Shown one piece after another: positions 1 through 64,000 of a stretch of DNA of 64,000 nt (positions are counted from its first letter, which is position 1; each line of letters starts with the position of its first letter). The position numbers were made by a program, and so were the translations under genes. The notes beneath the pieces were generated by a model. That model did no database searches, was not told the origin of the DNA, and saw only the letters and a program-made list of their open reading frames with translations. Where the stretch lies: positions 96,001 through 160,000 of IMG/VR virus record IMGVR_UViG_3300018430_000021; one strand, given 5' to 3'. This stretch comes from a virus. Lineage: Duplodnaviria; Caudoviricetes.

Positions 1-427
1 CAGGAATTGGTTTTTCGTAAATGCACATATCCAAATCATAGAGATAATCGATAGGTTCTTTCTGCATCAAATCACTAAGAACATTAGGGTCGATAAGCGT
101 CTGAGAAGAACCGATGAAGCTACAGTTATGATTTATCAAACCGTTAGGAGTTGAATATTCTTTTCCGTCAACTTCAACCGGTGTAATAACTGTCTGAGCT
201 TCATTAAGTAAAGTTATATTCTTTACTGTACTTTTTCCAAATTCAGTATTTTCAACTTCTTGACCAACATATAAAGAATTTGCTTCTACAAATCCTTTTT
301 CTGTTTTTAACTTATGGTCGATTGAGCATTTTAATGTTGTATTATCAAATTCGATAAGTACAGTTTTTGCGAGCTTCTTCATGAAGCCCTTAAAAGTTTT
401 AAATTCATTACCGCATAATATTTTCAT
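1..427 (-). CDS. terL: C-terminal split-intein fragment (101 aa) fused to the C-terminal (nuclease) part of terminase large subunit; runs off the window edge
   Basis: Manual translation from ATG 427: MKILCGNEFKTFKGFMKKLAKTVLIEFDNTTLKCSIDHKLKTEKGFVEANSLYVGQEVENTEFGKSTVKNITLLNEAQTVITPVEVDGKEYSTPNGLINHN|CSFIGSSQTLIDPNVL...IYEKPIP. It has a block-B-like CSIDH, a terminal HN and a +1 Cys. The extein FIGSSQTLI resembles the T4-like TerL linker. Own late promoter at 453-460 and an AAGGT RBS. Confidence 0.9.
   Translation of the reverse strand, partial: MKILCGNEFKTFKGFMKKLAKTVLIEFDNTTLKCSIDHKLKTEKGFVEANSLYVGQEVENTEFGKSTVKNITLLNEAQTVITPVEVDGKEYSTPNGLINHNCSFIGSSQTLIDPNVLSDLMQKEPIDYLYDLDMCIYEKPIP
125..427 (-). 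mobile_element. IntC fragment of an atypically split TerL intein
   Basis: Ends ...GLINHN immediately before Cys (124-122); 101 aa; no endonuclease domain. Confidence 0.88.
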
Positions 428-452
428 AGTTTACCTTTTACAGTTGCTTCTA

Positions 453-460
453 TATTTATA
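453..460 (-). promoter_or_regulatory. T4-type late promoter (TATAAATA) for the terL-C gene
   Basis: tatttata on + strand, 25 nt upstream of ATG 427. Confidence 0.8.
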
Positions 461-486
461 AACCCGGTCTTTTGAACCGGGTTTTT
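460..486. terminator. Intrinsic terminator hairpin after regA
   Basis: aaacccggt-cttttga-accgggttt. Confidence 0.7.
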
Positions 487-488
487 GA

Positions 489-902
489 TTAATCGAATGA
501 ATTTATTAAGTTGCTTGTATGGAATTTTTTAACTTTCATAAATTTATCAGCATCAGCATGTTTTACTATTTCTACTTTCATATTGTGCGGCTCGATTTCT
601 TCTGGATTTACGATTTTTATCATGTTCCATTGTGCGAGCAAGAACGCTATTCGGTTTCTACGCTCGATGTCTTCCAATGAAACATTACCAAATCCATGAT
701 AGCCGCTTTTATCTGTACTGATAGTAAATAACTGCTTAAAGTGTGCCAGATAATATGTTCCAAACTGTTCAAACAAGTGGCATGACTGATAGATTATTTT
801 CTTTTTGTAGTCGACTATTCCAATACGTGAAAGTGTCTCTTCAATAACCCACTTATCCACCAGCAACTTGACTTCCAATAATTTGTTTGTTGGTCTTGTC
901 AT
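489..902 (-). CDS. regA: RegA translational repressor
   Basis: ETLSRIGI...KIIYQSCHL...YYLAHFKQL...RRNRIAFLLAQWNMIKIV matches T4 RegA motifs. Confidence 0.92.
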   Translation of the reverse strand: MTRPTNKLLEVKLLVDKWVIEETLSRIGIVDYKKKIIYQSCHLFEQFGTYYLAHFKQLFTISTDKSGYHGFGNVSLEDIERRNRIAFLLAQWNMIKIVNPEEIEPHNMKVEIVKHADADKFMKVKKFHTSNLINSFD

Positions 903-1327
903 TAGTATTCCTCTGGTTTCCAGTCAAAGTCCTTGAGTTCCTTATCAAAAAATTTACCAGCCAAATAATCGGTGTCAAGTTCATCGCTCACTTCACTTAA
1001 GAAAGAATCCATAAGGATATTCTTTACTTTCGTATATCTTACAAGGTCTCTTTCCGTAAGCTTAGCAAAGCCGTAATCACTATAACCGTGTTCTCTATAA
1101 ACATCTGCGATTTTCTGCTTCAGTTCTGAGATATTGATAAATTTCTTGTTGTAAATCAAATACTTGACATTGTTAATTTCACGTGCTGTCCATGTTTCAG
1201 GATTGCACTTCGCAACAGTATCTTCAATAGTATCTTCGGCCTGAACAGGCTTAATAACAGTACGTTTAACCAATTCATCCGTGCTCTTATTTACCTGTCC
1301 ATTAACATATTCCGAAAAACTGCTCAT
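902..1327 (-). CDS. hypothetical protein (N-terminus MSSFSEYV resembles a T4 capsid-targeting sequence)
   Basis: 141-aa ORF abutting regA. Confidence 0.7.
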   Translation of the reverse strand: MSSFSEYVNGQVNKSTDELVKRTVIKPVQAEDTIEDTVAKCNPETWTAREINNVKYLIYNKKFINISELKQKIADVYREHGYSDYGFAKLTERDLVRYTKVKNILMDSFLSEVSDELDTDYLAGKFFDKELKDFDWKPEEY

Positions 1328-1334
1328 ATCTTAT

Positions 1335-2129
1335 TTATACCGATTTTGGCAAGAAGAACTGCGGAACGAATGCAATCGGGAGCGTAACTTCTTCTTCGCA
1401 AATAGGACACTTGAAAATAGCATACGGATAAGCATTGAAGATATATGGATCCAAATCATTAGTAAGCTTACTGAAATCAACAGCGTCAAGATTCAAGATA
1501 TAGCGATATGCCTGAATCAAAGTCAACGACTTACCATTGAGTTCCTTGAAATATGCTGCCATATCAAGAACATCCGGAAGCAAGTCTTCAACAATTTGCT
1601 CGTTGGTCTTGAGTTTGTTAATTTCTGTTTCTGTAGAAATAGTCGGGAATTCAATCTTTACCTTATCCTTGCCTACTTCGAAATATTCTGGAAGTTCCTT
1701 GTCAAGATACTGTACTTTCAAGTTCTTAAGCTGATAGTCAAATGTAGCGATGGTTTCGCAACTGTTACATTTTCCACGAAGCTTAAACGGAGCGTCGTTA
1801 TAAGTAAATGCACGAAGATAGAAAATAAGCCAAAGCTTATCGCCTACAAGAATCTTATTTGGGTCAATATTGAACAAACAAGACTTAAGAACATTATTGA
1901 TAACTGACATAATATTCTTTTCGTCAATACTTGCAAGATTTCTTACATTAAGAGTCGAAAGTTTCTTAATATAAATATCTTCCGTATAATAACGGCCGCG
2001 AGAAGGCATTAAAGTCTTGTCCAGCAATACTGCATTACTCGGAATTGCGTTCTGTAACTGTGCCAAAACTTCACCGAGATTTCCATTGTTTATGTTTGAT
2101 AAATCTATTGGTTCTGATTTAGAAGCCAT
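1335..2129 (-). CDS. baseplate hub assembly protein, gp26-like
   Basis: MPSRGRYY, FYLRAFTY, two CxxC pairs (CNSC, CPIC) and a C-terminal FF; late promoter at 2158-2165. Confidence 0.65.
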   Translation of the reverse strand: MASKSEPIDLSNINNGNLGEVLAQLQNAIPSNAVLLDKTLMPSRGRYYTEDIYIKKLSTLNVRNLASIDEKNIMSVINNVLKSCLFNIDPNKILVGDKLWLIFYLRAFTYNDAPFKLRGKCNSCETIATFDYQLKNLKVQYLDKELPEYFEVGKDKVKIEFPTISTETEINKLKTNEQIVEDLLPDVLDMAAYFKELNGKSLTLIQAYRYILNLDAVDFSKLTNDLDPYIFNAYPYAIFKCPICEEEVTLPIAFVPQFFLPKSV

Positions 2130-2166
2130 TTTTCACCTCATAATTAAATTAACACTATATTTATAT

Positions 2167-3642
2167 TTATGCTTGCTTTCTTAAACGATAAATCTTATAT
2201 TTACCGCCCTTACTTGAACCGTTGATAATGTAATTACCGCTACGTACATATTCGCCCTGTACTTGATTTTTAGAATCTCCAGTAGATTCTGCGGTTTTAA
2301 CAACAGTCTTAGTAGAAAGACTAGAAACATCCTGGTCAATAAACAAGATATGGTCTCTGCTCTGGTCCTTACCAGAACCACCAGTAGTAGTTGCACGTAA
2401 TGCAATATCGCCACGTTTTAATTCCATACCTTCTTCAACTTCGACTTCTTCGTATAATTCAGGGTGTTCAATCATATATTTCTGAATTTCACGTGTATTA
2501 AGACGCTTCTTGTCGGTTGCATAATTCATAATGCTCTTGTCAACAGCCGCAAGAATAGGAGTAGCAAATCCGGAACAGTCAATACCTTTAGTTTTGTCTC
2601 CGTTCCAAGAACGATCCTTGAATTCCATGCTTGTCGTATCAACATAGTCCTGATGACCATATACAAGACCTTCAGATTTACTAATCGACTTCATTTCTTC
2701 AATCTTAGAAACGAGAAGACCAGTATCGCCATTAGAAGAAGATGCACCCGTTACATTCAAAGTATTTACACTAGCAAGCTGTCTATCAATTTCTAGGATT
2801 TCATCGACGCTTCCATTATTCTTTATCAATTCACTACGCTTCTTAAACAAATCTAACTGTTTTTCAATAGAAGCATATTCTTCATTATTCGAATTTAAAC
2901 CAAGAGATTGAGCTTGGCTTAAACGTTCAGAAAGATTCATCTGAATAGCATTTAATTCGGATTGTGTTAACGGACGTTGAGTAGTCAATGCGTTTGCTTT
3001 ATTCTGATGAATTGTAGCAGCATTTTTATTATATTCTTCCTGAGTTCTCGAATTAAGTATATCGTCTTTAAATGTTTCAGGATCAGGAAGTGAAGAATGT
3101 ACTTCTCCGATTTCTTCTGCAATAGAATTTAATTTATAACGAACTACAAATTCTGCTTCTACTTCAATAGGATTACCGAAGTTTAAGTTTGAAAAATTCG
3201 GAGAGCTAAGTCTCTTTAAATGACAAGCATAGATATTGGAAACAACCGTATTTCTCATAGATTGGTCTAATTCGTCAATCTTTATTTTAATAATTTTTGG
3301 AGCACAGTTATTCCATAAATTTGCTTCCATATCTGCATTTTCTATATTGTTAAATAGAAAACCGTTGAGAAAATAAGTAACACTCATCTTATCGGTTTCC
3401 ATAAAAACAATCTTCAATGTAGACTGACCGAAATCGAAAATAGGAATTACATATTGTGTATTACCGAATCTCTGTCTATTTTCCGTATTCATATTCCAAA
3501 TCGGAAGTTCTACAGATTTAACGTAATATGTCAAGGATTCGATTTCTTCTGCACCTTTATTGTAGAAGAAAGTAACTTTAAAACGATATGCGATATGCGG
3601 TTTAATCGTTTTATTAAAGCTATATACATTCAATAATCCCAT
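2167..3642 (-). CDS. tail-tube-like (gp19/gp48/gp54 fold) N-domain fused to a C-terminal NlpC/P60-like peptidase
   Basis: N-terminal YRFKVTF...VKSVELP...LKIVFMET...YACHL is tube-like. C-terminal YG...GIDCSGF...GDI...DHILF is NlpC/P60-like. Confidence 0.7.
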   Translation of the reverse strand: MGLLNVYSFNKTIKPHIAYRFKVTFFYNKGAEEIESLTYYVKSVELPIWNMNTENRQRFGNTQYVIPIFDFGQSTLKIVFMETDKMSVTYFLNGFLFNNIENADMEANLWNNCAPKIIKIKIDELDQSMRNTVVSNIYACHLKRLSSPNFSNLNFGNPIEVEAEFVVRYKLNSIAEEIGEVHSSLPDPETFKDDILNSRTQEEYNKNAATIHQNKANALTTQRPLTQSELNAIQMNLSERLSQAQSLGLNSNNEEYASIEKQLDLFKKRSELIKNNGSVDEILEIDRQLASVNTLNVTGASSSNGDTGLLVSKIEEMKSISKSEGLVYGHQDYVDTTSMEFKDRSWNGDKTKGIDCSGFATPILAAVDKSIMNYATDKKRLNTREIQKYMIEHPELYEEVEVEEGMELKRGDIALRATTTGGSGKDQSRDHILFIDQDVSSLSTKTVVKTAESTGDSKNQVQGEYVRSGNYIINGSSKGGKYKIYRLRKQA

Positions 3643-3660
3643 GCTATATTTATAAATGAA

Positions 3661-3688
3661 AAAAGGAACACCAAACGGTGTTCCCTTT
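3661..3688. terminator. intrinsic terminator hairpin
   Basis: ggaacacc-aaac-ggtgttcc with flanking A/T runs. Confidence 0.75.
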
Positions 3689-3705
3689 AAATTTTCGGAA
3701 TTAAC

Positions 3706-4191
3706 CTATTCTTTTATGAGTTCATATCCGTTTCTTTCAAGGATAGCCTTGGCTTCCATGAATTTGTTTCCATGTGAACGTTCTTTGTCTTGTTTCTTTG
3801 CACATGCTGGACATATGCATTCTTTTTTGTTGGTAAAATCACAGTCGTCATCACCCTTGATAACCTGACCGCATTTCTTACACTTTCTGAATTTTCCTTT
3901 TCCATTAAATGATTCAGCCTGTAAGTCTGCTTCATAGTCGAATTCATCATTTTTAAGAGTATCTTCAACTGTAGGTTCCTTACGTGTGAAGATGTGCATC
4001 ATGTCGATAATAAGTGCACCGAATTCATCTTCGATTTCATCATATGTACTGTAAACATTATCGGCAATGTACTGGATGCATTCGCTGGTAGTACAAGGAG
4101 CGTCAAACTTCTTACAGTGTTCGATATATTCCTTGACCTGACGGATAACCTCAGGTTCAAGATCTGCTGCAGATTCAATAATTCTTTTCAT
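3706..4191 (-). CDS. hypothetical protein with Zn-ribbon (CKKC...CPAC); candidate head-internal protein
   Basis: GAGG RBS; late promoter at 4207-4214; C-terminal EAKAILERNGYELIKE tag. Confidence 0.7.
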   Translation of the reverse strand: MKRIIESAADLEPEVIRQVKEYIEHCKKFDAPCTTSECIQYIADNVYSTYDEIEDEFGALIIDMMHIFTRKEPTVEDTLKNDEFDYEADLQAESFNGKGKFRKCKKCGQVIKGDDDCDFTNKKECICPACAKKQDKERSHGNKFMEAKAILERNGYELIKE

Positions 4192-4246
4192 TTTTAACCT
4201 CTTTCTTATTTATATAAATATTCAGTTAAGCAAATTGTGAGGTGAT

Positions 4247-4936
4247 ATGAAAATAGCCGGATTAGACTTGTCTGTGACAAGTAGTGGAATTATTATTGAA
4301 GAACTGGACGATAAATTTGATATTGTGAACCTTGAACGTCACGGGTTTACAACAGTTCAAAAAAATGCTATATTAGAAGGTATCGAGCTTTATCGATATG
4401 AAGATTACCGTAATACATACCAACGTTACACAGCTCTTCAGAATAAGATTCTTGACTGGTGTAAGGATTGCGAGTATATCGGAGTAGAAGCATACGCTAT
4501 TTCTCGAGGACAAAATGGTAAGGTTTTCGACCTTGCCGAATATGAAGGTTATATTAAACAGGAGTTATTCAGACAGGGCAAAAAATTACGATTCTATCCG
4601 CCAAACCAGAATAAGAAGATATTCACCGGTTATGGTAAAGCCGATAAAATCAGAATGAAAAACGAAGTAGTCGACAGAAACGAAAAGAAGAGTTATGGCA
4701 ATATTCTTTTGAATATTTCAGATCTTCCGCCGGTTAAAAACGGTAAGAAAGGTACACCTCCTACTTCTGATATTATTGATGCATTTTCATTGGCCGAAAG
4801 TTTAAGACTTGAATTAAAGCTTAAATTCGGTGTAGAAAAGATAGATGACCAGCCAGATTATATTAAAGAAGTATTTGTAAAGTCAACAGAAGAACATCCT
4901 CTCGGATTATTGAATACTGATTTTATCTATAAATAA
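4247..4936 (+). CDS. RuvC-like Holliday junction resolvase / RNase H-fold nuclease
   Basis: IAGLDLS, GVEAY, TGYGKADK and DIIDAF motifs; GAGG RBS; TATAAATA at 4213-4220. Confidence 0.8.
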   Translation: MKIAGLDLSVTSSGIIIEELDDKFDIVNLERHGFTTVQKNAILEGIELYRYEDYRNTYQRYTALQNKILDWCKDCEYIGVEAYAISRGQNGKVFDLAEYEGYIKQELFRQGKKLRFYPPNQNKKIFTGYGKADKIRMKNEVVDRNEKKSYGNILLNISDLPPVKNGKKGTPPTSDIIDAFSLAESLRLELKLKFGVEKIDDQPDYIKEVFVKSTEEHPLGLLNTDFIYK

Positions 4937-4950
4937 TACAGAGGTTTGTT

Positions 4951-5436
4951 ATGGCAGAATATTTAAAAGAAGCACTTGAAATTCTCAAGGAAAACGGTTA
5001 TATTGTTGAAACTTTCAATACTATCGGCGATTCCGACAATGATATAGACGGTGACCGTTATGACGGAAGACCACTTAAAGTTACTGTCGGCGGCGAATAT
5101 ACTGGAACAGACTACGAAGATTGGATTGGTACAGTACGTGATGCTGTTTGGGATTGCTGCTGCGGCTACGATATTCCAGTTGAACAGTTCGACCAGTTCA
5201 TGGAAGAACATACCGGTGACATCGAAGACGCTTGGATTGTCAAGAAATGGCCTAAGGAATTCGGTAGATCCCTATTCAGCAAGTATTTCGACGAATTTGA
5301 TATTGCTGGTGAAGAACAAGAAAATTTTCAGCCGATTGAAGATGTAAAACCTGATAAGTTCCAACGTAACAAGAATAAATTTAACCGTAATTCTGGAAAG
5401 CGTTCACATCATAGCTTTGATGAATTTGATGATTAA
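4951..5436 (+). CDS. hypothetical acidic protein; candidate head-internal protein
   Basis: TATAAATA at 4928-4935; GAGG RBS; N-terminal EALEILKENGY tag. Confidence 0.7.
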   Translation: MAEYLKEALEILKENGYIVETFNTIGDSDNDIDGDRYDGRPLKVTVGGEYTGTDYEDWIGTVRDAVWDCCCGYDIPVEQFDQFMEEHTGDIEDAWIVKKWPKEFGRSLFSKYFDEFDIAGEEQENFQPIEDVKPDKFQRNKNKFNRNSGKRSHHSFDEFDD

Positions 5437-5450
5437 TAAGGAAAAATAAA

Positions 5451-5918
5451 ATGGTAAGTAAAATATTTTTGGATGTCGATGGCGTTCTTGCCGACTTCAG
5501 AGGCCAGTGCGAACGATACAACTGTATCGAAGGTACTAAAGTCGATTGGAATGTCATTCATAGTGCAGGCCCTAAGTTCTGGGAAGAAATCGATTGGACC
5601 GCAGAAGGAAAACAGGTCCTTGATTATCTGAAAAAGCTTACTACCGAGTTGGAAATCGAATTGTATATCCTTACAGCAGTTCGTGCTCAGGATGGCAAGG
5701 TTGGTCGAATGAACTGGCTCAGGAAGAATGTCGGTCTTGACAAGCATCACTTGTTGATTGTCAACGGCGGTAAGGAAAAAACTTACTATGCAGAACCTGA
5801 CGCTTTGTTAATCGACGACTACGAAAAGAACTGTGCACTATTTAATGAAGCTGGTGGTCAGGTAATTCAGTTCAAGTCATTTGACCAAATGAAAAATAAA
5901 CTTGAAGACATGATTTAA
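5451..5918 (+). CDS. HAD-superfamily 5'(3')-deoxyribonucleotidase-like protein
   Basis: IFLDVDGVLADF, ILTA, K and LIDD HAD motifs. Confidence 0.85.
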   Translation: MVSKIFLDVDGVLADFRGQCERYNCIEGTKVDWNVIHSAGPKFWEEIDWTAEGKQVLDYLKKLTTELEIELYILTAVRAQDGKVGRMNWLRKNVGLDKHHLLIVNGGKEKTYYAEPDALLIDDYEKNCALFNEAGGQVIQFKSFDQMKNKLEDMI

Positions 5919-5923
5919 AAAAT

Positions 5924-5949
5924 AAAGGAGATTTTAAAATCTCCTTTTT
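5924..5949. terminator. bidirectional terminator between convergent genes
   Basis: aaaggagattt-ta-aaatctccttt. Confidence 0.75.
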
Positions 5950-5953
5950 AATT

Positions 5954-6316
5954 TTATAATTTCTTAATTAACAATACTTCGTCTATCAGTTTTCGATACC
6001 CGTAATAATCGATTACCGTTTCAATAACGTCATCGTCGACATATTTGATAAGCGCCGGAAGAACATCCTCGGTAAGGAAAACATCCTTCGTAATAAAACG
6101 AATAAGACGGTCTTTCGTATTATCGTCGTCGTCAAGTTCGGTCGGTAAATCGTTTACAAGACAATAGTCGACATAAAAATCTTCTGCGAGCTGGTCGGAA
6201 AGTAAACCAACAATCTGTAATGCAATCTTCTTGCCATATTCAGGCTTAGCAAGTACGAACTTCTGAAGTCTTTCCTTCCACGGCATAGTTGATTCAATTA
6301 AATATTTTCTAGTCAT
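5954..6316 (-). CDS. hypothetical protein
   Basis: 120-aa ORF with GAGG RBS and an N-terminal LIE motif. Confidence 0.7.
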   Translation of the reverse strand: MTRKYLIESTMPWKERLQKFVLAKPEYGKKIALQIVGLLSDQLAEDFYVDYCLVNDLPTELDDDDNTKDRLIRFITKDVFLTEDVLPALIKYVDDDVIETVIDYYGYRKLIDEVLLIKKL

Positions 6317-6332
6317 TTTAAACCTCTACTTA

Positions 6333-6344
6333 TATTTATAAATA
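6333..6344. promoter_or_regulatory. palindromic bidirectional late promoter TATTTATAAATA
   Basis: Perfect 12-bp palindrome with TATAAATA on both strands, between divergent genes. Confidence 0.75.
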
Positions 6345-6348
6345 TGTT

Positions 6349-7215
6349 ATGGCAACAGATTACGCTTCAGAATTCACAAAATTATTTAAAAGTGGTAGTT
6401 GTTCAGTTAGAAATAAGGACTGGAACGCCCCGAAATATTTTGATAGCCAGAATAACGACTGTTATGCTGCTGAAGCCGCTCTAATGTCATCTTTAACTTC
6501 CGAGGCTTTCGGTAATTTCGGTTTCCAGGTACAATATTATATCAAGGATATTTCGACCAAGCAGGATAGACTTTACGGTGAAGATCCTATCGAGAACGTC
6601 AAGAGAAGATTCACTCTCAAGATGTATGCCGAACAGTTACCGGCATATCAGAAGACTTATACTCTACAAGGTATGACATACGAAGAAGTCATAACTTGTA
6701 TGTGTACTATCCAGCATTTTATGGAAGCTTCGAGATACGAATACGGCACAAACCAGATAAAGTACAATTCGGAAGTTCCTAAAATAGGCGATATTATTTA
6801 CCTTGAATATTCTAACCTTTTCTATGAAGTAATCAACGTCAAAACGTTCGCTGAAGGAACATCGTTCTTATCCAGCCCGATTACGTATACGTTCACATTG
6901 AGAATCTGGAGAAACAACCACCAGAATATTGACGAGAACAACGAGAACTCGGACAATATGGACACATTACGTGCATTTACGGAACTTGACGAAATTTTCG
7001 ATATTGACGAAAAGACTTCAGAAGGTCATGCAACTTCTGAAGTAGGTTCTAAGAGTGATATTCTTGAAATCAATACTGACTTACCGAAAGATAAGACAGA
7101 TGAAGATAAGCCTAAGGATAGTGTTTATAGTCATATCGCATACGAATATGAAGATCCGCAAGCAGAATATACGGATGATAAGTCCAAATATTATGACCCG
7201 TTTGCTGGTTGGTAA
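6349..7215 (+). CDS. neck / head-closure protein gp14-like (copy 1)
   Basis: VQYY...DRLYGEDP...F and PKIGDIIY...FYEV motifs of the T4 gp14 family. Confidence 0.75.
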   Translation: MATDYASEFTKLFKSGSCSVRNKDWNAPKYFDSQNNDCYAAEAALMSSLTSEAFGNFGFQVQYYIKDISTKQDRLYGEDPIENVKRRFTLKMYAEQLPAYQKTYTLQGMTYEEVITCMCTIQHFMEASRYEYGTNQIKYNSEVPKIGDIIYLEYSNLFYEVINVKTFAEGTSFLSSPITYTFTLRIWRNNHQNIDENNENSDNMDTLRAFTELDEIFDIDEKTSEGHATSEVGSKSDILEINTDLPKDKTDEDKPKDSVYSHIAYEYEDPQAEYTDDKSKYYDPFAGW

Positions 7216-7929
7216 TTAGAAATCTGTCGGTATTTTAGACAGAGCGTAAGCGCCGTTATCGAACGACTTTTTCTGCGGGACAATCTTAAGATTTCCGTTA
7301 GGTTCACGCTTGTTAATATGATATGTCCAGATGTCTGAGTGGAATGTAAGTTTACATTTCACTACCTCTTCGCTATTATAATCCAAATCGGATTCAAAGT
7401 CAAGGTTCTTAAGGACACAGTTTTCAAAATGGAATTCGCCGTTGAAATTACTGTTCTGGTTGGACTCGCCAGTTTTATCCTTCATCATTACTATGATTTT
7501 ATCGATAGTAACATAATCCTTTGTACCTACACGAGACGAATAGATTTCATGTTCCGGGTGAACTGGATAAATCGTAGACTTATTGTAACTTACACCGTCT
7601 GAAGCCATCAAGTCCTTAAGACAACGGGCATTAATCTGGGCGATATTATATAACTGGTTATTATCGCTCGGTTCTGCACGAACGGTAAATCTGAAACTAA
7701 TGTCTGTTCCATAGTTTCTTACAATCGGGAAAGTCTTTTCAGAACCGAAATACTTTTTTGTAACGGTGACAGTTTCAAACTTCGGTAATGTAGCGGTTTC
7801 AGCTATAAGGTGGTCGTCGTCAATCTTTGACGTACCGGTTGTCTTATAGAAAAATACATGGAATAACCAGCCTGGTTGCGGATCAGACATGTTAAAAAAG
7901 TTTTCGTTAATAAAAATACTGTTTGGCAT
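7216..7929 (-). CDS. tail-tube-like protein (gp19/gp54 family)
   Basis: WLFHVFF...ATLPKFE...KYFGSEKTFP...FHFENC...LDY...LTF parallels the tube protein at 49430. Confidence 0.65.
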   Translation of the reverse strand: MPNSIFINENFFNMSDPQPGWLFHVFFYKTTGTSKIDDDHLIAETATLPKFETVTVTKKYFGSEKTFPIVRNYGTDISFRFTVRAEPSDNNQLYNIAQINARCLKDLMASDGVSYNKSTIYPVHPEHEIYSSRVGTKDYVTIDKIIVMMKDKTGESNQNSNFNGEFHFENCVLKNLDFESDLDYNSEEVVKCKLTFHSDIWTYHINKREPNGNLKIVPQKKSFDNGAYALSKIPTDF

Positions 7930-7938
7930 AAGTTATTC

Positions 7939-8694
7939 CTAAAATGTTCTATCATTATACTTCGTATTGAAATCCATCCAGTTATACGTAAATATCGCAT
8001 CACGTTGAATAGTATCATCGCTTTCATAACTATATGAAATACTTGGAATAGATACTAGTTTACATTCGTAGAACTTGTATTGCTTGAAATAATCTCCCTT
8101 GTCACCGTCGTTAAGTCCCATAGAATTTGTAGACGGATCTCTATACTGGTTGAATATCTTGACTGAGATTATTCCTGGTTTCGTGTTTATATTCGAAATA
8201 TTTGAACTACCGTTTGCCTGAGGAGTAAGTGTATCTCCTTTTACTCGTGTATCTGTACCGTAAGAATATGCAGCTGCATTGTTAGGTATCGAATTCGAAG
8301 TATAGTAGAACTTGTTTAACGCTTGTATATGATAAATCTTTTCAAGAATGGTAGTTACTCTATATAAACTGTCTTCATTGAATTTAAACGTGATTGTACC
8401 TGAATTTTCTGCACGTGTTGGAATCTTGAAATTTAAACCACCATAATATAAGTCTGCCGTATTTATCTTTCTATCGGGTATACTTACTGAAACTACTGCT
8501 TTATTCAATAGTTCCATATCGTTTTCTGTTATTAATGAGTTATTATCACTCTTGAAATTCATAAAATCATTGAAGACTGCTTTAAAAGTCCAGCCTAAAG
8601 CAGGTGGTTGATTATAAAAATCATTATCCCAGATAGATCTTAGATTTCCACGAGTTGGTCTACCCATTTTTGTAGTTAAATCGTATACACCCAT
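7939..8694 (-). CDS. tail-tube-like protein (gp19/gp54 family)
   Basis: VSVSIPDR...YYGG..KIP...GTITFKFNED...YKFYEC...FTY. Confidence 0.7.
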   Translation of the reverse strand: MGVYDLTTKMGRPTRGNLRSIWDNDFYNQPPALGWTFKAVFNDFMNFKSDNNSLITENDMELLNKAVVSVSIPDRKINTADLYYGGLNFKIPTRAENSGTITFKFNEDSLYRVTTILEKIYHIQALNKFYYTSNSIPNNAAAYSYGTDTRVKGDTLTPQANGSSNISNINTKPGIISVKIFNQYRDPSTNSMGLNDGDKGDYFKQYKFYECKLVSIPSISYSYESDDTIQRDAIFTYNWMDFNTKYNDRTF

Positions 8695-8704
8695 ATCTAT
8701 ATTT

Positions 8705-9120
8705 ATAAAACATCAGTTAACGGGCGCAAGCGCCCACAGCTGGCAAGCCAGCGTTTTATTGGCGCTATGCGCCACATCAGGCGTTGCCTGGATGTTTTAT
8801 TTTTTAAATCTTTTAAATTTTTTATACAGTAAGCCTTAGCGAGGTTTCTGTACTTCTTACAGTAAGAGGATTTACGTATTGACATATCGGGCTGGTCATC
8901 CTGTACTCCGAGCTACATTCAATACAACCGATGGCGGCTATATGTATTTAGTGCTATAAATACTTCAGTGGTGGAACGTTATCGGTTACGGCCATTAGCT
9001 TCTAACTGGTCATGACTTCTGCCCGATCATAGTGTAGGATATACACCTTATAATCCTAAACGGCCAAAGACATTGCCGATACACTCATTGGATTGACGTT
9101 CGTTACTGTGACTTTGGTCT
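8705..9120. other. structured non-coding locus (candidate ncRNA or replication origin)
   Basis: Four GC hairpins (8722-8735, 8739-8752, 8760-8774, 8778-8790) closed by 8705-8714/8791-8800. Nested helices at 8886-8899/9012-9027, 8926-8932/8981-8987 and 9062-9069/9112-9119. No credible ORF. Confidence 0.55.
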
Positions 9121-9137
9121 TCTATGTAAAAATTTTT

Positions 9138-9196
9138 ATTCAAATATAAGTAAAATTTTTTATTGCGTAAATTAAAAATAACGTTTATATTTGAAT
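9138..9196. promoter_or_regulatory. inverted repeat forming overlapping divergent sigma70-like promoters
   Basis: attcaaatataa (9138-9149) / ttatatttgaat (9185-9196). Plus strand TTGCGT-17-TATATT; minus strand TTTACG-17-TATATT. Confidence 0.5.
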
Positions 9197-9213
9197 TTTT
9201 TATAAAAAAGAAT

Positions 9214-9241
9214 AAAACCTGGAAGTTTTTCCAGGTTTTTT
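9214..9241. terminator. bidirectional terminator
   Basis: aaaacctggaa-gttt-ttccaggtttt. Confidence 0.75.
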
Positions 9242-9265
9242 CTATATTTGGATATATATTCAGAA

Positions 9266-10243
9266 TTACGAGATCCAGAATTCTCCGTTCGGGGATTCGA
9301 GACGGATATTTTCGAGGCAGTAATCGTATTCTTCCTTATAGCTGGCATAGAGCGAATCACCGTTCAACTGACCACCGCCGGCGATAGTCAAAGTATATTT
9401 TCGGAGTGCATTTGCCCAGACCATGCCTGCACGAGCGACAACCATCTTACGGAACATAATATCGTTGAAAATCTTTACAGACTTCTGTTTTTTATAGACT
9501 TCCATAATTCCCTTACAAGGGTGACGCGGAGTAGGCCAAACTGAAAGTTCCTTTTCTTTCTCGTTGTATCGTACCTGATAAGATTCACCGAAATCCATCT
9601 TGGCCTGTTCGAGCCACTGAAGTGCAGCATTCCAGCTTCCGAGAACATCGCCGAAACCAGCACTGTTACCGTAACAGGAACCGCGGAAAATAGATGAAGC
9701 ATTCATACTCATTACAGAATCGTAAAGTGCATTGTGCGGGAGCGTGAAAAGTTCGTTAATGTCGCCGAGCCAGTTGGCCGTAGCGAAGTCAACGACGGAT
9801 TCCAATTCCTGACAAATCTTATAATGTGTACATCCAGGAATAAGGTCAAGAACCAAGTAATCACGATAGTTACCCTGACGGAAATAATATCTTTGGATGT
9901 AACGGATGCAGTCACCGATGATATAGTTTAACTGTTCATCTGAAATTTCAACGCAAATAACCGGACTACCGAGCATGAGCTTGATGTAGTTTCGAAGCAT
10001 TGCGATATTCTGAATAGTAGTAGCTTCCAAAACTGGGTCATTCTGACATGGACCAGGATAAGGAGGCATAGGCACCGAACCGGTATGTGCGTTCGGTGGC
10101 GGAACCGGTCTTCCAGAAGGAGGCATCGGTGGAGGTGGAGGAGGCATTGGACCAGGACCCGGTTTCGGAGACCAAGGGAAATTTGGAGGTGGAACCTGGA
10201 TAGGATCGCCAATAAAGCCTTCAGTATTCATTTCTTCATTCAT
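9266..10243 (-). CDS. neck protein gp13-like with a proline-rich N-terminal extension
   Basis: LRNYIKLMLGSPVICVEISDEQL and C-terminal KY...GGGQLNG match T4 gp13. Start moved to ATG 10243, 4 nt after TATAAATA. Confidence 0.85.
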   Translation of the reverse strand: MNEEMNTEGFIGDPIQVPPPNFPWSPKPGPGPMPPPPPPMPPSGRPVPPPNAHTGSVPMPPYPGPCQNDPVLEATTIQNIAMLRNYIKLMLGSPVICVEISDEQLNYIIGDCIRYIQRYYFRQGNYRDYLVLDLIPGCTHYKICQELESVVDFATANWLGDINELFTLPHNALYDSVMSMNASSIFRGSCYGNSAGFGDVLGSWNAALQWLEQAKMDFGESYQVRYNEKEKELSVWPTPRHPCKGIMEVYKKQKSVKIFNDIMFRKMVVARAGMVWANALRKYTLTIAGGGQLNGDSLYASYKEEYDYCLENIRLESPNGEFWIS

Positions 10244-10288
10244 ACTATATTTATAGAAACTGACCCTAAAGGCTGTTATAAATATAGC

Positions 10289-12835
10289 ATGGCTGAAGAA
10301 AAACAAATGAATAGCATCGAATATTACGTTCGAGAACATAAAAGATTAAATCCTGAACCGTATAAAACCAGCACATTTCCTGGTTTTTATGATGAGTCAG
10401 TTCTTAAAACTAAGGAAAAGACAAGTTCACCGTTAAATATTCCGGATGACGCATTACAGGATGAAAATGACGCGACCACTGAAAAAGGATGGATTGCGCC
10501 TTATGATTTTTATAAGAATAACAGCCATACAGTAAATGATGATATTGACCCGAATAACGGTTTTATTCAGGCTAAAGATACAACGACTGATAACGTTTTT
10601 AAATATAAGGATTTATATTGGTGGTGTGAAGATTTACATAACTGGTGTGTTTATAAGTCTGACTGTGTAAACTATCAGTATCTTAATTCTTTTTATCTTC
10701 ATGTCTGGAATGGTTTGGATAACTGGGTTCCGGCAACTTATTCTTTCAGAGTATTCCCAAATCAAAAGTTTGCACCGTTACAGAATAAAATTATAAATGC
10801 TAAACTTGACCGTGGTGAATATATTGTAATGCACCGTGGTGCATTGAAAAATACTCCGAATAACTGGCTTTTTAGTAATGGTCCATTGACTATTAACCAT
10901 GCTTTTGTACTTAAAAAGGCCGATAGATATAGTGTAAATTCAGAAAATAATTTCCAGGCAATACGATGGTCATCGCCTAAACATATTGTTAATACTACAG
11001 AATATAGCCAGGCAGATGATTTGATGAAAATATCTGTTGCGGGTAATACTTTCTATGTTGATTTTTATATTCGTGACGAATTCGCTAGAACTGACTCTAT
11101 GTGGGTCATGTTCACTACTGATGCGAATAATAAGGAAATTCCAGCTCATTCTCCATTCTATTCTAACCATCAGTTAAATTGTTGTCATAGAAAATCTTCA
11201 GGAAGCTGTACTTTTAGTTATCCTGTTTGCGAAAATGCTGGCGTAGGTAATGGCGCAGTAGCATACAAGAAAGAAAGTCAGTGTAATAGTTATAATAAGT
11301 ATAGTTCTTCACCGAGAACAATTTATTGGGATAATACAAACAGCGGCAGTTTTGAAAATAAGTTAATAACTGATAGAACAGCATTTGAAAATAAATATGG
11401 TTCTGAAAAATTAAAGACGCCGTTGAATTATCGATTCTGTAAATATAACCATGTGCTTATGTCATCATTGGCTATGGAAAAGATATTTGCAGTTCAGATT
11501 TATACAAGAGACAGTAATGGAAATCTTTCATTAGTACCAAATATCTGGATAAATCAAAATGCGCCGACAGGCGATAGAAGAAGTCTTGGTAATGTTACAA
11601 ATAATCCACCATTGTATATGAGTTATGTCGATATTGCTGAGCTTTTCTTTAAAGGAACAATGGATGGTCCTGTATTATGGTCAATGCCAGCAAATATTGA
11701 TAGTGACAATTCTACAGAAGATTATGACCGTGATATTATTTGGAAACCGAAGAATTATTTATTGATGACTACGTTGTTAAGTATGCTCCAAGAAGCATAC
11801 AATGATGAACATCCAAATAAGTTCTTTGATATGGATATTGAAAAGACAAAGAAATGGTATACGAATACGGTAGATACCATTTCGACAGAATCCATGTATT
11901 TTACGGTTTTATACCAACCAGATTCTAATAAAAATGTAGTAGTAAGACAGGAATTTTATAAACCGATTGTAGAAGAAAAAAATTTCGGTCATGATCCAAC
12001 TACTACTTATACGTGGGACACTGCTGGTTGGGTATATGCTATTCCAGGTGCAAATATTGGTGCAGCATTAGGTGACCTTATTTCTTGGGGAATGTCGTCT
12101 AGTGATAAGAAAAAATATATCAAACCACAGCCAGCAAATTCGGCAGTAATGTACTTCAGTCATGAAGATAATAAGTATACCTTGACAAGTGTAAAGGATT
12201 ATACTACTGTAGTTGGTGATGCCAATGAGAATAATACGAATATACAAGGTTATAGGGCAATGGGTTCTATTGTCGAGAACATGTTGAACAATTTGGCATC
12301 TGGACAAAGAATTGAAAATATTGACTCGATGATAATATACCCTGGCTATAAAGATTTTACTATTACAGTTAAGGAATTATTTAAGCCATCGACTTCTAAT
12401 CTTCGTGAAGGTACTAGTATTTCGAATCCGGCTATATACAGATTACCTACTGGCGATATTGCCTTGTGTTCTCAGTTGCATTGGGGCGGTGAACAACGTA
12501 TAATTGGTGGTCCTGGCAATTTGAATCTTCCTAATCCGGTTCAGGATAGTGTTGACAATGCTGATAAGTTTATCAATAAGCAATGCCAGCTTTATTTTGG
12601 AAACGGTAATAAGAAGACTATTAATGAACATTGGCTTAAGGAATATAATACGGAACTTGATTATTCAAGTAAAGATTTCGGTATTGTTGAAAATCAGGCA
12701 CTTCAGTCAGGCTTCGTTTTTGAACAAATAAATAATAATAATACTGATAAGTTTAAATTGACATTATCTACATATAGACCAGTTGTTATTACGAGCGTAT
12801 CTGGCGAAAATGTGGATGTCGCAAAGAAGTGGTAA
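10289..12835 (+). CDS. large hypothetical virion protein (848 aa)
   Basis: Start moved to ATG 10289, 4 nt after TATAAATA at 10277-10284. N/Y/W-rich; first gene of a tightly coupled operon. Confidence 0.7.
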   Translation: MAEEKQMNSIEYYVREHKRLNPEPYKTSTFPGFYDESVLKTKEKTSSPLNIPDDALQDENDATTEKGWIAPYDFYKNNSHTVNDDIDPNNGFIQAKDTTTDNVFKYKDLYWWCEDLHNWCVYKSDCVNYQYLNSFYLHVWNGLDNWVPATYSFRVFPNQKFAPLQNKIINAKLDRGEYIVMHRGALKNTPNNWLFSNGPLTINHAFVLKKADRYSVNSENNFQAIRWSSPKHIVNTTEYSQADDLMKISVAGNTFYVDFYIRDEFARTDSMWVMFTTDANNKEIPAHSPFYSNHQLNCCHRKSSGSCTFSYPVCENAGVGNGAVAYKKESQCNSYNKYSSSPRTIYWDNTNSGSFENKLITDRTAFENKYGSEKLKTPLNYRFCKYNHVLMSSLAMEKIFAVQIYTRDSNGNLSLVPNIWINQNAPTGDRRSLGNVTNNPPLYMSYVDIAELFFKGTMDGPVLWSMPANIDSDNSTEDYDRDIIWKPKNYLLMTTLLSMLQEAYNDEHPNKFFDMDIEKTKKWYTNTVDTISTESMYFTVLYQPDSNKNVVVRQEFYKPIVEEKNFGHDPTTTYTWDTAGWVYAIPGANIGAALGDLISWGMSSSDKKKYIKPQPANSAVMYFSHEDNKYTLTSVKDYTTVVGDANENNTNIQGYRAMGSIVENMLNNLASGQRIENIDSMIIYPGYKDFTITVKELFKPSTSNLREGTSISNPAIYRLPTGDIALCSQLHWGGEQRIIGGPGNLNLPNPVQDSVDNADKFINKQCQLYFGNGNKKTINEHWLKEYNTELDYSSKDFGIVENQALQSGFVFEQINNNNTDKFKLTLSTYRPVVITSVSGENVDVAKKW

Positions 12836-12836
12836 T

Positions 12837-15800
12837 ATGCAATCTTTCATTTTCAATAATTATAAGAAGAAGCTTTTAAGCGGTAGACTTTCACAAGATG
12901 ACGTATGGTCATTCTATCTCGTTAATAAGCAGTTTGGTGAAGACTTGGAAGAAGTCTTGCCGAGTATTACCGATATAGACGCTTTACAGGCTTTTATTTA
13001 TTCTACTGATGCGACTATTGCTAAGAAGGGTTCAGCGCTTGATAAGTATACTCAGCCGTATACTCCGGTTCGTTATACTTATAAGGTTGCCGATAAGACT
13101 GTTAATTCTGAAAGACCAAGTTATGTTGACCTTGATAACTGGGAAGAATTTAATAAGAAATACCCTAAACAGGTACATTTGTATCACTTCTTTTTTGTTC
13201 CCGGCGGTGCATTATATCGTGAATATGAAAGCGATGAACTTGACTATGCTGGAAATAAGGTAATGAAACCACGTGGTTTCTATTATGTAGAGACTACTGA
13301 AGAACTTAAATGGTGCGCTGAAAAGGTTAACGGTATTGTAAACGGTAATAAGTCTGAAGTTTACAATAATAAAATCAATATTGTTTTAGGTGACAATATC
13401 GGTTACGGAAAAGCTCTTGAAAATGAATACAAGGAAATAGATTTTTCAATCGGTTCTGATATTGATAGACCGTTTGAAGGTATCTTCTACGGTAATGGTT
13501 ATATAATTCAGAATATTGAATTGGTATGTAAAGGAAATAGCACCGGTTTAATTGGCTATCTCGGTACAAGCGGTTTAATCCATACTATTCGTGTAGCCGG
13601 TCATAATTTGATTCGTTGTGGTAAAAAACTAAATATTACCCACATGATGCAGGATGCCAGCGATATAAATGCTGGTTTCCTTTGCGGTAAGAATAATGGT
13701 ACTATTTCAGATGTAACCTTTACAGGTAAGGTTACTTTTGCTGATTTTGTTCCAGGAGTTTATACTGTAAGTAATAAAACTGACGAAGATGGAAATGCTT
13801 TCGATAATCCTGATGTAAATACATATTATCCAGATTATCTTTGTATAAATTCTATTGCAAATATTGTTCCATATATCGGTTATTTCAATGAAGGTGTTTT
13901 CGGTACTTGGGCATATAGTGCAGGCCCGTCACTTTATCCGACAAACCAGTTCAGTGCATCCAATAAAGGTTTTTGGAAGTCTAATGCAGTTTATGCCGGT
14001 GATATATCTGTTGGAACAATCAGTAATTACTATCCTTATGATAATCGTGGTTGTGGTGAATGGGCATATCCGAAAGCTGTAGATAATGCGAATGACATTT
14101 ATGAATCTGTAACGGGTCATACATTGTTCTATTCTATCAATACAATGTTTGATACCAATATGTTGGTCGCTGGAAAACAGACTGACTGGAGTACATATCT
14201 TTCGTTATTGAAATATACATATTCTGCAAATCCTACTACAAGGCATTCGATTTGGAATTGGGAAATTCAGTCTACACAGTATCTTGATAAGCCTTTAAAG
14301 ATGCACCAGTTTAACCGTGTTGCTTATAATACTGGTTTGCTTATCGGTTGTAATGAAGGTTCTGTTTATAATATTGCAATGAATGCGACAGCATATACTT
14401 CTGGTACTTATGTTGGTTTCTTAGGAGGTATCGCGGGTAAGCAAGCAGTTAATGGTAATTATGGTTTCAATAACGTTTGTGTTAACTTGACCGCTGCTGA
14501 CGTTGTAGACGACAAACGCGATTATTATATTTCTGACGACGGTGATACTGTTCGTGTTGAAGATACTAACCCAGAAAATATTGTAGAATTCGTAACTGAT
14601 TTGTTGGCTTCCGAACCGAATTATTCAGTTTTGAATAACCCGTTGTATGGAACAAAAAGCTTATATAACAGCGACGAATATCGTAAAAAATTAAATATCG
14701 GTGGTACTAATTCTGATGGTACTTTTGACTGGGGTGATACTTCGTTAATTCGATTGAATATTAACGGTTATTCCGGTATGACCTCTGGAACTCTTAATCA
14801 TGAGTTTGATATTGCACAATCCGCATTTGATGGTATTTGCTATCATTATAATGGATTTGGTTATGAAATGCCAGCTCCGCCATATATCGAACCGCATCAG
14901 AAGTTTGCAAATGCTTGGATTTTAAGGAATACCATTTTAGCCAACAGTGCATATTCTGGCAGTCTTACCGCTATTAATACGGTTGAACCTTATTCTGGTA
15001 TGCATGTTGAAGATTCTGCTGAAATTGCATTATCAAACTATGAAATTTTTGATAAGCGTACAGGCGGAACTTATGGATTTAATCATTCCAAGTCTTTGGG
15101 TATAATTTATAATTACGGTCGTTACGGACATGAAGGATCTTTAACTAATGATATTAAAGACCCATACAGTAAAGATACTGACGGAAATGCTCTTTCCAAC
15201 GATGACAAGATTCAGGTTAGAGAAGCTAATTTGGTAGCAGGTCCTGAAGGCTATGCATTTACAACCTATACTGATTTTGCTACTTATAGTATTGATAAGT
15301 GGTATAATAGTTGGGGTATTAGAGATTCTGTAAAACTTGCATTTGACCATTTTGGTTCTAATGGATTTGCAAAAGATGAATTCTATATTTACAACTGTGC
15401 TATTGGAAATTTGGTTCTTAAAAAGCGTGATACAGAGTTAAGACTACCTAATACATTTGAACGTACAATGTATAATGTAGCCGGAATTTATGGCACAAAC
15501 AGCTATACTTATGATACCTATGATATTGTTGGTGCTACTAATGTAGTATTGTCGATTTACATTAAAAATGTAGTAGCTAAAACTGTTAGCTATTATACTT
15601 TGACTATTCCAGAAATCTTGAATAGTGACCAGAGCATTGGCGGTACGAAGTTTACGAATAAGGCTTCTAAAGAATTCTTCATTGCAAACTATGAAAATCC
15701 GAATGCTAATAAGCCAGTAGTATCGTTCTTGAAGGAACGTTATGTAATTGACGGTTGTAAGAACTATAAGATTGAATTGAAGTCCATTAAGAATATTGGT

Positions 15801-17831
15801 GCTTTGTTTGGTTCATTGGTTCTTGGTACTAATAGCACGATGACTAATGTTTCTGCTTACTTGAATAATCAGCATACAACTTGTTTTGAAAGTTTTGCTA
15901 ACCATAAGTGTATTGAAGGCGGTTTGATTTCTGATTTGGGAACTGTTGTCAATATTAGTGCTTTCGATGTAAGTGCTGCAAGTGCTTCTAACAATTTCTT
16001 TAATGATGAAAATCTTAAGAAAATCTGTACGGGACGTAATGGATATTTCATGACGTCTTCGAATCCTGGTCAGCCTGAAGTTTATGTCAAGTATAAGACA
16101 CTTAGCGGTATAAATTATGGTTATTGGAGTGACGTAGACGGGTTTAAACTTTCCGGTGGTATGACTGTTGGTCTTTTTGGCAACAGCCTTATGTATGCAT
16201 TCTCTCCGTTTGCACATCCAGAATTACATGACTATTCATTTGATAACCGCTTTGCGCCATTCGCAGCAGTTTGTGAATATAATTCTTCGAATATTAGCGA
16301 TAAGTATATTAAGAGTACAGCAGCGGTTCAACATTATATTGCTATGAACAATATCAACTGTGTATATACTGAATCTAATAATTATTCAGATATACAGGCA
16401 GGTCCTTATAGACATTATGGTCCGATGATTCTTGCAAATAACGATTGGCAGTTCTCTCGTGATAAGGCATTCAACGCATATATGAATACCATTATTCCGA
16501 CTTATGCTTTCGGTATCGCATTACCGTTTATCGCAGAAATTAAGCCAACATATATGGCAATTCCGTCGATTAACCAGTCGCCGTTGTCGAATATTGATAC
16601 TTACGGTGATTATACACCGTCTGCAGCATATAAGCGCTTAGGTATGTTTACGATGGACCAGATTGTTGCTGCTCCGACAAATGACCCTAACTATTGGTCT
16701 ATTAACCTTAACGTTGACCTTCCCGGCTTTGCAGGTATCATTGATAGAACCGAAAATAAGAATACTCAAGTAATGAAGGCATTTGGTTTTGAGATTAATA
16801 ATGAGGATTCTTCGTTTGAACGCGGTAAGACTACTGGTAATTTGCTTGACCACTTGTTTAACATGGATCAGGTAAAAATCAATAAGCTCTATTACGGTTA
16901 TATTAGTCCGGAAACCAATGAAATTGTTCCAGGCGAAGGTTATGGCCGAATGCTTCATAATTATGCAGAAGTTGCTGATACCATGAGACTCGGAATGGAC
17001 CCGCAGTCTGCAAATGATATTGACCCTGATATTTCTGTGTATACTCAGAATAAGGTTCTTGCACCGGATATGTATTTCGGTAGTGACCTTATATTGTATA
17101 AGGATGTTCCGTATGCAAGCGGTTATTATGGTGATCCTGGCGCAATGACTATTATCGGTAATAATTATAATCCGTTTAGCATCGGTGAATATCATCAGTA
17201 TTTCTCTCCGGTAACTACGAGCGCCGTAACAAATAACGTTTTGGCAACTGAACCGTTCAAGTACAACAAGACCGTCAATATAATCAATAGTATTAAGGAC
17301 CTTGTAAAGGATAAGGACTATGGTTGGTTGTGGTCTGGTATCAAGGGAAATATTATCAAGGCCAATGCTGCAGATGCTTATACCGGTACAGACAAGTTCA
17401 AGTATAATTTCGTTAAGGAAGTTCTTACTTCTGCTCGTAAATTTACGCTTCCGGTAAAGCTTGAAGAAAACGCCAATAAGTATGGCTTCTGGTTCAGCGA
17501 TAGCGTAAGTGCATTGTCTTATGATAAGAAGAACTGTAAATATTATAACGGCGATAATGATGAAATTCGTTATGATGGTTCATTATTGCACTTAGGCGCT
17601 ACATTCTCGGAAAAGTCTATCTTGGATAGCCTTAAGACAGAACGTATTATTTCTGCTGCAAGCGGCATTATTTGTGAAGACTTTGATGGTTTGCTTGTTG
17701 TCGATAAGCATAAAAATAACGTGATGTATATAGATGTAGGTCTCGGTGAATGCGACGGTACTCAGTCTTGGTCTATGACTTGTAGTGCTGAGGGTGTTAA
17801 CGGTAAGGGATTAATCATGGAGATTGAATAA
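12837..17831 (+). CDS. very large putative fibre/adhesin (1664 aa) with GLUG-like beta-helix motifs
   Basis: PFEGIFYGNGYIIQNI, GLIGYLG, GFLCGKNNGTIS and LGGIAG motifs; ATG 12837 directly follows the upstream TAA. Confidence 0.6.
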   Translation: MQSFIFNNYKKKLLSGRLSQDDVWSFYLVNKQFGEDLEEVLPSITDIDALQAFIYSTDATIAKKGSALDKYTQPYTPVRYTYKVADKTVNSERPSYVDLDNWEEFNKKYPKQVHLYHFFFVPGGALYREYESDELDYAGNKVMKPRGFYYVETTEELKWCAEKVNGIVNGNKSEVYNNKINIVLGDNIGYGKALENEYKEIDFSIGSDIDRPFEGIFYGNGYIIQNIELVCKGNSTGLIGYLGTSGLIHTIRVAGHNLIRCGKKLNITHMMQDASDINAGFLCGKNNGTISDVTFTGKVTFADFVPGVYTVSNKTDEDGNAFDNPDVNTYYPDYLCINSIANIVPYIGYFNEGVFGTWAYSAGPSLYPTNQFSASNKGFWKSNAVYAGDISVGTISNYYPYDNRGCGEWAYPKAVDNANDIYESVTGHTLFYSINTMFDTNMLVAGKQTDWSTYLSLLKYTYSANPTTRHSIWNWEIQSTQYLDKPLKMHQFNRVAYNTGLLIGCNEGSVYNIAMNATAYTSGTYVGFLGGIAGKQAVNGNYGFNNVCVNLTAADVVDDKRDYYISDDGDTVRVEDTNPENIVEFVTDLLASEPNYSVLNNPLYGTKSLYNSDEYRKKLNIGGTNSDGTFDWGDTSLIRLNINGYSGMTSGTLNHEFDIAQSAFDGICYHYNGFGYEMPAPPYIEPHQKFANAWILRNTILANSAYSGSLTAINTVEPYSGMHVEDSAEIALSNYEIFDKRTGGTYGFNHSKSLGIIYNYGRYGHEGSLTNDIKDPYSKDTDGNALSNDDKIQVREANLVAGPEGYAFTTYTDFATYSIDKWYNSWGIRDSVKLAFDHFGSNGFAKDEFYIYNCAIGNLVLKKRDTELRLPNTFERTMYNVAGIYGTNSYTYDTYDIVGATNVVLSIYIKNVVAKTVSYYTLTIPEILNSDQSIGGTKFTNKASKEFFIANYENPNANKPVVSFLKERYVIDGCKNYKIELKSIKNIGALFGSLVLGTNSTMTNVSAYLNNQHTTCFESFANHKCIEGGLISDLGTVVNISAFDVSAASASNNFFNDENLKKICTGRNGYFMTSSNPGQPEVYVKYKTLSGINYGYWSDVDGFKLSGGMTVGLFGNSLMYAFSPFAHPELHDYSFDNRFAPFAAVCEYNSSNISDKYIKSTAAVQHYIAMNNINCVYTESNNYSDIQAGPYRHYGPMILANNDWQFSRDKAFNAYMNTIIPTYAFGIALPFIAEIKPTYMAIPSINQSPLSNIDTYGDYTPSAAYKRLGMFTMDQIVAAPTNDPNYWSINLNVDLPGFAGIIDRTENKNTQVMKAFGFEINNEDSSFERGKTTGNLLDHLFNMDQVKINKLYYGYISPETNEIVPGEGYGRMLHNYAEVADTMRLGMDPQSANDIDPDISVYTQNKVLAPDMYFGSDLILYKDVPYASGYYGDPGAMTIIGNNYNPFSIGEYHQYFSPVTTSAVTNNVLATEPFKYNKTVNIINSIKDLVKDKDYGWLWSGIKGNIIKANAADAYTGTDKFKYNFVKEVLTSARKFTLPVKLEENANKYGFWFSDSVSALSYDKKNCKYYNGDNDEIRYDGSLLHLGATFSEKSILDSLKTERIISAASGIICEDFDGLLVVDKHKNNVMYIDVGLGECDGTQSWSMTCSAEGVNGKGLIMEIE

Positions 17832-18643
17832 TGTCTGTTGAGTTAGAGTCAGTCAAATATAGTAAAGTTGATAATATCAATAGCAAGGAAATAAAGGTAA
17901 GTCCTGCTAAAAGCGTGGTATTCAGACGCTATATTGATTATTTAACTATGAATGATACTCAAAAGCGAATCCGTGATTTTAATCCTGGACGTTACCATAT
18001 CTATACATTTCCGATAGTTCCTGGAATATCTAATTCTGTAAAATGGAAGTGGGATAAAGAATCGGATAAAGACATTTATTATCTCAGTCAGTATAAAGGA
18101 ACAGATATTGGCTGTTTAAAAACAGTAACTTTTTTGACGGTCGATAAGGACACACTTACACCGTCGAATAAAAGTTATGAAAAATTATTTGATATTCCTG
18201 TATCTGCATGGCTATTTTCTACTAGGAAGAATTTTGATTCTTATATAAAAGATGACTATAATTATACTGCGTATAACTATAATCCTGTAGCTAATAGACT
18301 TAATAGAAAGAACTATGAAGAGACAATATTAAAACCTAATAATTTCAATTTTAATTATTGGGGTCAGACATATGATTTCGGAAGCGGTTATAACAATGAA
18401 GATTATTTGCTTTATGGAATAACTGAAACTACTTTTGAAGATAGCCAGACTGAAATGACTTCGCTGCCATGCGATTATGAAATCAAGAAAATGACTACGA
18501 AGAGCGCAGCCATTGTAATCGCATATCATGCGGATGATATTATAATTCCGGTAACGTATGCGGAATTGCATAATTCTTTCTATACGCCGGATGGAATAAT
18601 TAGAATTGAATGGTCACAAAACGGTATTATAACTATAGTGTAA
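17831..18643 (+). CDS. hypothetical protein
   Basis: TAATG translational coupling with the upstream gene. Confidence 0.7.
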   Translation: MSVELESVKYSKVDNINSKEIKVSPAKSVVFRRYIDYLTMNDTQKRIRDFNPGRYHIYTFPIVPGISNSVKWKWDKESDKDIYYLSQYKGTDIGCLKTVTFLTVDKDTLTPSNKSYEKLFDIPVSAWLFSTRKNFDSYIKDDYNYTAYNYNPVANRLNRKNYEETILKPNNFNFNYWGQTYDFGSGYNNEDYLLYGITETTFEDSQTEMTSLPCDYEIKKMTTKSAAIVIAYHADDIIIPVTYAELHNSFYTPDGIIRIEWSQNGIITIV

Positions 18644-18644
18644 T

Positions 18645-19241
18645 ATGCACAGAGGATTCGGAACAGTATTGAGACCACATTTATGGGGTTGTAATAAGCC
18701 AGAGCTTTCGAGAGTGGCTATTTCTACTGCTATACAAGAATATTTTACTGAAGCATTTAACACACATACGGCTTTACCGTGTTTTATGGTACAAGGCGCT
18801 ATTACAACTCCTGCAGGAGTTACAACACCGGCTATTGGACCAATAGGAACTATAAGTACATTTATTCCCGGTATAATTAACCCGTTGACATTTACACAAA
18901 AGATAAAGAAAGAACCGTTTTATGTTCAGCTTGTATCTATTATAACGGATTTCTTAAGAACTTGTACTGTAACCGTTGATATTAAAAATATCGGTGCTGT
19001 TGTACCTATGATGGTACCGTTTCAAGGCTTGTTGAATTTGACACCGTTCGGTCAACAACTTGAAACAAGCATGAAGACTATAAAAGCCCCAAATGCAGAA
19101 GCTTGGTATGCAGGACTTGATTTGTATTTTGAAAGTATTTGGACTTATATTTTAGGAACACAAGTTTTCTATTCTTCTCCATGTGCGGGCGGTGTCTTCA
19201 ACGGGACTATTACATTTACCGGCCTTTCTTTGGCTGTATAA
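18645..19241 (+). CDS. hypothetical (probable virion) protein
   Basis: 198-aa ORF within the operon. Confidence 0.65.
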   Translation: MHRGFGTVLRPHLWGCNKPELSRVAISTAIQEYFTEAFNTHTALPCFMVQGAITTPAGVTTPAIGPIGTISTFIPGIINPLTFTQKIKKEPFYVQLVSIITDFLRTCTVTVDIKNIGAVVPMMVPFQGLLNLTPFGQQLETSMKTIKAPNAEAWYAGLDLYFESIWTYILGTQVFYSSPCAGGVFNGTITFTGLSLAV

Positions 19242-19248
19242 ATAAGGT

Positions 19249-20058
19249 ATGGCAAATACTGATATTTCCGCATATTCATGGTTATGTAATACGATGAAGA
19301 GTATTACTGCCCCTTTGAGTGAGGGCGGTAATATCGTCTGTGATAATGAAAAAGATACTGTTGATTCCGCAATAAATGACGCGTATGACCTTTTTGGCTT
19401 GAAGTGTGTCTACTACCGAGTAACAGAAGATTTGAAGCGTGACAAGCTCTATGGTGAAGACCAGCTGCGTTATATACTACGTAGCTGGTACTTCAACGGC
19501 TATATCCAATCTCTTCCTCCTAATGTCAGAATCTATCAGCTTCAGGGCATCTGGGGCGATGATACTGTAAAGATGTTTGCAAGTATTGACGCTTTCAATT
19601 ATTTCTCTACATACGGCGGAGTGGATAAGAATACACCGGAAGTATATGCGCCACAGTCTCCTTCTATTGGCGATATAATTTATATCCCGGCGAATAATTA
19701 TTTCTATGAAATTCGCGATGTCAAATACTATGAAGAAGCTTTCGGTTTGAAACCGCATACATATACCTTCACTTTGAAGATGTATAAGGACAACAAGTAT
19801 ACGATTTCAGCAGATTCGCCAACATTGTCTAATAGAAATGACCCCATATACCGGGTCGCGCCTTCGGCGCTTAGTGCACAGTTTAATTACGAAGATCCAT
19901 TGGCAATTAATGATAACAATTTGGCTTCGGCATGGGCAGGAAAAGACCCATATAATACGGATATGCATTACGAATATCCTGACCCGTTAGTTGAATATGA
20001 CGACGATAGGCCAGCGGAAAATAATAAGAAATATTATGACCCTTTCCAGGGGTGGTAA
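19249..20058 (+). CDS. neck / head-closure protein gp14-like (copy 2)
   Basis: CVYY...DKLYGEDQ and PSIGDIIY...FYEI; shares the C-terminal KYYDPFxGW with copy 1. Confidence 0.75.
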   Translation: MANTDISAYSWLCNTMKSITAPLSEGGNIVCDNEKDTVDSAINDAYDLFGLKCVYYRVTEDLKRDKLYGEDQLRYILRSWYFNGYIQSLPPNVRIYQLQGIWGDDTVKMFASIDAFNYFSTYGGVDKNTPEVYAPQSPSIGDIIYIPANNYFYEIRDVKYYEEAFGLKPHTYTFTLKMYKDNKYTISADSPTLSNRNDPIYRVAPSALSAQFNYEDPLAINDNNLASAWAGKDPYNTDMHYEYPDPLVEYDDDRPAENNKKYYDPFQGW

Positions 20059-20085
20059 AATTAGCCTTATATATAAACATAGAAT

Positions 20086-20619
20086 ATGTCAATTTTTTGT
20101 AAAAAATACCGACAGGGTATTTTCTACCCTAAAAATCCTAGCAAATGTTTGAACGTTAACGGTGAGATTTCTGCTAGACCTCCTGAATATCGTTCAAGCT
20201 GGGAATACAAGCTCATGGAGTGGTGCGACACTCGTGAGCGTGTTATCAAATGGGGTAGTGAAATTCATAAGATTGAATATTATTCTGAAGTGGACGGTAA
20301 GATTCATAGGTATTTTATCGATTTTTACTATGAAATAAATACAATACACAACGGAATTAAAAAGTATGCTATCGAGGTAAAGCCTAGCTGTCAGATAGCA
20401 AGACTCGACGAGAACGGGATGGTCATCTACCCGGATCCGCCTAAAAAGAAAACTCAAAAATCGTTGCTGCAATGGCAAGAACGTTGCAATGTTATAAGAA
20501 TTAATAACTGTAAGTGGCAGGCCGCACGAAAATGGTGTCAAGAAAACGGATATATCTTTGATGTATTATCCGAAGAAGACGTAGGTTCCTGGGCCAGTCA
20601 AAGGAATGTTAATAAATGA
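20086..20619 (+). CDS. head completion nuclease gp4-like (TnsA-type)
   Basis: QGIFYPKNPSK, YRSSWE, WGSE, HRYFIDF, IEVKP and KWQAA motifs. Confidence 0.9.
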   Translation: MSIFCKKYRQGIFYPKNPSKCLNVNGEISARPPEYRSSWEYKLMEWCDTRERVIKWGSEIHKIEYYSEVDGKIHRYFIDFYYEINTIHNGIKKYAIEVKPSCQIARLDENGMVIYPDPPKKKTQKSLLQWQERCNVIRINNCKWQAARKWCQENGYIFDVLSEEDVGSWASQRNVNK

Positions 20620-21188
20620 GTGAAATGAACGTCGATGTATTCGATAAATTAGATGAAAAATTTGATATAAAAGAAGAAATACAAAAAACTGAGGAAAAAA
20701 CCAAGAAGGCTATTGTTGAAGTAAAGAATGGTATCGCTCAGCAGAAATATAATCTTGAAGACAAGGAATATCTTAAGACCGAACTTCAGGATTTGATTTC
20801 AACTAACAGGATGGTTCTTGAGACACTTGCCGGACAGATTAAGTTCGGATGTGACCTTGGGCTTATCGCGAGCTTTGCCAATATTTCTAAGACTATTACC
20901 GAAAACCTTTCAGAGCTTATCAAGCTTGAGAAACAGGTTACGGATTACCAAATCACAGAGTCTAATGAGAATATTAAGTTGGCAGCAATGGAACAGAAGG
21001 AACGAATTGCAAATAATCGTATGTCTTCTAAGGCCGGTAAGTTGCCAAATTTGACGCAGACAAACAATATATTCTGTTCTAATTCTCGTGACGCTTTAGA
21101 CATGATATTAAACAACAAACAAAAGCCCGAACTCGTTGAATCCGAGATGCCTAATTTTAAGTTTGAAGACGAAGGAGCAGAGGGATAA
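20616..21188 (+). CDS. putative terminase small subunit (gp16-like)
   Basis: Helical 190-aa protein with C-terminal TQTNNIFCSNSRDALDMI, similar to the gp16-family tail. Confidence 0.55.
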   Translation: MSEMNVDVFDKLDEKFDIKEEIQKTEEKTKKAIVEVKNGIAQQKYNLEDKEYLKTELQDLISTNRMVLETLAGQIKFGCDLGLIASFANISKTITENLSELIKLEKQVTDYQITESNENIKLAAMEQKERIANNRMSSKAGKLPNLTQTNNIFCSNSRDALDMILNNKQKPELVESEMPNFKFEDEGAEG

Positions 21189-21190
21189 GG

Positions 21191-21493
21191 ATGGTTTTTT
21201 CAGTGCATTACAAAATTTCACATAGAAACGAATTTTTAGAGAAGTATTTCTGTAAGACTTTTAAGAACTGCGTCGATGAAGACGTAGAAATTTCCAAAGA
21301 TAGACTTACAGACCTCATGGAATTGATGGTTAATCTTATTTTAACCGAAAATAAGGCCGGTTTATATGACCTTTTGACGAAGAAAAACACTAAAACAGCT
21401 AGGATTTTCTTCAACTATTTGACATGCTCCAATATCCGTTCTATAAATAAAGAGATAATCAAGGAACGAATTGAAGCAATTTATAAGTTCTAG
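21191..21493 (+). CDS. hypothetical protein
   Basis: 100-aa ORF within the operon. Confidence 0.6.
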   Translation: MVFSVHYKISHRNEFLEKYFCKTFKNCVDEDVEISKDRLTDLMELMVNLILTENKAGLYDLLTKKNTKTARIFFNYLTCSNIRSINKEIIKERIEAIYKF

Positions 21494-21503
21494 GAAGGAA
21501 AAT

Positions 21504-22265
21504 ATGAGAGATTTAAAAGAAATTTTAGAAGAAACGGTTAGTCCGATTAATCTTTCATTCAGTACAGAATATAAGAAGTTTTTGACTGAAGCGGATGATT
21601 TCGGAGGAGACGATGCCGGCGGTGACGACGCTGGAGACCCGTTTGCAGATGTTGGCGGTGATGATGCTGCCGCTGATGATGTCGGTGGTGGTGACGCTGG
21701 TGATCCGTTTGCTGCAGATGCAGGTGGCGGAGCTGCTGGTGGCGCAGGTGGAGCTGGCGGAGCCGGTGGCGATGCTAACGCTCAAGGTGCCGATGGTGCT
21801 GAAGATCCAGACAAGAAACTTTCCCCAGTTGATGACGGTTCTCATGAAGATGACCCGGATTTCACACAGGGACAGGCAGATTCTGACGACGTAACGTTGT
21901 CTAAGAATCCTGCAGGTAAGATGATGTATGATACTGAAAAGGTCATGCAGACAGTCATGGCTGTTATTCAGTCTCTTAAGGACGACCAGCTCGTTGAAAT
22001 CGAAAAGGTTAAGACTGCAATCGAATTGGTATTCAATGGTAAGAAACTCAATGATGAAGATCTTGAATTTACAAACTTGAAGAATGCTATTTTCTTGATT
22101 AAGAAAGTCGGAGCCAAGCTTGATACCAAGCATAGACTCTATCTCTATCGTAAGATTAAGGAACCTCTCATTCAGAAGCGTGACCAGATTAAGCAAGACA
22201 TTGCTGTTAAGAAGGGACAGCTTCAGAATGCTCGAGAAGTTCTTACAGCGATGGACGTCAAGTAA
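21504..22265 (+). CDS. acidic Gly/Asp/Ala-rich hypothetical protein; candidate prohead-core protein
   Basis: AGGAAGGA RBS before ATG 21504; YKKFLTE followed by GGDDAG/DPFA repeats. Confidence 0.7.
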   Translation: MRDLKEILEETVSPINLSFSTEYKKFLTEADDFGGDDAGGDDAGDPFADVGGDDAAADDVGGGDAGDPFAADAGGGAAGGAGGAGGAGGDANAQGADGAEDPDKKLSPVDDGSHEDDPDFTQGQADSDDVTLSKNPAGKMMYDTEKVMQTVMAVIQSLKDDQLVEIEKVKTAIELVFNGKKLNDEDLEFTNLKNAIFLIKKVGAKLDTKHRLYLYRKIKEPLIQKRDQIKQDIAVKKGQLQNAREVLTAMDVK

Positions 22266-22287
22266 GAGTATTATTATAGGAGAAAAT

Positions 22288-22318
22288 AAAAAGAGGATTG
22301 TTTTCAATCCTCTTTTTT
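22288..22318. terminator. bidirectional terminator
   Basis: aaaagaggattg-tttt-caatcctctttt. Confidence 0.8.
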
Positions 22319-22336
22319 AATTATTGTTAAAAATTA

Positions 22337-22810
22337 TTAAGCGAGTGAATTATAGAAAGTTACGATTGCCGAAGCAAGTTCGAGTGTACTATAATCACGG
22401 GATGTATAATTCTTAATATACTTGTTGAAAGCCATCGGGCTGCACTTGGAAGAATCGTTAACGATTGATTCTTCACGGTCGATGCTACCATCCTTGGATT
22501 CGACAGTATTGATAATCTGTTCGCAAGCACCATGAATCTGCTTTTCCCAAGATTGAATCTGGTCGATAGCGTCCTTCATACGCTTTGTCTGGCTGATAGT
22601 ATCATTAAAACTAGTACCGATAGAATCGATAACGGATGTAGCAATATCAACCTGAGGCTTAATAGCGTCACGGATAATTGTACGAATATCCTTACCTTTT
22701 TCTTCTGCGGCCTTTTCAACATTCAAGTCGTTATCTTCGACAATAATCTTATAATCCTGTGTGGCATTATAAAGATGGTCGATAAGTTTTTCAAAATCTT
22801 CTGTTATCAT
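22337..22810 (-). CDS. hypothetical protein (MITE N-terminus)
   Basis: 157-aa ORF with GAGG RBS; overlaps the upstream stop. Confidence 0.7.
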   Translation of the reverse strand: MITEDFEKLIDHLYNATQDYKIIVEDNDLNVEKAAEEKGKDIRTIIRDAIKPQVDIATSVIDSIGTSFNDTISQTKRMKDAIDQIQSWEKQIHGACEQIINTVESKDGSIDREESIVNDSSKCSPMAFNKYIKNYTSRDYSTLELASAIVTFYNSLA

Positions 22811-25800
22811 TTAGAACCTCTGATATATTTATAGATTTCATTAATCAATGAGTCTGGAGATACTCCCGGGAATTGATATGAATCTTCGATATTATTAGAT
22901 TCACGATTCAAACCTTCACGTGCTTTAGTATCTGCCTTTTGTTCTTGCTTATTAAATACTTCCTTACTATGTTTCAAAATTGCCCATGCTGTAGCATAAT
23001 ATGCATAAAGGTCAGAATGGTCACGATTCTTATCAGTTCCTTCATTGAACATTACACAGATTTTCTTACAGTTGGACTTATTGAGATGGTCACGCATCAT
23101 TTCGCCAGCATCATTGTCCTGGCTTACGATATTACGTGCAATAGGAACAATGCCGTTACCATTTGTACCATGAACAATATCCAAACCTTTCTTCGCGTTA
23201 TTTGCAAAGCTTCTCATATACTGGTTGAACTGTTCGACGTTTTCAACCTGATATACCTTGTTGTTTTTATCAGGTGGCAAGATATTACGGAAGTCAACAG
23301 AACTAAGACGTTCTTCCAAAGTTGGGATGTTGTGTTTTACGACTTCAAACGGATTTTCTTCGTTATCATCCTGCTGTTCTGGTTCTTGGTCATTAGGTTC
23401 ATCGTTTTCATAAAGACTACGATAAACACTACCTGGTTTCTTTTTAGGCTTAAGCGGTTCAATTTCTATATTTTCTACGCTTTCTTCAATTTCATCGCCG
23501 CTTTGGTTTTCAAGCTGAGAAGCAATACAAGAGCCAATAGCTATGAGCTTATAAAGCTTAGGCAAGTAGTTGAGGTTGTCGAGTTCTTCAACAGCATCAT
23601 AATACCAGTTATTGATTTTGCCAGCACCATACACCTTTTCAAGTTCAGTAGTAAGAATGTTCTTTAACTCATTCAACTTTTCGTTCTTTGCATTGTATTC
23701 ATTAAACCAAGAGTCATTACTACAACTACGAGCAAAATTATTAAGACCTTCGACCTCTTTCATGATAGCATCTGTAAATGTTGCTTTAATAGATGCAGCA
23801 AGCTTTGTAGCATTTTCTTCAGAAGAAACTTTCTTCTTGAAAGTTCCTACGTGTTCCATTGCCGGGAATGTCTTAATGTCTTCAGAAATATGAATAGCCT
23901 GATTTTCGATTACTGGAATTTCTTTAACTTCATTCAAAGCACTTAAACCGTCGACGAACTGCTTAATGCTTTCGCTATTGACGTCAAACTTTAAGTCATC
24001 CTTAATCATGATGTCATAAAGGTTGATAATATCTTTAAGACTATTAATACCGACATTGTTGTTTTCGATGTTTCCGTCTTCAATGAAAGATTTAAGAACT
24101 TTTTGGATTTCCTTTAAACGTGGAATATCTACATTTTCTTCAAAAATATCCTTTATTGCGGACATTTGTTCTAATGATGCATTCAACTGGTCTTCTTGTG
24201 TTTCACCTGTATCAGATTCATCATCTGCTTCACTATCGGAAGAAGACTCATCGTCTTCATCAGCCTCATTTAAGAATTGAGTAAACGGACGATATTTCGG
24301 CTTTGCGCTTTCTTCTTCCATTTCCTCTTCTTCAGAGTTTTCCTTTTTCTTTTCCTTTGTATCAGAAACAACAGTATCAGTAGCTTCCTTGTTTATCTTG
24401 ACATCCTTGTTTTCAGAATACTTGTCATAAACATCAGAATATTTACTTAACTGACCGATAAGATTCTGAACGGCAACTTCAAGAGAAGATTGAGAATTAC
24501 TGTTAGCGGTAGAGAAAGTATTGTTGTCGAAATCAACAGTTCCGATAGGACCATTTTCCATGAGTGTGAGAAGTTGAGAACAGTCAGCAGTAACAACAAC
24601 AGACTGTGCAGCAACAGCTTCGCCATAGTTACCATCTTCTACAGCTTTTTGTACTTGTGCTTCGTAATCCTTTGTAGAACCATTGGACTTGAACGCACTC
24701 TTGATTTCCTTGAAACCTTCTGCAAAATTGTCTTTAATAGTCTGAAGAAGTTTGCCGCCTTCAGATAAACCCTTACAAAGTCCAAGAACCATACGTGGAC
24801 CCATATTGAAAATTGTAAGATTTCCGCTATTGATTGCGTCGGCTGCAGATTTTGCAGCTGGGAATTTAGCATAGACATCATCAAGGAATGCCTGCGGACC
24901 ACCTGTACCCCAACCTTTACGAATATTGATTTTCTTATGGGTAAATGGATCTTCTACATATTTTTCATCGCCGGCGCCGCCTTTACGAACTTTATCCTGC
25001 GCTTCCTTAACACCGTTATCGAATGCTGCCTTATATTTTTCATACCAGGACTTAAACTGACGAGGCCAAGTAGCTTCAACCGCATCAGCCTGTTTTGCGG
25101 CTATACGTGCATTATTGCTGAACTGAGATACCTTTCGTGGAACCTTTTCGGATTCGTAAAGTAGGTTGGTTGTTTTTAATTCATTAGAAATACTTGCATA
25201 ATAGGAATCTGTAATACTTTCATCATCGTCATTATGACTAATTTCTTCTGACTTATCTGCGCCAAATCTATTCAAAGCATCATTATTTTTTGCTTCTTGC
25301 TGAACAGTTTTCTTTGCGGCGTCAATACGCATTTTTGCTTCAATATCTGCAATACCGTAAAGGAAATTTTCTTCTTCTTCATCGTTGAAAGCATCAATCA
25401 TTAACTGCTTAAATTTGGATTCGCTGATTTTTGTAGTAGTATCTGCGAGCTTGCTTACGAATTCAGAAGTTCTATAAACTAAAGCCTGACCGATTTTTGT
25501 ATATGTTGATTTATCGCCGATAGTATCTTCATTGTCTTTTCTATCGGTAGCTTTTTTAATAGCAAGTTTTGGATTTTCAAAATACGAAGCGAGTTTAGAG
25601 TCGATAAAAACCTTATCGGCTTCTGCCATTTTACGGTTTGGAATACCTTTTTCGTAACGCTTTTGTGCAGCATGCTTAAGTTCTTCTTTTAACTTGTCGC
25701 CGTACTTATCTATAAGCTTACGAGAAAGTTCAGTAAACTTCGGGTCATTATATTCAATAAATTCACTACCAACATAGAAACCAGTGTTTGTTGCACCTGT

Positions 25801-25938
25801 ATTATGCTTGGTTTTATGGATATTGCATACCAAGCTATATAGATTCTTACTTTCTATATCCTTTAACGCATTCTTATATGAATATTCGATGTTTACATCG
25901 CTTTCTTTTTTGGCTTCGTATAAATCTAAAAATTTCAT
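22807..25938 (-). CDS. large acidic helical protein; candidate head-internal processed protein
   Basis: 1043 aa with several F/YxxF/LxE motifs; late promoter at 25963-25970. Confidence 0.7.
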   Translation of the reverse strand: MKFLDLYEAKKESDVNIEYSYKNALKDIESKNLYSLVCNIHKTKHNTGATNTGFYVGSEFIEYNDPKFTELSRKLIDKYGDKLKEELKHAAQKRYEKGIPNRKMAEADKVFIDSKLASYFENPKLAIKKATDRKDNEDTIGDKSTYTKIGQALVYRTSEFVSKLADTTTKISESKFKQLMIDAFNDEEEENFLYGIADIEAKMRIDAAKKTVQQEAKNNDALNRFGADKSEEISHNDDDESITDSYYASISNELKTTNLLYESEKVPRKVSQFSNNARIAAKQADAVEATWPRQFKSWYEKYKAAFDNGVKEAQDKVRKGGAGDEKYVEDPFTHKKINIRKGWGTGGPQAFLDDVYAKFPAAKSAADAINSGNLTIFNMGPRMVLGLCKGLSEGGKLLQTIKDNFAEGFKEIKSAFKSNGSTKDYEAQVQKAVEDGNYGEAVAAQSVVVTADCSQLLTLMENGPIGTVDFDNNTFSTANSNSQSSLEVAVQNLIGQLSKYSDVYDKYSENKDVKINKEATDTVVSDTKEKKKENSEEEEMEEESAKPKYRPFTQFLNEADEDDESSSDSEADDESDTGETQEDQLNASLEQMSAIKDIFEENVDIPRLKEIQKVLKSFIEDGNIENNNVGINSLKDIINLYDIMIKDDLKFDVNSESIKQFVDGLSALNEVKEIPVIENQAIHISEDIKTFPAMEHVGTFKKKVSSEENATKLAASIKATFTDAIMKEVEGLNNFARSCSNDSWFNEYNAKNEKLNELKNILTTELEKVYGAGKINNWYYDAVEELDNLNYLPKLYKLIAIGSCIASQLENQSGDEIEESVENIEIEPLKPKKKPGSVYRSLYENDEPNDQEPEQQDDNEENPFEVVKHNIPTLEERLSSVDFRNILPPDKNNKVYQVENVEQFNQYMRSFANNAKKGLDIVHGTNGNGIVPIARNIVSQDNDAGEMMRDHLNKSNCKKICVMFNEGTDKNRDHSDLYAYYATAWAILKHSKEVFNKQEQKADTKAREGLNRESNNIEDSYQFPGVSPDSLINEIYKYIRGSK

Positions 25939-26025
25939 AAAATCCTACAGCTTATTTTAATATATTTATAAAAAAGACCATAGCCCATGGTTGAGCTATG
26001 GTTATAAATTCAGAAAATTGGCTTA

Positions 26026-26493
26026 TTAAGCTTCTTCTTCGTCTTCTTCTGTTTCAGCCGGAGTTTCGTCTGACTTGGTTTCGTCTTCGTCGGCAACATC
26101 ATCGATACTTACGAATGTGTCATTAACATCATAAGAAGTAGTTGTCGGTTCGAGAGTCGGATCCATAGACTGAATATCATCGTCTGTAATAGCTTCTTCA
26201 GCCGGAGTTTCTTCGGTAGTGTCAATGATGTTCAAGCGAGCACCACAGCATGGACAAACCGGATTGGCAACATCGACATCGTATGTCTTTGTTTCTTCTT
26301 CGGTAGCTGTTTCTTCAGCCGGAGTTTCTTCGACAGGAGCTTCTTCCGGAGCAACATCGGAATCTACAGTAGGAACGCCAGCCGGTGTTTCTTCAGTAGA
26401 AATTGTGAAGGTTGGATTTTCTTCATCAGGATCACCAAAGCTTTCGCAAAGGAGCGATGAAGCACGTAACATAGCATTATTAAACTGGGTCAT
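26026..26493 (-). CDS. highly acidic protein with a CPCC motif and EETPAE repeats
   Basis: GAGG RBS; LLCE motif near the N-terminus. Confidence 0.7.
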   Translation of the reverse strand: MTQFNNAMLRASSLLCESFGDPDEENPTFTISTEETPAGVPTVDSDVAPEEAPVEETPAEETATEEETKTYDVDVANPVCPCCGARLNIIDTTEETPAEEAITDDDIQSMDPTLEPTTTSYDVNDTFVSIDDVADEDETKSDETPAETEEDEEEA

Positions 26494-26515
26494 TTTAAAT
26501 TCCTCTTTTTTTTTA

Positions 26516-27022
26516 TTATTTATAAGCGTATGACTTCAATGCTGAGAATAATTCGTTCTCAATATAGAAAGGTGACACTTCAATTCCGTTTTGTTTAACC
26601 ATGTTGGCTATTGCGTTAGCCTTGGTTTTGACGATTTTCTTCAAACTGTCACTCATATAGAGGAAGCGTTCATTGTAATCGTCAGTTATATTTCCCATGG
26701 AATCTGTTGTTGGCTCTTCAACCTCAAGTTCGTCCTTGTAGATATTCTGAGCAGCGTCTTCGATGATTTCAAGTAAGTAGTCGGCAATTTTATTTTCGTT
26801 TATATTTTGCTTTGTACTTTCAGCGACATTAACGAGGTCATCGTCTTCGAATTCCTGTTTTGTACTGTCAACGAGACGTAATTTAGCACGACAACATGGA
26901 CATACAAGGTTATCGGTAGTAACTGTATAAGCTTCTACTTTACCTAGCTTATCCAAACCGTTATCGCCTTCAACGCCATATCCGGTGAGTAACTGAGATG
27001 CCAATTTCTGTAAATCGTTCAT
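26516..27022 (-). CDS. hypothetical protein with a CPCC motif
   Basis: TATAAATA-N4-ATG start. Confidence 0.7.
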   Translation of the reverse strand: MNDLQKLASQLLTGYGVEGDNGLDKLGKVEAYTVTTDNLVCPCCRAKLRLVDSTKQEFEDDDLVNVAESTKQNINENKIADYLLEIIEDAAQNIYKDELEVEEPTTDSMGNITDDYNERFLYMSDSLKKIVKTKANAIANMVKQNGIEVSPFYIENELFSALKSYAYK

Positions 27023-27035
27023 ATATTATTTATAA

Positions 27036-27425
27036 TTAACCGAAGAGAGTCTCGTCGGAAGCTACAGTTTCTTCAACAGTAGGAGTTGTTTCTTCAACAA
27101 CAGGAGCGGTTTCTTCTACAGTAACCTTGCTCTTGCGTTTCTTTGGCTTTTCTGTCGGAACTGCAACAACAGCGTCAACAATCGGAGCTTCATCGGTTGG
27201 AACCGGTGCTTCTTCAACTACTGCAGCCTGTTCAGCTTCTTTCTTTTCCTTGAGGCCGTTAATGAATGCCTGATATTCCTTTTCAAAGGCATCAGTATTT
27301 CCAACGGACCTGAACGAATATGAGCGAGTCGGATATGAACGGATAGTATTACCCATTGCGGCACGAGCCTTGTCATATTCACTGTATGTTTGTTCTTCTT
27401 CGTAACGTTTTGCAAATCTATTCAT
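27036..27425 (-). CDS. hypothetical protein
   Basis: FEKEYQAFI motif shared with the neighbouring gene; E/T/P-rich tail. Confidence 0.65.
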   Translation of the reverse strand: MNRFAKRYEEEQTYSEYDKARAAMGNTIRSYPTRSYSFRSVGNTDAFEKEYQAFINGLKEKKEAEQAAVVEEAPVPTDEAPIVDAVVAVPTEKPKKRKSKVTVEETAPVVEETTPTVEETVASDETLFG

Positions 27426-27963
27426 CGTTATTTTTCCTTTTTGTTTGTTTTAAACTGTTTATAAAATCAGCATATTCTTCATCGAAAGATTTTGCTTCTT
27501 TAATAACATTATTTCCTTCGAGATTAGATATATCTAATTCTTTTGTTTCTTCTTCAGGTTCTTCAACATGTTCTTCAGGTTTATTTTCAACTGGAGTTTC
27601 AATACCAAAAAGCTCATTGATATATTCTCGACAATATGCTTTAAGTTCTTCTTTTAATTCTTTCTTTTCTTTTTCTTTTTTAAGATTTTCGATAAAAGCC
27701 TGATATTCACGTTCAAAATCATCTAACGTATTAGACTGTTCTTGTGGCTTATATTCCTTAAATTCAATTTTGGGAACTTCAATCGGTTCAAATTTTTTTA
27801 CTTCTGGTGTTTTAAATTTCGGAATTTTTAAAGGCGCTGTTTCCTGCGTTGGAATAGCAATATCGACATTTTTTATGCTGTCGATATAGTTGCTAAGCAA
27901 CTTTTTCCTTTTCGCGTCTAAAACACGATGTACCGCTAAATTTGATTGTATTGGTCTTGACAT
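27418..27963 (-). CDS. hypothetical protein
   Basis: Two F(E/D)xEYxxFI motifs. Confidence 0.65.
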   Translation of the reverse strand: MSRPIQSNLAVHRVLDAKRKKLLSNYIDSIKNVDIAIPTQETAPLKIPKFKTPEVKKFEPIEVPKIEFKEYKPQEQSNTLDDFEREYQAFIENLKKEKEKKELKEELKAYCREYINELFGIETPVENKPEEHVEEPEEETKELDISNLEGNNVIKEAKSFDEEYADFINSLKQTKRKNNDE

Positions 27964-27966
27964 TGA

Positions 27967-28344
27967 TTATCTCTTTATATGTTGAAGTAATGTTTCCGGA
28001 ATATTATGAATAATCATACCAGGAGGATTATCCTTATTGCCTTTTAAAATTTGAAGGTTGTAAAGTCTAATTCCGCCAACCGGATCCAGAATATTTATTA
28101 TCTTATAAAGACAAATATCATTCTGTACATTACTAATTACTTCTTCATTCACAACGAACGGTCGCACAGTTTCATCAACTTCATAAGAGCTGCTGTGTGA
28201 CGTTGCTTCACCTTTGTTATATTCTTTTGCTGCTTTTACGGCTGCGGTAAGTCTGGAAGCAACCCATTCAGGGCAATGATTCGACCTTACGATGTCCTTA
28301 ATCGCATTTAAAAGAATATTTAACTGTTCTGCTTTAACTTCCAT
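27967..28344 (-). CDS. hypothetical protein
   Basis: 125-aa ORF in a tightly packed operon. Confidence 0.65.
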   Translation of the reverse strand: MEVKAEQLNILLNAIKDIVRSNHCPEWVASRLTAAVKAAKEYNKGEATSHSSSYEVDETVRPFVVNEEVISNVQNDICLYKIINILDPVGGIRLYNLQILKGNKDNPPGMIIHNIPETLLQHIKR

Positions 28345-28345
28345 A

Positions 28346-28774
28346 TTAGTCTAATAGATAAGAACGAGATTCTCCATCTTCGTCAACAACAGTAACAGTA
28401 CCGTCTGTGTTTTCACGGATGTACATACCGTCATCGAATTCATAAACTTTTTCGTTATTTTCGTCAATATATTGACCGATAACGGAGAAACTTTCCTTGA
28501 GCTTTCTCTTTTTCTTTTTCTTTTTCTTCTTAGGAATCTGGTTTAACCAGTATTGCGGGTGATGTGCACTCGGAACACCTGCGAAGAATGGGTTTACTGA
28601 AAATGGTGAACGATGGAAAAGAAGACCCATACGCTGTGGACAACAACCCTTACCGTCACCGCCATGCGGAATGCCTTGGTCTAAACCGCAAGGAGAACCG
28701 ACGCCGATACCGAAATCTTCGTCGAGAGTCACTCCGTTTTCTTTTAAAATTTCTAATGCTTCTTCAACTGTCAT
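28346..28774 (-). CDS. small protein with a copy of the major-capsid N-arm and a poly-Lys tract
   Basis: LDEDFGIGVGSPCGLDQGIPHGGDGKG versus MCP LTEDFTQGVGAPLGLDQGIPHGGDAKG. Confidence 0.75.
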   Translation of the reverse strand: MTVEEALEILKENGVTLDEDFGIGVGSPCGLDQGIPHGGDGKGCCPQRMGLLFHRSPFSVNPFFAGVPSAHHPQYWLNQIPKKKKKKKKRKLKESFSVIGQYIDENNEKVYEFDDGMYIRENTDGTVTVVDEDGESRSYLLD

Positions 28775-28776
28775 AA

Positions 28777-29238
28777 TTATGCCTTATTGATTTTTATACC
28801 GTATAACTTATTTATATTGTCGGCTTTTACTGCCCATTCCCCGGAATGTGCATATTTATCGTTATATAACAGTTTATTGAACTTATCAATGTCGCCTTCT
28901 TGATAATACCAAGCAGCTTGGTCGATTTGTTCTTTTGGAATTCCAGAAACCACTTCATAATGAAGCATTTCATGAATCATAGTCGAAATAAATGCCTTTC
29001 TGGTTCTTTTTCGGCTTTTAGAAATCTGAATCTTGTAATTTGATATAGTCTTTTTGTCTAAGTCTACATCATATTTCAAGTCACCGTTTAAGGTATTACT
29101 TTCTATGATTTCTATCGGTATTTCTGGGATTTTATTGTTAAAGAATAATCGGTTACACTCCAGAAATAGACTTGATGCTATCTCGTCGTTTATTTCAAAT
29201 TCCTGGACACTGAGACGTTTCTTGTTTGTATATTGCAT
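28777..29238 (-). CDS. SprT-like zinc metalloprotease domain protein
   Basis: NRLFFNNKIP...TMIHEMLH...HSGEW. Confidence 0.75.
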   Translation of the reverse strand: MQYTNKKRLSVQEFEINDEIASSLFLECNRLFFNNKIPEIPIEIIESNTLNGDLKYDVDLDKKTISNYKIQISKSRKRTRKAFISTMIHEMLHYEVVSGIPKEQIDQAAWYYQEGDIDKFNKLLYNDKYAHSGEWAVKADNINKLYGIKINKA

Positions 29239-29242
29239 AAGA

Positions 29243-29485
29243 TTAATAGGAATCGATGTCTCGCCAGCTCGATTCCATGAAATCTTTGCGGGACTTTACA
29301 TATGTTTTCCCTTCATATTCCAAGGTTACATTCGAGGCGGTATGATCGATTAATTTCACTTTAATGGCACAGCATTGTTTCACTTCTGGAATCTTGGTCC
29401 AATAAATCGCACCATTCATTAACGTAAAACCATACTTGAAGTAGTCATTCTGTTGTTTCTTTGGGCAATTAGGACATGGAGTCAT
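29243..29485 (-). CDS. hypothetical protein
   Basis: 80-aa ORF within the operon; CPNC motif. Confidence 0.55.
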   Translation of the reverse strand: MTPCPNCPKKQQNDYFKYGFTLMNGAIYWTKIPEVKQCCAIKVKLIDHTASNVTLEYEGKTYVKSRKDFMESSWRDIDSY

Positions 29486-29486
29486 T

Positions 29487-30029
29487 TTAATGTTTCCTTA
29501 ATAAATCGTCTAGCTGTGAATTTATTTGACGGACGACGTATTGACGAGCTAGCATACTGGTGTTTGCAAGCTGGTTCTGAATACGCTGGTTGTTATAAAC
29601 GTTCTGAAGCCAAGTAATAGAAGAAAGATATGGAAGTTTTGGTTTTAACCATTCACGAAGCTTGAACATGAGAAGGTCAAGATTCGAGATACTGTCGTTT
29701 TCTTCTTTGGTAACTGGCTCACGAATAAGTGCACCGTTGCGGTCGATGAGGCCGAGCTTGTATGCTTTTGTCTTTCTAGGAATTGTAGTTATCGACTTGA
29801 GAAATACGAAAACCAGGATGTTATCGATATTCCTGTCATGCATTGATAAATTGATTTTCTTGCCACTGTTTTTAAGATTTCTCAGTGACATTGCAGCTTC
29901 GTTAAGTATTCCGTTAGCTTCGAAACCGCTCGCCAGCATATTCGCATTATTGACGAGACGACGTAAACCCTTCTGACCAGAAGGATCATCCAATGATTCG
30001 AAGAATCTTTCCCAGATTATTTTTTCCAT
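29487..30029 (-). CDS. hypothetical protein (KAYKLGLIDRNG motif)
   Basis: Late promoter at 30037-30044. Confidence 0.65.
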   Translation of the reverse strand: MEKIIWERFFESLDDPSGQKGLRRLVNNANMLASGFEANGILNEAAMSLRNLKNSGKKINLSMHDRNIDNILVFVFLKSITTIPRKTKAYKLGLIDRNGALIREPVTKEENDSISNLDLLMFKLREWLKPKLPYLSSITWLQNVYNNQRIQNQLANTSMLARQYVVRQINSQLDDLLRKH

Positions 30030-30053
30030 ACTACTATATTTATAACTCGAATT

Positions 30054-30947
30054 TTAGCACCATTCATTACACGAGAAGCCTTGGTCGTCGTCAATATCGT
30101 AATAATTGTTATATTTTCGACGTTTTTGAGAATTCATAGTGCAACTTTCTATTCTTGGTGCGAATTCTGTCTGAGTTCCTACCCATCCAGGATTAGAAAC
30201 ACATGTAATTTCTGTCTTTACTGTTATAGGTTTATCCGGTTTATCCGGGTTATCAAAAACTTCTTCTTTAGTAATAGTCTTGACATCCATTTTATCCTGA
30301 CGAACATCGCTGTAAGTAGCCATCTTGTCGCCACCGGAAATAAACTTTTGATATTTTTCTTTAATGCCGTTTATAATCTTTTGGAAAATTCCAGCTTCCT
30401 TTTTCTTTTCTTGTCGTTTTGAATATTCGCTATCTTCATTTCGCTTGGTTGCTTCTGCAGAACATTCAGAACTACAATATTTAAAATATCCAACATTGAT
30501 ACTTTTGAATTCTGTTGGCTTTCCGCATATCGGACAGATACCTTCGTTTTCCTTTTTGAGGTATTTATCGTAATATTCTTTGATGCTTGTTATAGCATGG
30601 TGGTCTCTTAAGTGCTTTCTGAGCCTATTTGATGCTGCACCTTCATCTATACCTGTAATTTCTTCACCACAAATGGCACAAGTTAGATGAAACTCCTCGG
30701 TTTTTGGAGCCATGTTTCGGAGTTTTCTAGCACAACTTACTGAACATGTCTCATAATAACCCTTTGAGACACTAATAAAGCCAGTCTCTTTTCCACAAAC
30801 AGCACACTTTCCTTCGTTTTCTTTCTTGAAATACTTGTCATAGTATTCCCTGATACTGCCAAAACCATGGTCGTTCTTGACATGAAGGCCATATTTCGTA
30901 TGATGTTCAAAGCTTTTTCCACAAATTTTACAAACATATCTCAGCAT
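30054..30947 (-). CDS. tandem zinc-finger protein
   Basis: Two units of CxxC...HxxxxH plus YYDKYxKKENEGxCxxCGK...CSxxC. Confidence 0.75.
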   Translation of the reverse strand: MLRYVCKICGKSFEHHTKYGLHVKNDHGFGSIREYYDKYFKKENEGKCAVCGKETGFISVSKGYYETCSVSCARKLRNMAPKTEEFHLTCAICGEEITGIDEGAASNRLRKHLRDHHAITSIKEYYDKYLKKENEGICPICGKPTEFKSINVGYFKYCSSECSAEATKRNEDSEYSKRQEKKKEAGIFQKIINGIKEKYQKFISGGDKMATYSDVRQDKMDVKTITKEEVFDNPDKPDKPITVKTEITCVSNPGWVGTQTEFAPRIESCTMNSQKRRKYNNYYDIDDDQGFSCNEWC

Positions 30948-30951
30948 GAAT

Positions 30952-30963
30952 TATTTATAAATA
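30952..30963. promoter_or_regulatory. palindromic bidirectional late promoter
   Basis: TATTTATAAATA between divergent genes. Confidence 0.75.
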
Positions 30964-30991
30964 GATTAAGAGATAATATAAGGGTTTATAC

Positions 30992-33900
30992 ATGGCCGAT
31001 ACAACATATAAAAGTAGTTTTGTTTTTACAAAAGAGGGTAGAACTCTTCTTGTAAGCCAGACTGGAGGCATTAAATTCGCCATTTTAGGCTATTTACTTG
31101 TCGGTGGTTTGGTAAGATCAATGAACGGCGACGATAATACGCCACAAGATGATATTTCTGCAAATTATAACCCAGATACTTCTGCACCAAATTATATTTC
31201 AGATGATTCTAAGCCAGATACCACGTTACGTAATTTATGGCATGATATTGAATCCCGTGCAGCTGCTGCTGGTGTTAGCCCTATTGAATATCTTTCAGAA
31301 GATCCGAAAATTACGTTATTCATGAAAGGCGTTAATTACGAGATTAATGGTAATGATATATTGCCATCTTCTAAAGATGATTATGCAGAAGCAGTCAAGA
31401 ATTATAAAGAGCACTTGTTTGGTTCATTCTATATTCCTTCTACAGAATTGATGACCGACCCTAACGGAAACCGTTACGGAACTTATGCTTTTAATTTTGA
31501 TAAGACCTATCTTAATTGTGATATTAAGAAGGATGTAAGTATTCGCCACGTAATACTTATTGGTAAGCAATATGCAGAAAATCGTGAAGCTACTTTCAAT
31601 GTTAGTCAGCGACAGGATGCAAGTATTGTAGGTATTGCTGAAATTGTTCAGGATGATACAACATCTGAAAGTGTTCCTCCTGGTATTGAACTTCTTAAGG
31701 ATCAGAATGAATTTGTTACATTCCAGTGCCAGTTAAGATTTACTGTTACAGAATGCCCGAATGAATTTATCGATATTGAAAACGGTGATAAAGTTGTAAT
31801 TGATGATAATGAAGGTTCAACTTCTGCAGCTTATGAACCCGTTTCTGATATTGCAAGTAAGCTTGCATTGGTCAATAATGGCCTTAAGACACTTTCTGGT
31901 GGTATTACAATCGGTCAGACGGAAGAAATCCTTGATGAACTTCAGCTTGGTCCAGAAGGTTCTATCTGTATGACAAAGACATTGATGGTTGCGGACTGTA
32001 TTGATGCAGATGACGCAGAAAACCAGTTCAATGCTGCTGCACTTATTCATCCGATTAACAAATATCCGGATGAAGGTAAGGAATATGTCCCACAGATTTT
32101 GATGACTTCTGTTCATTCTACTTCTGCACTTAACGAAGATATTACGGCATATTCTGTTGGTATGACCGTTAAAGCAGAAGGACGCGGTGAAGAATATTCA
32201 ATGTTCCCAGATTCTATTACTGCTAAGGATGCTCCGATTTTCAAACTCGGTCATATTCCTGAAAACGATAGAATCGCAGTAGATATTTTTGGTCTTGATA
32301 ATAAGCTTAACGGTTATGCTAAAGACCGTCTACTCTTCTCTGAATTTAATAGAATTACAGATTCACATTATGGAAGACCTTCCGTATTAATCAATTCCGA
32401 TAATAATATTTTACGTCAGGGTGCTTCTAATAATAACAATACATTGTATGATTCTGATAATAACGAATTCCTCCAAGGTGTGATGAATTCACTATTGTTT
32501 GAATCTAATAATAACAATTTTAGTGGTGGTAACGGTAACAGCTTATACGGATCAGATTCTAATAAGATTGTATATGGTAACTATAATAACTTCTTATTCT
32601 CACATGACAATACTGTAAGAAGTCATAACCATACATTCATTAATTCTAATTCTAATACTGCTACTGAAAATTCCAATAACTTTATTGCTATTGCATCTTA
32701 TGGTAATGGATTTAGCGGAAACTCCTATGAAAACGTGCTGCTCAAGTCTAAGGGAAATACATTCTCTGGCCAGGCATTTAACTCGCTTTTGATGGGTTCT
32801 GTTTCTAACCATCTCCTTGAAGATACTAAGGAAGCAACGCTTCTCAATGCCAAGAATGTTACATTACGTAGTTCTTATGATGACATGATTCTTGGTTCTC
32901 GCGGTGGTCTTCTTTACAAGTCATATTTCAATGGTTACTACGATAACTATACTTGTACTGTTACTGATTCTGACCAGAACTCTATCGTGCGTTCTCGCTT
33001 CCTCGGTGTTAAGGGTTTGCCTCTTGGTGCTATAGACCCTGCAGAACGTCCGATTAAGTCTGACGTACAGTCTAATAATAACGTTATTTTACGTGGTGAA
33101 TATTTTGATATGTTCATGTGCTCTAATAACTTTATTGTTGATACTTATAAGTTACAGTCTGACGATAATATTACTAGCCTTGGTCCTGTTCGTGTTAAGG
33201 GTTCTACAGTTGTTAACTCTAGTAAGTCTAAGATTTTCAATGCTCGTGATATTTACCTCTGGCACTCTGAATATTCTCGTGTTGTTGCTGCATCTGATTA
33301 TTCTGATAGTCTTCTTGGTCTTGTTGGTACTTCTAATGCAATGGGTAGTACAAACGAACTTGATTCCATTTATTATGGTGAATTCTATGGTTCTGATTTC
33401 AGCATCAAGGGTCTTAAGGGTGCTTCCTATAAGAACGGTGCAGAATCGCTGAAGACTAATGCTCGCCCAGTAGATATGCTTCGTTTGAAGCTTATGTTCA
33501 TGAATACTTATGGTTCTGAACTTGACTTAGGCGGATATAATAGATTTAACAAGTATAAGCATCCGACTGCATATTTGTCTAATGCTACATTTGAAAGCCA
33601 GAACTTCACTTTGTTTAACACTTCTGTTAAGCCAACTAATTCTAATATCGTTGGTGGTCACCACAATAAGTTTGTTGGTGGTAAGAATACGGTTATTCTC
33701 GGTGGTGAATATTGTAAGGCTTCTACTTACGAACATCAGATTTTGATGGGTAAGTATAATAAGGATGTTCCGGCAGATATTATCTATGGTTGTGGTCACT
33801 TCAATGGTACTACATTCGTCCAGGGTGATAAGGAATATACGGAAGCAGAACTTGAAACAATCGAGACTATGCATCAGACTATCGACAAGGTTCGTGGTGA

Positions 33901-34915
33901 CGGTGATAATAAGTCTGGTGAAACTTGTTTCAATGCTCTTGAATTCTATGCTCACCAAGGTAAGATGATATTCCGTAACTGCGACGACGGTCATGATGCA
34001 GGATCTAATGCGGTTTCTAATAACTTCGGTAAGTCTATCACTATTGACCCGACTGGTATCGTATTCCGCGATAGAAACGGTGATATTACAGGTGAACTTG
34101 TTCCACAGGCTGTTAATTCTGATGGCGGTAAGTGGACAATTACTATTGATATTGACGGAAATGGCCGTTACTATGTAGCTAACACTGTTGGTGTTCCGCC
34201 GACTATTGCACAGCTTGATAAGGTTGTATTGGCAAATCATTTGTTTGAATATGTCGACTTGAATAGCTATACCGCTAATCCAGGCCAGTCATTTAGTGCT
34301 GCAACCAACGGTAACTTGATGGAATCTTCTGTTAGCGCAAGTAATAATCTTTTGTTCGGTAAGCAAATCCCGAGTGAAATCAATATTCTTGTTAAGAAGT
34401 TGAAATATAATATCGAAACCGGCAGTAGAGTAACTCATAAGTGGGTATTCGTAAATAAGATTATGCCATGGTATCGTTATAATGGTCAAGCACCGCGTTA
34501 TATTCCAATGCAGACTTGTAGCTTGAAGTATTACTATGTTGGTCAACCGGCTTCTGCTGGTGGTTACCACATGATGGATATTTGGGCACCACCTTCTATG
34601 GACGCAAGCTGTATCTGTAAGAAGATTGAATACTGTTATTCTGCATATACTAGTACAGAACAGTATCACTGGAGTACAAAGAATCGTGGATGTATTCCTC
34701 TTGATGAATTCAACGATAATAAGTTCTTCAGCGATTGGGTTCCGAATGTTCCTGTTTATGCTGGCGATACTGCTTCTGGTGGTGGTGTTGGTCCTACAGT
34801 TACAAGTGGTAACTATGTTTCTGGTGGTAATACAACCGCTCCTGGTGAGATTACTTTGTATCGTGTAAATGAACTCCCAACAATCATGGACCCGCAAGGA
34901 TATTACATTATATAA
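30992..34915 (+). CDS. putative tail fibre / receptor-binding protein
   Basis: N-terminal FVFTKEGRTLL resembles fibre baseplate-attachment domains; central SxNN repeats suggest a beta-solenoid. Confidence 0.6.
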   Translation: MADTTYKSSFVFTKEGRTLLVSQTGGIKFAILGYLLVGGLVRSMNGDDNTPQDDISANYNPDTSAPNYISDDSKPDTTLRNLWHDIESRAAAAGVSPIEYLSEDPKITLFMKGVNYEINGNDILPSSKDDYAEAVKNYKEHLFGSFYIPSTELMTDPNGNRYGTYAFNFDKTYLNCDIKKDVSIRHVILIGKQYAENREATFNVSQRQDASIVGIAEIVQDDTTSESVPPGIELLKDQNEFVTFQCQLRFTVTECPNEFIDIENGDKVVIDDNEGSTSAAYEPVSDIASKLALVNNGLKTLSGGITIGQTEEILDELQLGPEGSICMTKTLMVADCIDADDAENQFNAAALIHPINKYPDEGKEYVPQILMTSVHSTSALNEDITAYSVGMTVKAEGRGEEYSMFPDSITAKDAPIFKLGHIPENDRIAVDIFGLDNKLNGYAKDRLLFSEFNRITDSHYGRPSVLINSDNNILRQGASNNNNTLYDSDNNEFLQGVMNSLLFESNNNNFSGGNGNSLYGSDSNKIVYGNYNNFLFSHDNTVRSHNHTFINSNSNTATENSNNFIAIASYGNGFSGNSYENVLLKSKGNTFSGQAFNSLLMGSVSNHLLEDTKEATLLNAKNVTLRSSYDDMILGSRGGLLYKSYFNGYYDNYTCTVTDSDQNSIVRSRFLGVKGLPLGAIDPAERPIKSDVQSNNNVILRGEYFDMFMCSNNFIVDTYKLQSDDNITSLGPVRVKGSTVVNSSKSKIFNARDIYLWHSEYSRVVAASDYSDSLLGLVGTSNAMGSTNELDSIYYGEFYGSDFSIKGLKGASYKNGAESLKTNARPVDMLRLKLMFMNTYGSELDLGGYNRFNKYKHPTAYLSNATFESQNFTLFNTSVKPTNSNIVGGHHNKFVGGKNTVILGGEYCKASTYEHQILMGKYNKDVPADIIYGCGHFNGTTFVQGDKEYTEAELETIETMHQTIDKVRGDGDNKSGETCFNALEFYAHQGKMIFRNCDDGHDAGSNAVSNNFGKSITIDPTGIVFRDRNGDITGELVPQAVNSDGGKWTITIDIDGNGRYYVANTVGVPPTIAQLDKVVLANHLFEYVDLNSYTANPGQSFSAATNGNLMESSVSASNNLLFGKQIPSEINILVKKLKYNIETGSRVTHKWVFVNKIMPWYRYNGQAPRYIPMQTCSLKYYYVGQPASAGGYHMMDIWAPPSMDASCICKKIEYCYSAYTSTEQYHWSTKNRGCIPLDEFNDNKFFSDWVPNVPVYAGDTASGGGVGPTVTSGNYVSGGNTTAPGEITLYRVNELPTIMDPQGYYII

Positions 34916-34934
34916 TCCTTACATATCTCAAAAT

Positions 34935-34962
34935 AAAAACCTACTCGATAAGAGTAGGTTTT
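34935..34962. terminator. bidirectional terminator
   Basis: aaaacctactc-gataa-gagtaggtttt. Confidence 0.8.
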
Positions 34963-34985
34963 ATTTTTAATAAAACTAATTAAAA

Positions 34986-37853
34986 CTAGTATTGAACGAC
35001 ATTTAATTTATTGATAACAACAGCACCTTCTTGTTCCATAGAAAAGTTTGTAATGTTGTTATTGTCGTCAAGAACGGAGTCATCAATGCTTGCTTTGACA
35101 AGTACATAAAGGTCATAAAGTAATTTAGAAGCACCAACCCAATATTCATTAGTTGGATAGGTTTCTGCATTAATATTGTCCTTATAATAAGTCTTTAATA
35201 TCTGTTCACATGCAAAATAATTCCAGAAAGATGCTTCAGAAATAGTATATTGATGTTCACCAATAACATTACCTTTACGCATGATTTCTTCTTCACGAGC
35301 ATTTATATCGTTATACATACTAACGTTATAAGGCAATGGAATTGCACGGTCAGCACTTTTACTTATACGGGCATTCTTCAACCAGCGAGTTAATTTATTC
35401 TTTATATAAGTAATTTGTTTAGCTTCAAGTTTATATACAGAAGCCTTTAAAGAATCAAGCTGCGAAGTAGATGCAAGGTCATTATAGCTTGGAATAACTA
35501 TTTTTACATAAACCAAGTCATAATGTACACCTTTCAACGTAAGGTCATTAGCGGTATAAACCATCGGTAATTCCAGATTTATAAAGACATTACTGTTTTC
35601 ATCTTTAAATTCTGTGGCTTTACAATGGGTTATCACTTTTTTGGTATACGTATGTTCATTTTCAGGGCAGTAGAACTGATATGTGAGCTGAACATTGATA
35701 CCGTCAACAAGTTTTTCGAAAAGCTGCTTACCGCGAAGATCTGTTTTCGGAATATGTAACACATTGAATGGACCCTGTAACCAGCTCAAATCTGCACCCA
35801 TAACGACATTTGCACCATGGTTACTATTGTAGATTGAAATTTCATCGCTGTAGGTTTGAAGTGTCTTATCAAGTTCTGCACTGAATAAGTTACTTGAAGC
35901 CATTTTATTGTCCCATTCGTATTCCTGTTCTGGAGACTTAATTAAATCAGATACCTTAATATCTGCGTCAATACTTAGCGTATCTGGGTCATCTGTATAA
36001 ATCTTGATAATGTCAGCCTTATAGACTTTCTTTGTAGAACGCAAAGAATCATCAAGGAACTTATAGACCTTGTTTTTAAGCCTTTTATTGTATTCCTGAA
36101 GATTTGCGGTCGAATTTACACGAACGGTTCCAACCAAGTCATAATAATGTAAGAATGGCGGAAGGGTAAGAAGTGTAGTATTTACAGGTAAATTGTCCTT
36201 ACAGTTTTCACGGATTAACTGAACATTTCTAATCCATTGTTCTGTTGGATTTTTCGAATATTGCCAGTGATAATAACCGACAGGTGAAACCATGAATTTA
36301 ACATAGTCGGTAATATGATTCAAATATTCAGAACCGTAAATTGTATATGGTTCTGAAATATCGTCATCATTGAGAATATCACGCGGATAGTAATCACCAT
36401 CATTCTTGATATATAGACGACCAATTAAAGAATATGCGACAACATTTTGAACAAGCGGATATTCTTTAGTTGTTACCTGTGATTGTTCGATTTCCTGTTG
36501 ACCTGTAGCATAGGCATTATGAACATACATCGGCGAAGTAAGGGTTCCGAAATAGTTTTCGAAATCTTCCTTCATAATTAACTTATTACGGCGTCTGAAA
36601 TATGCAGGGCCATTGACCTTCATACTTGCCATGGATTCGAAATCGTCACCACCATAAATATCAGAATTTAAAATAAACGAAACATTGGAACTTACGTCAA
36701 TGATATTACCGTTTACACTTGCATAAACAGGAGTATTTATTATAATACTTGCACCTGAGACATGCTTTCTATTTGCGGCCTTGCCCATAGTAGAAATATA
36801 TTTGATATAGAAATTATCGGTTGTTTTCATCAAACCATTTACTACGTTATGGTCACGACCGAATGTTACCTTTACGGTTTCATCCGGATTTGTTGTTATC
36901 TTACAGATACGCAACTGTAATGCAAGAAGCTCCTTAATGGTCTGTTCGAGATACAATGTATCAAGATTCTTTGGATGTGAAATAACCTCATATAGTTTTT
37001 TCTTGAGTAGATCCGAAGTTTCAGGATTAATATTCTTGTACTTTTTATTTAACTTTATGGAATGTGTTTCAATATCGAATAAAGCTTCATCGGCGAATGC
37101 ATCTTCTTCAGTTTCGCCGATACCTACTTGGCACCAGCTATTTTTCTGAACATAATTTCTATCACCGTTATAAGCATAAGGGTCACGATTACCATACCAG
37201 TTAGAGAATGTCTTATCTGGAATATTGTAAGACTGTTCTGGTTTTGCAATTTTATTTAATACAGATTGTCCTTCGATTTTATATGTTTTACGTTCACCCT
37301 GGAAACATTTGATAGGCGTAACATTTTCAGTATTTACAAAGTTGATACCTTGTAATGGCATATAAACGCTATTCGTATGCGGAACGGCATTAACAAGATT
37401 TTTCTGCCAGTCTGCTTCATGACAATAAGTAATATCTTCATCGGTAAGAACATAGGAATAACTACTGTCGAGAATGAATGGCATATTCGCAAAAGTCAAG
37501 GCAAGAGAGTCTTGGTTAAAGAATATTTCCGTTCCTGCCTTATTAATTTCTTCCGGGAATGGTCCTTTTAACTGAATAATAAATTCAGCCTGTGCCGGAA
37601 CCGGACGACGAGGACCATAACCAAGATTTTGACAATGCTTGATATGATTTGACTTAATTTTTGAAGTTTCCAATAAGCGTTCTTCAGCACATCTTTGGGT
37701 ATAGAAATTTATCCTATCACAAGTATCACTTAATACTTGGAGAAATTTAGGATAGAAACAACTCGCTTTGATTTTATCAAAGAAAGTCTTATTTTTCATG
37801 AATGAGCGAAAACGTTCTATTAGTTCTTCAGTAGTTAATTCTGTATAATCCAT
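34986..37853 (-). CDS. baseplate wedge gp6-like (copy 1)
   Basis: LGYGPRRPVPA, YISTMGKAAN and GGDDFES...DFENY gp6 / baseplate-J motifs. Confidence 0.8.
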   Translation of the reverse strand: MDYTELTTEELIERFRSFMKNKTFFDKIKASCFYPKFLQVLSDTCDRINFYTQRCAEERLLETSKIKSNHIKHCQNLGYGPRRPVPAQAEFIIQLKGPFPEEINKAGTEIFFNQDSLALTFANMPFILDSSYSYVLTDEDITYCHEADWQKNLVNAVPHTNSVYMPLQGINFVNTENVTPIKCFQGERKTYKIEGQSVLNKIAKPEQSYNIPDKTFSNWYGNRDPYAYNGDRNYVQKNSWCQVGIGETEEDAFADEALFDIETHSIKLNKKYKNINPETSDLLKKKLYEVISHPKNLDTLYLEQTIKELLALQLRICKITTNPDETVKVTFGRDHNVVNGLMKTTDNFYIKYISTMGKAANRKHVSGASIIINTPVYASVNGNIIDVSSNVSFILNSDIYGGDDFESMASMKVNGPAYFRRRNKLIMKEDFENYFGTLTSPMYVHNAYATGQQEIEQSQVTTKEYPLVQNVVAYSLIGRLYIKNDGDYYPRDILNDDDISEPYTIYGSEYLNHITDYVKFMVSPVGYYHWQYSKNPTEQWIRNVQLIRENCKDNLPVNTTLLTLPPFLHYYDLVGTVRVNSTANLQEYNKRLKNKVYKFLDDSLRSTKKVYKADIIKIYTDDPDTLSIDADIKVSDLIKSPEQEYEWDNKMASSNLFSAELDKTLQTYSDEISIYNSNHGANVVMGADLSWLQGPFNVLHIPKTDLRGKQLFEKLVDGINVQLTYQFYCPENEHTYTKKVITHCKATEFKDENSNVFINLELPMVYTANDLTLKGVHYDLVYVKIVIPSYNDLASTSQLDSLKASVYKLEAKQITYIKNKLTRWLKNARISKSADRAIPLPYNVSMYNDINAREEEIMRKGNVIGEHQYTISEASFWNYFACEQILKTYYKDNINAETYPTNEYWVGASKLLYDLYVLVKASIDDSVLDDNNNITNFSMEQEGAVVINKLNVVQY

Positions 37854-37860
37854 ACATTAT

Positions 37861-40800
37861 TTATATGCGGGATTGATACTTGACATCGAACATGCATCTT
37901 ATAATTGCAATATCCTGGTCCATAGAATAGTTAACTACGTTATTGTTATCATCCAAAATGGAGTCTGAAATACCTGGTTTAATCAACTTGTAAAGGTCGA
38001 TAATAAGACGTTCAGCAGCTTTCCAGTCGTTACCATATATGTCTGTAGATTCTGTAATATTTGGATAATACTTATTGAGAATTACCTTAATCAAATAATT
38101 CCAGAATTCCTTTTCAGAAAGGGTATCATCTTCAGAAGCCTTTAAATCACCACGACGCATAATAGTTTCTGTACGTGTGATTACGTCAAAAGACTTGATA
38201 TTGTAAGGCAAGTCAATGGCACGGTCGGCAGTATCATGAATCTTCAAACCTTTCATCCATTTAAGAACATCGGCATTTAGATTTTTCAATTCTTTTAACG
38301 AAAGCCTATATTCTTTAGCACGGGCTTCAGAGATTTCATACTTGGAATCAGACCAGTAGTTATTACCGTAAGAAGTAACGGTTACAAAACCGTTATTACT
38401 GTCACGAGCAATAATGTTGTATAATCTACAAATGGTCGGACTTTCACCGTGTGCTATAAGGTCAGCATTAAGCTGTTCCTGGATTTCACTGGAAGCCTGG
38501 TCCGGGTCTGTAAAATAGTCTGTAGTAGCTCTATAAAGAACATTTGATGCAAAATCTGGCGGTAATGAAATCTGAGTTCCAATATATGGTGTATGCAAGT
38601 AAATCTTGATATAGTTATCAAATTCTTCATAAGTAAACTTACTTACATGGTCAACTGTAGAAGCTTTTTCATCATTCGAAACACTGCCACTAGCCTGATA
38701 GTTATAAATTCTAAACTGAATGTGTATTGAACTTTCATCAGTTACATTTTTTAAATCATACGGTTTACGCTTACTATCAGTCTTCGGAATTATGATTTCA
38801 TTGAAAATCAAATCATACTTATAATTCTGCCAGTTTTTATACTTATCGTATTCAGAAGTAAGTTTTTCAGTATTAAGAATAACACGAACACCTTTATGCT
38901 GGTCTTCTTCGTTCCATTGGTTTTGCTTAAATTCCGGAGCAATGATATTAGATACCTTTAAATCCAAATTTGCATTCAAAACATGGTCTTCTTCCATGCA
39001 TAGCTTAATAAGATTGGATTTATAGATTTCGCGTGTTTCAAGCGTCAATGTATCAAGATACTTATAAAGTTTATTGTTTAACTTTTCTTTGAAGTCATCT
39101 AAGTTTGTGGTACCAGGATCGACTTCGATACTACCAACTAAGTCATAGTAATGGAAGAAAGGTGGTAACGACATAATAGCAGTATTTGTCGGTGTCAATA
39201 GATTTACATTATGTGCGATTTCCTTAATATTCTTTACGTATTGTGGGTCAGTCTGTTCAACTTCGCCTTGTACAAGTGCGTAATAATTATAGAAAGATTC
39301 CTGTGATACAAGACATTTGATATAGTCAAGAATATGGTCATTATATTCGTCACAGTAAAGCATTGCTGGGTTTTCCATATTTTCAGATTCAGGAACTAAA
39401 CCATCATTAACCCATTCTTCTTTACTATCTTTAACAAAAATGTTTCTTGGCAAATATAAGCCCTTACCTACATTGATATACATATGGCTGGCAAGAACGT
39501 AGAATAGAAAGTTGAGGTTAATATCCAACGTATTATCTTCCACTTGTTCTTTTTTCTTTTTGAACTGATTAACTTCAAAAGTATTGTCAAGTTCTCTAAG
39601 TCCGAAAATAAGCGTTGTAATGACATCTATTGGACTTGACAAAGAATTAAAATAATTGATGAAGTCACGTTTAGATACGAGCTTTAATTGGGAAGTCCAG
39701 TAAGCTTCAGCATTGTCATACATTTCTTTTTTATCTTCGAAATTCTCACCGCCAATAAGGTCGCCAGAGAATACAAATTGAATATTATTTGTAATATCGA
39801 AAACACCAATGGAAGTATGAAGCATTAGTTTCGCATTGTTTGTAAGGACACTTTCTAAAATACCTGCCTTATTTCCATGAGCACCGCGAGTGGAAAGGTA
39901 TTCTACATATAAATCAGGATATTCAGTTGTACCCGTAGCATCGTCGTATTTACCTTCAATGGCAAGCTGAGACAGATATGAGAACGGACCGAAATTAACA
40001 CTTATAGTTTTATCCGGATTTGTTTCAACATAACAAATACATGGACGTGCATCGCCTTGTGGATTTGCTCCAAAGTTGGTAAGGATAGATTCATTTAAAA
40101 GAATAGAACGGTCTTCAATGCTAAAAATCTTAGAACCAGCTTCGCCTTTGAATCGAGTATAAACTTTTGTTAATCCATTATTTGGAGCATAAACGGAGTC
40201 ATTCTTTTTACGTCTGTAATTTACTGCAAATGGGTCACGAATACCGTACCAGTTACTAAATGAAATATCGTCAATATCAAAGCGTTGACCGAGATTATTG
40301 TCAGTAACCAAAGAATAGTTACTGCTATTCTTTCGTTTTTCCAAACCGGTAATAAAATCTTTACCATCAAACTTTATAGTTTTCAATTCACCCTGATAAC
40401 ACTTGATTGGAAATCTGTTACCATAGTTAATTGCGTCGTGGGTCAATGTAAGAGGACCGGTTTCTGTTGTTGTACTATCAATAACAACACTTCTTAAACG
40501 TTTTGACCAAGAAGTATTTGTACAACCTTCAATGTCGCTTTTGGTAAATACATACTCAATAGGATCAGATAATCTGAAAGGCATATCGAGGAAACTCAAA
40601 TTACACTGTTCATTTGTAAGCGTAATTGTAAGCTTCTCATTTTCTGGGAGATTCTTTAATTCTTTCGGGAATGGACCTTTGAAAATAATATTCAATTCGC
40701 CTTGAGCCGGTACCGCACGGCGAGGAGCATAACCCCAGTTTTTACATAACTTGATATAGCTGGAATCAAGTTTTGCGGTTCTGAAGAAACCTTCTTCAGA

Positions 40801-40965
40801 CATACGTTGAAGATTGAAATTTGCCATATCGGAAGTGGCAGCTAACATTTCAAGGAACATACCTATAAGCGTTGCAGAACCAATATTCTTAAAACGCTTA
40901 TCTGTTTTAATCATTGAAAGATAGTTAGAATATAAATCTTCAAAAGTTATGCTTGTATTGTCCAT
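37861..40965 (-). CDS. baseplate wedge gp6-like (copy 2)
   Basis: FLEMLA...EGFFRTA...WGYAPRRAVPA, YLSTRGAHGN and GGENFE. Start moved to 40965 (AGGA RBS) because ATG 40989 lies within the promoter. Confidence 0.8.
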   Translation of the reverse strand: MDNTSITFEDLYSNYLSMIKTDKRFKNIGSATLIGMFLEMLAATSDMANFNLQRMSEEGFFRTAKLDSSYIKLCKNWGYAPRRAVPAQGELNIIFKGPFPKELKNLPENEKLTITLTNEQCNLSFLDMPFRLSDPIEYVFTKSDIEGCTNTSWSKRLRSVVIDSTTTETGPLTLTHDAINYGNRFPIKCYQGELKTIKFDGKDFITGLEKRKNSSNYSLVTDNNLGQRFDIDDISFSNWYGIRDPFAVNYRRKKNDSVYAPNNGLTKVYTRFKGEAGSKIFSIEDRSILLNESILTNFGANPQGDARPCICYVETNPDKTISVNFGPFSYLSQLAIEGKYDDATGTTEYPDLYVEYLSTRGAHGNKAGILESVLTNNAKLMLHTSIGVFDITNNIQFVFSGDLIGGENFEDKKEMYDNAEAYWTSQLKLVSKRDFINYFNSLSSPIDVITTLIFGLRELDNTFEVNQFKKKKEQVEDNTLDINLNFLFYVLASHMYINVGKGLYLPRNIFVKDSKEEWVNDGLVPESENMENPAMLYCDEYNDHILDYIKCLVSQESFYNYYALVQGEVEQTDPQYVKNIKEIAHNVNLLTPTNTAIMSLPPFFHYYDLVGSIEVDPGTTNLDDFKEKLNNKLYKYLDTLTLETREIYKSNLIKLCMEEDHVLNANLDLKVSNIIAPEFKQNQWNEEDQHKGVRVILNTEKLTSEYDKYKNWQNYKYDLIFNEIIIPKTDSKRKPYDLKNVTDESSIHIQFRIYNYQASGSVSNDEKASTVDHVSKFTYEEFDNYIKIYLHTPYIGTQISLPPDFASNVLYRATTDYFTDPDQASSEIQEQLNADLIAHGESPTICRLYNIIARDSNNGFVTVTSYGNNYWSDSKYEISEARAKEYRLSLKELKNLNADVLKWMKGLKIHDTADRAIDLPYNIKSFDVITRTETIMRRGDLKASEDDTLSEKEFWNYLIKVILNKYYPNITESTDIYGNDWKAAERLIIDLYKLIKPGISDSILDDNNNVVNYSMDQDIAIIRCMFDVKYQSRI

Positions 40966-41055
40966 ATTTATCCTATATAATCTATACATATTTATAGTTC
41001 TCGATAAGTCTCAATTCTTTTTATAAATAATAGAGATTATAAGATAAGGAAAACT

Positions 41056-42672
41056 ATGTTCAATCTACAATTTATTAACCCTTTTAGTGATGAATTCTTA
41101 AAACTGAAGCCATCGAATGACGAAATTCGTTCAGTCGAAGCGGCCCGAAATTCTTATGGTCGTGGTGAAGATACCATAGAATGGGACCGATTAGTCAATG
41201 GATATAATAACGGATATTATGACCCTGCGACGCCGTATGATTCCAATAATATCGTATTTGAAACCCTTTTCACCAACAAATGGCAGAAGATTAGCTGGTA
41301 TCGTTCCATGGCATTGTACCCTTTGATTAAGAAGGGTCTTAATATTATGAGCGATGAAGCCGTTTGTCCAGACTCTTACGGTAACGTAACAAAGTTCGAC
41401 CTTGCAGAGCCGTTCAAGTCCGCATTCACTGATACAGAATTCAGTGCATTGAAGATGGAATTTGATTATATTGTCGAATGTGTTATCGGTAAGGAAAACA
41501 TCTGGAACTATTATAAGAAGTGGCTTATCGATGCCGAGCTTTTCTGGGAAATCTGCCTTAACGACGCAGGTAACAAGGTCGCAGGTATTGTTCAGCTCGC
41601 CCCGCAGGCAATGCTTACAATTTATGACCGCGATTCCGATAATATCAATGGTTATATTCAGAATATCAATTTCTTGAGCCGTCAACAGGAAAAGAATGAC
41701 GAAATCAAGAAGTTCCTCCCGAACCAGATTGCTTATGTAAACTACGGTGAACCATGGTCGAACCGTAATGACATTCGCGGACATTTGGAACCTGCGATTC
41801 GCCCGCTTAACCAGTTGAGGAATATTGAAGACGCTTTGACAGTTTACCGTATTACTCGTGCAACTGAAAAACGTATCTTTAACATTTATGCTGGTCGTAT
41901 GCCGCCTGACAAGGCTGCAGCTTATGTACAGGAAATCCGCGCAAAGTATCGTAAGAATTTGACAATCGATAACCACACTGGTATGATTAATTCTACCAAG
42001 AATACTCAGGCTATGACTGAAGATTTCTTCTTCCCGAAGGATGACTCTGGTAATAGTTCTACGGTTGAACCGTTTGCTTCTGGTGCTACCTTCGCAGGTC
42101 AGCTCGATGACGTTTACATGTTCCAGAAGATGGTTATGGATGCTCTTGTAATTCCGCAGGCTCGTTGGAAAGCTGAAGAAGTGGGACAAGCTGCATATAA
42201 CCAGGGTGTTGAAGGATCCAATCTTGAAGAAGTTGCATTCCAGCGTATGAACCGCAGACTTCGTAAGAGATTCTCGGATATTATTCTTCAGGTCTTCCTT
42301 GTTCATTTGAAGGTTCGTAATTACCCGTCTAAGTTCTTGGATAAGGCTCTTTACAATATTGACTTGAATCCGGCAACTGACTTTGAACGTATGCGTGACT
42401 TGGCCATGGCTGAAAAGCGTGGCGGCGTCGTTAACACCTTGTCTCAGTTCTTGCCGACTCCGACAAATATTAAGGGTACTGATGAACTTGGTCCGCTCTT
42501 CTCCAAGCAGTTCTTTATGGAAAAGATTCTCGGTATGTCTACTCAGGAAATTCTTCTCAACAGCAAAATGTTGGATAATGAAGTTCGTCAGATGCAGGAA
42601 CAGGCTGAAGCTGTCGCTGCTGAAGGTGGAGATAAGGGTGACGATGCCGGTGGAGATGACCTTGCATATTAA
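41056..42672 (+). CDS. portal protein gp20
   Basis: LEPAIRPLNQLRNIEDALTVYRITRATEKRIF...MTEDFFFP...RLRKRFS. Confidence 0.95.
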   Translation: MFNLQFINPFSDEFLKLKPSNDEIRSVEAARNSYGRGEDTIEWDRLVNGYNNGYYDPATPYDSNNIVFETLFTNKWQKISWYRSMALYPLIKKGLNIMSDEAVCPDSYGNVTKFDLAEPFKSAFTDTEFSALKMEFDYIVECVIGKENIWNYYKKWLIDAELFWEICLNDAGNKVAGIVQLAPQAMLTIYDRDSDNINGYIQNINFLSRQQEKNDEIKKFLPNQIAYVNYGEPWSNRNDIRGHLEPAIRPLNQLRNIEDALTVYRITRATEKRIFNIYAGRMPPDKAAAYVQEIRAKYRKNLTIDNHTGMINSTKNTQAMTEDFFFPKDDSGNSSTVEPFASGATFAGQLDDVYMFQKMVMDALVIPQARWKAEEVGQAAYNQGVEGSNLEEVAFQRMNRRLRKRFSDIILQVFLVHLKVRNYPSKFLDKALYNIDLNPATDFERMRDLAMAEKRGGVVNTLSQFLPTPTNIKGTDELGPLFSKQFFMEKILGMSTQEILLNSKMLDNEVRQMQEQAEAVAAEGGDKGDDAGGDDLAY

Positions 42673-42700
42673 CTTTTATAAATAAGTATAGAGGTTTTAA

Positions 42701-43084
42701 ATGAAAAATTTGACAGAATACGTTAATGACGAAGTTAAGCTTGCCCTTAACGAGAATACGTCCCAGGTTGGACGTACCGACACTTTCTCAGGTACAGATG
42801 TTATGGGTCCGCACCATCACGAATTCTTGATTTGGAATGAATTCGGCTATGGCTGGACATCTGACGCTATATGCGAACCGGCTAACCTTAATGGTCCTAC
42901 TCCGATTACAAAGGTAGGTGGACATACTCACTTGATTCTTAACGGTGTAGTTCAGCCTTGCGGCGACGGACATACACACGTTCTTGAAACTCCGTGGAAA
43001 GTTTGTCCAGATACCCAGATTGGTAGTTGCTTGGGTCCTGGTTGCATGCCTGGAAATTGTATTCCTCCAATGGGTCAAGGTTAA
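42701..43084 (+). CDS. His/Cys-rich small protein (HxH repeats)
   Basis: PHHHEF, GHTHL, DGHTHV; late promoter at 42677-42684; GAGG RBS. Confidence 0.7.
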   Translation: MKNLTEYVNDEVKLALNENTSQVGRTDTFSGTDVMGPHHHEFLIWNEFGYGWTSDAICEPANLNGPTPITKVGGHTHLILNGVVQPCGDGHTHVLETPWKVCPDTQIGSCLGPGCMPGNCIPPMGQG

Positions 43085-43103
43085 TTTAAGTTTAACCTTT
43101 AAT

Positions 43104-43131
43104 AAAAAACCTGGTCTTTTGACCAGGTTTT
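43104..43131. terminator. bidirectional terminator
   Basis: aaaacctggtc-tttt-gaccaggtttt. Confidence 0.8.
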
Positions 43132-43135
43132 ATTT

Positions 43136-46075
43136 TTATGTATTTGCGTTATCGATTGAAGCACCGTTTTGTAGTATGACTTTTTGCGCCCATACGTGAC
43201 CAACCCAAGTTGCTGCGTTCTTGAATTCGATTGTTCCATACGGTGCGATAATTGTACCAGCATTGGAAGTACCTTGAACACCGATAGAAGCAGTAGCATT
43301 GCCACCATAGTAAAGACGGAAGTCGAACGGACCATCACTTCTTTCAACGAGGGTAATATTATTATTCAATACGATATTATTTGCATAAATCATAACTGAA
43401 CGGTCTGTACCATCTTCAGAAGAACCATTTTCAATTCTGAATGTTGTAGCAACTTCAGTATAGATTGTATCGAAATAATATTTACCAGGATAGAATGTAA
43501 CAACTTTGGAATTATCTCGGTTATCAACATCCAAACGGTTGTAATGACCAATGGTATATGTACCAGGTGCACCGAATATGTCATTATTGGAATAATCACC
43601 AGTGCCAGTCTCTACTGCTTCTGCAGAAATTCCAGGCATATCTGGATAAACTGGATTTTCCCAGGTTTCGATATGGTTAATACGACCACCGTTCTGATAA
43701 TTATATGAACAGTTCGGACCGCCATAAACAGTATCAATGGTAGTTCCATTTAAAGAAACAGAATTACCAATATATATAGGCTTGTCGAATGTCGAAGGGT
43801 TATTACAAGTTATAGCCTGTGCCGAAAGTGTTCCATAGAAATGGTTTGTACTATTTGTTGTAACAGTACAACCTGCAGCGACAGCAATATTCGAATAAAT
43901 GGTTGCACCATTTTCAACGATTAAGTTTCTACAAGCAAGGTCTTTACTTCCGATGCTACCGCCGTTAATAGTTAAATCAGAAAGACTGTAAAGACTGAAG
44001 TTAGCCAAGTAGTTATATGGATAAATATCTGGTTTAACAATCTTATATTTCCACCAATCAGATGTAGCTGTAGCAGAAGTTTCGTCAATTATATCCCTAA
44101 CTGGTTTATTAGGAATATCTGCTTCCATCCAAGCACTTACACTGAAATTTGTTGCGCTGTGTTCACGTGTAAGCGAAATATTGTAAGCTGTAAAGTATAC
44201 ATCGCCATTTGATGCATAATTGCTAAAATCCGGATTGGAAACAGAACCATCTGGATTATTAAATAAGTATTTAAAATTATTAGAATCTCTATATTCGACA
44301 TTCGGATTATTAACTATTATTCGTGCAGAACCAGCATGCGGCAATTCTTCTTTATCGTTAGAAATCCAATGTGCACCATCTTCAATTTCTTCTGGATAAT
44401 AATTATCAATATCTATTAAAAATCTCTGGAAGTATGGAATAGGTTCATCTTGATGATAGAAACGATAAGAACGAGAAGCCGCACTTGTTGCTTCTTTTAC
44501 CTTTGCAGCTACGTAATCATCTGTGTCATATACGTTCCAAGCATATAATGTTAATTCTGGAGATTGTTCTGTAGTAATATCAATATTAGTATAATCAACA
44601 TATAACGTTGTATCGTTGTAACTAAAGAACGGACCAGAAATACTAGCAACAGAATCTTTACCGATTAATTCAACATAGATACCTTTTGCACCTGCAACAT
44701 TATCGGCATAAATTGTATAGAATATGTCATTATTTGTATTTGCGATAATATAATGCAATTCACCTTTTTGGTCATTAGTGATTTTACCGTCTTCTGGAAC
44801 CATAACGGCACCAGTAATTTGTAATCTATTTAATGGAGTCTTTTTATAAGTCCAGTCTGCTTCGTCAAAACCTTCAGTCTGTGTTTTTACGGCTTCATCA
44901 GACCAATATTCATGTTCGAAATTAAGATATGCTCTTACAAGAATATGAGTAGTGATTGGTTCATCTAATTCTTTTACATTTTCAAAAGCGATTGGAAGCG
45001 TAAAGGTTAAATGACCGTCAGCGTCAAACTCTAAATCATATCTTGTTGTAGTATTACCGTCTTGTGTTATTTCAACTACAACTGGTTTTGTATAATATGA
45101 AATATTCGGATTAGTAATTGTTACCAGAGCATTAGCCGTTGGACTTGTACGATTTAAGGTACCGCCTGTAACAGAAACAAGTAATGGACTTAGCATTTCC
45201 GGAGCAGGAACACCGTTTACGTTAATATCAAAAACTAGTTTATTCTTATGTAATTTATCGTCATCTGCAGAAATGTATTGTTTAAATTCCTGATAAACCA
45301 GACTTGCCGCATAACCGTCTTCAAAAGGAATAGTTACAGATGCAGTAGTTTCCGCAGATGTATATGTAATATCATAGGATTCATTGGTAGTTTCATCGTA
45401 AAGATATGACGCTACGGAAGCGATTTCAACGGGGTCTATTTTACTGTCAACTACATCGATAAATGCGGATAATGAACTATAATAACATGGAACGTTTGTA
45501 TCTGGATTATATGTATTTACATAAATTCCATCTAGGTCACCGGCAAGATAATCTGTAGTTACACGATTGGTTTCCGGAGATTCAATAGGTACATCATAAT
45601 CAAATCCTTGACGTTCATTTGGTTCTGGTAAAACTGGATCTTCAGCAGCAGGGTCAACCTGTACTAATTTTGGACCACGTAATATTTTTGGAAGAAGTAT
45701 AGAATTAAATACTGCTTCTTTGTTATCATCGAAATGAATAGTAATTTTTGAACTATTAAAACCAACTTCAGTGTTATCCTTTTTACAGGACATTAACTGC
45801 TTAAAATAGAAAGTATATGCACCGTCTACATACATGAGAAGACCGTTGTGGTCATAAAAACTCAACTTTTCACGTTTACTGAAATCTGGGTCATTATTCG
45901 TAATACCATACATAGGAAACTTATCAAAAGATATAGTATTAGAAGTATTGGTATATAAATCATCAATAGTGACACTAAAATCTTCACTATTTAAATACGG
46001 TCTAATATCTTCTGTAAATGTAAGTTTAGCCTCATATGCACTAATTTCTATATTTTCTGATATTGTGTAATCCAT
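43136..46075 (-). CDS. large virion protein with a C-terminal beta-helix (adhesin-like) domain
   Basis: C-terminal PGKYYF...GTIIAPYGTI...WVGHVWAQKV; CATAAATA-N4-ATG start. Confidence 0.6.
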   Translation of the reverse strand: MDYTISENIEISAYEAKLTFTEDIRPYLNSEDFSVTIDDLYTNTSNTISFDKFPMYGITNNDPDFSKREKLSFYDHNGLLMYVDGAYTFYFKQLMSCKKDNTEVGFNSSKITIHFDDNKEAVFNSILLPKILRGPKLVQVDPAAEDPVLPEPNERQGFDYDVPIESPETNRVTTDYLAGDLDGIYVNTYNPDTNVPCYYSSLSAFIDVVDSKIDPVEIASVASYLYDETTNESYDITYTSAETTASVTIPFEDGYAASLVYQEFKQYISADDDKLHKNKLVFDINVNGVPAPEMLSPLLVSVTGGTLNRTSPTANALVTITNPNISYYTKPVVVEITQDGNTTTRYDLEFDADGHLTFTLPIAFENVKELDEPITTHILVRAYLNFEHEYWSDEAVKTQTEGFDEADWTYKKTPLNRLQITGAVMVPEDGKITNDQKGELHYIIANTNNDIFYTIYADNVAGAKGIYVELIGKDSVASISGPFFSYNDTTLYVDYTNIDITTEQSPELTLYAWNVYDTDDYVAAKVKEATSAASRSYRFYHQDEPIPYFQRFLIDIDNYYPEEIEDGAHWISNDKEELPHAGSARIIVNNPNVEYRDSNNFKYLFNNPDGSVSNPDFSNYASNGDVYFTAYNISLTREHSATNFSVSAWMEADIPNKPVRDIIDETSATATSDWWKYKIVKPDIYPYNYLANFSLYSLSDLTINGGSIGSKDLACRNLIVENGATIYSNIAVAAGCTVTTNSTNHFYGTLSAQAITCNNPSTFDKPIYIGNSVSLNGTTIDTVYGGPNCSYNYQNGGRINHIETWENPVYPDMPGISAEAVETGTGDYSNNDIFGAPGTYTIGHYNRLDVDNRDNSKVVTFYPGKYYFDTIYTEVATTFRIENGSSEDGTDRSVMIYANNIVLNNNITLVERSDGPFDFRLYYGGNATASIGVQGTSNAGTIIAPYGTIEFKNAATWVGHVWAQKVILQNGASIDNANT

Positions 46076-46094
46076 ACTATATTTATGAGATAAG

Positions 46095-46124
46095 AAAAAT
46101 CACTCACCGGAAGTGAGTGATTTT
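46095..46124. terminator. terminator after the sheath gene
   Basis: aaaatcactcac-cggaa-gtgagtgatttt. Confidence 0.8.
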
Positions 46125-46147
46125 AAATAATCAGAATCAGTTAAGAA

Positions 46148-49100
46148 TTAACCTTCTTCAACACTAACGCCGCGGCTACGGTTGATGATAATCTTAACAT
46201 CGATGAATTCGATTGCACTGATAGGTACGAGTCGAATATTTACGTTCATGATTGTCGGATCTTCCGGATCCTGTGTGACGCTCAATGCGTAAGATTCGAT
46301 ACCTTCAGCTGCCTTAACACGCTGTAAGAACGAGTCAATATCGTTACGTGCGGACGAACGAGTATTAACGGAGTTCTGCATGAAGAGGTACGGAGTCATC
46401 ATGTTTTCGAGCTGCTTTTCAACGTAGTTCAAGCAACGACGGACGTTGATACGGTTGAGGAGGCTGTTCTTCTTGAGAGCAGTTTTCTGACCCCAAAGAA
46501 CGACACCATAACCACCACAATCACGGGTTGTATTGACGTTGTTATCGTAGAGCTGACCGATTTCGTTATCGGTGAGACGGAGCAACTGACCGGTTGTGTA
46601 CGGGATTGTACCACGAGCAACACCAGCAGGAGCCATCCAAGGATATTCGAAAGTATCGCAGTGAGCCATTGCGCAAGCACCAGCGACAGACTTCGGTAAG
46701 TAAATCCAAGCAGCGAGAGCAGCATTATAATACTTATCGTAACCACCGTATTCAGCGATATACGAACCGTTTGCAAAGCTGAACATCTTAGCTTCGGAAA
46801 TCATAGCCTTACAAGTCTTTGCAGCCTTGGAAGTAACCTGAACGACACCCATATCCATTGTGCGGTTTGCAGCAATTTCAGCAATCTTGCGCTGGTGAGC
46901 GCTGAAGCGCTGACGACCATTGAATGTATCAATAGCATCAACGTTAAATAAGATGTCAAAATCTGCCTTCTGACGGTCACGATAGAAGTTAAGGGCAGCA
47001 GTCTTTTCAGAGATGTTATTCTTCTGAGAGTTGCGACCACCGTTGAGAGCGTAAACAGAGTAAGTCTGTTTTGGCTGACGGTAATTACCCTTACAGTCAA
47101 TAGCTGTGCCAGCAGAGTTACGAGAAACATAGATGTAATCGGAGTGACCGTTAATTACAGTCGGAGCATAGAGCGGATTACCGTCAGCATCCTTAGCAAG
47201 CGGGTCAGTCGAAACATACCATGATTCAGCAGGATCCTTCAAGAGAGCATCCATACCGGTACCCCAAGCACCAGCAGCGGTCTGAGTCTTGTTCTTGACA
47301 TAAACGTTAATACGGAAAACCTTCTTCCAAGTCAAATCCTGTGGGTTCTGGTCAATATCAGAAGTGTCCTTGTCAACCAAGTCTTCATCATCGTAAGCAT
47401 ACTTCCAGTTGAAAGCATTTTGATGCTGGAGAGCCTTGATATTGGCACATTCAGTAGTGATGATAGAAACACCGACGTCATTACCATACTTACCAGGACC
47501 GATGGAAGCGATAACGAGCTGGTCTGGGAGGCTGACATACTTTTCAATATCGCCGTTACCAGGTTCGTCTTCAGATTGGGTCAAGATGGTATAACCTTCG
47601 GCATAAGTCTTATCAACTGAGTTAACGAGATAAGAAGTCGGAGTTGCAACAATGTTGTCAACAGTCTTACGTTCGCCATTGGTGTAGTAAGTATATTCCG
47701 GAGTAATCGGGTTGATTGCCGGTTGAACAGGGTCAGCAGCAAATACCGGAACCTTCTTAAACTTACCTGCAACATCGTCAGCTATGAGGTAGAACAAAGT
47801 CTTATTCAACTTATTCTGAATCTGTGCAGGAGTGTCCTTAACAATACGTTCGACAATATCGAGATTGTTGAGAACACTTACGTAACGCAAGTATGTATAA
47901 TTGCTGATTTCAGAAACGTCGTTGACACCGTTATCATCCATCACACGAAGAATAATCTGACGTGGGGTAGTAGTAGAGTTGGTAATCGGGTCATAAGTTT
48001 CTGTTTCGTTATCCTTATACATGTCGGAAACATTGCATGCGGAGAAGATGTTTTCGGTCTTATGAGCAGCATCAGTAATTTCAGAAACCATGTAGTTGCT
48101 AACAATATCATGAGTTTCATCAACATAACCATATTCGGTATAAGAAATACCAGAAACGGTGCCCTTCTCATAATCATTTACACCATCATCAATAGTATCA
48201 GCATCAACATAGTATGCCTTCGGAGTATCTGGGTCTTCCCAGTCAATGATAGACATCTTATATGCGTCAGCAGCACGATAACCGCTGGTTGCAGCTGGAG
48301 TCCATGCATTGCCATCGATAAAATGATTCGGGTCATAGAAGTTTGCGGAGGTGAAAATATCCTTATAAGCAACACCGGACTGTGCCCATGTGCTAACTTC
48401 ACTATTCTTGCCCCAGAACTGAATAGTTGTCGGAGCCTTATTCAAGGTATCGTCAGCAGGAACGGTGATAGCAACTTCACGTTCGCCATTGCCACCCTGA
48501 GTAGAAGTTAAGAAAGTAATCATTCCAGAAGCAACAGAACCTGTTGCCCAAGCTGCGCTTGTGAAAATAAGTTCGTCATCAGAAGAAATGTTACCATCAA
48601 AACGTTTTGGATAATTAACGTGAACACCCTTCAAAACATTCGGGTTATCTTTTGGCTTCTGTGCAAGCTGCTTATAAACAACAATATCGGTATTCTTGGA
48701 AAGAATATCGGTAAAGATGTCATAGCGACCTTCTTGGAAAAGATAGAAATTATCTTCAGCCTTTTTGACAGTTGGATCTGGCAACTGCCATTCACCACCG
48801 TTTTCGTCGCCGGTAAGCGGGTCAAGATTAGTATCTACTGAACTAAGCTTCGGAATAAGATTTAACTGATAGTCGCCCTGAGAGTCGACATATTTAAAAA
48901 CACCAGTATTGTCATCGGTATTCTTGATTGTTGCATCCGGATAAGCAAACTGGAGTTGTGCGTACTGTTCATCACCCATGGTTGCACGAACGGCATAAAG
49001 CTGGGTGGAATTTGCGAAATAGTTTTCGGCAGCGAAGTGACCGTAGTCGGTCAATGATTCCGGTTCGCCGAAGACTTCTACGAATTCATTATAGTTACGG

Positions 49101-49237
49101 GTAACGATACGCTGGTTAACTGGACCCTTATTGGACTTCATAACGATAGCGCCAATGCCTAAACCTGGTTCGGTTTCGGTACGGATCGTATTGTCGATTT
49201 CCGTAAATTTAATTCCGGGCACTGTATATTTTGCCAT
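46148..49237 (-). CDS. tail sheath protein gp18 (with a large insertion)
   Basis: PGIKFTEID, KGPVNQ...FGEP, WMAPAGVARG, WGQKT and RINVRR motifs. Confidence 0.95.
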   Translation of the reverse strand: MAKYTVPGIKFTEIDNTIRTETEPGLGIGAIVMKSNKGPVNQRIVTRNYNEFVEVFGEPESLTDYGHFAAENYFANSTQLYAVRATMGDEQYAQLQFAYPDATIKNTDDNTGVFKYVDSQGDYQLNLIPKLSSVDTNLDPLTGDENGGEWQLPDPTVKKAEDNFYLFQEGRYDIFTDILSKNTDIVVYKQLAQKPKDNPNVLKGVHVNYPKRFDGNISSDDELIFTSAAWATGSVASGMITFLTSTQGGNGEREVAITVPADDTLNKAPTTIQFWGKNSEVSTWAQSGVAYKDIFTSANFYDPNHFIDGNAWTPAATSGYRAADAYKMSIIDWEDPDTPKAYYVDADTIDDGVNDYEKGTVSGISYTEYGYVDETHDIVSNYMVSEITDAAHKTENIFSACNVSDMYKDNETETYDPITNSTTTPRQIILRVMDDNGVNDVSEISNYTYLRYVSVLNNLDIVERIVKDTPAQIQNKLNKTLFYLIADDVAGKFKKVPVFAADPVQPAINPITPEYTYYTNGERKTVDNIVATPTSYLVNSVDKTYAEGYTILTQSEDEPGNGDIEKYVSLPDQLVIASIGPGKYGNDVGVSIITTECANIKALQHQNAFNWKYAYDDEDLVDKDTSDIDQNPQDLTWKKVFRINVYVKNKTQTAAGAWGTGMDALLKDPAESWYVSTDPLAKDADGNPLYAPTVINGHSDYIYVSRNSAGTAIDCKGNYRQPKQTYSVYALNGGRNSQKNNISEKTAALNFYRDRQKADFDILFNVDAIDTFNGRQRFSAHQRKIAEIAANRTMDMGVVQVTSKAAKTCKAMISEAKMFSFANGSYIAEYGGYDKYYNAALAAWIYLPKSVAGACAMAHCDTFEYPWMAPAGVARGTIPYTTGQLLRLTDNEIGQLYDNNVNTTRDCGGYGVVLWGQKTALKKNSLLNRINVRRCLNYVEKQLENMMTPYLFMQNSVNTRSSARNDIDSFLQRVKAAEGIESYALSVTQDPEDPTIMNVNIRLVPISAIEFIDVKIIINRSRGVSVEEG

Positions 49238-49429
49238 AGAATCTCCTAAAAATTAAAAATTAACAAAAATATAGAAATTTCACTCACTCACTTATGTAAA
49301 CTATATATTATTTATATCAGGAATTTCAGAAGAACTGCCCGAAAATGAAATTTTCTTGATTTTTGACTCAATATCGATATTATATAATTCTATAAATAAT
49401 ACAAAGCTTAAATAATTAAGGAGATTTTT

Positions 49430-50017
49430 ATGGCAGAACAAAATAATATGTCGGTTTTTACGACAAGCATTGTAAATAAGCCAGACCTCGTTAAGCAATA
49501 TCTATTTCAGGTTAACTTTTTGTACGAGAAGGGTTCCGCACTTTCAGATATTCTTGACACCGAAGAGTTGATGCTCTGCGCTAAGACTATGACGATTCCT
49601 CAGAAGGAATTCAATACTATCGAAACTCATTACATGGGTTCTAAGCTTGTATATCCGGGTAAGGCCACGGTCGCAGGTGAATTCACCGTTCAGTTCGATG
49701 AATTCCAGGATTTGTCCGTTTCTATCGCCTTGCACCGTTGGGCTAACTTGCTTTTCAGCCAGGGTTTTGAAAATGATATTGATGTGGCCGGTCGTGTAAC
49801 TGGTGGTGCTTCGTCTAACTACGCTAAGGACTATACCGCTACGGTTGAAATTCTTCTTTATGATTCCACATTGAAGAAGCTCCTCCCTATCAAGTGGGTT
49901 CTCTATCGTGTATTCCCGAAGACTATCGCTACTTCTGACCTCGGTGCTGAACAGGAAGGCAAGGTTACTCGTAACTGTACATTCAGCTATTCGAACTTCG
50001 AAATGGTTACAACCTAA
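49430..50017 (+). CDS. tail tube protein gp19
   Basis: LFQVNF...CAKTMTIP...YMGSKLVYPG...VFPKTI...FSYSNF; promoter at 49391-49398; AGGAG RBS. Confidence 0.85.
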   Translation: MAEQNNMSVFTTSIVNKPDLVKQYLFQVNFLYEKGSALSDILDTEELMLCAKTMTIPQKEFNTIETHYMGSKLVYPGKATVAGEFTVQFDEFQDLSVSIALHRWANLLFSQGFENDIDVAGRVTGGASSNYAKDYTATVEILLYDSTLKKLLPIKWVLYRVFPKTIATSDLGAEQEGKVTRNCTFSYSNFEMVTT

Positions 50018-50038
50018 TAGTTCTGGACATTTATATTC

Positions 50039-50064
50039 AAGACCGGGTAAAACCGGTCTTTTTT
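50039..50064. terminator. terminator after the tube gene, immediately followed by TATAAATA
   Basis: aagaccgg-gtaaaa-ccggtctt-tttt. Confidence 0.75.
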
Positions 50065-50091
50065 ATAAATAGAATAATAGAAGAGGATAAA

Positions 50092-51054
50092 ATGTATAAA
50101 ACTCCAACATTTTTTAAGACAAAATTTGAAAAGTACGCCACAAAGGTCTTGAAAAAGCTCAAGTCTCTTGGTGTCGATACTGAAAGATATATCGGTAAAA
50201 TTCTGGATATTATTACTGACTATTATGACGAAGTAGATACAGACTATGCCGCTCAGTGTATTAAATTCGAACTTACTCGTGACTTCGGCCGAGAAAAGAT
50301 TGGCCTTCATGGCATTCGCGAATCTGTAGGTTCTGATATTGATACATTCATCGACAATACCCTTGACGCCCTCAATTTGCAGGCTGATAAGGAAATCTAC
50401 GATTATTATAATAGTAACCGTGATGAAATCGCCCCGTTCTATAACGGTGGAAAGACTGACCCGATTGATGCTGCTGATGAGCTGATTAAGTTCTATAATG
50501 AAGATAAGAATGGCAATAACGGCACAGACGAGACAAGTTTGGCAAAATTACAGAAGTTGTTCCGTTCTGGTAATATTATGAAGAACCCGAATTCTGCCGA
50601 TGGCCAATGGGCTACTCCAGATTATCCTATTTCTTATGCGATTTCTGAAAATGATGTTGAAACACTTAAGGATTATAGAGAAAACGGTATTCCGTCCAGT
50701 CTTATAACAGGAGACGACGAAGATACTGAAAGAATCCCGTTTAACCAGCAGATTAATACTGAATTCGTTCAGGATTATGCTCTTCTGACTAAGAATGTGG
50801 CTCTTGAAGGTAAGTCAATCGATGATGCTTTGGACTTTATGGACCAATTTGTTGACAATTTTGTCATTTCACCGTATGACTTATATAATATATTCGCAAA
50901 TAAGACGGGTGATGACCAGGTTCTTTATAATATGATTATCAATTATAACGATAATACGACTAGTGAAGAGGCTGATTATTTTGGTGTTCCGCTCGAAGAT
51001 TTGGTCGAATTTGCCCAAACCGAGCTTTTAGGACCCTCGACAGACATTGATTAA
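50092..51054 (+). CDS. hypothetical acidic protein
   Basis: 320 aa; late promoter and GAGGA RBS. Confidence 0.7.
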   Translation: MYKTPTFFKTKFEKYATKVLKKLKSLGVDTERYIGKILDIITDYYDEVDTDYAAQCIKFELTRDFGREKIGLHGIRESVGSDIDTFIDNTLDALNLQADKEIYDYYNSNRDEIAPFYNGGKTDPIDAADELIKFYNEDKNGNNGTDETSLAKLQKLFRSGNIMKNPNSADGQWATPDYPISYAISENDVETLKDYRENGIPSSLITGDDEDTERIPFNQQINTEFVQDYALLTKNVALEGKSIDDALDFMDQFVDNFVISPYDLYNIFANKTGDDQVLYNMIINYNDNTTSEEADYFGVPLEDLVEFAQTELLGPSTDID

Positions 51055-51202
51055 CCCTAAATATTCAAAAATATTAAGATTAATAAGGACCATTAATCAT
51101 ATGGTCCTTTTGTCTTTTTGCGAATTTTCCAATTTTTCAAGTATAAATAAAATATAAAAACGGTAAAAGTTTTTAAAAATCTAAACTATATTGGAGGATT
51201 CA

Positions 51203-52162
51203 ATGGAAAAATTTCTAACTAAGCTTTCCGGCGTTTGCTCAGCCGAGGACCTTAATGAAATCAAGCAGATTTTCGAGGCCGCGGTTGCTGAAAAGGTGGA
51301 AGCAGAAAAGGAAAAGATTGCCCAGGATCTCGCTAAGAAAGCCGATGAATTTTCACAGACAAAAATCAAAGAAGCCAAGGAACAGAATGCCGCTAAGGTA
51401 GAAGAAATGGCTAATGCTTGGTGTGCGGAACAGAAAGCACTTCTCGAAAAGGAAGCAAACGAAAAGGTTGAATCCTATAAGAAGAAGCTTGAAGACGCCT
51501 CCGAACAATATATCTTTGAATATTTTGAAAAGAAGTTCAAGGAAAAATACGGCGAAGAACTTGAAGCTCTCGAAGAAAAGGTTATTACTGGCCTTGACAA
51601 GTACCTCGAATATAATATCAATGAAAAGATTGACCCAAGCCTCATCAAGAAGCAGGCAATGACCGAAACCTACGCTCCTATCATTGATGGCATCAAGCGC
51701 CTCTTTGAAGAAGAGTATGTTCCGATGGATCTCTCTGGTTCCAAGAAGATTCGCGACATGAAGGCTGCAAATGCTGAACTCGAAGAATCCTTGAAGAAGC
51801 AGGTTTCCGAAAATATGCGTCTTGCTGAATTGGTTGAAATTTCCGGTAAGAAGTCTCTTATCGCTGAAAAGACTGCCAGCTTGAGCGTCGCAGAACGTGC
51901 AAAGGTTAAGAAGTTCTTCAAGGACAAGAGCCTCAATGAAACCAAGCGCGACATTGATCCTTATATCGAGATGGTTCAAGAACAGACAGAAAATTATGAA
52001 ACGGTCCGCCGTGAACGTGCTAAGCTCTTTGAGCAGCGTGAACGTCCGGTTCGCAAGTCTCGCTTTGTCGAAGACACTACTGCTGAAACATTGACTGAAC
52101 GTTTTAGAAAACAGGAACCTGAAGTTGATTCCACGACTGTCAGGGCTTCTCAGTTTTGCTAA
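51203..52162 (+). CDS. prohead core scaffold protein gp22
   Basis: IFEAAV...LDKYLEY coiled coil directly upstream of the MCP; GGAGG RBS before ATG 51203. Confidence 0.85.
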   Translation: MEKFLTKLSGVCSAEDLNEIKQIFEAAVAEKVEAEKEKIAQDLAKKADEFSQTKIKEAKEQNAAKVEEMANAWCAEQKALLEKEANEKVESYKKKLEDASEQYIFEYFEKKFKEKYGEELEALEEKVITGLDKYLEYNINEKIDPSLIKKQAMTETYAPIIDGIKRLFEEEYVPMDLSGSKKIRDMKAANAELEESLKKQVSENMRLAELVEISGKKSLIAEKTASLSVAERAKVKKFFKDKSLNETKRDIDPYIEMVQEQTENYETVRRERAKLFEQRERPVRKSRFVEDTTAETLTERFRKQEPEVDSTTVRASQFC

Positions 52163-52186
52163 TTACGAGAATTCCAAAAAAATTCA

Positions 52187-52194
52187 TATAAATA
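52187..52194 (+). promoter_or_regulatory. late promoter of the major capsid gene
   Basis: TATAAATA followed by an AGGAG RBS. Confidence 0.8.
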
Positions 52195-52227
52195 AAGTAT
52201 AAACGATTTTTATAGGAGAAACAATAA

Positions 52228-53547
52228 ATGAAAGTTACACAATCACAAGCTACTATGGTAGATACTTGGGCCAAGGCACCGGGCGGACTTTCCGTTGCTG
52301 GTATCAAGGACTCCCTTGTACGTTATAATACCGCACGTCTTCTCGAAAACCAGAAGACTAAGAATCTCGGTGCAGAACTTCTCACTGAAGATTTCACTCA
52401 GGGTGTAGGTGCTCCGCTTGGTCTCGACCAGGGTATTCCTCACGGTGGTGATGCTAAGGGCGTTTTCGCTCCGATTTCTCTCGCACTCGTCCGTCGTGTG
52501 TTCCCGCAGCTCTTCGCTAACGTTCTCGTTGGTGTTCAGCCGTTGATTGGTCCTGTCGGTCTTGCATTCGCACTCCGTTACATTTATAAGACAAATAACC
52601 CGAACGAACTCGTTGAAGCCGCATGGAAGGCAGTTCCTCGCTTCTCTGGTTATACCGGTTCTACCGCTAATACCAGTGGCGAATGGGATGCTGGTACCGG
52701 CGTTGACACTCAGTCCGCTGAAGGTTGGAAGATCACTGGCCCGACTTTTGGTTCTGATGACCCGTCTGTAAGCCGTAAGATGCCGGAAATCGGCCTTATG
52801 CTCAGCCGTCAGTCCATCGTTGCTAAGAGCCGTAAGCTCGCTGCTTCCTTCTCTCTTGAATCTGCTGCCGACATTAAGGCTATGCAGGGTATCGAAATGA
52901 TGACTGAAATGATTAACGTCCTCCAGGCTGAAATGACTGCTGAAATGGACCGTGAAACTATCGGTCGTTGTAAGGCTCTTTGCACACCGCGCGTGTTCAA
53001 CAAGTCTACAAAGACTCTTCAGGAAAACGATGCATTCATCGGCCGTAACTCCCAGGAACGTTTCGGTATGATTATTACCCACATCATGAAGGGTGTAAAC
53101 GACATCCGTACTGCTACTCGTCGTGGCGCTGCTAACATTGCAGTTGTTTCCCCGGACGTTGCTACTGTTCTTCAGTGCGCTAATCCTTGGTTCACCAAGA
53201 TTGCTCACGAAGTTAACGGTTCTGCTGTTACTCCGGAAATGGGTACTTTGAACGGTGTTGTTAAGGTCTTCTGTGACCAGTACGCTGTTGACGAATTCGG
53301 TCAGCACGATAACGGTGAAGTTCTCCTCGCATACAAGGGCTCTAGCCTCTATGATGCTGGTGTTATCTTCTGCCCGTACGTAACCGGTGTTGTCAACCAG
53401 GCTATTGACCCGAATGACTTCAGCCCTCGCGTTGGTATTATGAGCCGCTACGGCTTTGCTCATAATATGTTGGGCGCTGAAAACTACTACCGTCTCTTGA
53501 AGTTCAACGGCCTCTTCGCAGAAGCTGGTGAAGACCTCGAATGGTAA
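52228..53547 (+). CDS. major capsid protein gp23
   Basis: LLENQ, LVRRVFP...GVQP, AKSRKL, CPYV and F.PR.G.MSRYG motifs. Confidence 0.96.
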   Translation: MKVTQSQATMVDTWAKAPGGLSVAGIKDSLVRYNTARLLENQKTKNLGAELLTEDFTQGVGAPLGLDQGIPHGGDAKGVFAPISLALVRRVFPQLFANVLVGVQPLIGPVGLAFALRYIYKTNNPNELVEAAWKAVPRFSGYTGSTANTSGEWDAGTGVDTQSAEGWKITGPTFGSDDPSVSRKMPEIGLMLSRQSIVAKSRKLAASFSLESAADIKAMQGIEMMTEMINVLQAEMTAEMDRETIGRCKALCTPRVFNKSTKTLQENDAFIGRNSQERFGMIITHIMKGVNDIRTATRRGAANIAVVSPDVATVLQCANPWFTKIAHEVNGSAVTPEMGTLNGVVKVFCDQYAVDEFGQHDNGEVLLAYKGSSLYDAGVIFCPYVTGVVNQAIDPNDFSPRVGIMSRYGFAHNMLGAENYYRLLKFNGLFAEAGEDLEW

Positions 53548-53572
53548 TTTCGGACAATTTGAAATAACATTT

Positions 53573-53603
53573 AAAAATGCAGGTGTAAAAACCTGCATTT
53601 TTT
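53573..53603 (+). terminator. terminator after the MCP gene
   Basis: aaaaatgcaggt-gtaaa-acctgcattttt. Confidence 0.8.
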
Positions 53604-53698
53604 ATTATAATTAAACAATTTCTTCCGGAAAAATTCTATAAATAAAATAGGTGTGAAGGAATTAATCTTCACATAGGAAAAATTAAGGAGAAATAATC

Positions 53699-54079
53699 AT
53701 GAAACGTAGAAATGATATTTACAACGTTGGTAACGATTACGATCAGGAAGTTTCTGCATACTTCGTAACTAATGATGACGATGCTGCACTTTCTGCAAAT
53801 GTCCCTGGTTACAAGGCATATTCTGATGGTTTGTACCACTTCACTAAGAAGCCGGCTTATGAACTTTCTGGTGGTGCTGACGCACTTAACAAGCGTGTTA
53901 TTAATAACCTTCCGCAGTCTCAGTGGGCTGTTCCTGAGTTCCTCAAGGATGCTGACCCGTCTGCAGCTTCTGCTTGGGCACCGATTAACGCTGGTTCTGC
54001 TGTTTTGAGCCCGGACTATGCTACTGTTGAAAATCCTCAGGTTTTCGACTGGGCTAATGCTCCGATCACCAAGAAGTAA
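53699..54079 (+). CDS. small, probably abundant virion protein (candidate capsid decoration)
   Basis: Own late promoter at 53637-53644, AAGGAG RBS, MCP-like codon bias, adjacent to the MCP. Confidence 0.6.
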   Translation: MKRRNDIYNVGNDYDQEVSAYFVTNDDDAALSANVPGYKAYSDGLYHFTKKPAYELSGGADALNKRVINNLPQSQWAVPEFLKDADPSAASAWAPINAGSAVLSPDYATVENPQVFDWANAPITKK

Positions 54080-54103
54080 TCGTAACTGATTAGCAAACAA
54101 TTT

Positions 54104-54132
54104 AAAAAGAGGTTCCTTTGGGACCTCTTTTT
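54104..54132. terminator. bidirectional terminator
   Basis: aaaaagaggttcc-tttg-ggacctcttttt (imperfect stem). Confidence 0.7.
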
Positions 54133-54415
54133 AATCTAATACAGAAAGTATATTTTCGACTTCTTGATTTTTGAAATGAACGTAAGCTTTTCCAGCTTTT
54201 TCCAGTTCATCTTCAAATTCGTCTTTATTGTATTTAAAATTTTTGAAATATTTATTATCACCGTCTTGATAACTGAATCTACATAAAGGTTCAGAACCAT
54301 AGAAAGAGAAAGTTCCGACAATAAAATCCTCAGCCATACCGAAATAAACCATATGGTCAGACATAGGATTGAAGTAAATCCTATGCGATTTGAGCATTTT
54401 AATTACTTCGTCCAT
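54131..54415 (-). CDS. hypothetical protein
   Basis: CATAAATA-N4-ATG start. Confidence 0.65.
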   Translation of the reverse strand: MDEVIKMLKSHRIYFNPMSDHMVYFGMAEDFIVGTFSFYGSEPLCRFSYQDGDNKYFKNFKYNKDEFEDELEKAGKAYVHFKNQEVENILSVLD

Positions 54416-54476
54416 TTAGTATTTATGAAAAAACCAGACCTCGGGGCCTGGTTTGAATTTTTATTTGAAAATTCGA

Positions 54477-55043
54477 TTAGTGAAGAGCCATACCTTCGCC
54501 AGCGAACATTGCATTTGAAATGGTGAAAAGTGCATTAGTTTCAGTTTTACACTTCTTCATACGAATTGCAAACTTATTGTAATATTCAGGACTTACACCC
54601 TTGCCGATACATTCACGGACTTCTTCAAGGAATTCTGCGATTGCAGCCTGAAGACCGACCTTGGCAGAAAGAGTTAAGAAATATGCGTTATTAAGATACT
54701 TTTCGCAAATGCTTGTGAAGAGTGTACCTTCAGCAGTACCGAATCCTTCTTTGATTACTTTAAAACCGGCTTTTTCAGCAACTTCTTTAGCTTCTTCGAG
54801 TTTAGCCCAAGGCGGAACCTTGTCATCACCCTTTTTGCCTTCGTTGAGTTTAGCCCAAGGCGGAACCTTATCACCGTCTTTCTTACCTTCGTTGAGTTTG
54901 GCCCAAGGTGGAACCTTGTCTCCGTCCTTTTTGCCTTCATCGAGCTTAGCCCAAGGTGGAACCTTGTCATTGCCGCCTTTCTTGGTTCTAGCAACAGTAA
55001 ATCCATGTTCTTCGGCAATCTGTTTAGCTTCAAATAAGTTCAT
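54477..55043 (-). CDS. repeat-containing protein; candidate head-internal peptide precursor
   Basis: Four DKVPPWAKLxE repeats; AGGAG RBS. Confidence 0.75.
   Translation of the reverse strand: MNLFEAKQIAEEHGFTVARTKKGGNDKVPPWAKLDEGKKDGDKVPPWAKLNEGKKDGDKVPPWAKLNEGKKGDDKVPPWAKLEEAKEVAEKAGFKVIKEGFGTAEGTLFTSICEKYLNNAYFLTLSAKVGLQAAIAEFLEEVRECIGKGVSPEYYNKFAIRMKKCKTETNALFTISNAMFAGEGMALH
54792..54968 (-). repeat. 48-bp (16-aa) coding tandem repeat, about 3.7 copies
   Basis: gcccaagg(c/t)ggaacctt recurs every 48 nt, with third-position variation. Confidence 0.9.
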
Positions 55044-55092
55044 AAAATCTCCTTAAAATCTTTACTGTATTTATATTATTTATAAATATTTT

Positions 55093-56775
55093 ATGGCACT
55101 AGGCGATTTTAGAAAGATATTTGAGAAGACAGAAGTCATAAAACAAGCTACAGTAGAAGAAGTTAAAAAAGCATTTGAAAAGTTGCCAAATGCTAATATA
55201 CAGTATTCATTACCTGGTGAAAGAAAAGCTCGTAGAAGCGATGGTTTTGAACATTTAACAAAGACGGTTGACCTTTCAAAATATACAGTAATTGAATTTA
55301 CTGCTGAAAGAAATGCTGATGACGCAGGTATTACAAATAGCCGTTATAATATGAAACAAGTAAAGGCATTTATAAATTCACAAAACAATATAGAAGCTTA
55401 TGAAAAGAGCGTTTTGGAATTTTTAGGTGCAAATGCGTTAATGATTAAAAATAAGCCAGTAAAATCTGGTGAAATTGATATGTACCCATTAAATGTTGGG
55501 AATAAAGTTTTATATTCTACAGCACCTTGGTATTTACGTGGTCACGGTATTGCAGCAGCAATGCGTTCTACAAATACTGAAATTCAAGAAGCAGGTCAAG
55601 CAGTTGGTTTATTTACCGCTTATATGATGGATAGTAAAAGCGATGAAATTGACATTAGACATTTGAACTCTTTTGAAAATAGATTCCATTTTTCATTGTA
55701 TAATAATAAAAGGCGAGTAATGAATTTGCTTGAATGGTATATTTACAATTTCCATGGAGCAGTTGAAAAGTGTGTAGACGGTGGTGCTAAAGTATTTGCC
55801 GGATTACGTAATCCATTGACGATGCATCTTTCAGATATATCTTGTGAAGCCGGACATAAAATTGCAGAAAGCGGAATTGGTCCAAATATTCGTTCTGTAT
55901 TTAATGAACTGAATAAGAAACAAGAAAGAAAATTTAAAAATATAAACTCCTGGTGCCCTGCAGATATTGTAGTTTATGATGAAAGTTTGAAGAGAGAAAT
56001 GAAACCTTCTAACTTTGCTGATATTGATGAATATACTAAATGGCTTAATCGACAGACTGAAACAAACAGATTAAGACTTATTTCGTTGAAACTAAATACT
56101 TCCCGTTGGGACAACGTTATTTCACGAACAAGCGTTTCGGATAAAAAGAGAATGCCTGAAATATTGGATAAGAAATGGGAAGTTAACAAAGGTAATATTT
56201 ACCTTTATGTTCATCTAAATGAAGATGGAATTAAAATAACAGATAAAAATCAAGGTAATGTTATTAGGCTTAAGTTTACGGTTTTCGATAATGATAAAGG
56301 CGCAAGTATAGAAGCTGATTATCTTAATACTAAGCAAGTTCATTTTAATTTTGAACGTGAAATTCTTGTAGAGAATTTTAATCGTAAAGAAAATACTCAG
56401 ACTATGCTTGGTAAGGCTCGAGATACGTTAAACTATTATTTGGCCAAGAAAAAGATTGATACTATTGATGACGTTAATTTTGTATGGCCGGATCAGTTTA
56501 AAGAATTGTTACATACAGATGCAGTAGACGCGTTTAATGCAAGAACGACAACCAAACCATCATTGAAACGAAATACTGAAAAACTTGTATTGCGTGATGA
56601 AATTATGAAACTATATTCTGACTGGTTGAACAAGATGCGTAAGTTCTGTTTGTATAGAGGAGAACAGGAAGTAAATAAGTCTATAGATGAGTTTATTCTT
56701 TATACGATATATGCCGGAAAGAAAGAAAATTTCCAGGATATGGATTTCTTCCCTAAATATTATAAAATTGGATAA
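55093..56775 (+). CDS. hypothetical protein, possible PD-(D/E)xK-like fold
   Basis: QE...WCPADIVV...LISLK arrangement; TATAAATA-N4-ATG start. Confidence 0.6.
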   Translation: MALGDFRKIFEKTEVIKQATVEEVKKAFEKLPNANIQYSLPGERKARRSDGFEHLTKTVDLSKYTVIEFTAERNADDAGITNSRYNMKQVKAFINSQNNIEAYEKSVLEFLGANALMIKNKPVKSGEIDMYPLNVGNKVLYSTAPWYLRGHGIAAAMRSTNTEIQEAGQAVGLFTAYMMDSKSDEIDIRHLNSFENRFHFSLYNNKRRVMNLLEWYIYNFHGAVEKCVDGGAKVFAGLRNPLTMHLSDISCEAGHKIAESGIGPNIRSVFNELNKKQERKFKNINSWCPADIVVYDESLKREMKPSNFADIDEYTKWLNRQTETNRLRLISLKLNTSRWDNVISRTSVSDKKRMPEILDKKWEVNKGNIYLYVHLNEDGIKITDKNQGNVIRLKFTVFDNDKGASIEADYLNTKQVHFNFEREILVENFNRKENTQTMLGKARDTLNYYLAKKKIDTIDDVNFVWPDQFKELLHTDAVDAFNARTTTKPSLKRNTEKLVLRDEIMKLYSDWLNKMRKFCLYRGEQEVNKSIDEFILYTIYAGKKENFQDMDFFPKYYKIG

Positions 56776-56779
56776 AAAT

Positions 56780-56807
56780 AAAAACCAGGTTATTCACCTG
56801 GTTTTTT
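56780..56807. terminator. bidirectional terminator
   Basis: aaaaaccaggt-tattc-acctggttttt. Confidence 0.8.
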
Positions 56808-56822
56808 AAATTATAATCAAGA

Positions 56823-58091
56823 TTACATCTTGCTGTACTTGATTCCCTTTGCGTCGAGGAATGTAGTAATCTTTGCAATATCCTTTTCAGACATGCCAGT
56901 GATTGTGACAGATTCACCTTCATCGTCGATAGCAATATCAGCATTCGAACGAGAATTAGTGAGCGTAGCCTTTCTGACCATTGCATTGGTAAGCTTAGCA
57001 CCAATTCCGAAAGAAGCACTGTCAAATGCGAGAGTAACGGGAACCTTCTTACCAGAAGAAGAGGCAGCAGCTGTAGCCGGAGATTCACCTTTGGCAATCT
57101 TGTCAACAACAGCAGTTACACCGCCAGATTTTTGATTACCGTTCGGAGTCAAAAGACTTACAGTATCGACCTTATCGTTTTCGATAACGCCCATATTCTT
57201 AAGTTTGTCAACCATGACAGTTGCAAATTCATTGTGGCTGCTTATACCGCAAAGCATGGAACCATCTTCCAAAGTCTTTGTCGGGAATTCTGTGCTAGAG
57301 CCCCAACCGATTTTCTTTGTATTGGTATGTCCGTTTTCGTCGGTAACTTCAGTTTCGACACCGCCATACCAGTTACATTTGCTAATGAAGGCGCGAGCTT
57401 CCTTAACCTTGTCGGCAGGAACTGTGAAAACGTAACCCTGAGGCTGAATATAGCCAGGAGTTCCCTTACCACCCTTCTTGGAACCGTCACGAAGAACGGA
57501 AGTAGGAGCGAGGTCACTATTCTTCAAGATTTCACCGAATTGTTCGAGCTGAGATCCCTTTACAACGAGAGCGTCATGAGCTTCATTCTTCCAGTAAACC
57601 ATTGCATAACGAACGCAGTTTTGAGCAAGGTCATGAAGTGTTTTTGCAATCTTGGAGAAGTTCGGAGTACCAGTTTCCAAGCTCTTCATGAGATCCTTGT
57701 CGGTCTTGATTGTCATGTTGATTTCATCCTTACCGTCGATTGCATACACGATAGTAAATGGACGAATATCGGTAATGGTTGTAGAACCATGAGCAATTTC
57801 AGATTTTAAGCGACCTTCATAGAAAAGAGCCAACTGTGTCGGACGTTGACCCTGAACGCCGTTGTTATTTGTAGACCAGTTCTTGAAACGAATTGTCGAG
57901 AAGTAGTTACCAATATGTGACGGAATAAGATTACCGTCATTTGTATGTGCACTATTGAAATGAATACTTACGGCCCATTTCATTACCTTAACCCAGTTGG
58001 GTTCATGGGTCATGGCTTCCATGATATTATCGTAAGCTTCATCCTGAGTAAACACGATATTGCTGTCATCAGTTTTGAATAAATGTTCCAT
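56823..58091 (-). CDS. hypothetical protein
   Basis: 422 aa; late promoter at 58121-58128. Confidence 0.7.
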   Translation of the reverse strand: MEHLFKTDDSNIVFTQDEAYDNIMEAMTHEPNWVKVMKWAVSIHFNSAHTNDGNLIPSHIGNYFSTIRFKNWSTNNNGVQGQRPTQLALFYEGRLKSEIAHGSTTITDIRPFTIVYAIDGKDEINMTIKTDKDLMKSLETGTPNFSKIAKTLHDLAQNCVRYAMVYWKNEAHDALVVKGSQLEQFGEILKNSDLAPTSVLRDGSKKGGKGTPGYIQPQGYVFTVPADKVKEARAFISKCNWYGGVETEVTDENGHTNTKKIGWGSSTEFPTKTLEDGSMLCGISSHNEFATVMVDKLKNMGVIENDKVDTVSLLTPNGNQKSGGVTAVVDKIAKGESPATAAASSSGKKVPVTLAFDSASFGIGAKLTNAMVRKATLTNSRSNADIAIDDEGESVTITGMSEKDIAKITTFLDAKGIKYSKM

Positions 58092-58206
58092 TTTAAATCC
58101 CTTTTTATGATTTTATATATTATTTATAAGGCAAATCCGCATTAAAATCTTCGGAAAAATTGTAAAAATTCTATAAATATAGTAAACAACATTGGAGATT
58201 TTAATT

Positions 58207-58875
58207 ATGGAAGCAAAAAAGCTATTGTGCGAAGAAGCTTGCGCCGAAGCAAAATCAGTGCTTGAAGACGCTGGCAATAATATGAAGACTATGTATATCA
58301 GTGGTCCGTTCATGATGGCTGAAGAAGTAAACCGTAACGGTCGTACTTATTCTAAGGCAATTATTGAACGTGAAGTTAACAAGTTCCAGAAGCTCATCGA
58401 ATCCCGTGAAGCTCTTGGAGAATTGAACCATCCTGAGACAATCGAAATTAACCCTCGTGAAGCTGCAATTATGATTACAGACCTTCACATGGACGGAAAC
58501 CTCGCAATGGGTAAGGCAAAGGTTTTGCATACTCCAAACGGTAAGCTCCTTGAATCCCTTTTGCTCGACGGTGTTCGTATGGGTGTTTCTTCTCGTGGTA
58601 CCGGTAATTTGACAGAAGGCAATATGGTTGCAGACGACTATAATCTCGTAACTATCGACTCTGTTTATATGCCATCCGCTCAGGTCGCTTATACTGACGC
58701 AATGTACGAATCTGTACAGTACGTTTCTAAGTGGGTTCTTAATGAAAATACTGGACTTTTCATTGAACAGCGTGAAAAGATTATCAACGGTCAGAAGGCT
58801 TTCAATAAGGAAGTCGATAAGAAGGGTTCTAAGGCCATTGTAGAAGCTCTTAGAGAGTTCATTAAGACATTCTAA
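58207..58875 (+). CDS. prohead core protease gp21
   Basis: ISGPFMMAEEVNRNGRTY, ALGELNHP, TPNG and GVSSRGTG motifs; GGAG RBS before ATG 58207. Confidence 0.95.
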   Translation: MEAKKLLCEEACAEAKSVLEDAGNNMKTMYISGPFMMAEEVNRNGRTYSKAIIEREVNKFQKLIESREALGELNHPETIEINPREAAIMITDLHMDGNLAMGKAKVLHTPNGKLLESLLLDGVRMGVSSRGTGNLTEGNMVADDYNLVTIDSVYMPSAQVAYTDAMYESVQYVSKWVLNENTGLFIEQREKIINGQKAFNKEVDKKGSKAIVEALREFIKTF

Positions 58876-58894
58876 TAAAAGATACTAGGTAAAC

Positions 58895-58924
58895 AAATAA
58901 GGGTCCCAGAGGCCCTTATTTTTG
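58895..58924 (+). terminator. terminator between the protease and terL-N genes
   Basis: aaataagggtc-ccaga-ggcccttattttt. Confidence 0.7.
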
Positions 58925-58970
58925 CAATTATTCAGACATAAATAAGATATAAGCTATGAAGGAGTAAACT

Positions 58971-59930
58971 ATGTTCCAAGGAACCGACACACTTAGAGGC
59001 CATAATGAAAATGTGGAAATGACCCAGGAGCAGTGGGCGGAATACGAGAAGTGTTCAAAAGATATTTTCCATTTTGCTAATTACTTTTATATTTTGACAG
59101 AAGACGGTGAATTGCCGATTAAGTTGAGAGAATATCAAGAACGTCTCATCAAGGTAATTTGCGGAACTTATTTCATGCGTAACGATGACGGAACCATAAT
59201 GACGGATTCCAAGGGTGAAAAAGTTTTAAGAAATAACAGAATTATTACCGTGGGTCGTCAGGCTGGTAAGACTACTATCGCGACGCTTTATATTTTGTGG
59301 TATGCGCTTTTCCATAAGGACAAGACTATTGCTGTTCTGGCTAACAAGGAATCACAAGCTATTGAAATTATGCTTCGTATTCGTGCAGCAGTTCTGAGAC
59401 TTCCTATGTGGTTACAGCAGGGTATCAATCCGGACCGCGGTGGCTGGTCTCAGAAATCAATAGGATTTGATAACGGTTGCAAAATTTTCTGTGCTGCTAG
59501 TTCGTCTTCTGCTATTCGTGGTAAATCCGTTGACTTGATGCTCGTGGACGAATTTGCTCACTTGCCGGAACAGGATGCTGACGATTTTATGATGTCGGTT
59601 ATTCCGACACAGGCTTCTCGTAAGACAAGTATGTTGATTCTTATTTCAACGCCTAAGGGTATGAACCAGTTCTATAAGATTTGGCAGAGTGCTCTTGCTG
59701 GTATCAATACCTTTGTTCCTGCAAAGATTGCATGGAATGAAATCGACGGTCGTGATGAAACATTCAGGAAGAAAGTTATTCGTGACCATGGTATTAAGTT
59801 CTTTAACCAGGAATATGCTTGCTTGGATCCGAATGAAGAAATTACTGTCCAGGACGAGGCCACAGGTATTGTTTTAACTGACAAAATTGGCAAAATTTTC
59901 GAATTATGGCAAGACGGTTTCCTTAAATAA
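58971..59930 (+). CDS. terL: terminase large subunit ATPase half (283 aa) fused to a 36-aa N-terminal split-intein fragment
   Basis: LREYQ, Walker A GRQAGKTT, Walker B LVDEFA, ISTPKG, then FFNQEYA|CLDPNEEITV...GFLK-stop; no nuclease domain. Confidence 0.92.
   Translation: MFQGTDTLRGHNENVEMTQEQWAEYEKCSKDIFHFANYFYILTEDGELPIKLREYQERLIKVICGTYFMRNDDGTIMTDSKGEKVLRNNRIITVGRQAGKTTIATLYILWYALFHKDKTIAVLANKESQAIEIMLRIRAAVLRLPMWLQQGINPDRGGWSQKSIGFDNGCKIFCAASSSSAIRGKSVDLMLVDEFAHLPEQDADDFMMSVIPTQASRKTSMLILISTPKGMNQFYKIWQSALAGINTFVPAKIAWNEIDGRDETFRKKVIRDHGIKFFNQEYACLDPNEEITVQDEATGIVLTDKIGKIFELWQDGFLK
59820..59927 (+). mobile_element. IntN fragment of an atypically split TerL intein
   Basis: CLDPNEEITVQDEATGIVLTDKIGKIFELWQDGFLK: block-A-like CL...I.V followed by I..I(F/Y), then a stop. 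Confidence 0.85.
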
Positions 59931-59960
59931 TACTATAAATATATTAAGGAAAATTGCTAG

Positions 59961-60749
59961 ATGGTTTTTGGAGATTACTGTAATAAGATTAAGAATATTT
60001 TAGCTAGAACTCATCGCGATGTGAGTATTGTTGACTATAACATGGAACAGATTTTCGAAGCATATATTAACGATACTCCCGCCTCCAAGGTCATTGAAAA
60101 ACTATATAAATCTATGAATGAAGCTACAGCTGATACAGACTTTTTAAAATATAAGAATCGAGTACATACGATTCTTGAAAAACTGGGATATGATAAATCC
60201 GAACTTGATAACAAGAAGGTAACTGATACTATTTCTGATTTGTACGATACAAATGAAGATGAATACGCATGTGCCGAAATTTGTAAGGACGAAATCGACA
60301 AGGCACAAGAACTTAAACCAATTAAATTGACTTCTCGTCAAGTACAACATGTCCGCAATAACCTGATTATTGCATTACATCCGGTCAGCAACGCTGCTTT
60401 ACTAGATTTAAATGTTTCTCCTCAAGGAGCAGTGGTTAAAATCAAGGTTAGACTGACCCAGGGATTGCAGGAACTACATACCGACGCCAAGTCATATATT
60501 AAGGAAGTCCATAAGTATCTTCGTGCATTTTTGCTTCAGAATTCAAATACGGACGTAGATTTTAAAGTAAAGAGTTATTCAATTAAATTTAATAATTTGT
60601 ATTGTACATCAGAATTTTTTATACCTTTTAAGGACGCTAATGGAATACCGATACAACTGTTTAATGTGTATGATATTGCCAGAATAATTAAATCGCACTT
60701 GAATGTGTTAGAAACTTTTAGTGAACAATATAGGAATATAATTAAATAA
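59961..60749 (+). CDS. hypothetical protein
   Basis: Own TATAAATA at 59934-59941; no recognisable nuclease or intein motifs. Confidence 0.7.
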   Translation: MVFGDYCNKIKNILARTHRDVSIVDYNMEQIFEAYINDTPASKVIEKLYKSMNEATADTDFLKYKNRVHTILEKLGYDKSELDNKKVTDTISDLYDTNEDEYACAEICKDEIDKAQELKPIKLTSRQVQHVRNNLIIALHPVSNAALLDLNVSPQGAVVKIKVRLTQGLQELHTDAKSYIKEVHKYLRAFLLQNSNTDVDFKVKSYSIKFNNLYCTSEFFIPFKDANGIPIQLFNVYDIARIIKSHLNVLETFSEQYRNIIK

Positions 60750-60778
60750 AAAATCACCCTCACGGGTGATTTCTTTTT
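60748..60778. terminator. bidirectional terminator
   Basis: aaatcaccc-tcac-gggtgattt. Confidence 0.75.
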
Positions 60779-61547
60779 AACACTTAACATTTACATTTCC
60801 GACCGCATGAGGAGCGCCAGTAACGATACAGTTTGGTAAGTTATTGACGAACTGTTTTGCCAGATTTTTACCGAGCTGAACTTCACCCGCCTCAGAATCT
60901 ACCATGATATTTCCGGTTTCAGAATGAATATTGATTTGGCCGGTAGACTGGGCATTGATATTTACAGCAAGTTCAGATTCTATTGTAACGCTTGCCGGTT
61001 GCGATGCACCGCCAGCAGTAATTGTAACAGCACCTAACGGACTGATAGAAATTGTAGTACCAGAACGGTGAACGAACTTGGTTTCACCGGTTGTACGATT
61101 CAATGTCATATATTCACCCATATCAGTCTGCATGAGAATCATCTTATTCGGATATTCTGCGGGATTGATAACGGGAGATTTTGCTTTTTCTGTAATGTCA
61201 CAGCTGAATGCGACAGAATCGAAAACTGGTTTTTGAATGTCGCCGTGGTCGAAATAACCGCGAAGAACTGTACCAGTTTCCGGAACGATGAAGTTACCGG
61301 CCTTGGAACCGAGATAGGAAATATCAGGAATAGCCCAAGGCAAGGAAGCTTCTGGAATATCATCATACTTACCGATAATAAGAACTTTTACACGTCCTCT
61401 AAAAAGCGGATCTTTATTATCGATAACATAGCCCGTCCAACGGTTATGGTCTTCAGGAATTTCATAACTTCCGTTTAAAAAGTCGTCAAAACTTTGACCG
61501 AAGTTTTCTCGAAAATGTTTATAAAGATCACTATCGTTTTTTAACAT
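60777..61547 (-). CDS. baseplate central spike gp5-like (OB-fold plus short beta-helix, no lysozyme)
   Basis: GYVIDNKDPLFRGRVKV, LPWA, VPETG, HRSGT and C-terminal CIVTGAPH. Confidence 0.8.
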   Translation of the reverse strand: MLKNDSDLYKHFRENFGQSFDDFLNGSYEIPEDHNRWTGYVIDNKDPLFRGRVKVLIIGKYDDIPEASLPWAIPDISYLGSKAGNFIVPETGTVLRGYFDHGDIQKPVFDSVAFSCDITEKAKSPVINPAEYPNKMILMQTDMGEYMTLNRTTGETKFVHRSGTTISISPLGAVTITAGGASQPASVTIESELAVNINAQSTGQINIHSETGNIMVDSEAGEVQLGKNLAKQFVNNLPNCIVTGAPHAVGNVNVKC

Positions 61548-61555
61548 TTGTCACC

Positions 61556-62959
61556 TTACTTAATTAAACTACCTTCAGCAGTAATAGTGTCACGAACACC
61601 GATAATATTTATACTATACGAACCGTTAGCAACCCAAGTATGAACAAGTGAAGCGACAATATAATCACCAGTATGAACAGATACGTCATTCTGCGATGTT
61701 CCAGAAAAATCAATAGTGATTTTATCGGAAAGTTTTACTCGTTGATTCGGTTCATAATCTTTAAGAGTCTGTGTATTCGAATCATAGATGATAGATGCGA
61801 ATACTTGGAAAAATCTTCTGATTAAGGCCTTATTGTGTAATGGTGCTAAATCATAATATTGATGATTTTGTGCAAAGTGAACGTCGTTACTTATCTTGTT
61901 AATATTTTGAACATTCGATGTTGCACGGTTTGAAATACCGGTTACAAACGGAGGAGTAGTATCGCTATTTGAATATTTTCTGTAATGTTCTGGAATACTG
62001 AAAGCGCCAGAAATCATTTTTGTCAATACTACAGGTTTCATCGACAATAATTCAAAACCATGCATTGGGTTAAAAACATAGGATGCCGTTTTATTACCAC
62101 CGTCATTGACGATAAATCCCATATTTTGAACAGAACCTTCACTGTATGCACGATAATTTGATGCCGTAGTTTCATTGTTATTCTTTTGTAACTGGTGAAG
62201 CTTCGTAGTTTCCATATATCGACCGACAACAGATTTGTCGCCGCAAGTTCTAACAGAAGTTAGATAGAATTTTCCAGCTTTGTCAATATAGTAAAACGGT
62301 GCGTCGTCTTCGCCAAACCATGCATGACTTATAATTTTCTTGATAAACTGTTCATATGTATAATTTGTACTGAGCCAGTTCATCTTGTCTTTTGGGTCGC
62401 TTGTATATTGTGAAGATGGTTCATCGAAACCGGCTGCAGCAGCGACTTGTAATAATACTTCTTTACTTGAAAGCGATTCCGGCATAAGGTCCAACGGAGC
62501 AATCTTTCTTGGCCAGAAACATATATTGCTTAAGAAAGACAATGAACCATAAGTACAATCAAGAGTATAGTTGTAACGAATATTTGGCTGGAAAGTGGAC
62601 TGAACATCTTGGACCGTAAAGACGGATTCGATATATGGAGCCGGAGTAAAATCCAGCTTTATTCCTTCTGCTGGTCGTGGTGTAACTTTGATATAAAGTT
62701 TTTTACCGATTACAAAATTTATTTTTCTAAAATAAAGACCTGTATCAAAAAATTTGATATGAAGTTCTGGGAGGGAACCAAAAATGTTTTCGCTTAATGA
62801 AAAACTGAGAAGCTTTTCTGTTGGAATCAAGACACCAGATTTTTCCTTTTCATTATAATCGTAAAGAACGACAATATCGCAAAGCGAGCTTGTCTTTGTA
62901 GTACGATTTAATTCATCTGCTTCAGTTATACTGTAGATGACTTTGTTTCCGGTAGCCAT
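61556..62959 (-). CDS. baseplate hub protein, gp27-like
   Basis: SFSLSENIF...D and C-terminal TGDYIVASLVHTW...GVRD; adjacent to gp5. Confidence 0.6.
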   Translation of the reverse strand: MATGNKVIYSITEADELNRTTKTSSLCDIVVLYDYNEKEKSGVLIPTEKLLSFSLSENIFGSLPELHIKFFDTGLYFRKINFVIGKKLYIKVTPRPAEGIKLDFTPAPYIESVFTVQDVQSTFQPNIRYNYTLDCTYGSLSFLSNICFWPRKIAPLDLMPESLSSKEVLLQVAAAAGFDEPSSQYTSDPKDKMNWLSTNYTYEQFIKKIISHAWFGEDDAPFYYIDKAGKFYLTSVRTCGDKSVVGRYMETTKLHQLQKNNNETTASNYRAYSEGSVQNMGFIVNDGGNKTASYVFNPMHGFELLSMKPVVLTKMISGAFSIPEHYRKYSNSDTTPPFVTGISNRATSNVQNINKISNDVHFAQNHQYYDLAPLHNKALIRRFFQVFASIIYDSNTQTLKDYEPNQRVKLSDKITIDFSGTSQNDVSVHTGDYIVASLVHTWVANGSYSINIIGVRDTITAEGSLIK

Positions 62960-62960
62960 A

Positions 62961-63821
62961 TTAGATTCCTATTTCCATTCCTTTTGCGCCAGTTTCCCAA
63001 GAGGAGAGTTTTATCTTTTCGTCATTGAAAAACTTTAAAAGCGTTTCAGGTTTTCCGTCATTTTCAAAACACTTGAAACCGTTGTTGTTGACCATCAAGA
63101 GATACTTTACATTTCTTAAGTATATATAGAGCTGCATTGCGCCTACGATATTGAAAAGCGTATTATCTGATAAAGTATACCTGTAAAGCTTGGCAAATTT
63201 CTGAGCGATTGCAAGAGATTCCGAAGAGATATTCTGAAGTCTGCAAAGTAATTGAGAAAGTTTGCTCTGGTCATTGTTTGTATGTCTAATAAGTTCTTCA
63301 AGTTCTCTAGCGCAGTCACGGTTGAAAAATCTGTAATTAGTTCCGGTATTATAAACACCGAACGCCGCAGAAAGAACGTCATTATTCATCTGCTTATATT
63401 TGATACCGTCACCGCAAATTTCAGCACGAACACCCTTGACTTCGATTCGTGCACCCTGACTTGTATCAATCAAGTCACCTTCTTTTCCGCTAAAACAAAC
63501 ATTCTTGAAAGACGATACAAAAAGAAATTCGCCTTTACCGATAGCTGGACGTGCGGTTGTAATTTTTAATGCGTCTTCGATATAGCCATCGTTAAGATAA
63601 CCGTTCAAACCAGATCTTGTTAAAAAGTCATTCCATGAAATACCGCTAATATTTTGGAATTTAAAGGTATTTTTATTTAAAAATTCGAAAAAAGCTTCCG
63701 GAGAAGTTTTTAAATGTTTCAAAAGAAGCATGCCGTGTTGGTTGGCAATATCCTTATGTTTCCCGTATTTTTGCGGGGTCCAGAAGTCATTGAGAAGCTT
63801 GTTTAAACTATTAAAATCCAT
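62961..63821 (-). CDS. hypothetical protein, possible PD-(D/E)xK-like fold
   Basis: IGKGE...GDLID...IEVKG. Confidence 0.6.
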   Translation of the reverse strand: MDFNSLNKLLNDFWTPQKYGKHKDIANQHGMLLLKHLKTSPEAFFEFLNKNTFKFQNISGISWNDFLTRSGLNGYLNDGYIEDALKITTARPAIGKGEFLFVSSFKNVCFSGKEGDLIDTSQGARIEVKGVRAEICGDGIKYKQMNNDVLSAAFGVYNTGTNYRFFNRDCARELEELIRHTNNDQSKLSQLLCRLQNISSESLAIAQKFAKLYRYTLSDNTLFNIVGAMQLYIYLRNVKYLLMVNNNGFKCFENDGKPETLLKFFNDEKIKLSSWETGAKGMEIGI

Positions 63822-63825
63822 ACAT

Positions 63826-63837
63826 TATTTATAAATA
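63826..63837. promoter_or_regulatory. palindromic bidirectional late promoter with an ATG 4 nt away on both sides
   Basis: CAT-acat-TATTTATAAATA-tagc-ATG. Confidence 0.8.
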
Positions 63838-63841
63838 TAGC

Positions 63842-64000
63842 ATGGGTTTATGTAACGTCTATAACTTTTCCAATAATAGAACTGTTAAGCTTTCGGACTC
63901 ATATAGCGTTCAGGTAAAGCTTACTGATTTGGATATGGCTAAATTTAAAAGTGTTGTCGGTAAATATTCTTGGGCTACTGACGACATTTTGACATTGCCG
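63842..64000 (+). CDS. partial ORF, probable paralog of the tube-like N-domain of 2167-3642
   Basis: MGLCNVYNFSNNRTVKLSDSYSVQV versus MGLLNVYSFNKTIKPHIAYRFKV. Confidence 0.6.
   Translation, partial: MGLCNVYNFSNNRTVKLSDSYSVQVKLTDLDMAKFKSVVGKYSWATDDILTLP

Follow-up and report, generated by a model that had tools for sequence, protein, structure and literature searches.

The atypical intein type of the phage large terminase subunit (TerL), together with its split point, has been in the literature since 2009 (Dassa et al. 2009, PMC2677866; review PMC11766414). Inteins of this AceL/GOS/Cat type combine an IntN of 25-37 aa with an IntC of 104-122 aa (PMC2677866; PMC11766414), and the AceL, GOS and Cat inteins do splice (PMC11766414). 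In the Lake Gatun terminase locus the two halves are adjacent, around a free-standing endonuclease (PMC2677866). Among cultured phages of the T4-like kind, terL is also fractured in Serratia phage 92A1, Yersinia phage MHG19 and Vibrio phages K469, VP-1 and Va1, and there both halves lie next to each other, in the same orientation, within the gp16-gp17-gp18 module. In 92A1 and MHG19 a 236-aa ORF lies between the halves, and in K469 the IntN runs on into a long endonuclease-like tail; the GIY-YIG-like character of the insertions in cultured phages was judged by eye. In another group, the T4-like Jug huge phages of animal guts (360-402 kb), terL is likewise in pieces; these lie side by side and are transcribed together, and group I introns rejoin them in the RNA (PMC12880540). 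Ruminant huge phages were placed among the TerL relatives of the Jug phages (PMC12880540).

We have analysed a stretch of 64,000 nucleotides (the window), bases 96001-160000 of the 291-kb virus record IMGVR_UViG_3300018430_000021, which is metagenome-assembled, about 70% complete and without terminal repeats. The original prediction held that in this virus the halves of TerL lie about 59 kb apart on opposite strands and are joined by a split intein, while known fractured halves are close together, often around an endonuclease, a description with which the cultured phages agree. The observation was confirmed, the gene starts being separated by 58,543 nt, and the interpretation placed on it is supported: judging from the sequence comparisons, TerL is probably the product of two unlinked late genes whose proteins trans-splice via a split intein of the AceL/GOS/Cat type (Table 1). 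The intein type was already known; the novelty is that its halves are dispersed in a whole lineage, and in the part of the literature that was covered, no dispersed split terL was found.

Table 1. Features of the two TerL genes, in window coordinates
Feature	Position	Strand	Basis
TerL N-extein, 283 aa gp17-type packaging ATPase	58971..59819	+	Terminase_6N, PHROG and gp17 structure matches
IntN, 36 aa from Cys1 (CLDPNEEITV...GFLK), then stop codon	59820..59930	+	conservation, colinearity with mini-intein, dN/dS
IntC, 101 aa (block B S-x-D-H; block G NGLINHN)	125..427	-	Cat profile match, AF2/Foldseek, conservation, dN/dS
TerL C-extein start (Cys+1, SFIGSSQTLID...)	1..124, with a further 626 nt beyond the left edge, ending at genome 95375	-	Terminase_6C, RB49 nuclease
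TATAAATA, T4-type late-promoter motif	453..460	-	26 nt upstream of TerL-C ATG
CATAAATA, late-promoter-like motif with one mismatch	58937..58944	+	upstream of TerL-N

The ATPase and nuclease genes

The TerL-N gene (58971-59930, plus strand) encodes 319 aa, an ATPase ending in FFNQEYA that is followed by the 36 codons of IntN (59820-59927), and on re-reading all of these predicted coordinates hold. Terminase_6N was found in TerL-N at 2e-17 (Pfam), comparison with PHROG gave terminase large subunit at 2.4e-46, and the T4 gp17 structures 3ezk, 2o0h and 3cpe were matched at 1.5e-36; both the Walker A (GRQAGKTT) and the Walker B (DLMLVDEF) motifs are present. A megablast of TerL-N against INPHARED gave no match. 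The minus-strand ORF that starts at 427 was open at the window edge, and extension into the record gave a gene of 1053 nt and 350 aa (genome 95375-96427). Residues 1-101 of this TerL-C resemble an intein, with CSIDH as block B and NGLINHN at the end, and CSFIGSSQTLID comes next. The region beyond IntC, on whose identity the prediction depended, is a nuclease of the gp17/RB49 type, as Terminase_6C covers residues 148-299 at 1.3e-9 (Pfam), the nuclease part matches the RB49 nuclease 3c6a at 2.3e-19 as well as T4 gp17, and the segments VDC..G.G.DY and HDDLV lie within the homology to 3c6a/3cpe. Between them the two halves carry the Walker A/B ATPase and the RNase H-like nuclease of a T4 gp17-type TerL.

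If the two proteins were ligated, the resulting virtual protein of 532 aa would align without a gap at the junction to intact TerLs of 547-549 aa (QEYA/CSFIGS versus QEFE-CEFLGS), in agreement with the proposal that the splice falls at the ATPase-nuclease linker of T4-like terminases. In 3ezk numbering, gp17 is matched by the N-extein as far as residue 339 or so and by the C-extein from around residue 356, which places the break in that linker. The insertion site is identical to the site in 92A1, K469 and P0008, and the cultured phages share it in the form QE[HYM]x / C[AS][EF].G[ST]; their terL is also split as here, with an IntN of 37 aa and an IntC of 111 aa in 92A1.

It might be argued that the split genes are relics, with packaging carried out by an ATPase-only paralog and an unrecognised nuclease, or by an intact terL in the part of the genome missing from the incomplete record. 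A second Terminase_6N gene, which the original prediction did not mention, does exist at genome 258,460-259,251, encoding an intein-less, ATPase-only TerL paralog, but the Lys of its Walker A motif and its catalytic Glu have been lost. The 291-kb record contains one Terminase_6C only and no other was found in a complete 424-kb relative, which bears on the earlier question of an intact terL elsewhere, and the split form is the sole form across the protein clusters of the clade. Moreover, purifying selection acts strongly on the two halves and on the two intein fragments, with dN/dS, at unsaturated dS, of 0.02-0.05 for IntN and 0.06-0.17 for IntC. Taken with these findings, the relic explanation is very improbable. 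A weak extra Terminase_6C match in the complete relative (E 1.3e-3) belongs, by sequence reading, to a VWA-type protein beside a MoxR-like ATPase and was set aside.

The intein fragments and the predicted splicing

Compared with the solved inteins, the single IntC sequence gave weak matches (E 0.07-0.4), and significance was reached only with the family profile, whose best PDB match was CatC (6dsl_B; E 2.1e-5, positions 3-103 of 106), followed by the gp41-1, DnaX and VidaL inteins. By this family profile IntC is an intein fragment nearest to the Cat/AceL-type atypical TerL inteins, as had been proposed. The IntN profile gave no meaningful match in the PDB because the fragment is too short; the NCBIfam intein models matched neither half, and the Pfam intein signal on the halves was limited to a sub-threshold PT-HINT match. 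The AF2 model of IntC alone had a pLDDT of 73, with the last 19 residues disordered, as expected of a fragment that awaits its IntN. Foldseek related this model at a probability of 1.00 to the gp41-1, VidaL, RecA and Cat inteins (TM 0.5-0.6), and nearly all of its top matches were inteins or related Hint-type domains (bacterial intein-like, hedgehog). When set against the contiguous mini-intein that P0025 carries at this TerL site, the 36 aa of IntN are colinear, residue by residue, with its positions 214-249 and the 101 aa of IntC with 250-353, which supports the view that the two fragments together would make up a complete intein. Exactly one IntN and one IntC were found in the 291-kb record, so that another cognate partner, which would have told against the predicted pairing, was not seen there.

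Like the AceL-TerL, GOS-TerL and Cat (PDB 6dsl) inteins, the element described here is carried by a gp17-type TerL and is broken after block A, and its fragments, of 36 and 101 aa, are close to the published sizes; Cys1 and Cys+1 are as in AceL and Cat, and block B S-x-x-H is common to both. It differs from the AceL, GOS and Cat inteins in having only about 26% sequence identity to them and in its block F. The sequence features of a class-1 intein are otherwise present, namely Cys1 with block A, the T/S-x-x-H of block B, and the His-Asn of block G with Cys+1. An alignment of 5 relatives shows no variation at Cys1 or the block A residues, and across 9 relatives 40 IntC columns are invariant, including S35 and H38 of block B, which align to the S-D-N-H of CatC, and the block G junction NGLINHN/CSFIG. 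In block F the position of the usual Asp is taken by an invariant Thr (T82, in TPV), the clade having V-[IY]-T-P versus V-Y-D-[PL] in others (the Asp is present in Cat, P0008 and P0014, as well as in AceL-like and most inteins). In class-1 inteins, replacement of this Asp by Thr could slow or alter catalysis.

The occurrence of Thr throughout the clade leaves room for another reading, in which the intein fragments serve as a docking module that holds ATPase and nuclease in a non-covalent heterodimer, with little or no splicing. One study (PMC3045599) appears to offer a phage precedent in Aeh1 NrdA, a fragmented enzyme that is reassembled non-covalently. However, Cys1, the S-x-D-H of block B, the penultimate His and terminal Asn, and Cys+1 are all invariant among relatives whose inteins share 48-89% identity, at least 114 of 120 IntN-bearing clusters begin with Cys, and the nearest characterised relatives splice (PMC11766414). 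Since docking alone would not keep the splicing nucleophiles fixed, we consider this reading unlikely, and favour covalent trans-splicing. On the latter, the short IntN would dock onto a partly folded IntC to complete the Hint fold, class-1 protein trans-splicing would proceed through Cys1, the terminal His-Asn and Cys+1, and QEYA would be ligated to CSFIGSS, giving a gp17-type TerL of 532 aa joined at the ATPase-nuclease linker.

Dispersal of the halves and their predicted expression

In contrast to the Lake Gatun and cultured-phage loci, the halves here are neither adjacent nor on one strand. The two genes point away from each other, with their 5' ends on the inside, and a separate terminator, promoter motif, RBS, start and stop can be assigned to each one. 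A DNA inversion that would bring the halves together was considered and rejected as unnecessary and, because of this divergence and of the separate starts and stops, as geometrically implausible. No ORF flanking either half matched an endonuclease family, in line with the earlier remark that none is recognisable beside them. A 262-aa ORF after TerL-N was considered as a degenerate endonuclease and rejected, having no family match and no similarity to a weak Vsr-like ORF that directly follows TerL-N in a relative of 53% identity.

Each half was proposed to have its own late promoter. For TerL-C this was borne out by an exact TATAAATA, a motif counted 43 times within the window versus 9 expected and also found upstream of TerL-C in most relatives, whereas TerL-N of this virus has only CATAAATA, with one mismatch; three more distant relatives have an exact TATAAATA at the TerL-N promoter position. 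A hairpin with a T-run that ends regA (about 462-482) precedes the motif of TerL-C, and a terminator-like hairpin (about 58900-58923) precedes that of TerL-N. Both halves look like late genes and are probably expressed together, and for that reason the earlier suggestion that splicing could time or dose the coupling of motor and nuclease is a conjecture. The sequence GTAAACTATG, reported to be shared by the two starts, indeed has just two copies in the window, one at each start codon (0.15 expected), but it is confined to near relatives and was dropped as a conserved common regulatory signal.

As the record was assembled from a metagenome and has no terminal repeats, the separation could in principle be an assembly or chimera artefact, with the halves truly adjacent. 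Yet three large assemblies, independent of one another, place the halves at distances of 58.5, 53.4 and 45.3 kb, the 53.4-kb case being the complete 424-kb relative, which is closed with terminal repeats, and the other half was never found at 18 TerL-C or 8 TerL-N loci from different samples. Together with the separate expression signals of each gene, this leaves an artefact next to no chance, and the doubt first attached to the assembly falls away. Unlike the gp16-gp17-gp18 setting of the cultured phages, the TerL-C neighbourhood is regA - TerL-C - gp26 - gp55, and it is kept in the 18 loci; TerL-C genes of 41-46% identity had the same neighbours and no Terminase_6N within 10 kb. TerL-N relatives of 53-58% identity had no Terminase_6C within 10 kb, and 6 of the 8 TerL-N loci share flanking genes with the window. 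Among the 120 best TerL-N cluster representatives at least 114 end in a Cys1 IntN of 30-39 aa (59 aa in two), and about 95 TerL-C clusters contained the nuclease domain only, with full query coverage. All of these protein clusters, roughly 114 of TerL-N and 95 of TerL-C and reaching down to about 41% identity, have the split form, and the layout was found to span a large lineage of huge T4-like phages from gut and rumen. Unlike the terL pieces of the Jug phages, the genes here are unlinked, and their products are proposed to be rejoined at the protein level.

We propose that in this T4-like phage of about 420 kb two separately transcribed late genes would supply an ATPase-IntN and an IntC-nuclease. 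The element would be an atypically split TerL intein at the site of the fractured terL of cultured phages, from which the homing endonuclease has probably been lost in this lineage, and the C-half was probably relocated beside regA, gp26 and gp55 in a common ancestor. In cyanobacteria, dnaE-n and dnaE-c reportedly lie hundreds of kb apart on opposite strands, as Wu, Hu and Liu are said to have described in 1998. Cyanobacterial split DnaE is likewise an essential enzyme encoded by two dispersed genes and made by trans-splicing (predicted in the case of TerL), in an arrangement conserved throughout a lineage; it differs in its cellular genome, its canonical break at the endonuclease site (long IntN, short IntC) and its host protein.

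Meaning for huge T4-like phages

To our knowledge, TerL is the one enzyme indispensable to every tailed phage, and it is a standard marker for phage detection and classification. As the lineage has TerL only as two unlinked genes, the virus would depend on trans-splicing, or at least on intein-mediated assembly. A wider proposal, which we put forward tentatively and hold to be rather doubtful as a whole, is that trans-splicing is obligatory for the packaging motor across the lineage, the halves having been dispersed since the common ancestor, each with its own late promoter; dispersal may then be more than an accident that became fixed, and could set the stoichiometry of the halves or delay the coupling of nuclease and motor, and the dead paralog might compete in, or regulate, motor assembly.

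The arrangement would represent a viral counterpart of cyanobacterial DnaE, suggesting that fractured genes can last long even after loss of the endonuclease and scattering of the two halves. For annotation pipelines and TerL phylogenies it would mean that only half-length terminases are to be met in these huge phages. The short-IntN/long-IntC inteins of the lineage, divergent and paired in nature, number about 100 or more and may also serve as a library of atypical split inteins for protein labelling and ligation.

Structure of the two terminase halves

Two terminase ORFs, TerL-N and TerL-C, were re-read, the latter being extended to the left on the genome, and the coordinates and peptide strings of the original prediction proved correct for both. 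The genes are divergent, on opposite strands, and their start codons are separated by 58,543 nt. Residues 1-101 of TerL-C contain CSIDH and finish with NGLINHN, followed by a Cys and then SFIGSSQTLID. The N-extein matched Pfam Terminase_6N (2e-17), the PHROG large-terminase family (2.4e-46) and the ATPase domain of T4 gp17 structures (1.5e-36). The C-extein, as had been proposed for the ORF starting at 427, carries a TerL nuclease domain, matching Terminase_6C (1.3e-9), the RB49 nuclease domain 3c6a (2.3e-19) and T4 gp17 residues ~356-560; thus, the break is located in the ATPase-nuclease linker. Joining the exteins in script gave a predicted product of 532 aa, which aligned without a gap at the junction to intact T4-like TerLs of 547-549 aa (QEYA/CSFIGSSQTLIDP versus QEFE-CEFLGSVDTLISP).

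Coordinates of the terminase halves and associated features (L001 is genome 90001-97000; G001 and G002 are genomes of relatives)
Feature	Location	Strand	Remarks
TerL-N, 319 aa	window 58971-59930	+	ends ...FFNQEYA, then CLDPNEEITV...GFLK, stop
TerL-C, 350 aa	window start 427, exits window; complete L001:5375-6427	-	
10-mer GTAAACTATG	window 425-434	-	start codon of TerL-C
10-mer GTAAACTATG	window 58964-58973	+	start codon of TerL-N
gp26-like baseplate-hub paralog 1	window 1335-2129	-	Pfam T4_baseplate
gp26-like baseplate-hub paralog 2	L001:4467-5375	-	Pfam T4_baseplate
gp55-like late sigma factor	L001:3674-4354	-	Sigma70_r2; two genes downstream of TerL-C
GroEL-like phage chaperonin, >509 aa	L001:2-1528 (genome ~90,002-91,528)	-	identified by eye
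Intein-less TerL paralog, 263 aa	genome 258,460-259,251 (L003:1285-2076), outside window	+	ATPase domain only; 40% identical to TerL-N
TerL-N of G001	185.5 kb	+	
IntC-TerL-C of G001	239.8 kb	+	
TerL-C of G002	8.3-9.3 kb	-	
TerL-N of G002	54.7 kb	+	
Extended IntN tail	L028:1091-1267	+	relative at 67% TerL-N identity; ~23 extra charged aa after IntN, 59 aa after Cys1
329-aa ORF	L102:10901-11890	+	directly downstream of TerL-N; ENA 409-kb contig, 53% TerL-N identity

Identity and maintenance of the intein fragments

A single IntC sequence showed weak similarity to solved inteins; the best match of a profile of nine IntC relatives was the Cat consensus atypically split TerL intein (6dsl_B, 2.1e-5), aligned almost from end to end, with the gp41-1, DnaX and VidaL inteins ranking next. 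An AF2 model of IntC alone (pLDDT 73, final 19 residues disordered) retrieved inteins in Foldseek at probability 1.00, and nearly all top-ranked matches were inteins or related Hint-type domains (bacterial intein-like, hedgehog). The metagenomic TerL fragment P0025 has a contiguous mini-intein at the same TerL site, on which IntN begins at residue 214 and IntC at residue 250; therefore, the 36 and 101 residues are exactly colinear with an unbroken intein and nothing is missing.

Among relatives with inteins 48-89% identical, Cys1, the block B S-x-D-H, the terminal HN and Cys+1 were invariant, and we infer from the sequences that the TerL halves would be joined by trans-splicing. At the block F position, where Cat and most relatives have Asp, the window's clade has Thr without exception, and because of this replacement non-covalent assembly of the halves instead of splicing stays a minor rival to trans-splicing. 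Where synonymous divergence was unsaturated, dN/dS was 0.06-0.17 for IntC, 0.02-0.05 for IntN and 0.01-0.05 for the exteins; the intein fragments are being maintained and do not decay. The core interpretation, that of a split-intein terminase, is supported.

Separation of the halves across the lineage

Scanning the 291-kb record with IntN and IntC HMMs found exactly one of each, and the record has one Terminase_6C domain. Since this record (291,102 bp, linear, a single IMG/VR entry, the window being its bases 96001-160000) is incomplete (CheckV completeness 70%), G001 was chosen (424,163 bp, direct terminal repeats, 100% estimated completeness), and no second credible nuclease domain was found in this complete genome, in agreement with the expected lack of another intact terL. 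A weak extra nuclease match in G001 was rejected, as the sequence reads as a VWA-type protein. The halves are 53.4 kb apart in G001 and 45.3 kb in G002; in practice, the separation cannot be an artefact of assembly. The observation of distant split terminase genes with intein ends is confirmed. The relative orientation of the halves in G001 is unlike that in the window's genome and G002, indicating that rearrangements went on while the halves never rejoin.

Eighteen TerL-C loci, taken from different samples, shared the gene order gp26-like, orf141, regA, TerL-C, gp26-like, gp55-like sigma, glycosyltransferase-like; TerL-N was absent from every one, as was TerL-C from the TerL-N loci examined. 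The two gp26-like paralogs are diverged, and their bracketing of the regA/TerL-C segment was kept in all relatives examined. The best 120 TerL-N clusters (52-99% identity, contigs up to 679 kb) were all 218-359 aa, nearly all 285-359, and at least 114 of them terminate in a Cys-starting IntN of 30-39 aa (59 aa in two). Likewise, the nuclease domain is the only one in ~95 TerL-C clusters (41-94% identity, mostly 340-400 aa), although their alignments to the query begin at its first residues; two-domain full-length TerLs were seen only at or below ~42% identity. Relatives at 58% and 53% identity (298- and 409-kb contigs) had no Terminase_6C within 10 kb of TerL-N, and those at 41-46% identity had no Terminase_6N within 10 kb of TerL-C, downstream of which the gp26-like and gp55-like genes are still present. 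The relocation therefore occurred deep in the ancestry of a large lineage, which record names and the literature (PMC12880540) suggest to be from rumen and gut.

The intein-less paralog ends exactly at the intein insertion point (FFNSEFS...). In the window's genome and a 97% relative its Walker A reads GITT and its Walker B DDF, so that the Walker A Lys and catalytic Glu are missing and it looks catalytically dead, whereas the G001 homolog keeps both (GKTT and DE), plus a short linker stretch, TQFLGSVDG. Having no nuclease domain, the paralog cannot be the nuclease source for packaging.

Expression, origin and other split terminases

With 43 occurrences in the window (9 expected), TATAAATA is strongly enriched, and it often lies a short distance upstream of ORFs of both strands, as T4-type late promoters would; a gp55-like sigma gene is nearby. 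Each half had been assigned its own late promoter: TerL-C has an exact TATAAATA 26 nt upstream of the ATG, after the regA terminator, and TerL-N is preceded by the one-mismatch variant CATAAATA, after a terminator-like hairpin, more distant relatives having the exact TATAAATA at this position. We infer that both halves would be late genes, and this makes temporal control less likely. The shared GTAAACTATG does occur in the window only at the two terminase starts (0.15 expected), but it may be a coincidence or a recent feature, because it is common to close relatives only.

The 329-aa ORF following TerL-N in the 53%-identical relative has a zinc-finger-like N-terminal region and a weak Vsr/REase-like C-terminus (Pfam Vsr, E 0.003), making it a candidate Vsr-like free-standing homing endonuclease; no TerL-C lies within 10 kb of it. 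This arrangement is consistent with an origin as a fractured gene, after which the halves would have been dispersed and the endonuclease lost.

Characterized atypical TerL inteins have IntN/IntC sizes of 25/104 (AceL-TerL), 37/115 (GOS-TerL) and 30/104 (Cat) (PMC11766414). Cultured phages share the insertion site and atypical break of the window's phage, but their halves are always adjacent: in Serratia phage 92A1 and Yersinia phage MHG19 a 236-aa ORF lies between TerL-N and IntC-TerL-C; in Vibrio phage K469 the IntN continues into a long fused tail and IntC-TerL-C comes next; and Vibrio phages VP-1 and Va1 carry a pair of terminase genes side by side. Cyanobacterial dnaE is characterized by dispersed halves that are reunited through trans-splicing. 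A "fractured gene" has adjacent halves with an endonuclease between them (Dassa et al. 2009, PMC2677866), unlike the window's phage. The terL of the Jug huge gut phages is fragmented as well, but its pieces lie side by side, are transcribed together and have group I introns between them (PMC12880540), whereas here the halves are unlinked. Some T4-like TerLs found with IntC in metagenomes (P0006, P0020, P0033, P0014) have three or four related mini-inteins or split-intein ends per gene, at Walker A, Walker B and the linker, which shows heavy intein traffic in TerL. No description of unlinked terL halves was found in the literature searched, of which coverage was incomplete. The intein type, the atypically split TerL intein, is already known; this locus represents a genomic variant of it that is new and lineage-wide, with unlinked halves and no endonuclease.

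Follow-up and report, generated by a model that had tools for sequence, protein, structure and literature searches.

A small protein of a T4-like phage group carries an old, selected copy of the predicted mature N-terminus of the phage's major capsid protein and resembles T4 gp61.1

The major capsid protein of phage T4, gp23, is cut by the prohead protease gp21 after E65 (PMC7136217). The mature protein, gp23*, begins with an N-fist of 25-26 residues (66-91) that touches four subunits, two in its own capsomer and two in the adjacent one, contributes to the Soc site, and is disordered where a neighbouring capsomer is absent (PMC9958956, PMC7136217). In T4 structures there is no neighbouring capsomer around the portal (PMC7136217). 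Before expansion, the N-terminal region of gp23 is internal, disordered in the prohead and probably placed against the scaffold core, and its contacts with the core affect head length. The fist is externalised on expansion and lies on the outer surface of the mature capsid (PMC9546572).

Two other groups of T4 proteins are relevant here. The internal proteins (IPs) IPI, IPII, IPIII and Alt are brought to the core by a capsid targeting sequence and are processed by gp21 (PMC9026906). Gene 61.1 was described as a conserved ORF with no function identified (PMC1524935), and gp61.1 is not among the T4 head proteins in a review table (PMC9026906). Its function has had no assignment since annotation of the T4 genome. 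In the literature searched, we found no functional report on gp61.1 and no report of extra density in T4 capsid maps.

The window analyzed here is a stretch of 64,000 nucleotides from a 291-kb virus record with an estimated completeness of 70%. It contains a small ORF (28346-28774, minus strand, 142 aa) and a set of T4-type head genes. The features needed for the comparison are the following.

28346..28774, minus strand: small ORF, predicted precursor of a fist-polylysine peptide, recognized by BLASTP to the major capsid protein (MCP) and by purifying selection across relatives
28777-29238, minus strand: SprT-like ORF directly upstream of the small gene, with a sub-threshold Pfam match (zinc metalloprotease fold) and an HExxH motif
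51191..52162, plus strand: acidic scaffold protein resembling gp22, with numerous [LI]xE sites, its gene immediately preceding that of the MCP; assigned by sequence matches and composition
52228..53547, plus strand: MCP, gp23 family, 439 aa, propeptide of residues 1-54 ending in LTE (52381-52389); Pfam Gp23 and phrog_138
52390..52467, plus strand: MCP N-fist equivalent, residues 55-80, at the same position and of the same length as T4 gp23* 66-91; from the alignment to T4 gp23
58192..58875, plus strand: prohead protease, T4 gp21 family; Pfam Peptidase_S77 (PF03420), E 4e-34, match at ~58240-58701

The Pfam Gp23 match of the MCP starts at residue 80, phrog_138 spans nearly the whole protein, and identity to cyanomyovirus gp23 proteins is 34% at best. 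The other neighbours of the small ORF are ORFs without a Pfam or PHROG function.

Residues 17-43 of the small protein matched residues 52-78 of the MCP in BLASTP, with 21 of 27 positions identical, no gaps and an E value of 2e-12 for this single comparison. This match had been claimed in a sequence-only reading of the window, between 28646-28726 and 52381-52461, and both the identity and the coordinates proved correct. The match starts at LDE in the small protein and at LTE in the MCP, where that reading expected a gp21-type protease to cut. In the alignment to the PDB-set T4 gp23 and in the T4 sequence, the MCP LTE (residues 52-54) falls on the LTE of T4 gp23, that is, on the site after E65. 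Because residues 55-80 of the MCP are equivalent to the T4 fist, the small protein copies the three residues of the cleavage site together with essentially the whole fist. Over the 27 matching codons, DNA identity is just 66-69%, and the differences are largely in third positions. The resemblance to the MCP extends over about 27-35 aa only, upstream of the Pfam region of the MCP. The small ORF does not belong to PF07068 (the gp23/gp24 family), having no HK97-fold body that matches the Pfam model. There was no Pfam match and no PHROG match for the small protein or for ten diverse relatives.

Some other ORFs show partial resemblance to capsid proteins. The 70%-complete genome record, in which PF07068 at E <= 0.01 gives the MCP alone, yielded no gp24-like vertex paralogue, and in complete relatives there were just weak partial matches. 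In one complete 416-kb relative (record G004, 148-150 kb), two ORFs of 219 and 223 aa (L119:1032-1691 and L119:2159-2830, both plus strand) resemble the C-terminal half of the MCP, with weak PF07068 matches. They are interleaved with ORFs that, by eye, have cysteine-rich motifs resembling those of radical-SAM activases. A separate counterpart of these MCP-half ORFs was not found in the window's 70%-complete record. Two further non-MCP ORFs, of 385 aa (G014:5614-5727) and 223 aa (G008:50550-50669), have weak Pfam Gp23 matches (E ~1e-3) to the start of the model (40-50 positions), corresponding to the N-arm segment that immediately follows the fist.

The small protein can be divided into six parts, all encoded on the minus strand.

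28718..28774, minus strand: acidic leader (pI 4.05) of residues 1-19, with a helix predicted at residues 3-12, ending in LDE (28718-28726), the predicted first protease site
28640..28717, minus strand: MCP N-fist copy, residues 20-45, with the strong MCP match reaching residue 43; columns invariant in alignments
28532..28639, minus strand: linker of residues 46-81, rich in Pro, aromatic residues and His and strongly conserved in clade 1 (defined below), pN 0.03-0.21
28502..28531, minus strand: polybasic run, residues 82-91 (8 K, R, K)
28493..28501, minus strand: LKE, residues 92-94, predicted second protease site
28349..28492, minus strand: acidic C-extension (pI 4.05) of residues 95-142, for which AF2 predicts a beta domain of five strands (pLDDT ~85)

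The polybasic tail and the LKE that had been described for this protein are both present, with a run one lysine longer than had been stated. The two predicted sites delimit residues 20-94, exactly the peptide of about 75 aa that had been proposed. The predicted peptide has a mass of 8.3 kDa and a pI of 10.0, with 14 K+R against 4 D+E. The predicted C-terminal piece after the second cut has 48 aa and a pI of 4.05, and the C-extension is probably a C-terminal propeptide. An AF2 model made with the family alignment has a short leader helix and the beta domain of the C-extension but no confident fold in the module, where the fist has a pLDDT below 50. The low value suggests that the fist has no fold of its own, as would be expected for a segment that becomes ordered only on a partner. 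The precursor model had no fold match in the PDB at E <= 0.001 (Foldseek), and a search of the ESM Atlas gave no usable match for the small protein. Polo-box-like entries among the Foldseek rows from the PDB (E >= 0.03) were weak and were treated as noise.

The gene has its own match to the T4-type late promoter motif.

28809..28816, minus strand: TATAAATA, a late promoter motif of the T4 type, located within the 3' end of the SprT-like ORF, 34 nt before the ATG of the small gene

In most clade-1 relatives TATAAATA is found at -37 to -42, a spacing that resembles that of the MCP gene. The prohead protease gene is likewise preceded by TATAAATA, at 58172-58179. There were 43 occurrences of TATAAATA in the 64-kb window, compared to 9 expected, mostly just upstream of ORF starts and on the coding strand. 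T4-type late transcription appears, from the placement of the motif, to be conserved in this distant group of ~420-kb phages.

We identified relatives of the small protein in several ways. A protein search gave 54 relatives, and a profile of the module, searched against 1.8 billion representatives, gave 79 clusters (50% identity). A locus search with the single small protein gave no matches, and an alignment-based scan of IMG/VR gave 69 loci, a mix of small proteins and MCPs. In INPHARED, neither tblastn nor megablast gave a match to the small ORF or its region. We refer below to three clades: clade 1 is that of the window, clade 2 comprises records G014 and G015, and clade 3 is one 248-kb record with both genes.

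At least 77 distinct relatives share one plan, consisting of a variable leader, [LIVM]xE, the fist copy, a linker and a polybasic run, after which the protein either ends or continues with a second [LIVM]xE and an unrelated C-extension. In these 77 small proteins the leaders vary from 5 to ~138 aa and the linkers from ~16 to 43 aa. All 77 have [LIVM]xE before the fist. The basic run, too, is present in all 77; in the large proteins of clade 3 it is weak or missing. Of the 48 distinct sequences that have a C-extension of at least 13 aa, 44 have a second [LIVM]xE no more than 12 aa beyond the basic run. Conservation of the second site spans several unrelated types of C-extension, and that of the first site spans unrelated leaders. 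In alignments, the fist hardly varies, unlike the leaders and C-termini. The minimal members (57-78 aa) have little beyond the site, the fist, a short linker and the basic run.

The large proteins of clade 3 (P0095-P0099, 354-515 aa; L102:1311-2858) are organized differently. In these, the site and fist module heads a much larger protein, and a Lys/Glu-rich stretch replaces the clean lysine run. One of them has a weak DnaJ-type CxxCxGxG match, and their genes are near gp15-like and baseplate genes.

We compared synonymous and nonsynonymous changes (Nei-Gojobori counts on the fist codons, eight genomes) between the small copy and the MCP of the same genome. In all eight, pS was saturated (0.58-1.0) and pN was 0.11-0.23. 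Recent gene conversion between the small gene and the MCP copy was rejected on the saturated synonymous sites. Among orthologous small genes, the fist and linker had the lowest pN/pS and the leader and C-extension had higher values. The fist values of about 0.05-0.2 across relatives indicate purifying selection. Because pS is saturated with low pN and conservation is wide, with the gene present in every sufficiently complete relative, chance resemblance and a recent or unselected duplication missing from relatives are excluded. By these comparisons the shared segment is a real, old and selected gene family, and the capsid N-arm copy that had been claimed is indeed an old, selected copy of the post-cleavage N-terminus of the MCP.

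Every genome searched had exactly one small gene and an MCP gene, including two relatives whose sequences are complete and have terminal repeats (415,750 and 424,163 bp). The idea that the fist is a general recognition element for the protease was rejected, because there are only two copies of it per genome and the T4 IPs are cut without a fist (PMC9026906).

The small protein was found to co-vary with the MCP across related phages, the relationship by which the sequence-only reading had proposed to judge the match. There are three lineages with different fist variants, and in each the small protein has the variant of its own MCP. In clade 3, for example, both proteins have Asn and Pro in place of two Asp residues that are invariant elsewhere. 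Over 30 residues, the small protein is identical to its own MCP at 25 positions in clades 2 and 3, compared to 16-22 for small proteins of other clades. When the pairings were shuffled in the window's group, the observed pairing sum was reached in 408 of 100,000 shuffles; in six T4-likes (T4, 44RR, RB43, Ac42, Miro and S16), the true pairing had the top identity sum of all 720 permutations. In both comparisons, shared ancestry was handled by permuting the pairings only. That the fist copy is kept matched to its own MCP suggests that it binds whatever the fist of the MCP itself binds.

T4 gp61.1 has a similar layout. It has 54 aa, and its leader (MKTFKEFIKE) is nearly identical to the capsid targeting sequence of the IPs (MKTYQEFIAE). 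Residues 2-38 of gp61.1 match residues 57-93 of T4 gp23 at 17 of 37 positions (E 6e-9), with I-K-E of the leader falling on L-T-E of gp23. After the fist there is a Q-I-P-lysine motif, as in the window family, followed by an acidic tail. An alignment of gp61.1 to the module profile by hhalign covered the Q-I-P-lysine motif alone (E 0.003), and the window protein and three relatives had no match to the gp61.1 PHROGs (phrog_1823 and phrog_2086) at E <= 1. A missing PHROG match is expected if the sole long conserved stretch copies a different MCP.

A second connection comes from the long forms of gp61.1. The proteins of RB43, Miro, Ac42 and S16 carry an N-domain of ~105 aa (phrog_2086) fused ahead of the module, and a homologue of this domain is encoded near the small ORF.

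29487..30029, minus strand: 180-aa ORF homologous to the N-domain of long gp61.1, two genes upstream of the small ORF, with TATAAATA at 30037-30044

This ORF matches positions 5-85 of the phrog_2086 profile (E 6e-7), and BLASTP E values range from 9e-9 to 4e-5 (9e-9 for RB43, 1e-7 for Ac42). In the relatives L003 and L120, ORFs of similar size stand in the same order relative to the small ORF. T4 gp61.2 was considered as a counterpart of the 180-aa ORF and rejected (BLASTP E 54, different PHROG). Because the direct profile similarity is limited to the Q-I-P-lysine motif, the assignment to gp61.1 rests on the architecture together with this linked N-domain. The architecture itself ([LIVM]xE, a copy of the phage's own MCP fist, a basic run) is present in the window protein, in T4 and in five other genera. 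Unlike T4 61.1, the small ORF is not flanked by the helicase (41) and primase (61) genes. By tblastn, there were gp61.1 relatives in 1,389 phage records, and the family is found also in ordinary T4-likes of 160-180 kb. Some gp61.1 homologues are labelled 'major capsid protein' in their records (KT001919, Miro; MW388001, Minot; MW021756, SemperBestia), presumably because of the fist copy.

The N-terminal motif of the small ORF (M..EA..L...G-aromatic) recurs on other ORFs, often with [LI]xE within a few residues. Two of these are in the window, with TATAAATA ~23-25 nt upstream of both, and the others lie at genome positions outside it.

4951-5436, plus strand: ORF with the recurrent N-terminal motif
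54477-55043, minus strand: ORF with the recurrent N-terminal motif
200637-201440, 264601-265323, 227339-227728 and 87660-88721 (genome positions), all minus strand: ORFs with the recurrent N-terminal motif

The 'tag' that had been described as preceding the match is therefore a motif that recurs N-terminally on several ORFs of the same genome. It is absent from family members with leaders of 5-11 aa. Because T4 gp61.1 shares its leader with the T4 IPs, the ORFs with this motif could, by analogy, be internal proteins of the window phage.

We propose that the small ORF encodes a late head precursor, a counterpart of gp61.1, that is processed by the prohead protease and presents a free MCP N-fist. 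This is the reading that we prefer, and we put its chance a little below even. The small ORF would be the counterpart, in the window's phage group, of T4 gene 61.1, and its late-expressed precursor would enter the prohead. The gp21-type protease would cut the precursor after LDE (residue 19) and after LKE (residue 94), removing two acidic propeptides that until then would mask the basic core. The 75-aa basic peptide so released would have an MCP-type N-fist at its new N-terminus and the lysine run at its C-terminus. The fist copy would most likely bind the fist-acceptor surfaces of neighbouring MCP subunits, and the basic tail would hold DNA or, earlier, the acidic scaffold before its degradation. 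We infer the cleavage of the precursor, and the presence in the head, the copy number and the binding partner of the peptide, from sequence comparisons. The structural proposal of the sequence-only reading, a released peptide with a capsid N-arm at one end and a polybasic tail at the other, is supported to the extent that such comparisons allow.

A more specific form of this proposal is that an orphan N-fist, present from T4 to the 420-kb relatives, fills acceptor sites that the lattice cannot fill, at the portal vertex or next to the pentons, while its basic tail anchors DNA or the core. We regard this form as unlikely, though it has a basis in the T4 structures: because there is no neighbouring capsomer at the portal, acceptor sites there could be unfilled. 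There is also a difficulty for the proposal as a whole, by analogy to T4. The mature T4 fist is external, and the peptide would be made inside, so that it would need either to reach the outside together with the arms of the MCP or to use another binding site on the inside. Further points against the proposal are that T4 61.1 has no TATAAATA in the ~130 nt upstream of it, that gp61.1 is missing from the review table of T4 head proteins (PMC9026906), and that the direct profile similarity of the window protein to gp61.1 is so limited.

The alternative that survives best, which is plausible without being likely, is that the fist is a prohead-entry module that docks on the internal scaffold or protease, after which the protein would be a plain polybasic internal protein with an idle fist. 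The state of the N-terminal region of T4 gp23 before expansion, internal, disordered and thought to touch the core (PMC9546572), would suit such docking, as would the basic character of the T4 IPs and their co-purification with gp22 (PMC9026906). In the window family, moreover, the leaders can be as short as 5-11 aa and are mutually unrelated, and the fist is constant; in clade 3 it heads proteins of 220-515 aa that could be cargo. However, T4 gp61.1 already has a canonical targeting leader of the IP type. Ten leader residues suffice for targeting in T4 (PMC9026906), which would make the fist redundant there, and yet it is conserved and co-varying. Because T4 gp61.1 has this separate leader, the fist is probably not merely for entry, and we rank the presentation of a surrogate fist above the entry module.

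It is also conceivable, but improbable, that the peptide or its precursor is an assembly regulator that competes for acceptor sites or for the protease, and in this way times cleavage and expansion or limits growth of the lattice in a very large head. Its cleavage context is the same as that of the MCP, the gene is single-copy and conserved in phages of 416-424 kb, and in T4 the head length is affected by the contacts that the gp23 N-terminal region makes with the core (PMC9546572). The presence of the family in ordinary T4-likes of 160-180 kb argues that it is not tied to giant heads, and a competitor would have no obvious need for a universal basic tail.

Some host systems are triggered by parts of T4-like capsid proteins, such as Lit with the Gol peptide of gp23, and CapRel. 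A decoy for a host defence that senses the N-terminal region of the MCP would be suited by a copy that tracks the MCP. This is very improbable for the small protein, as the late promoter motif, the flanking protease sites, the basic tail and the IP-type leader in T4 all point to the head interior, and the Gol region lies just beyond the copied segment. That the small ORF is a non-functional remnant of a partial MCP duplication has a negligible chance: the resemblance is confined to about 27-35 aa, as it would be in a remnant, but pN is far below pS, synonymous sites are saturated, and there are 79 clusters, one copy per genome and a promoter motif of its own.

We return to the reading that we prefer, a precursor that is processed to a peptide presenting a free fist. 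If it holds, a tiny ORF of more than 1,300 sequenced T4-likes acts in head assembly or in the capsid. If the orphan-fist form of it were true, the peptide would be a structural part, so far overlooked, of a virus capsid that ranks among the most thoroughly studied. Because T4 61.1 has the same layout, and T4 genetics, proteomics and near-atomic capsid maps exist, the idea is directly testable. The family also provides a rule for annotation, namely to look for small ORFs that combine [LIVM]xE with a basic run and a copy of the N-terminus of the phage's own MCP. We found no description, in the literature searched, of a co-evolving imitation of a processed MCP N-terminus.

Other known systems share some of the properties of the small protein. 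The adenovirus proteins pre-Mu (pX) and pVII give rise to polybasic, DNA-associated peptides that are freed from precursors by the virion protease. They belong to another virus lineage, depend on another protease, and have no capsid-protein mimicry. The DarA-Hdf proteins of phage P1 are internal head proteins located on the inner capsid surface at penton-hexon junctions, where they touch DNA (PMC12810830). They offer a precedent for linking the shell to DNA, but they are large folded proteins, unrelated in sequence and without MCP mimicry.

The T4 IPs are closer. Like the predicted peptide, they are small and basic when mature, and the protease removes from them a propeptide ending in L/I-x-E, which in the window protein is a predicted site. 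Alt is trimmed at both ends (PMC9026906), as predicted for the window protein. In contrast, the T4 IPs are not conserved in sequence among T4-likes (PMC9026906), none has a copy of the MCP N-terminus, and the leader of the window protein is unrelated to the T4 targeting sequence (MKTYQEFIAE type). The N-fist of T4 gp23* has the same length of ~26 residues and the same place directly after the maturation site as the fist of the small protein, which differs in being detached from an HK97-fold body.

The closest system is T4 gp61.1. The fists of the two proteins cannot be aligned, as each copies a different MCP. The lysine run of the window form is longer than that of gp61.1, and the protein also contains a conserved linker of 36 aa, a second motif for cleavage and an acidic extension at the C-terminus; its gene has its own late promoter motif, whereas T4 61.1 has no TATAAATA within about 130 nt upstream. 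The two have in common a leader ending in [LIVM]xE, a copy of the N-fist of their own MCP, a Gly-Pro / Q-I-P motif and a basic run.
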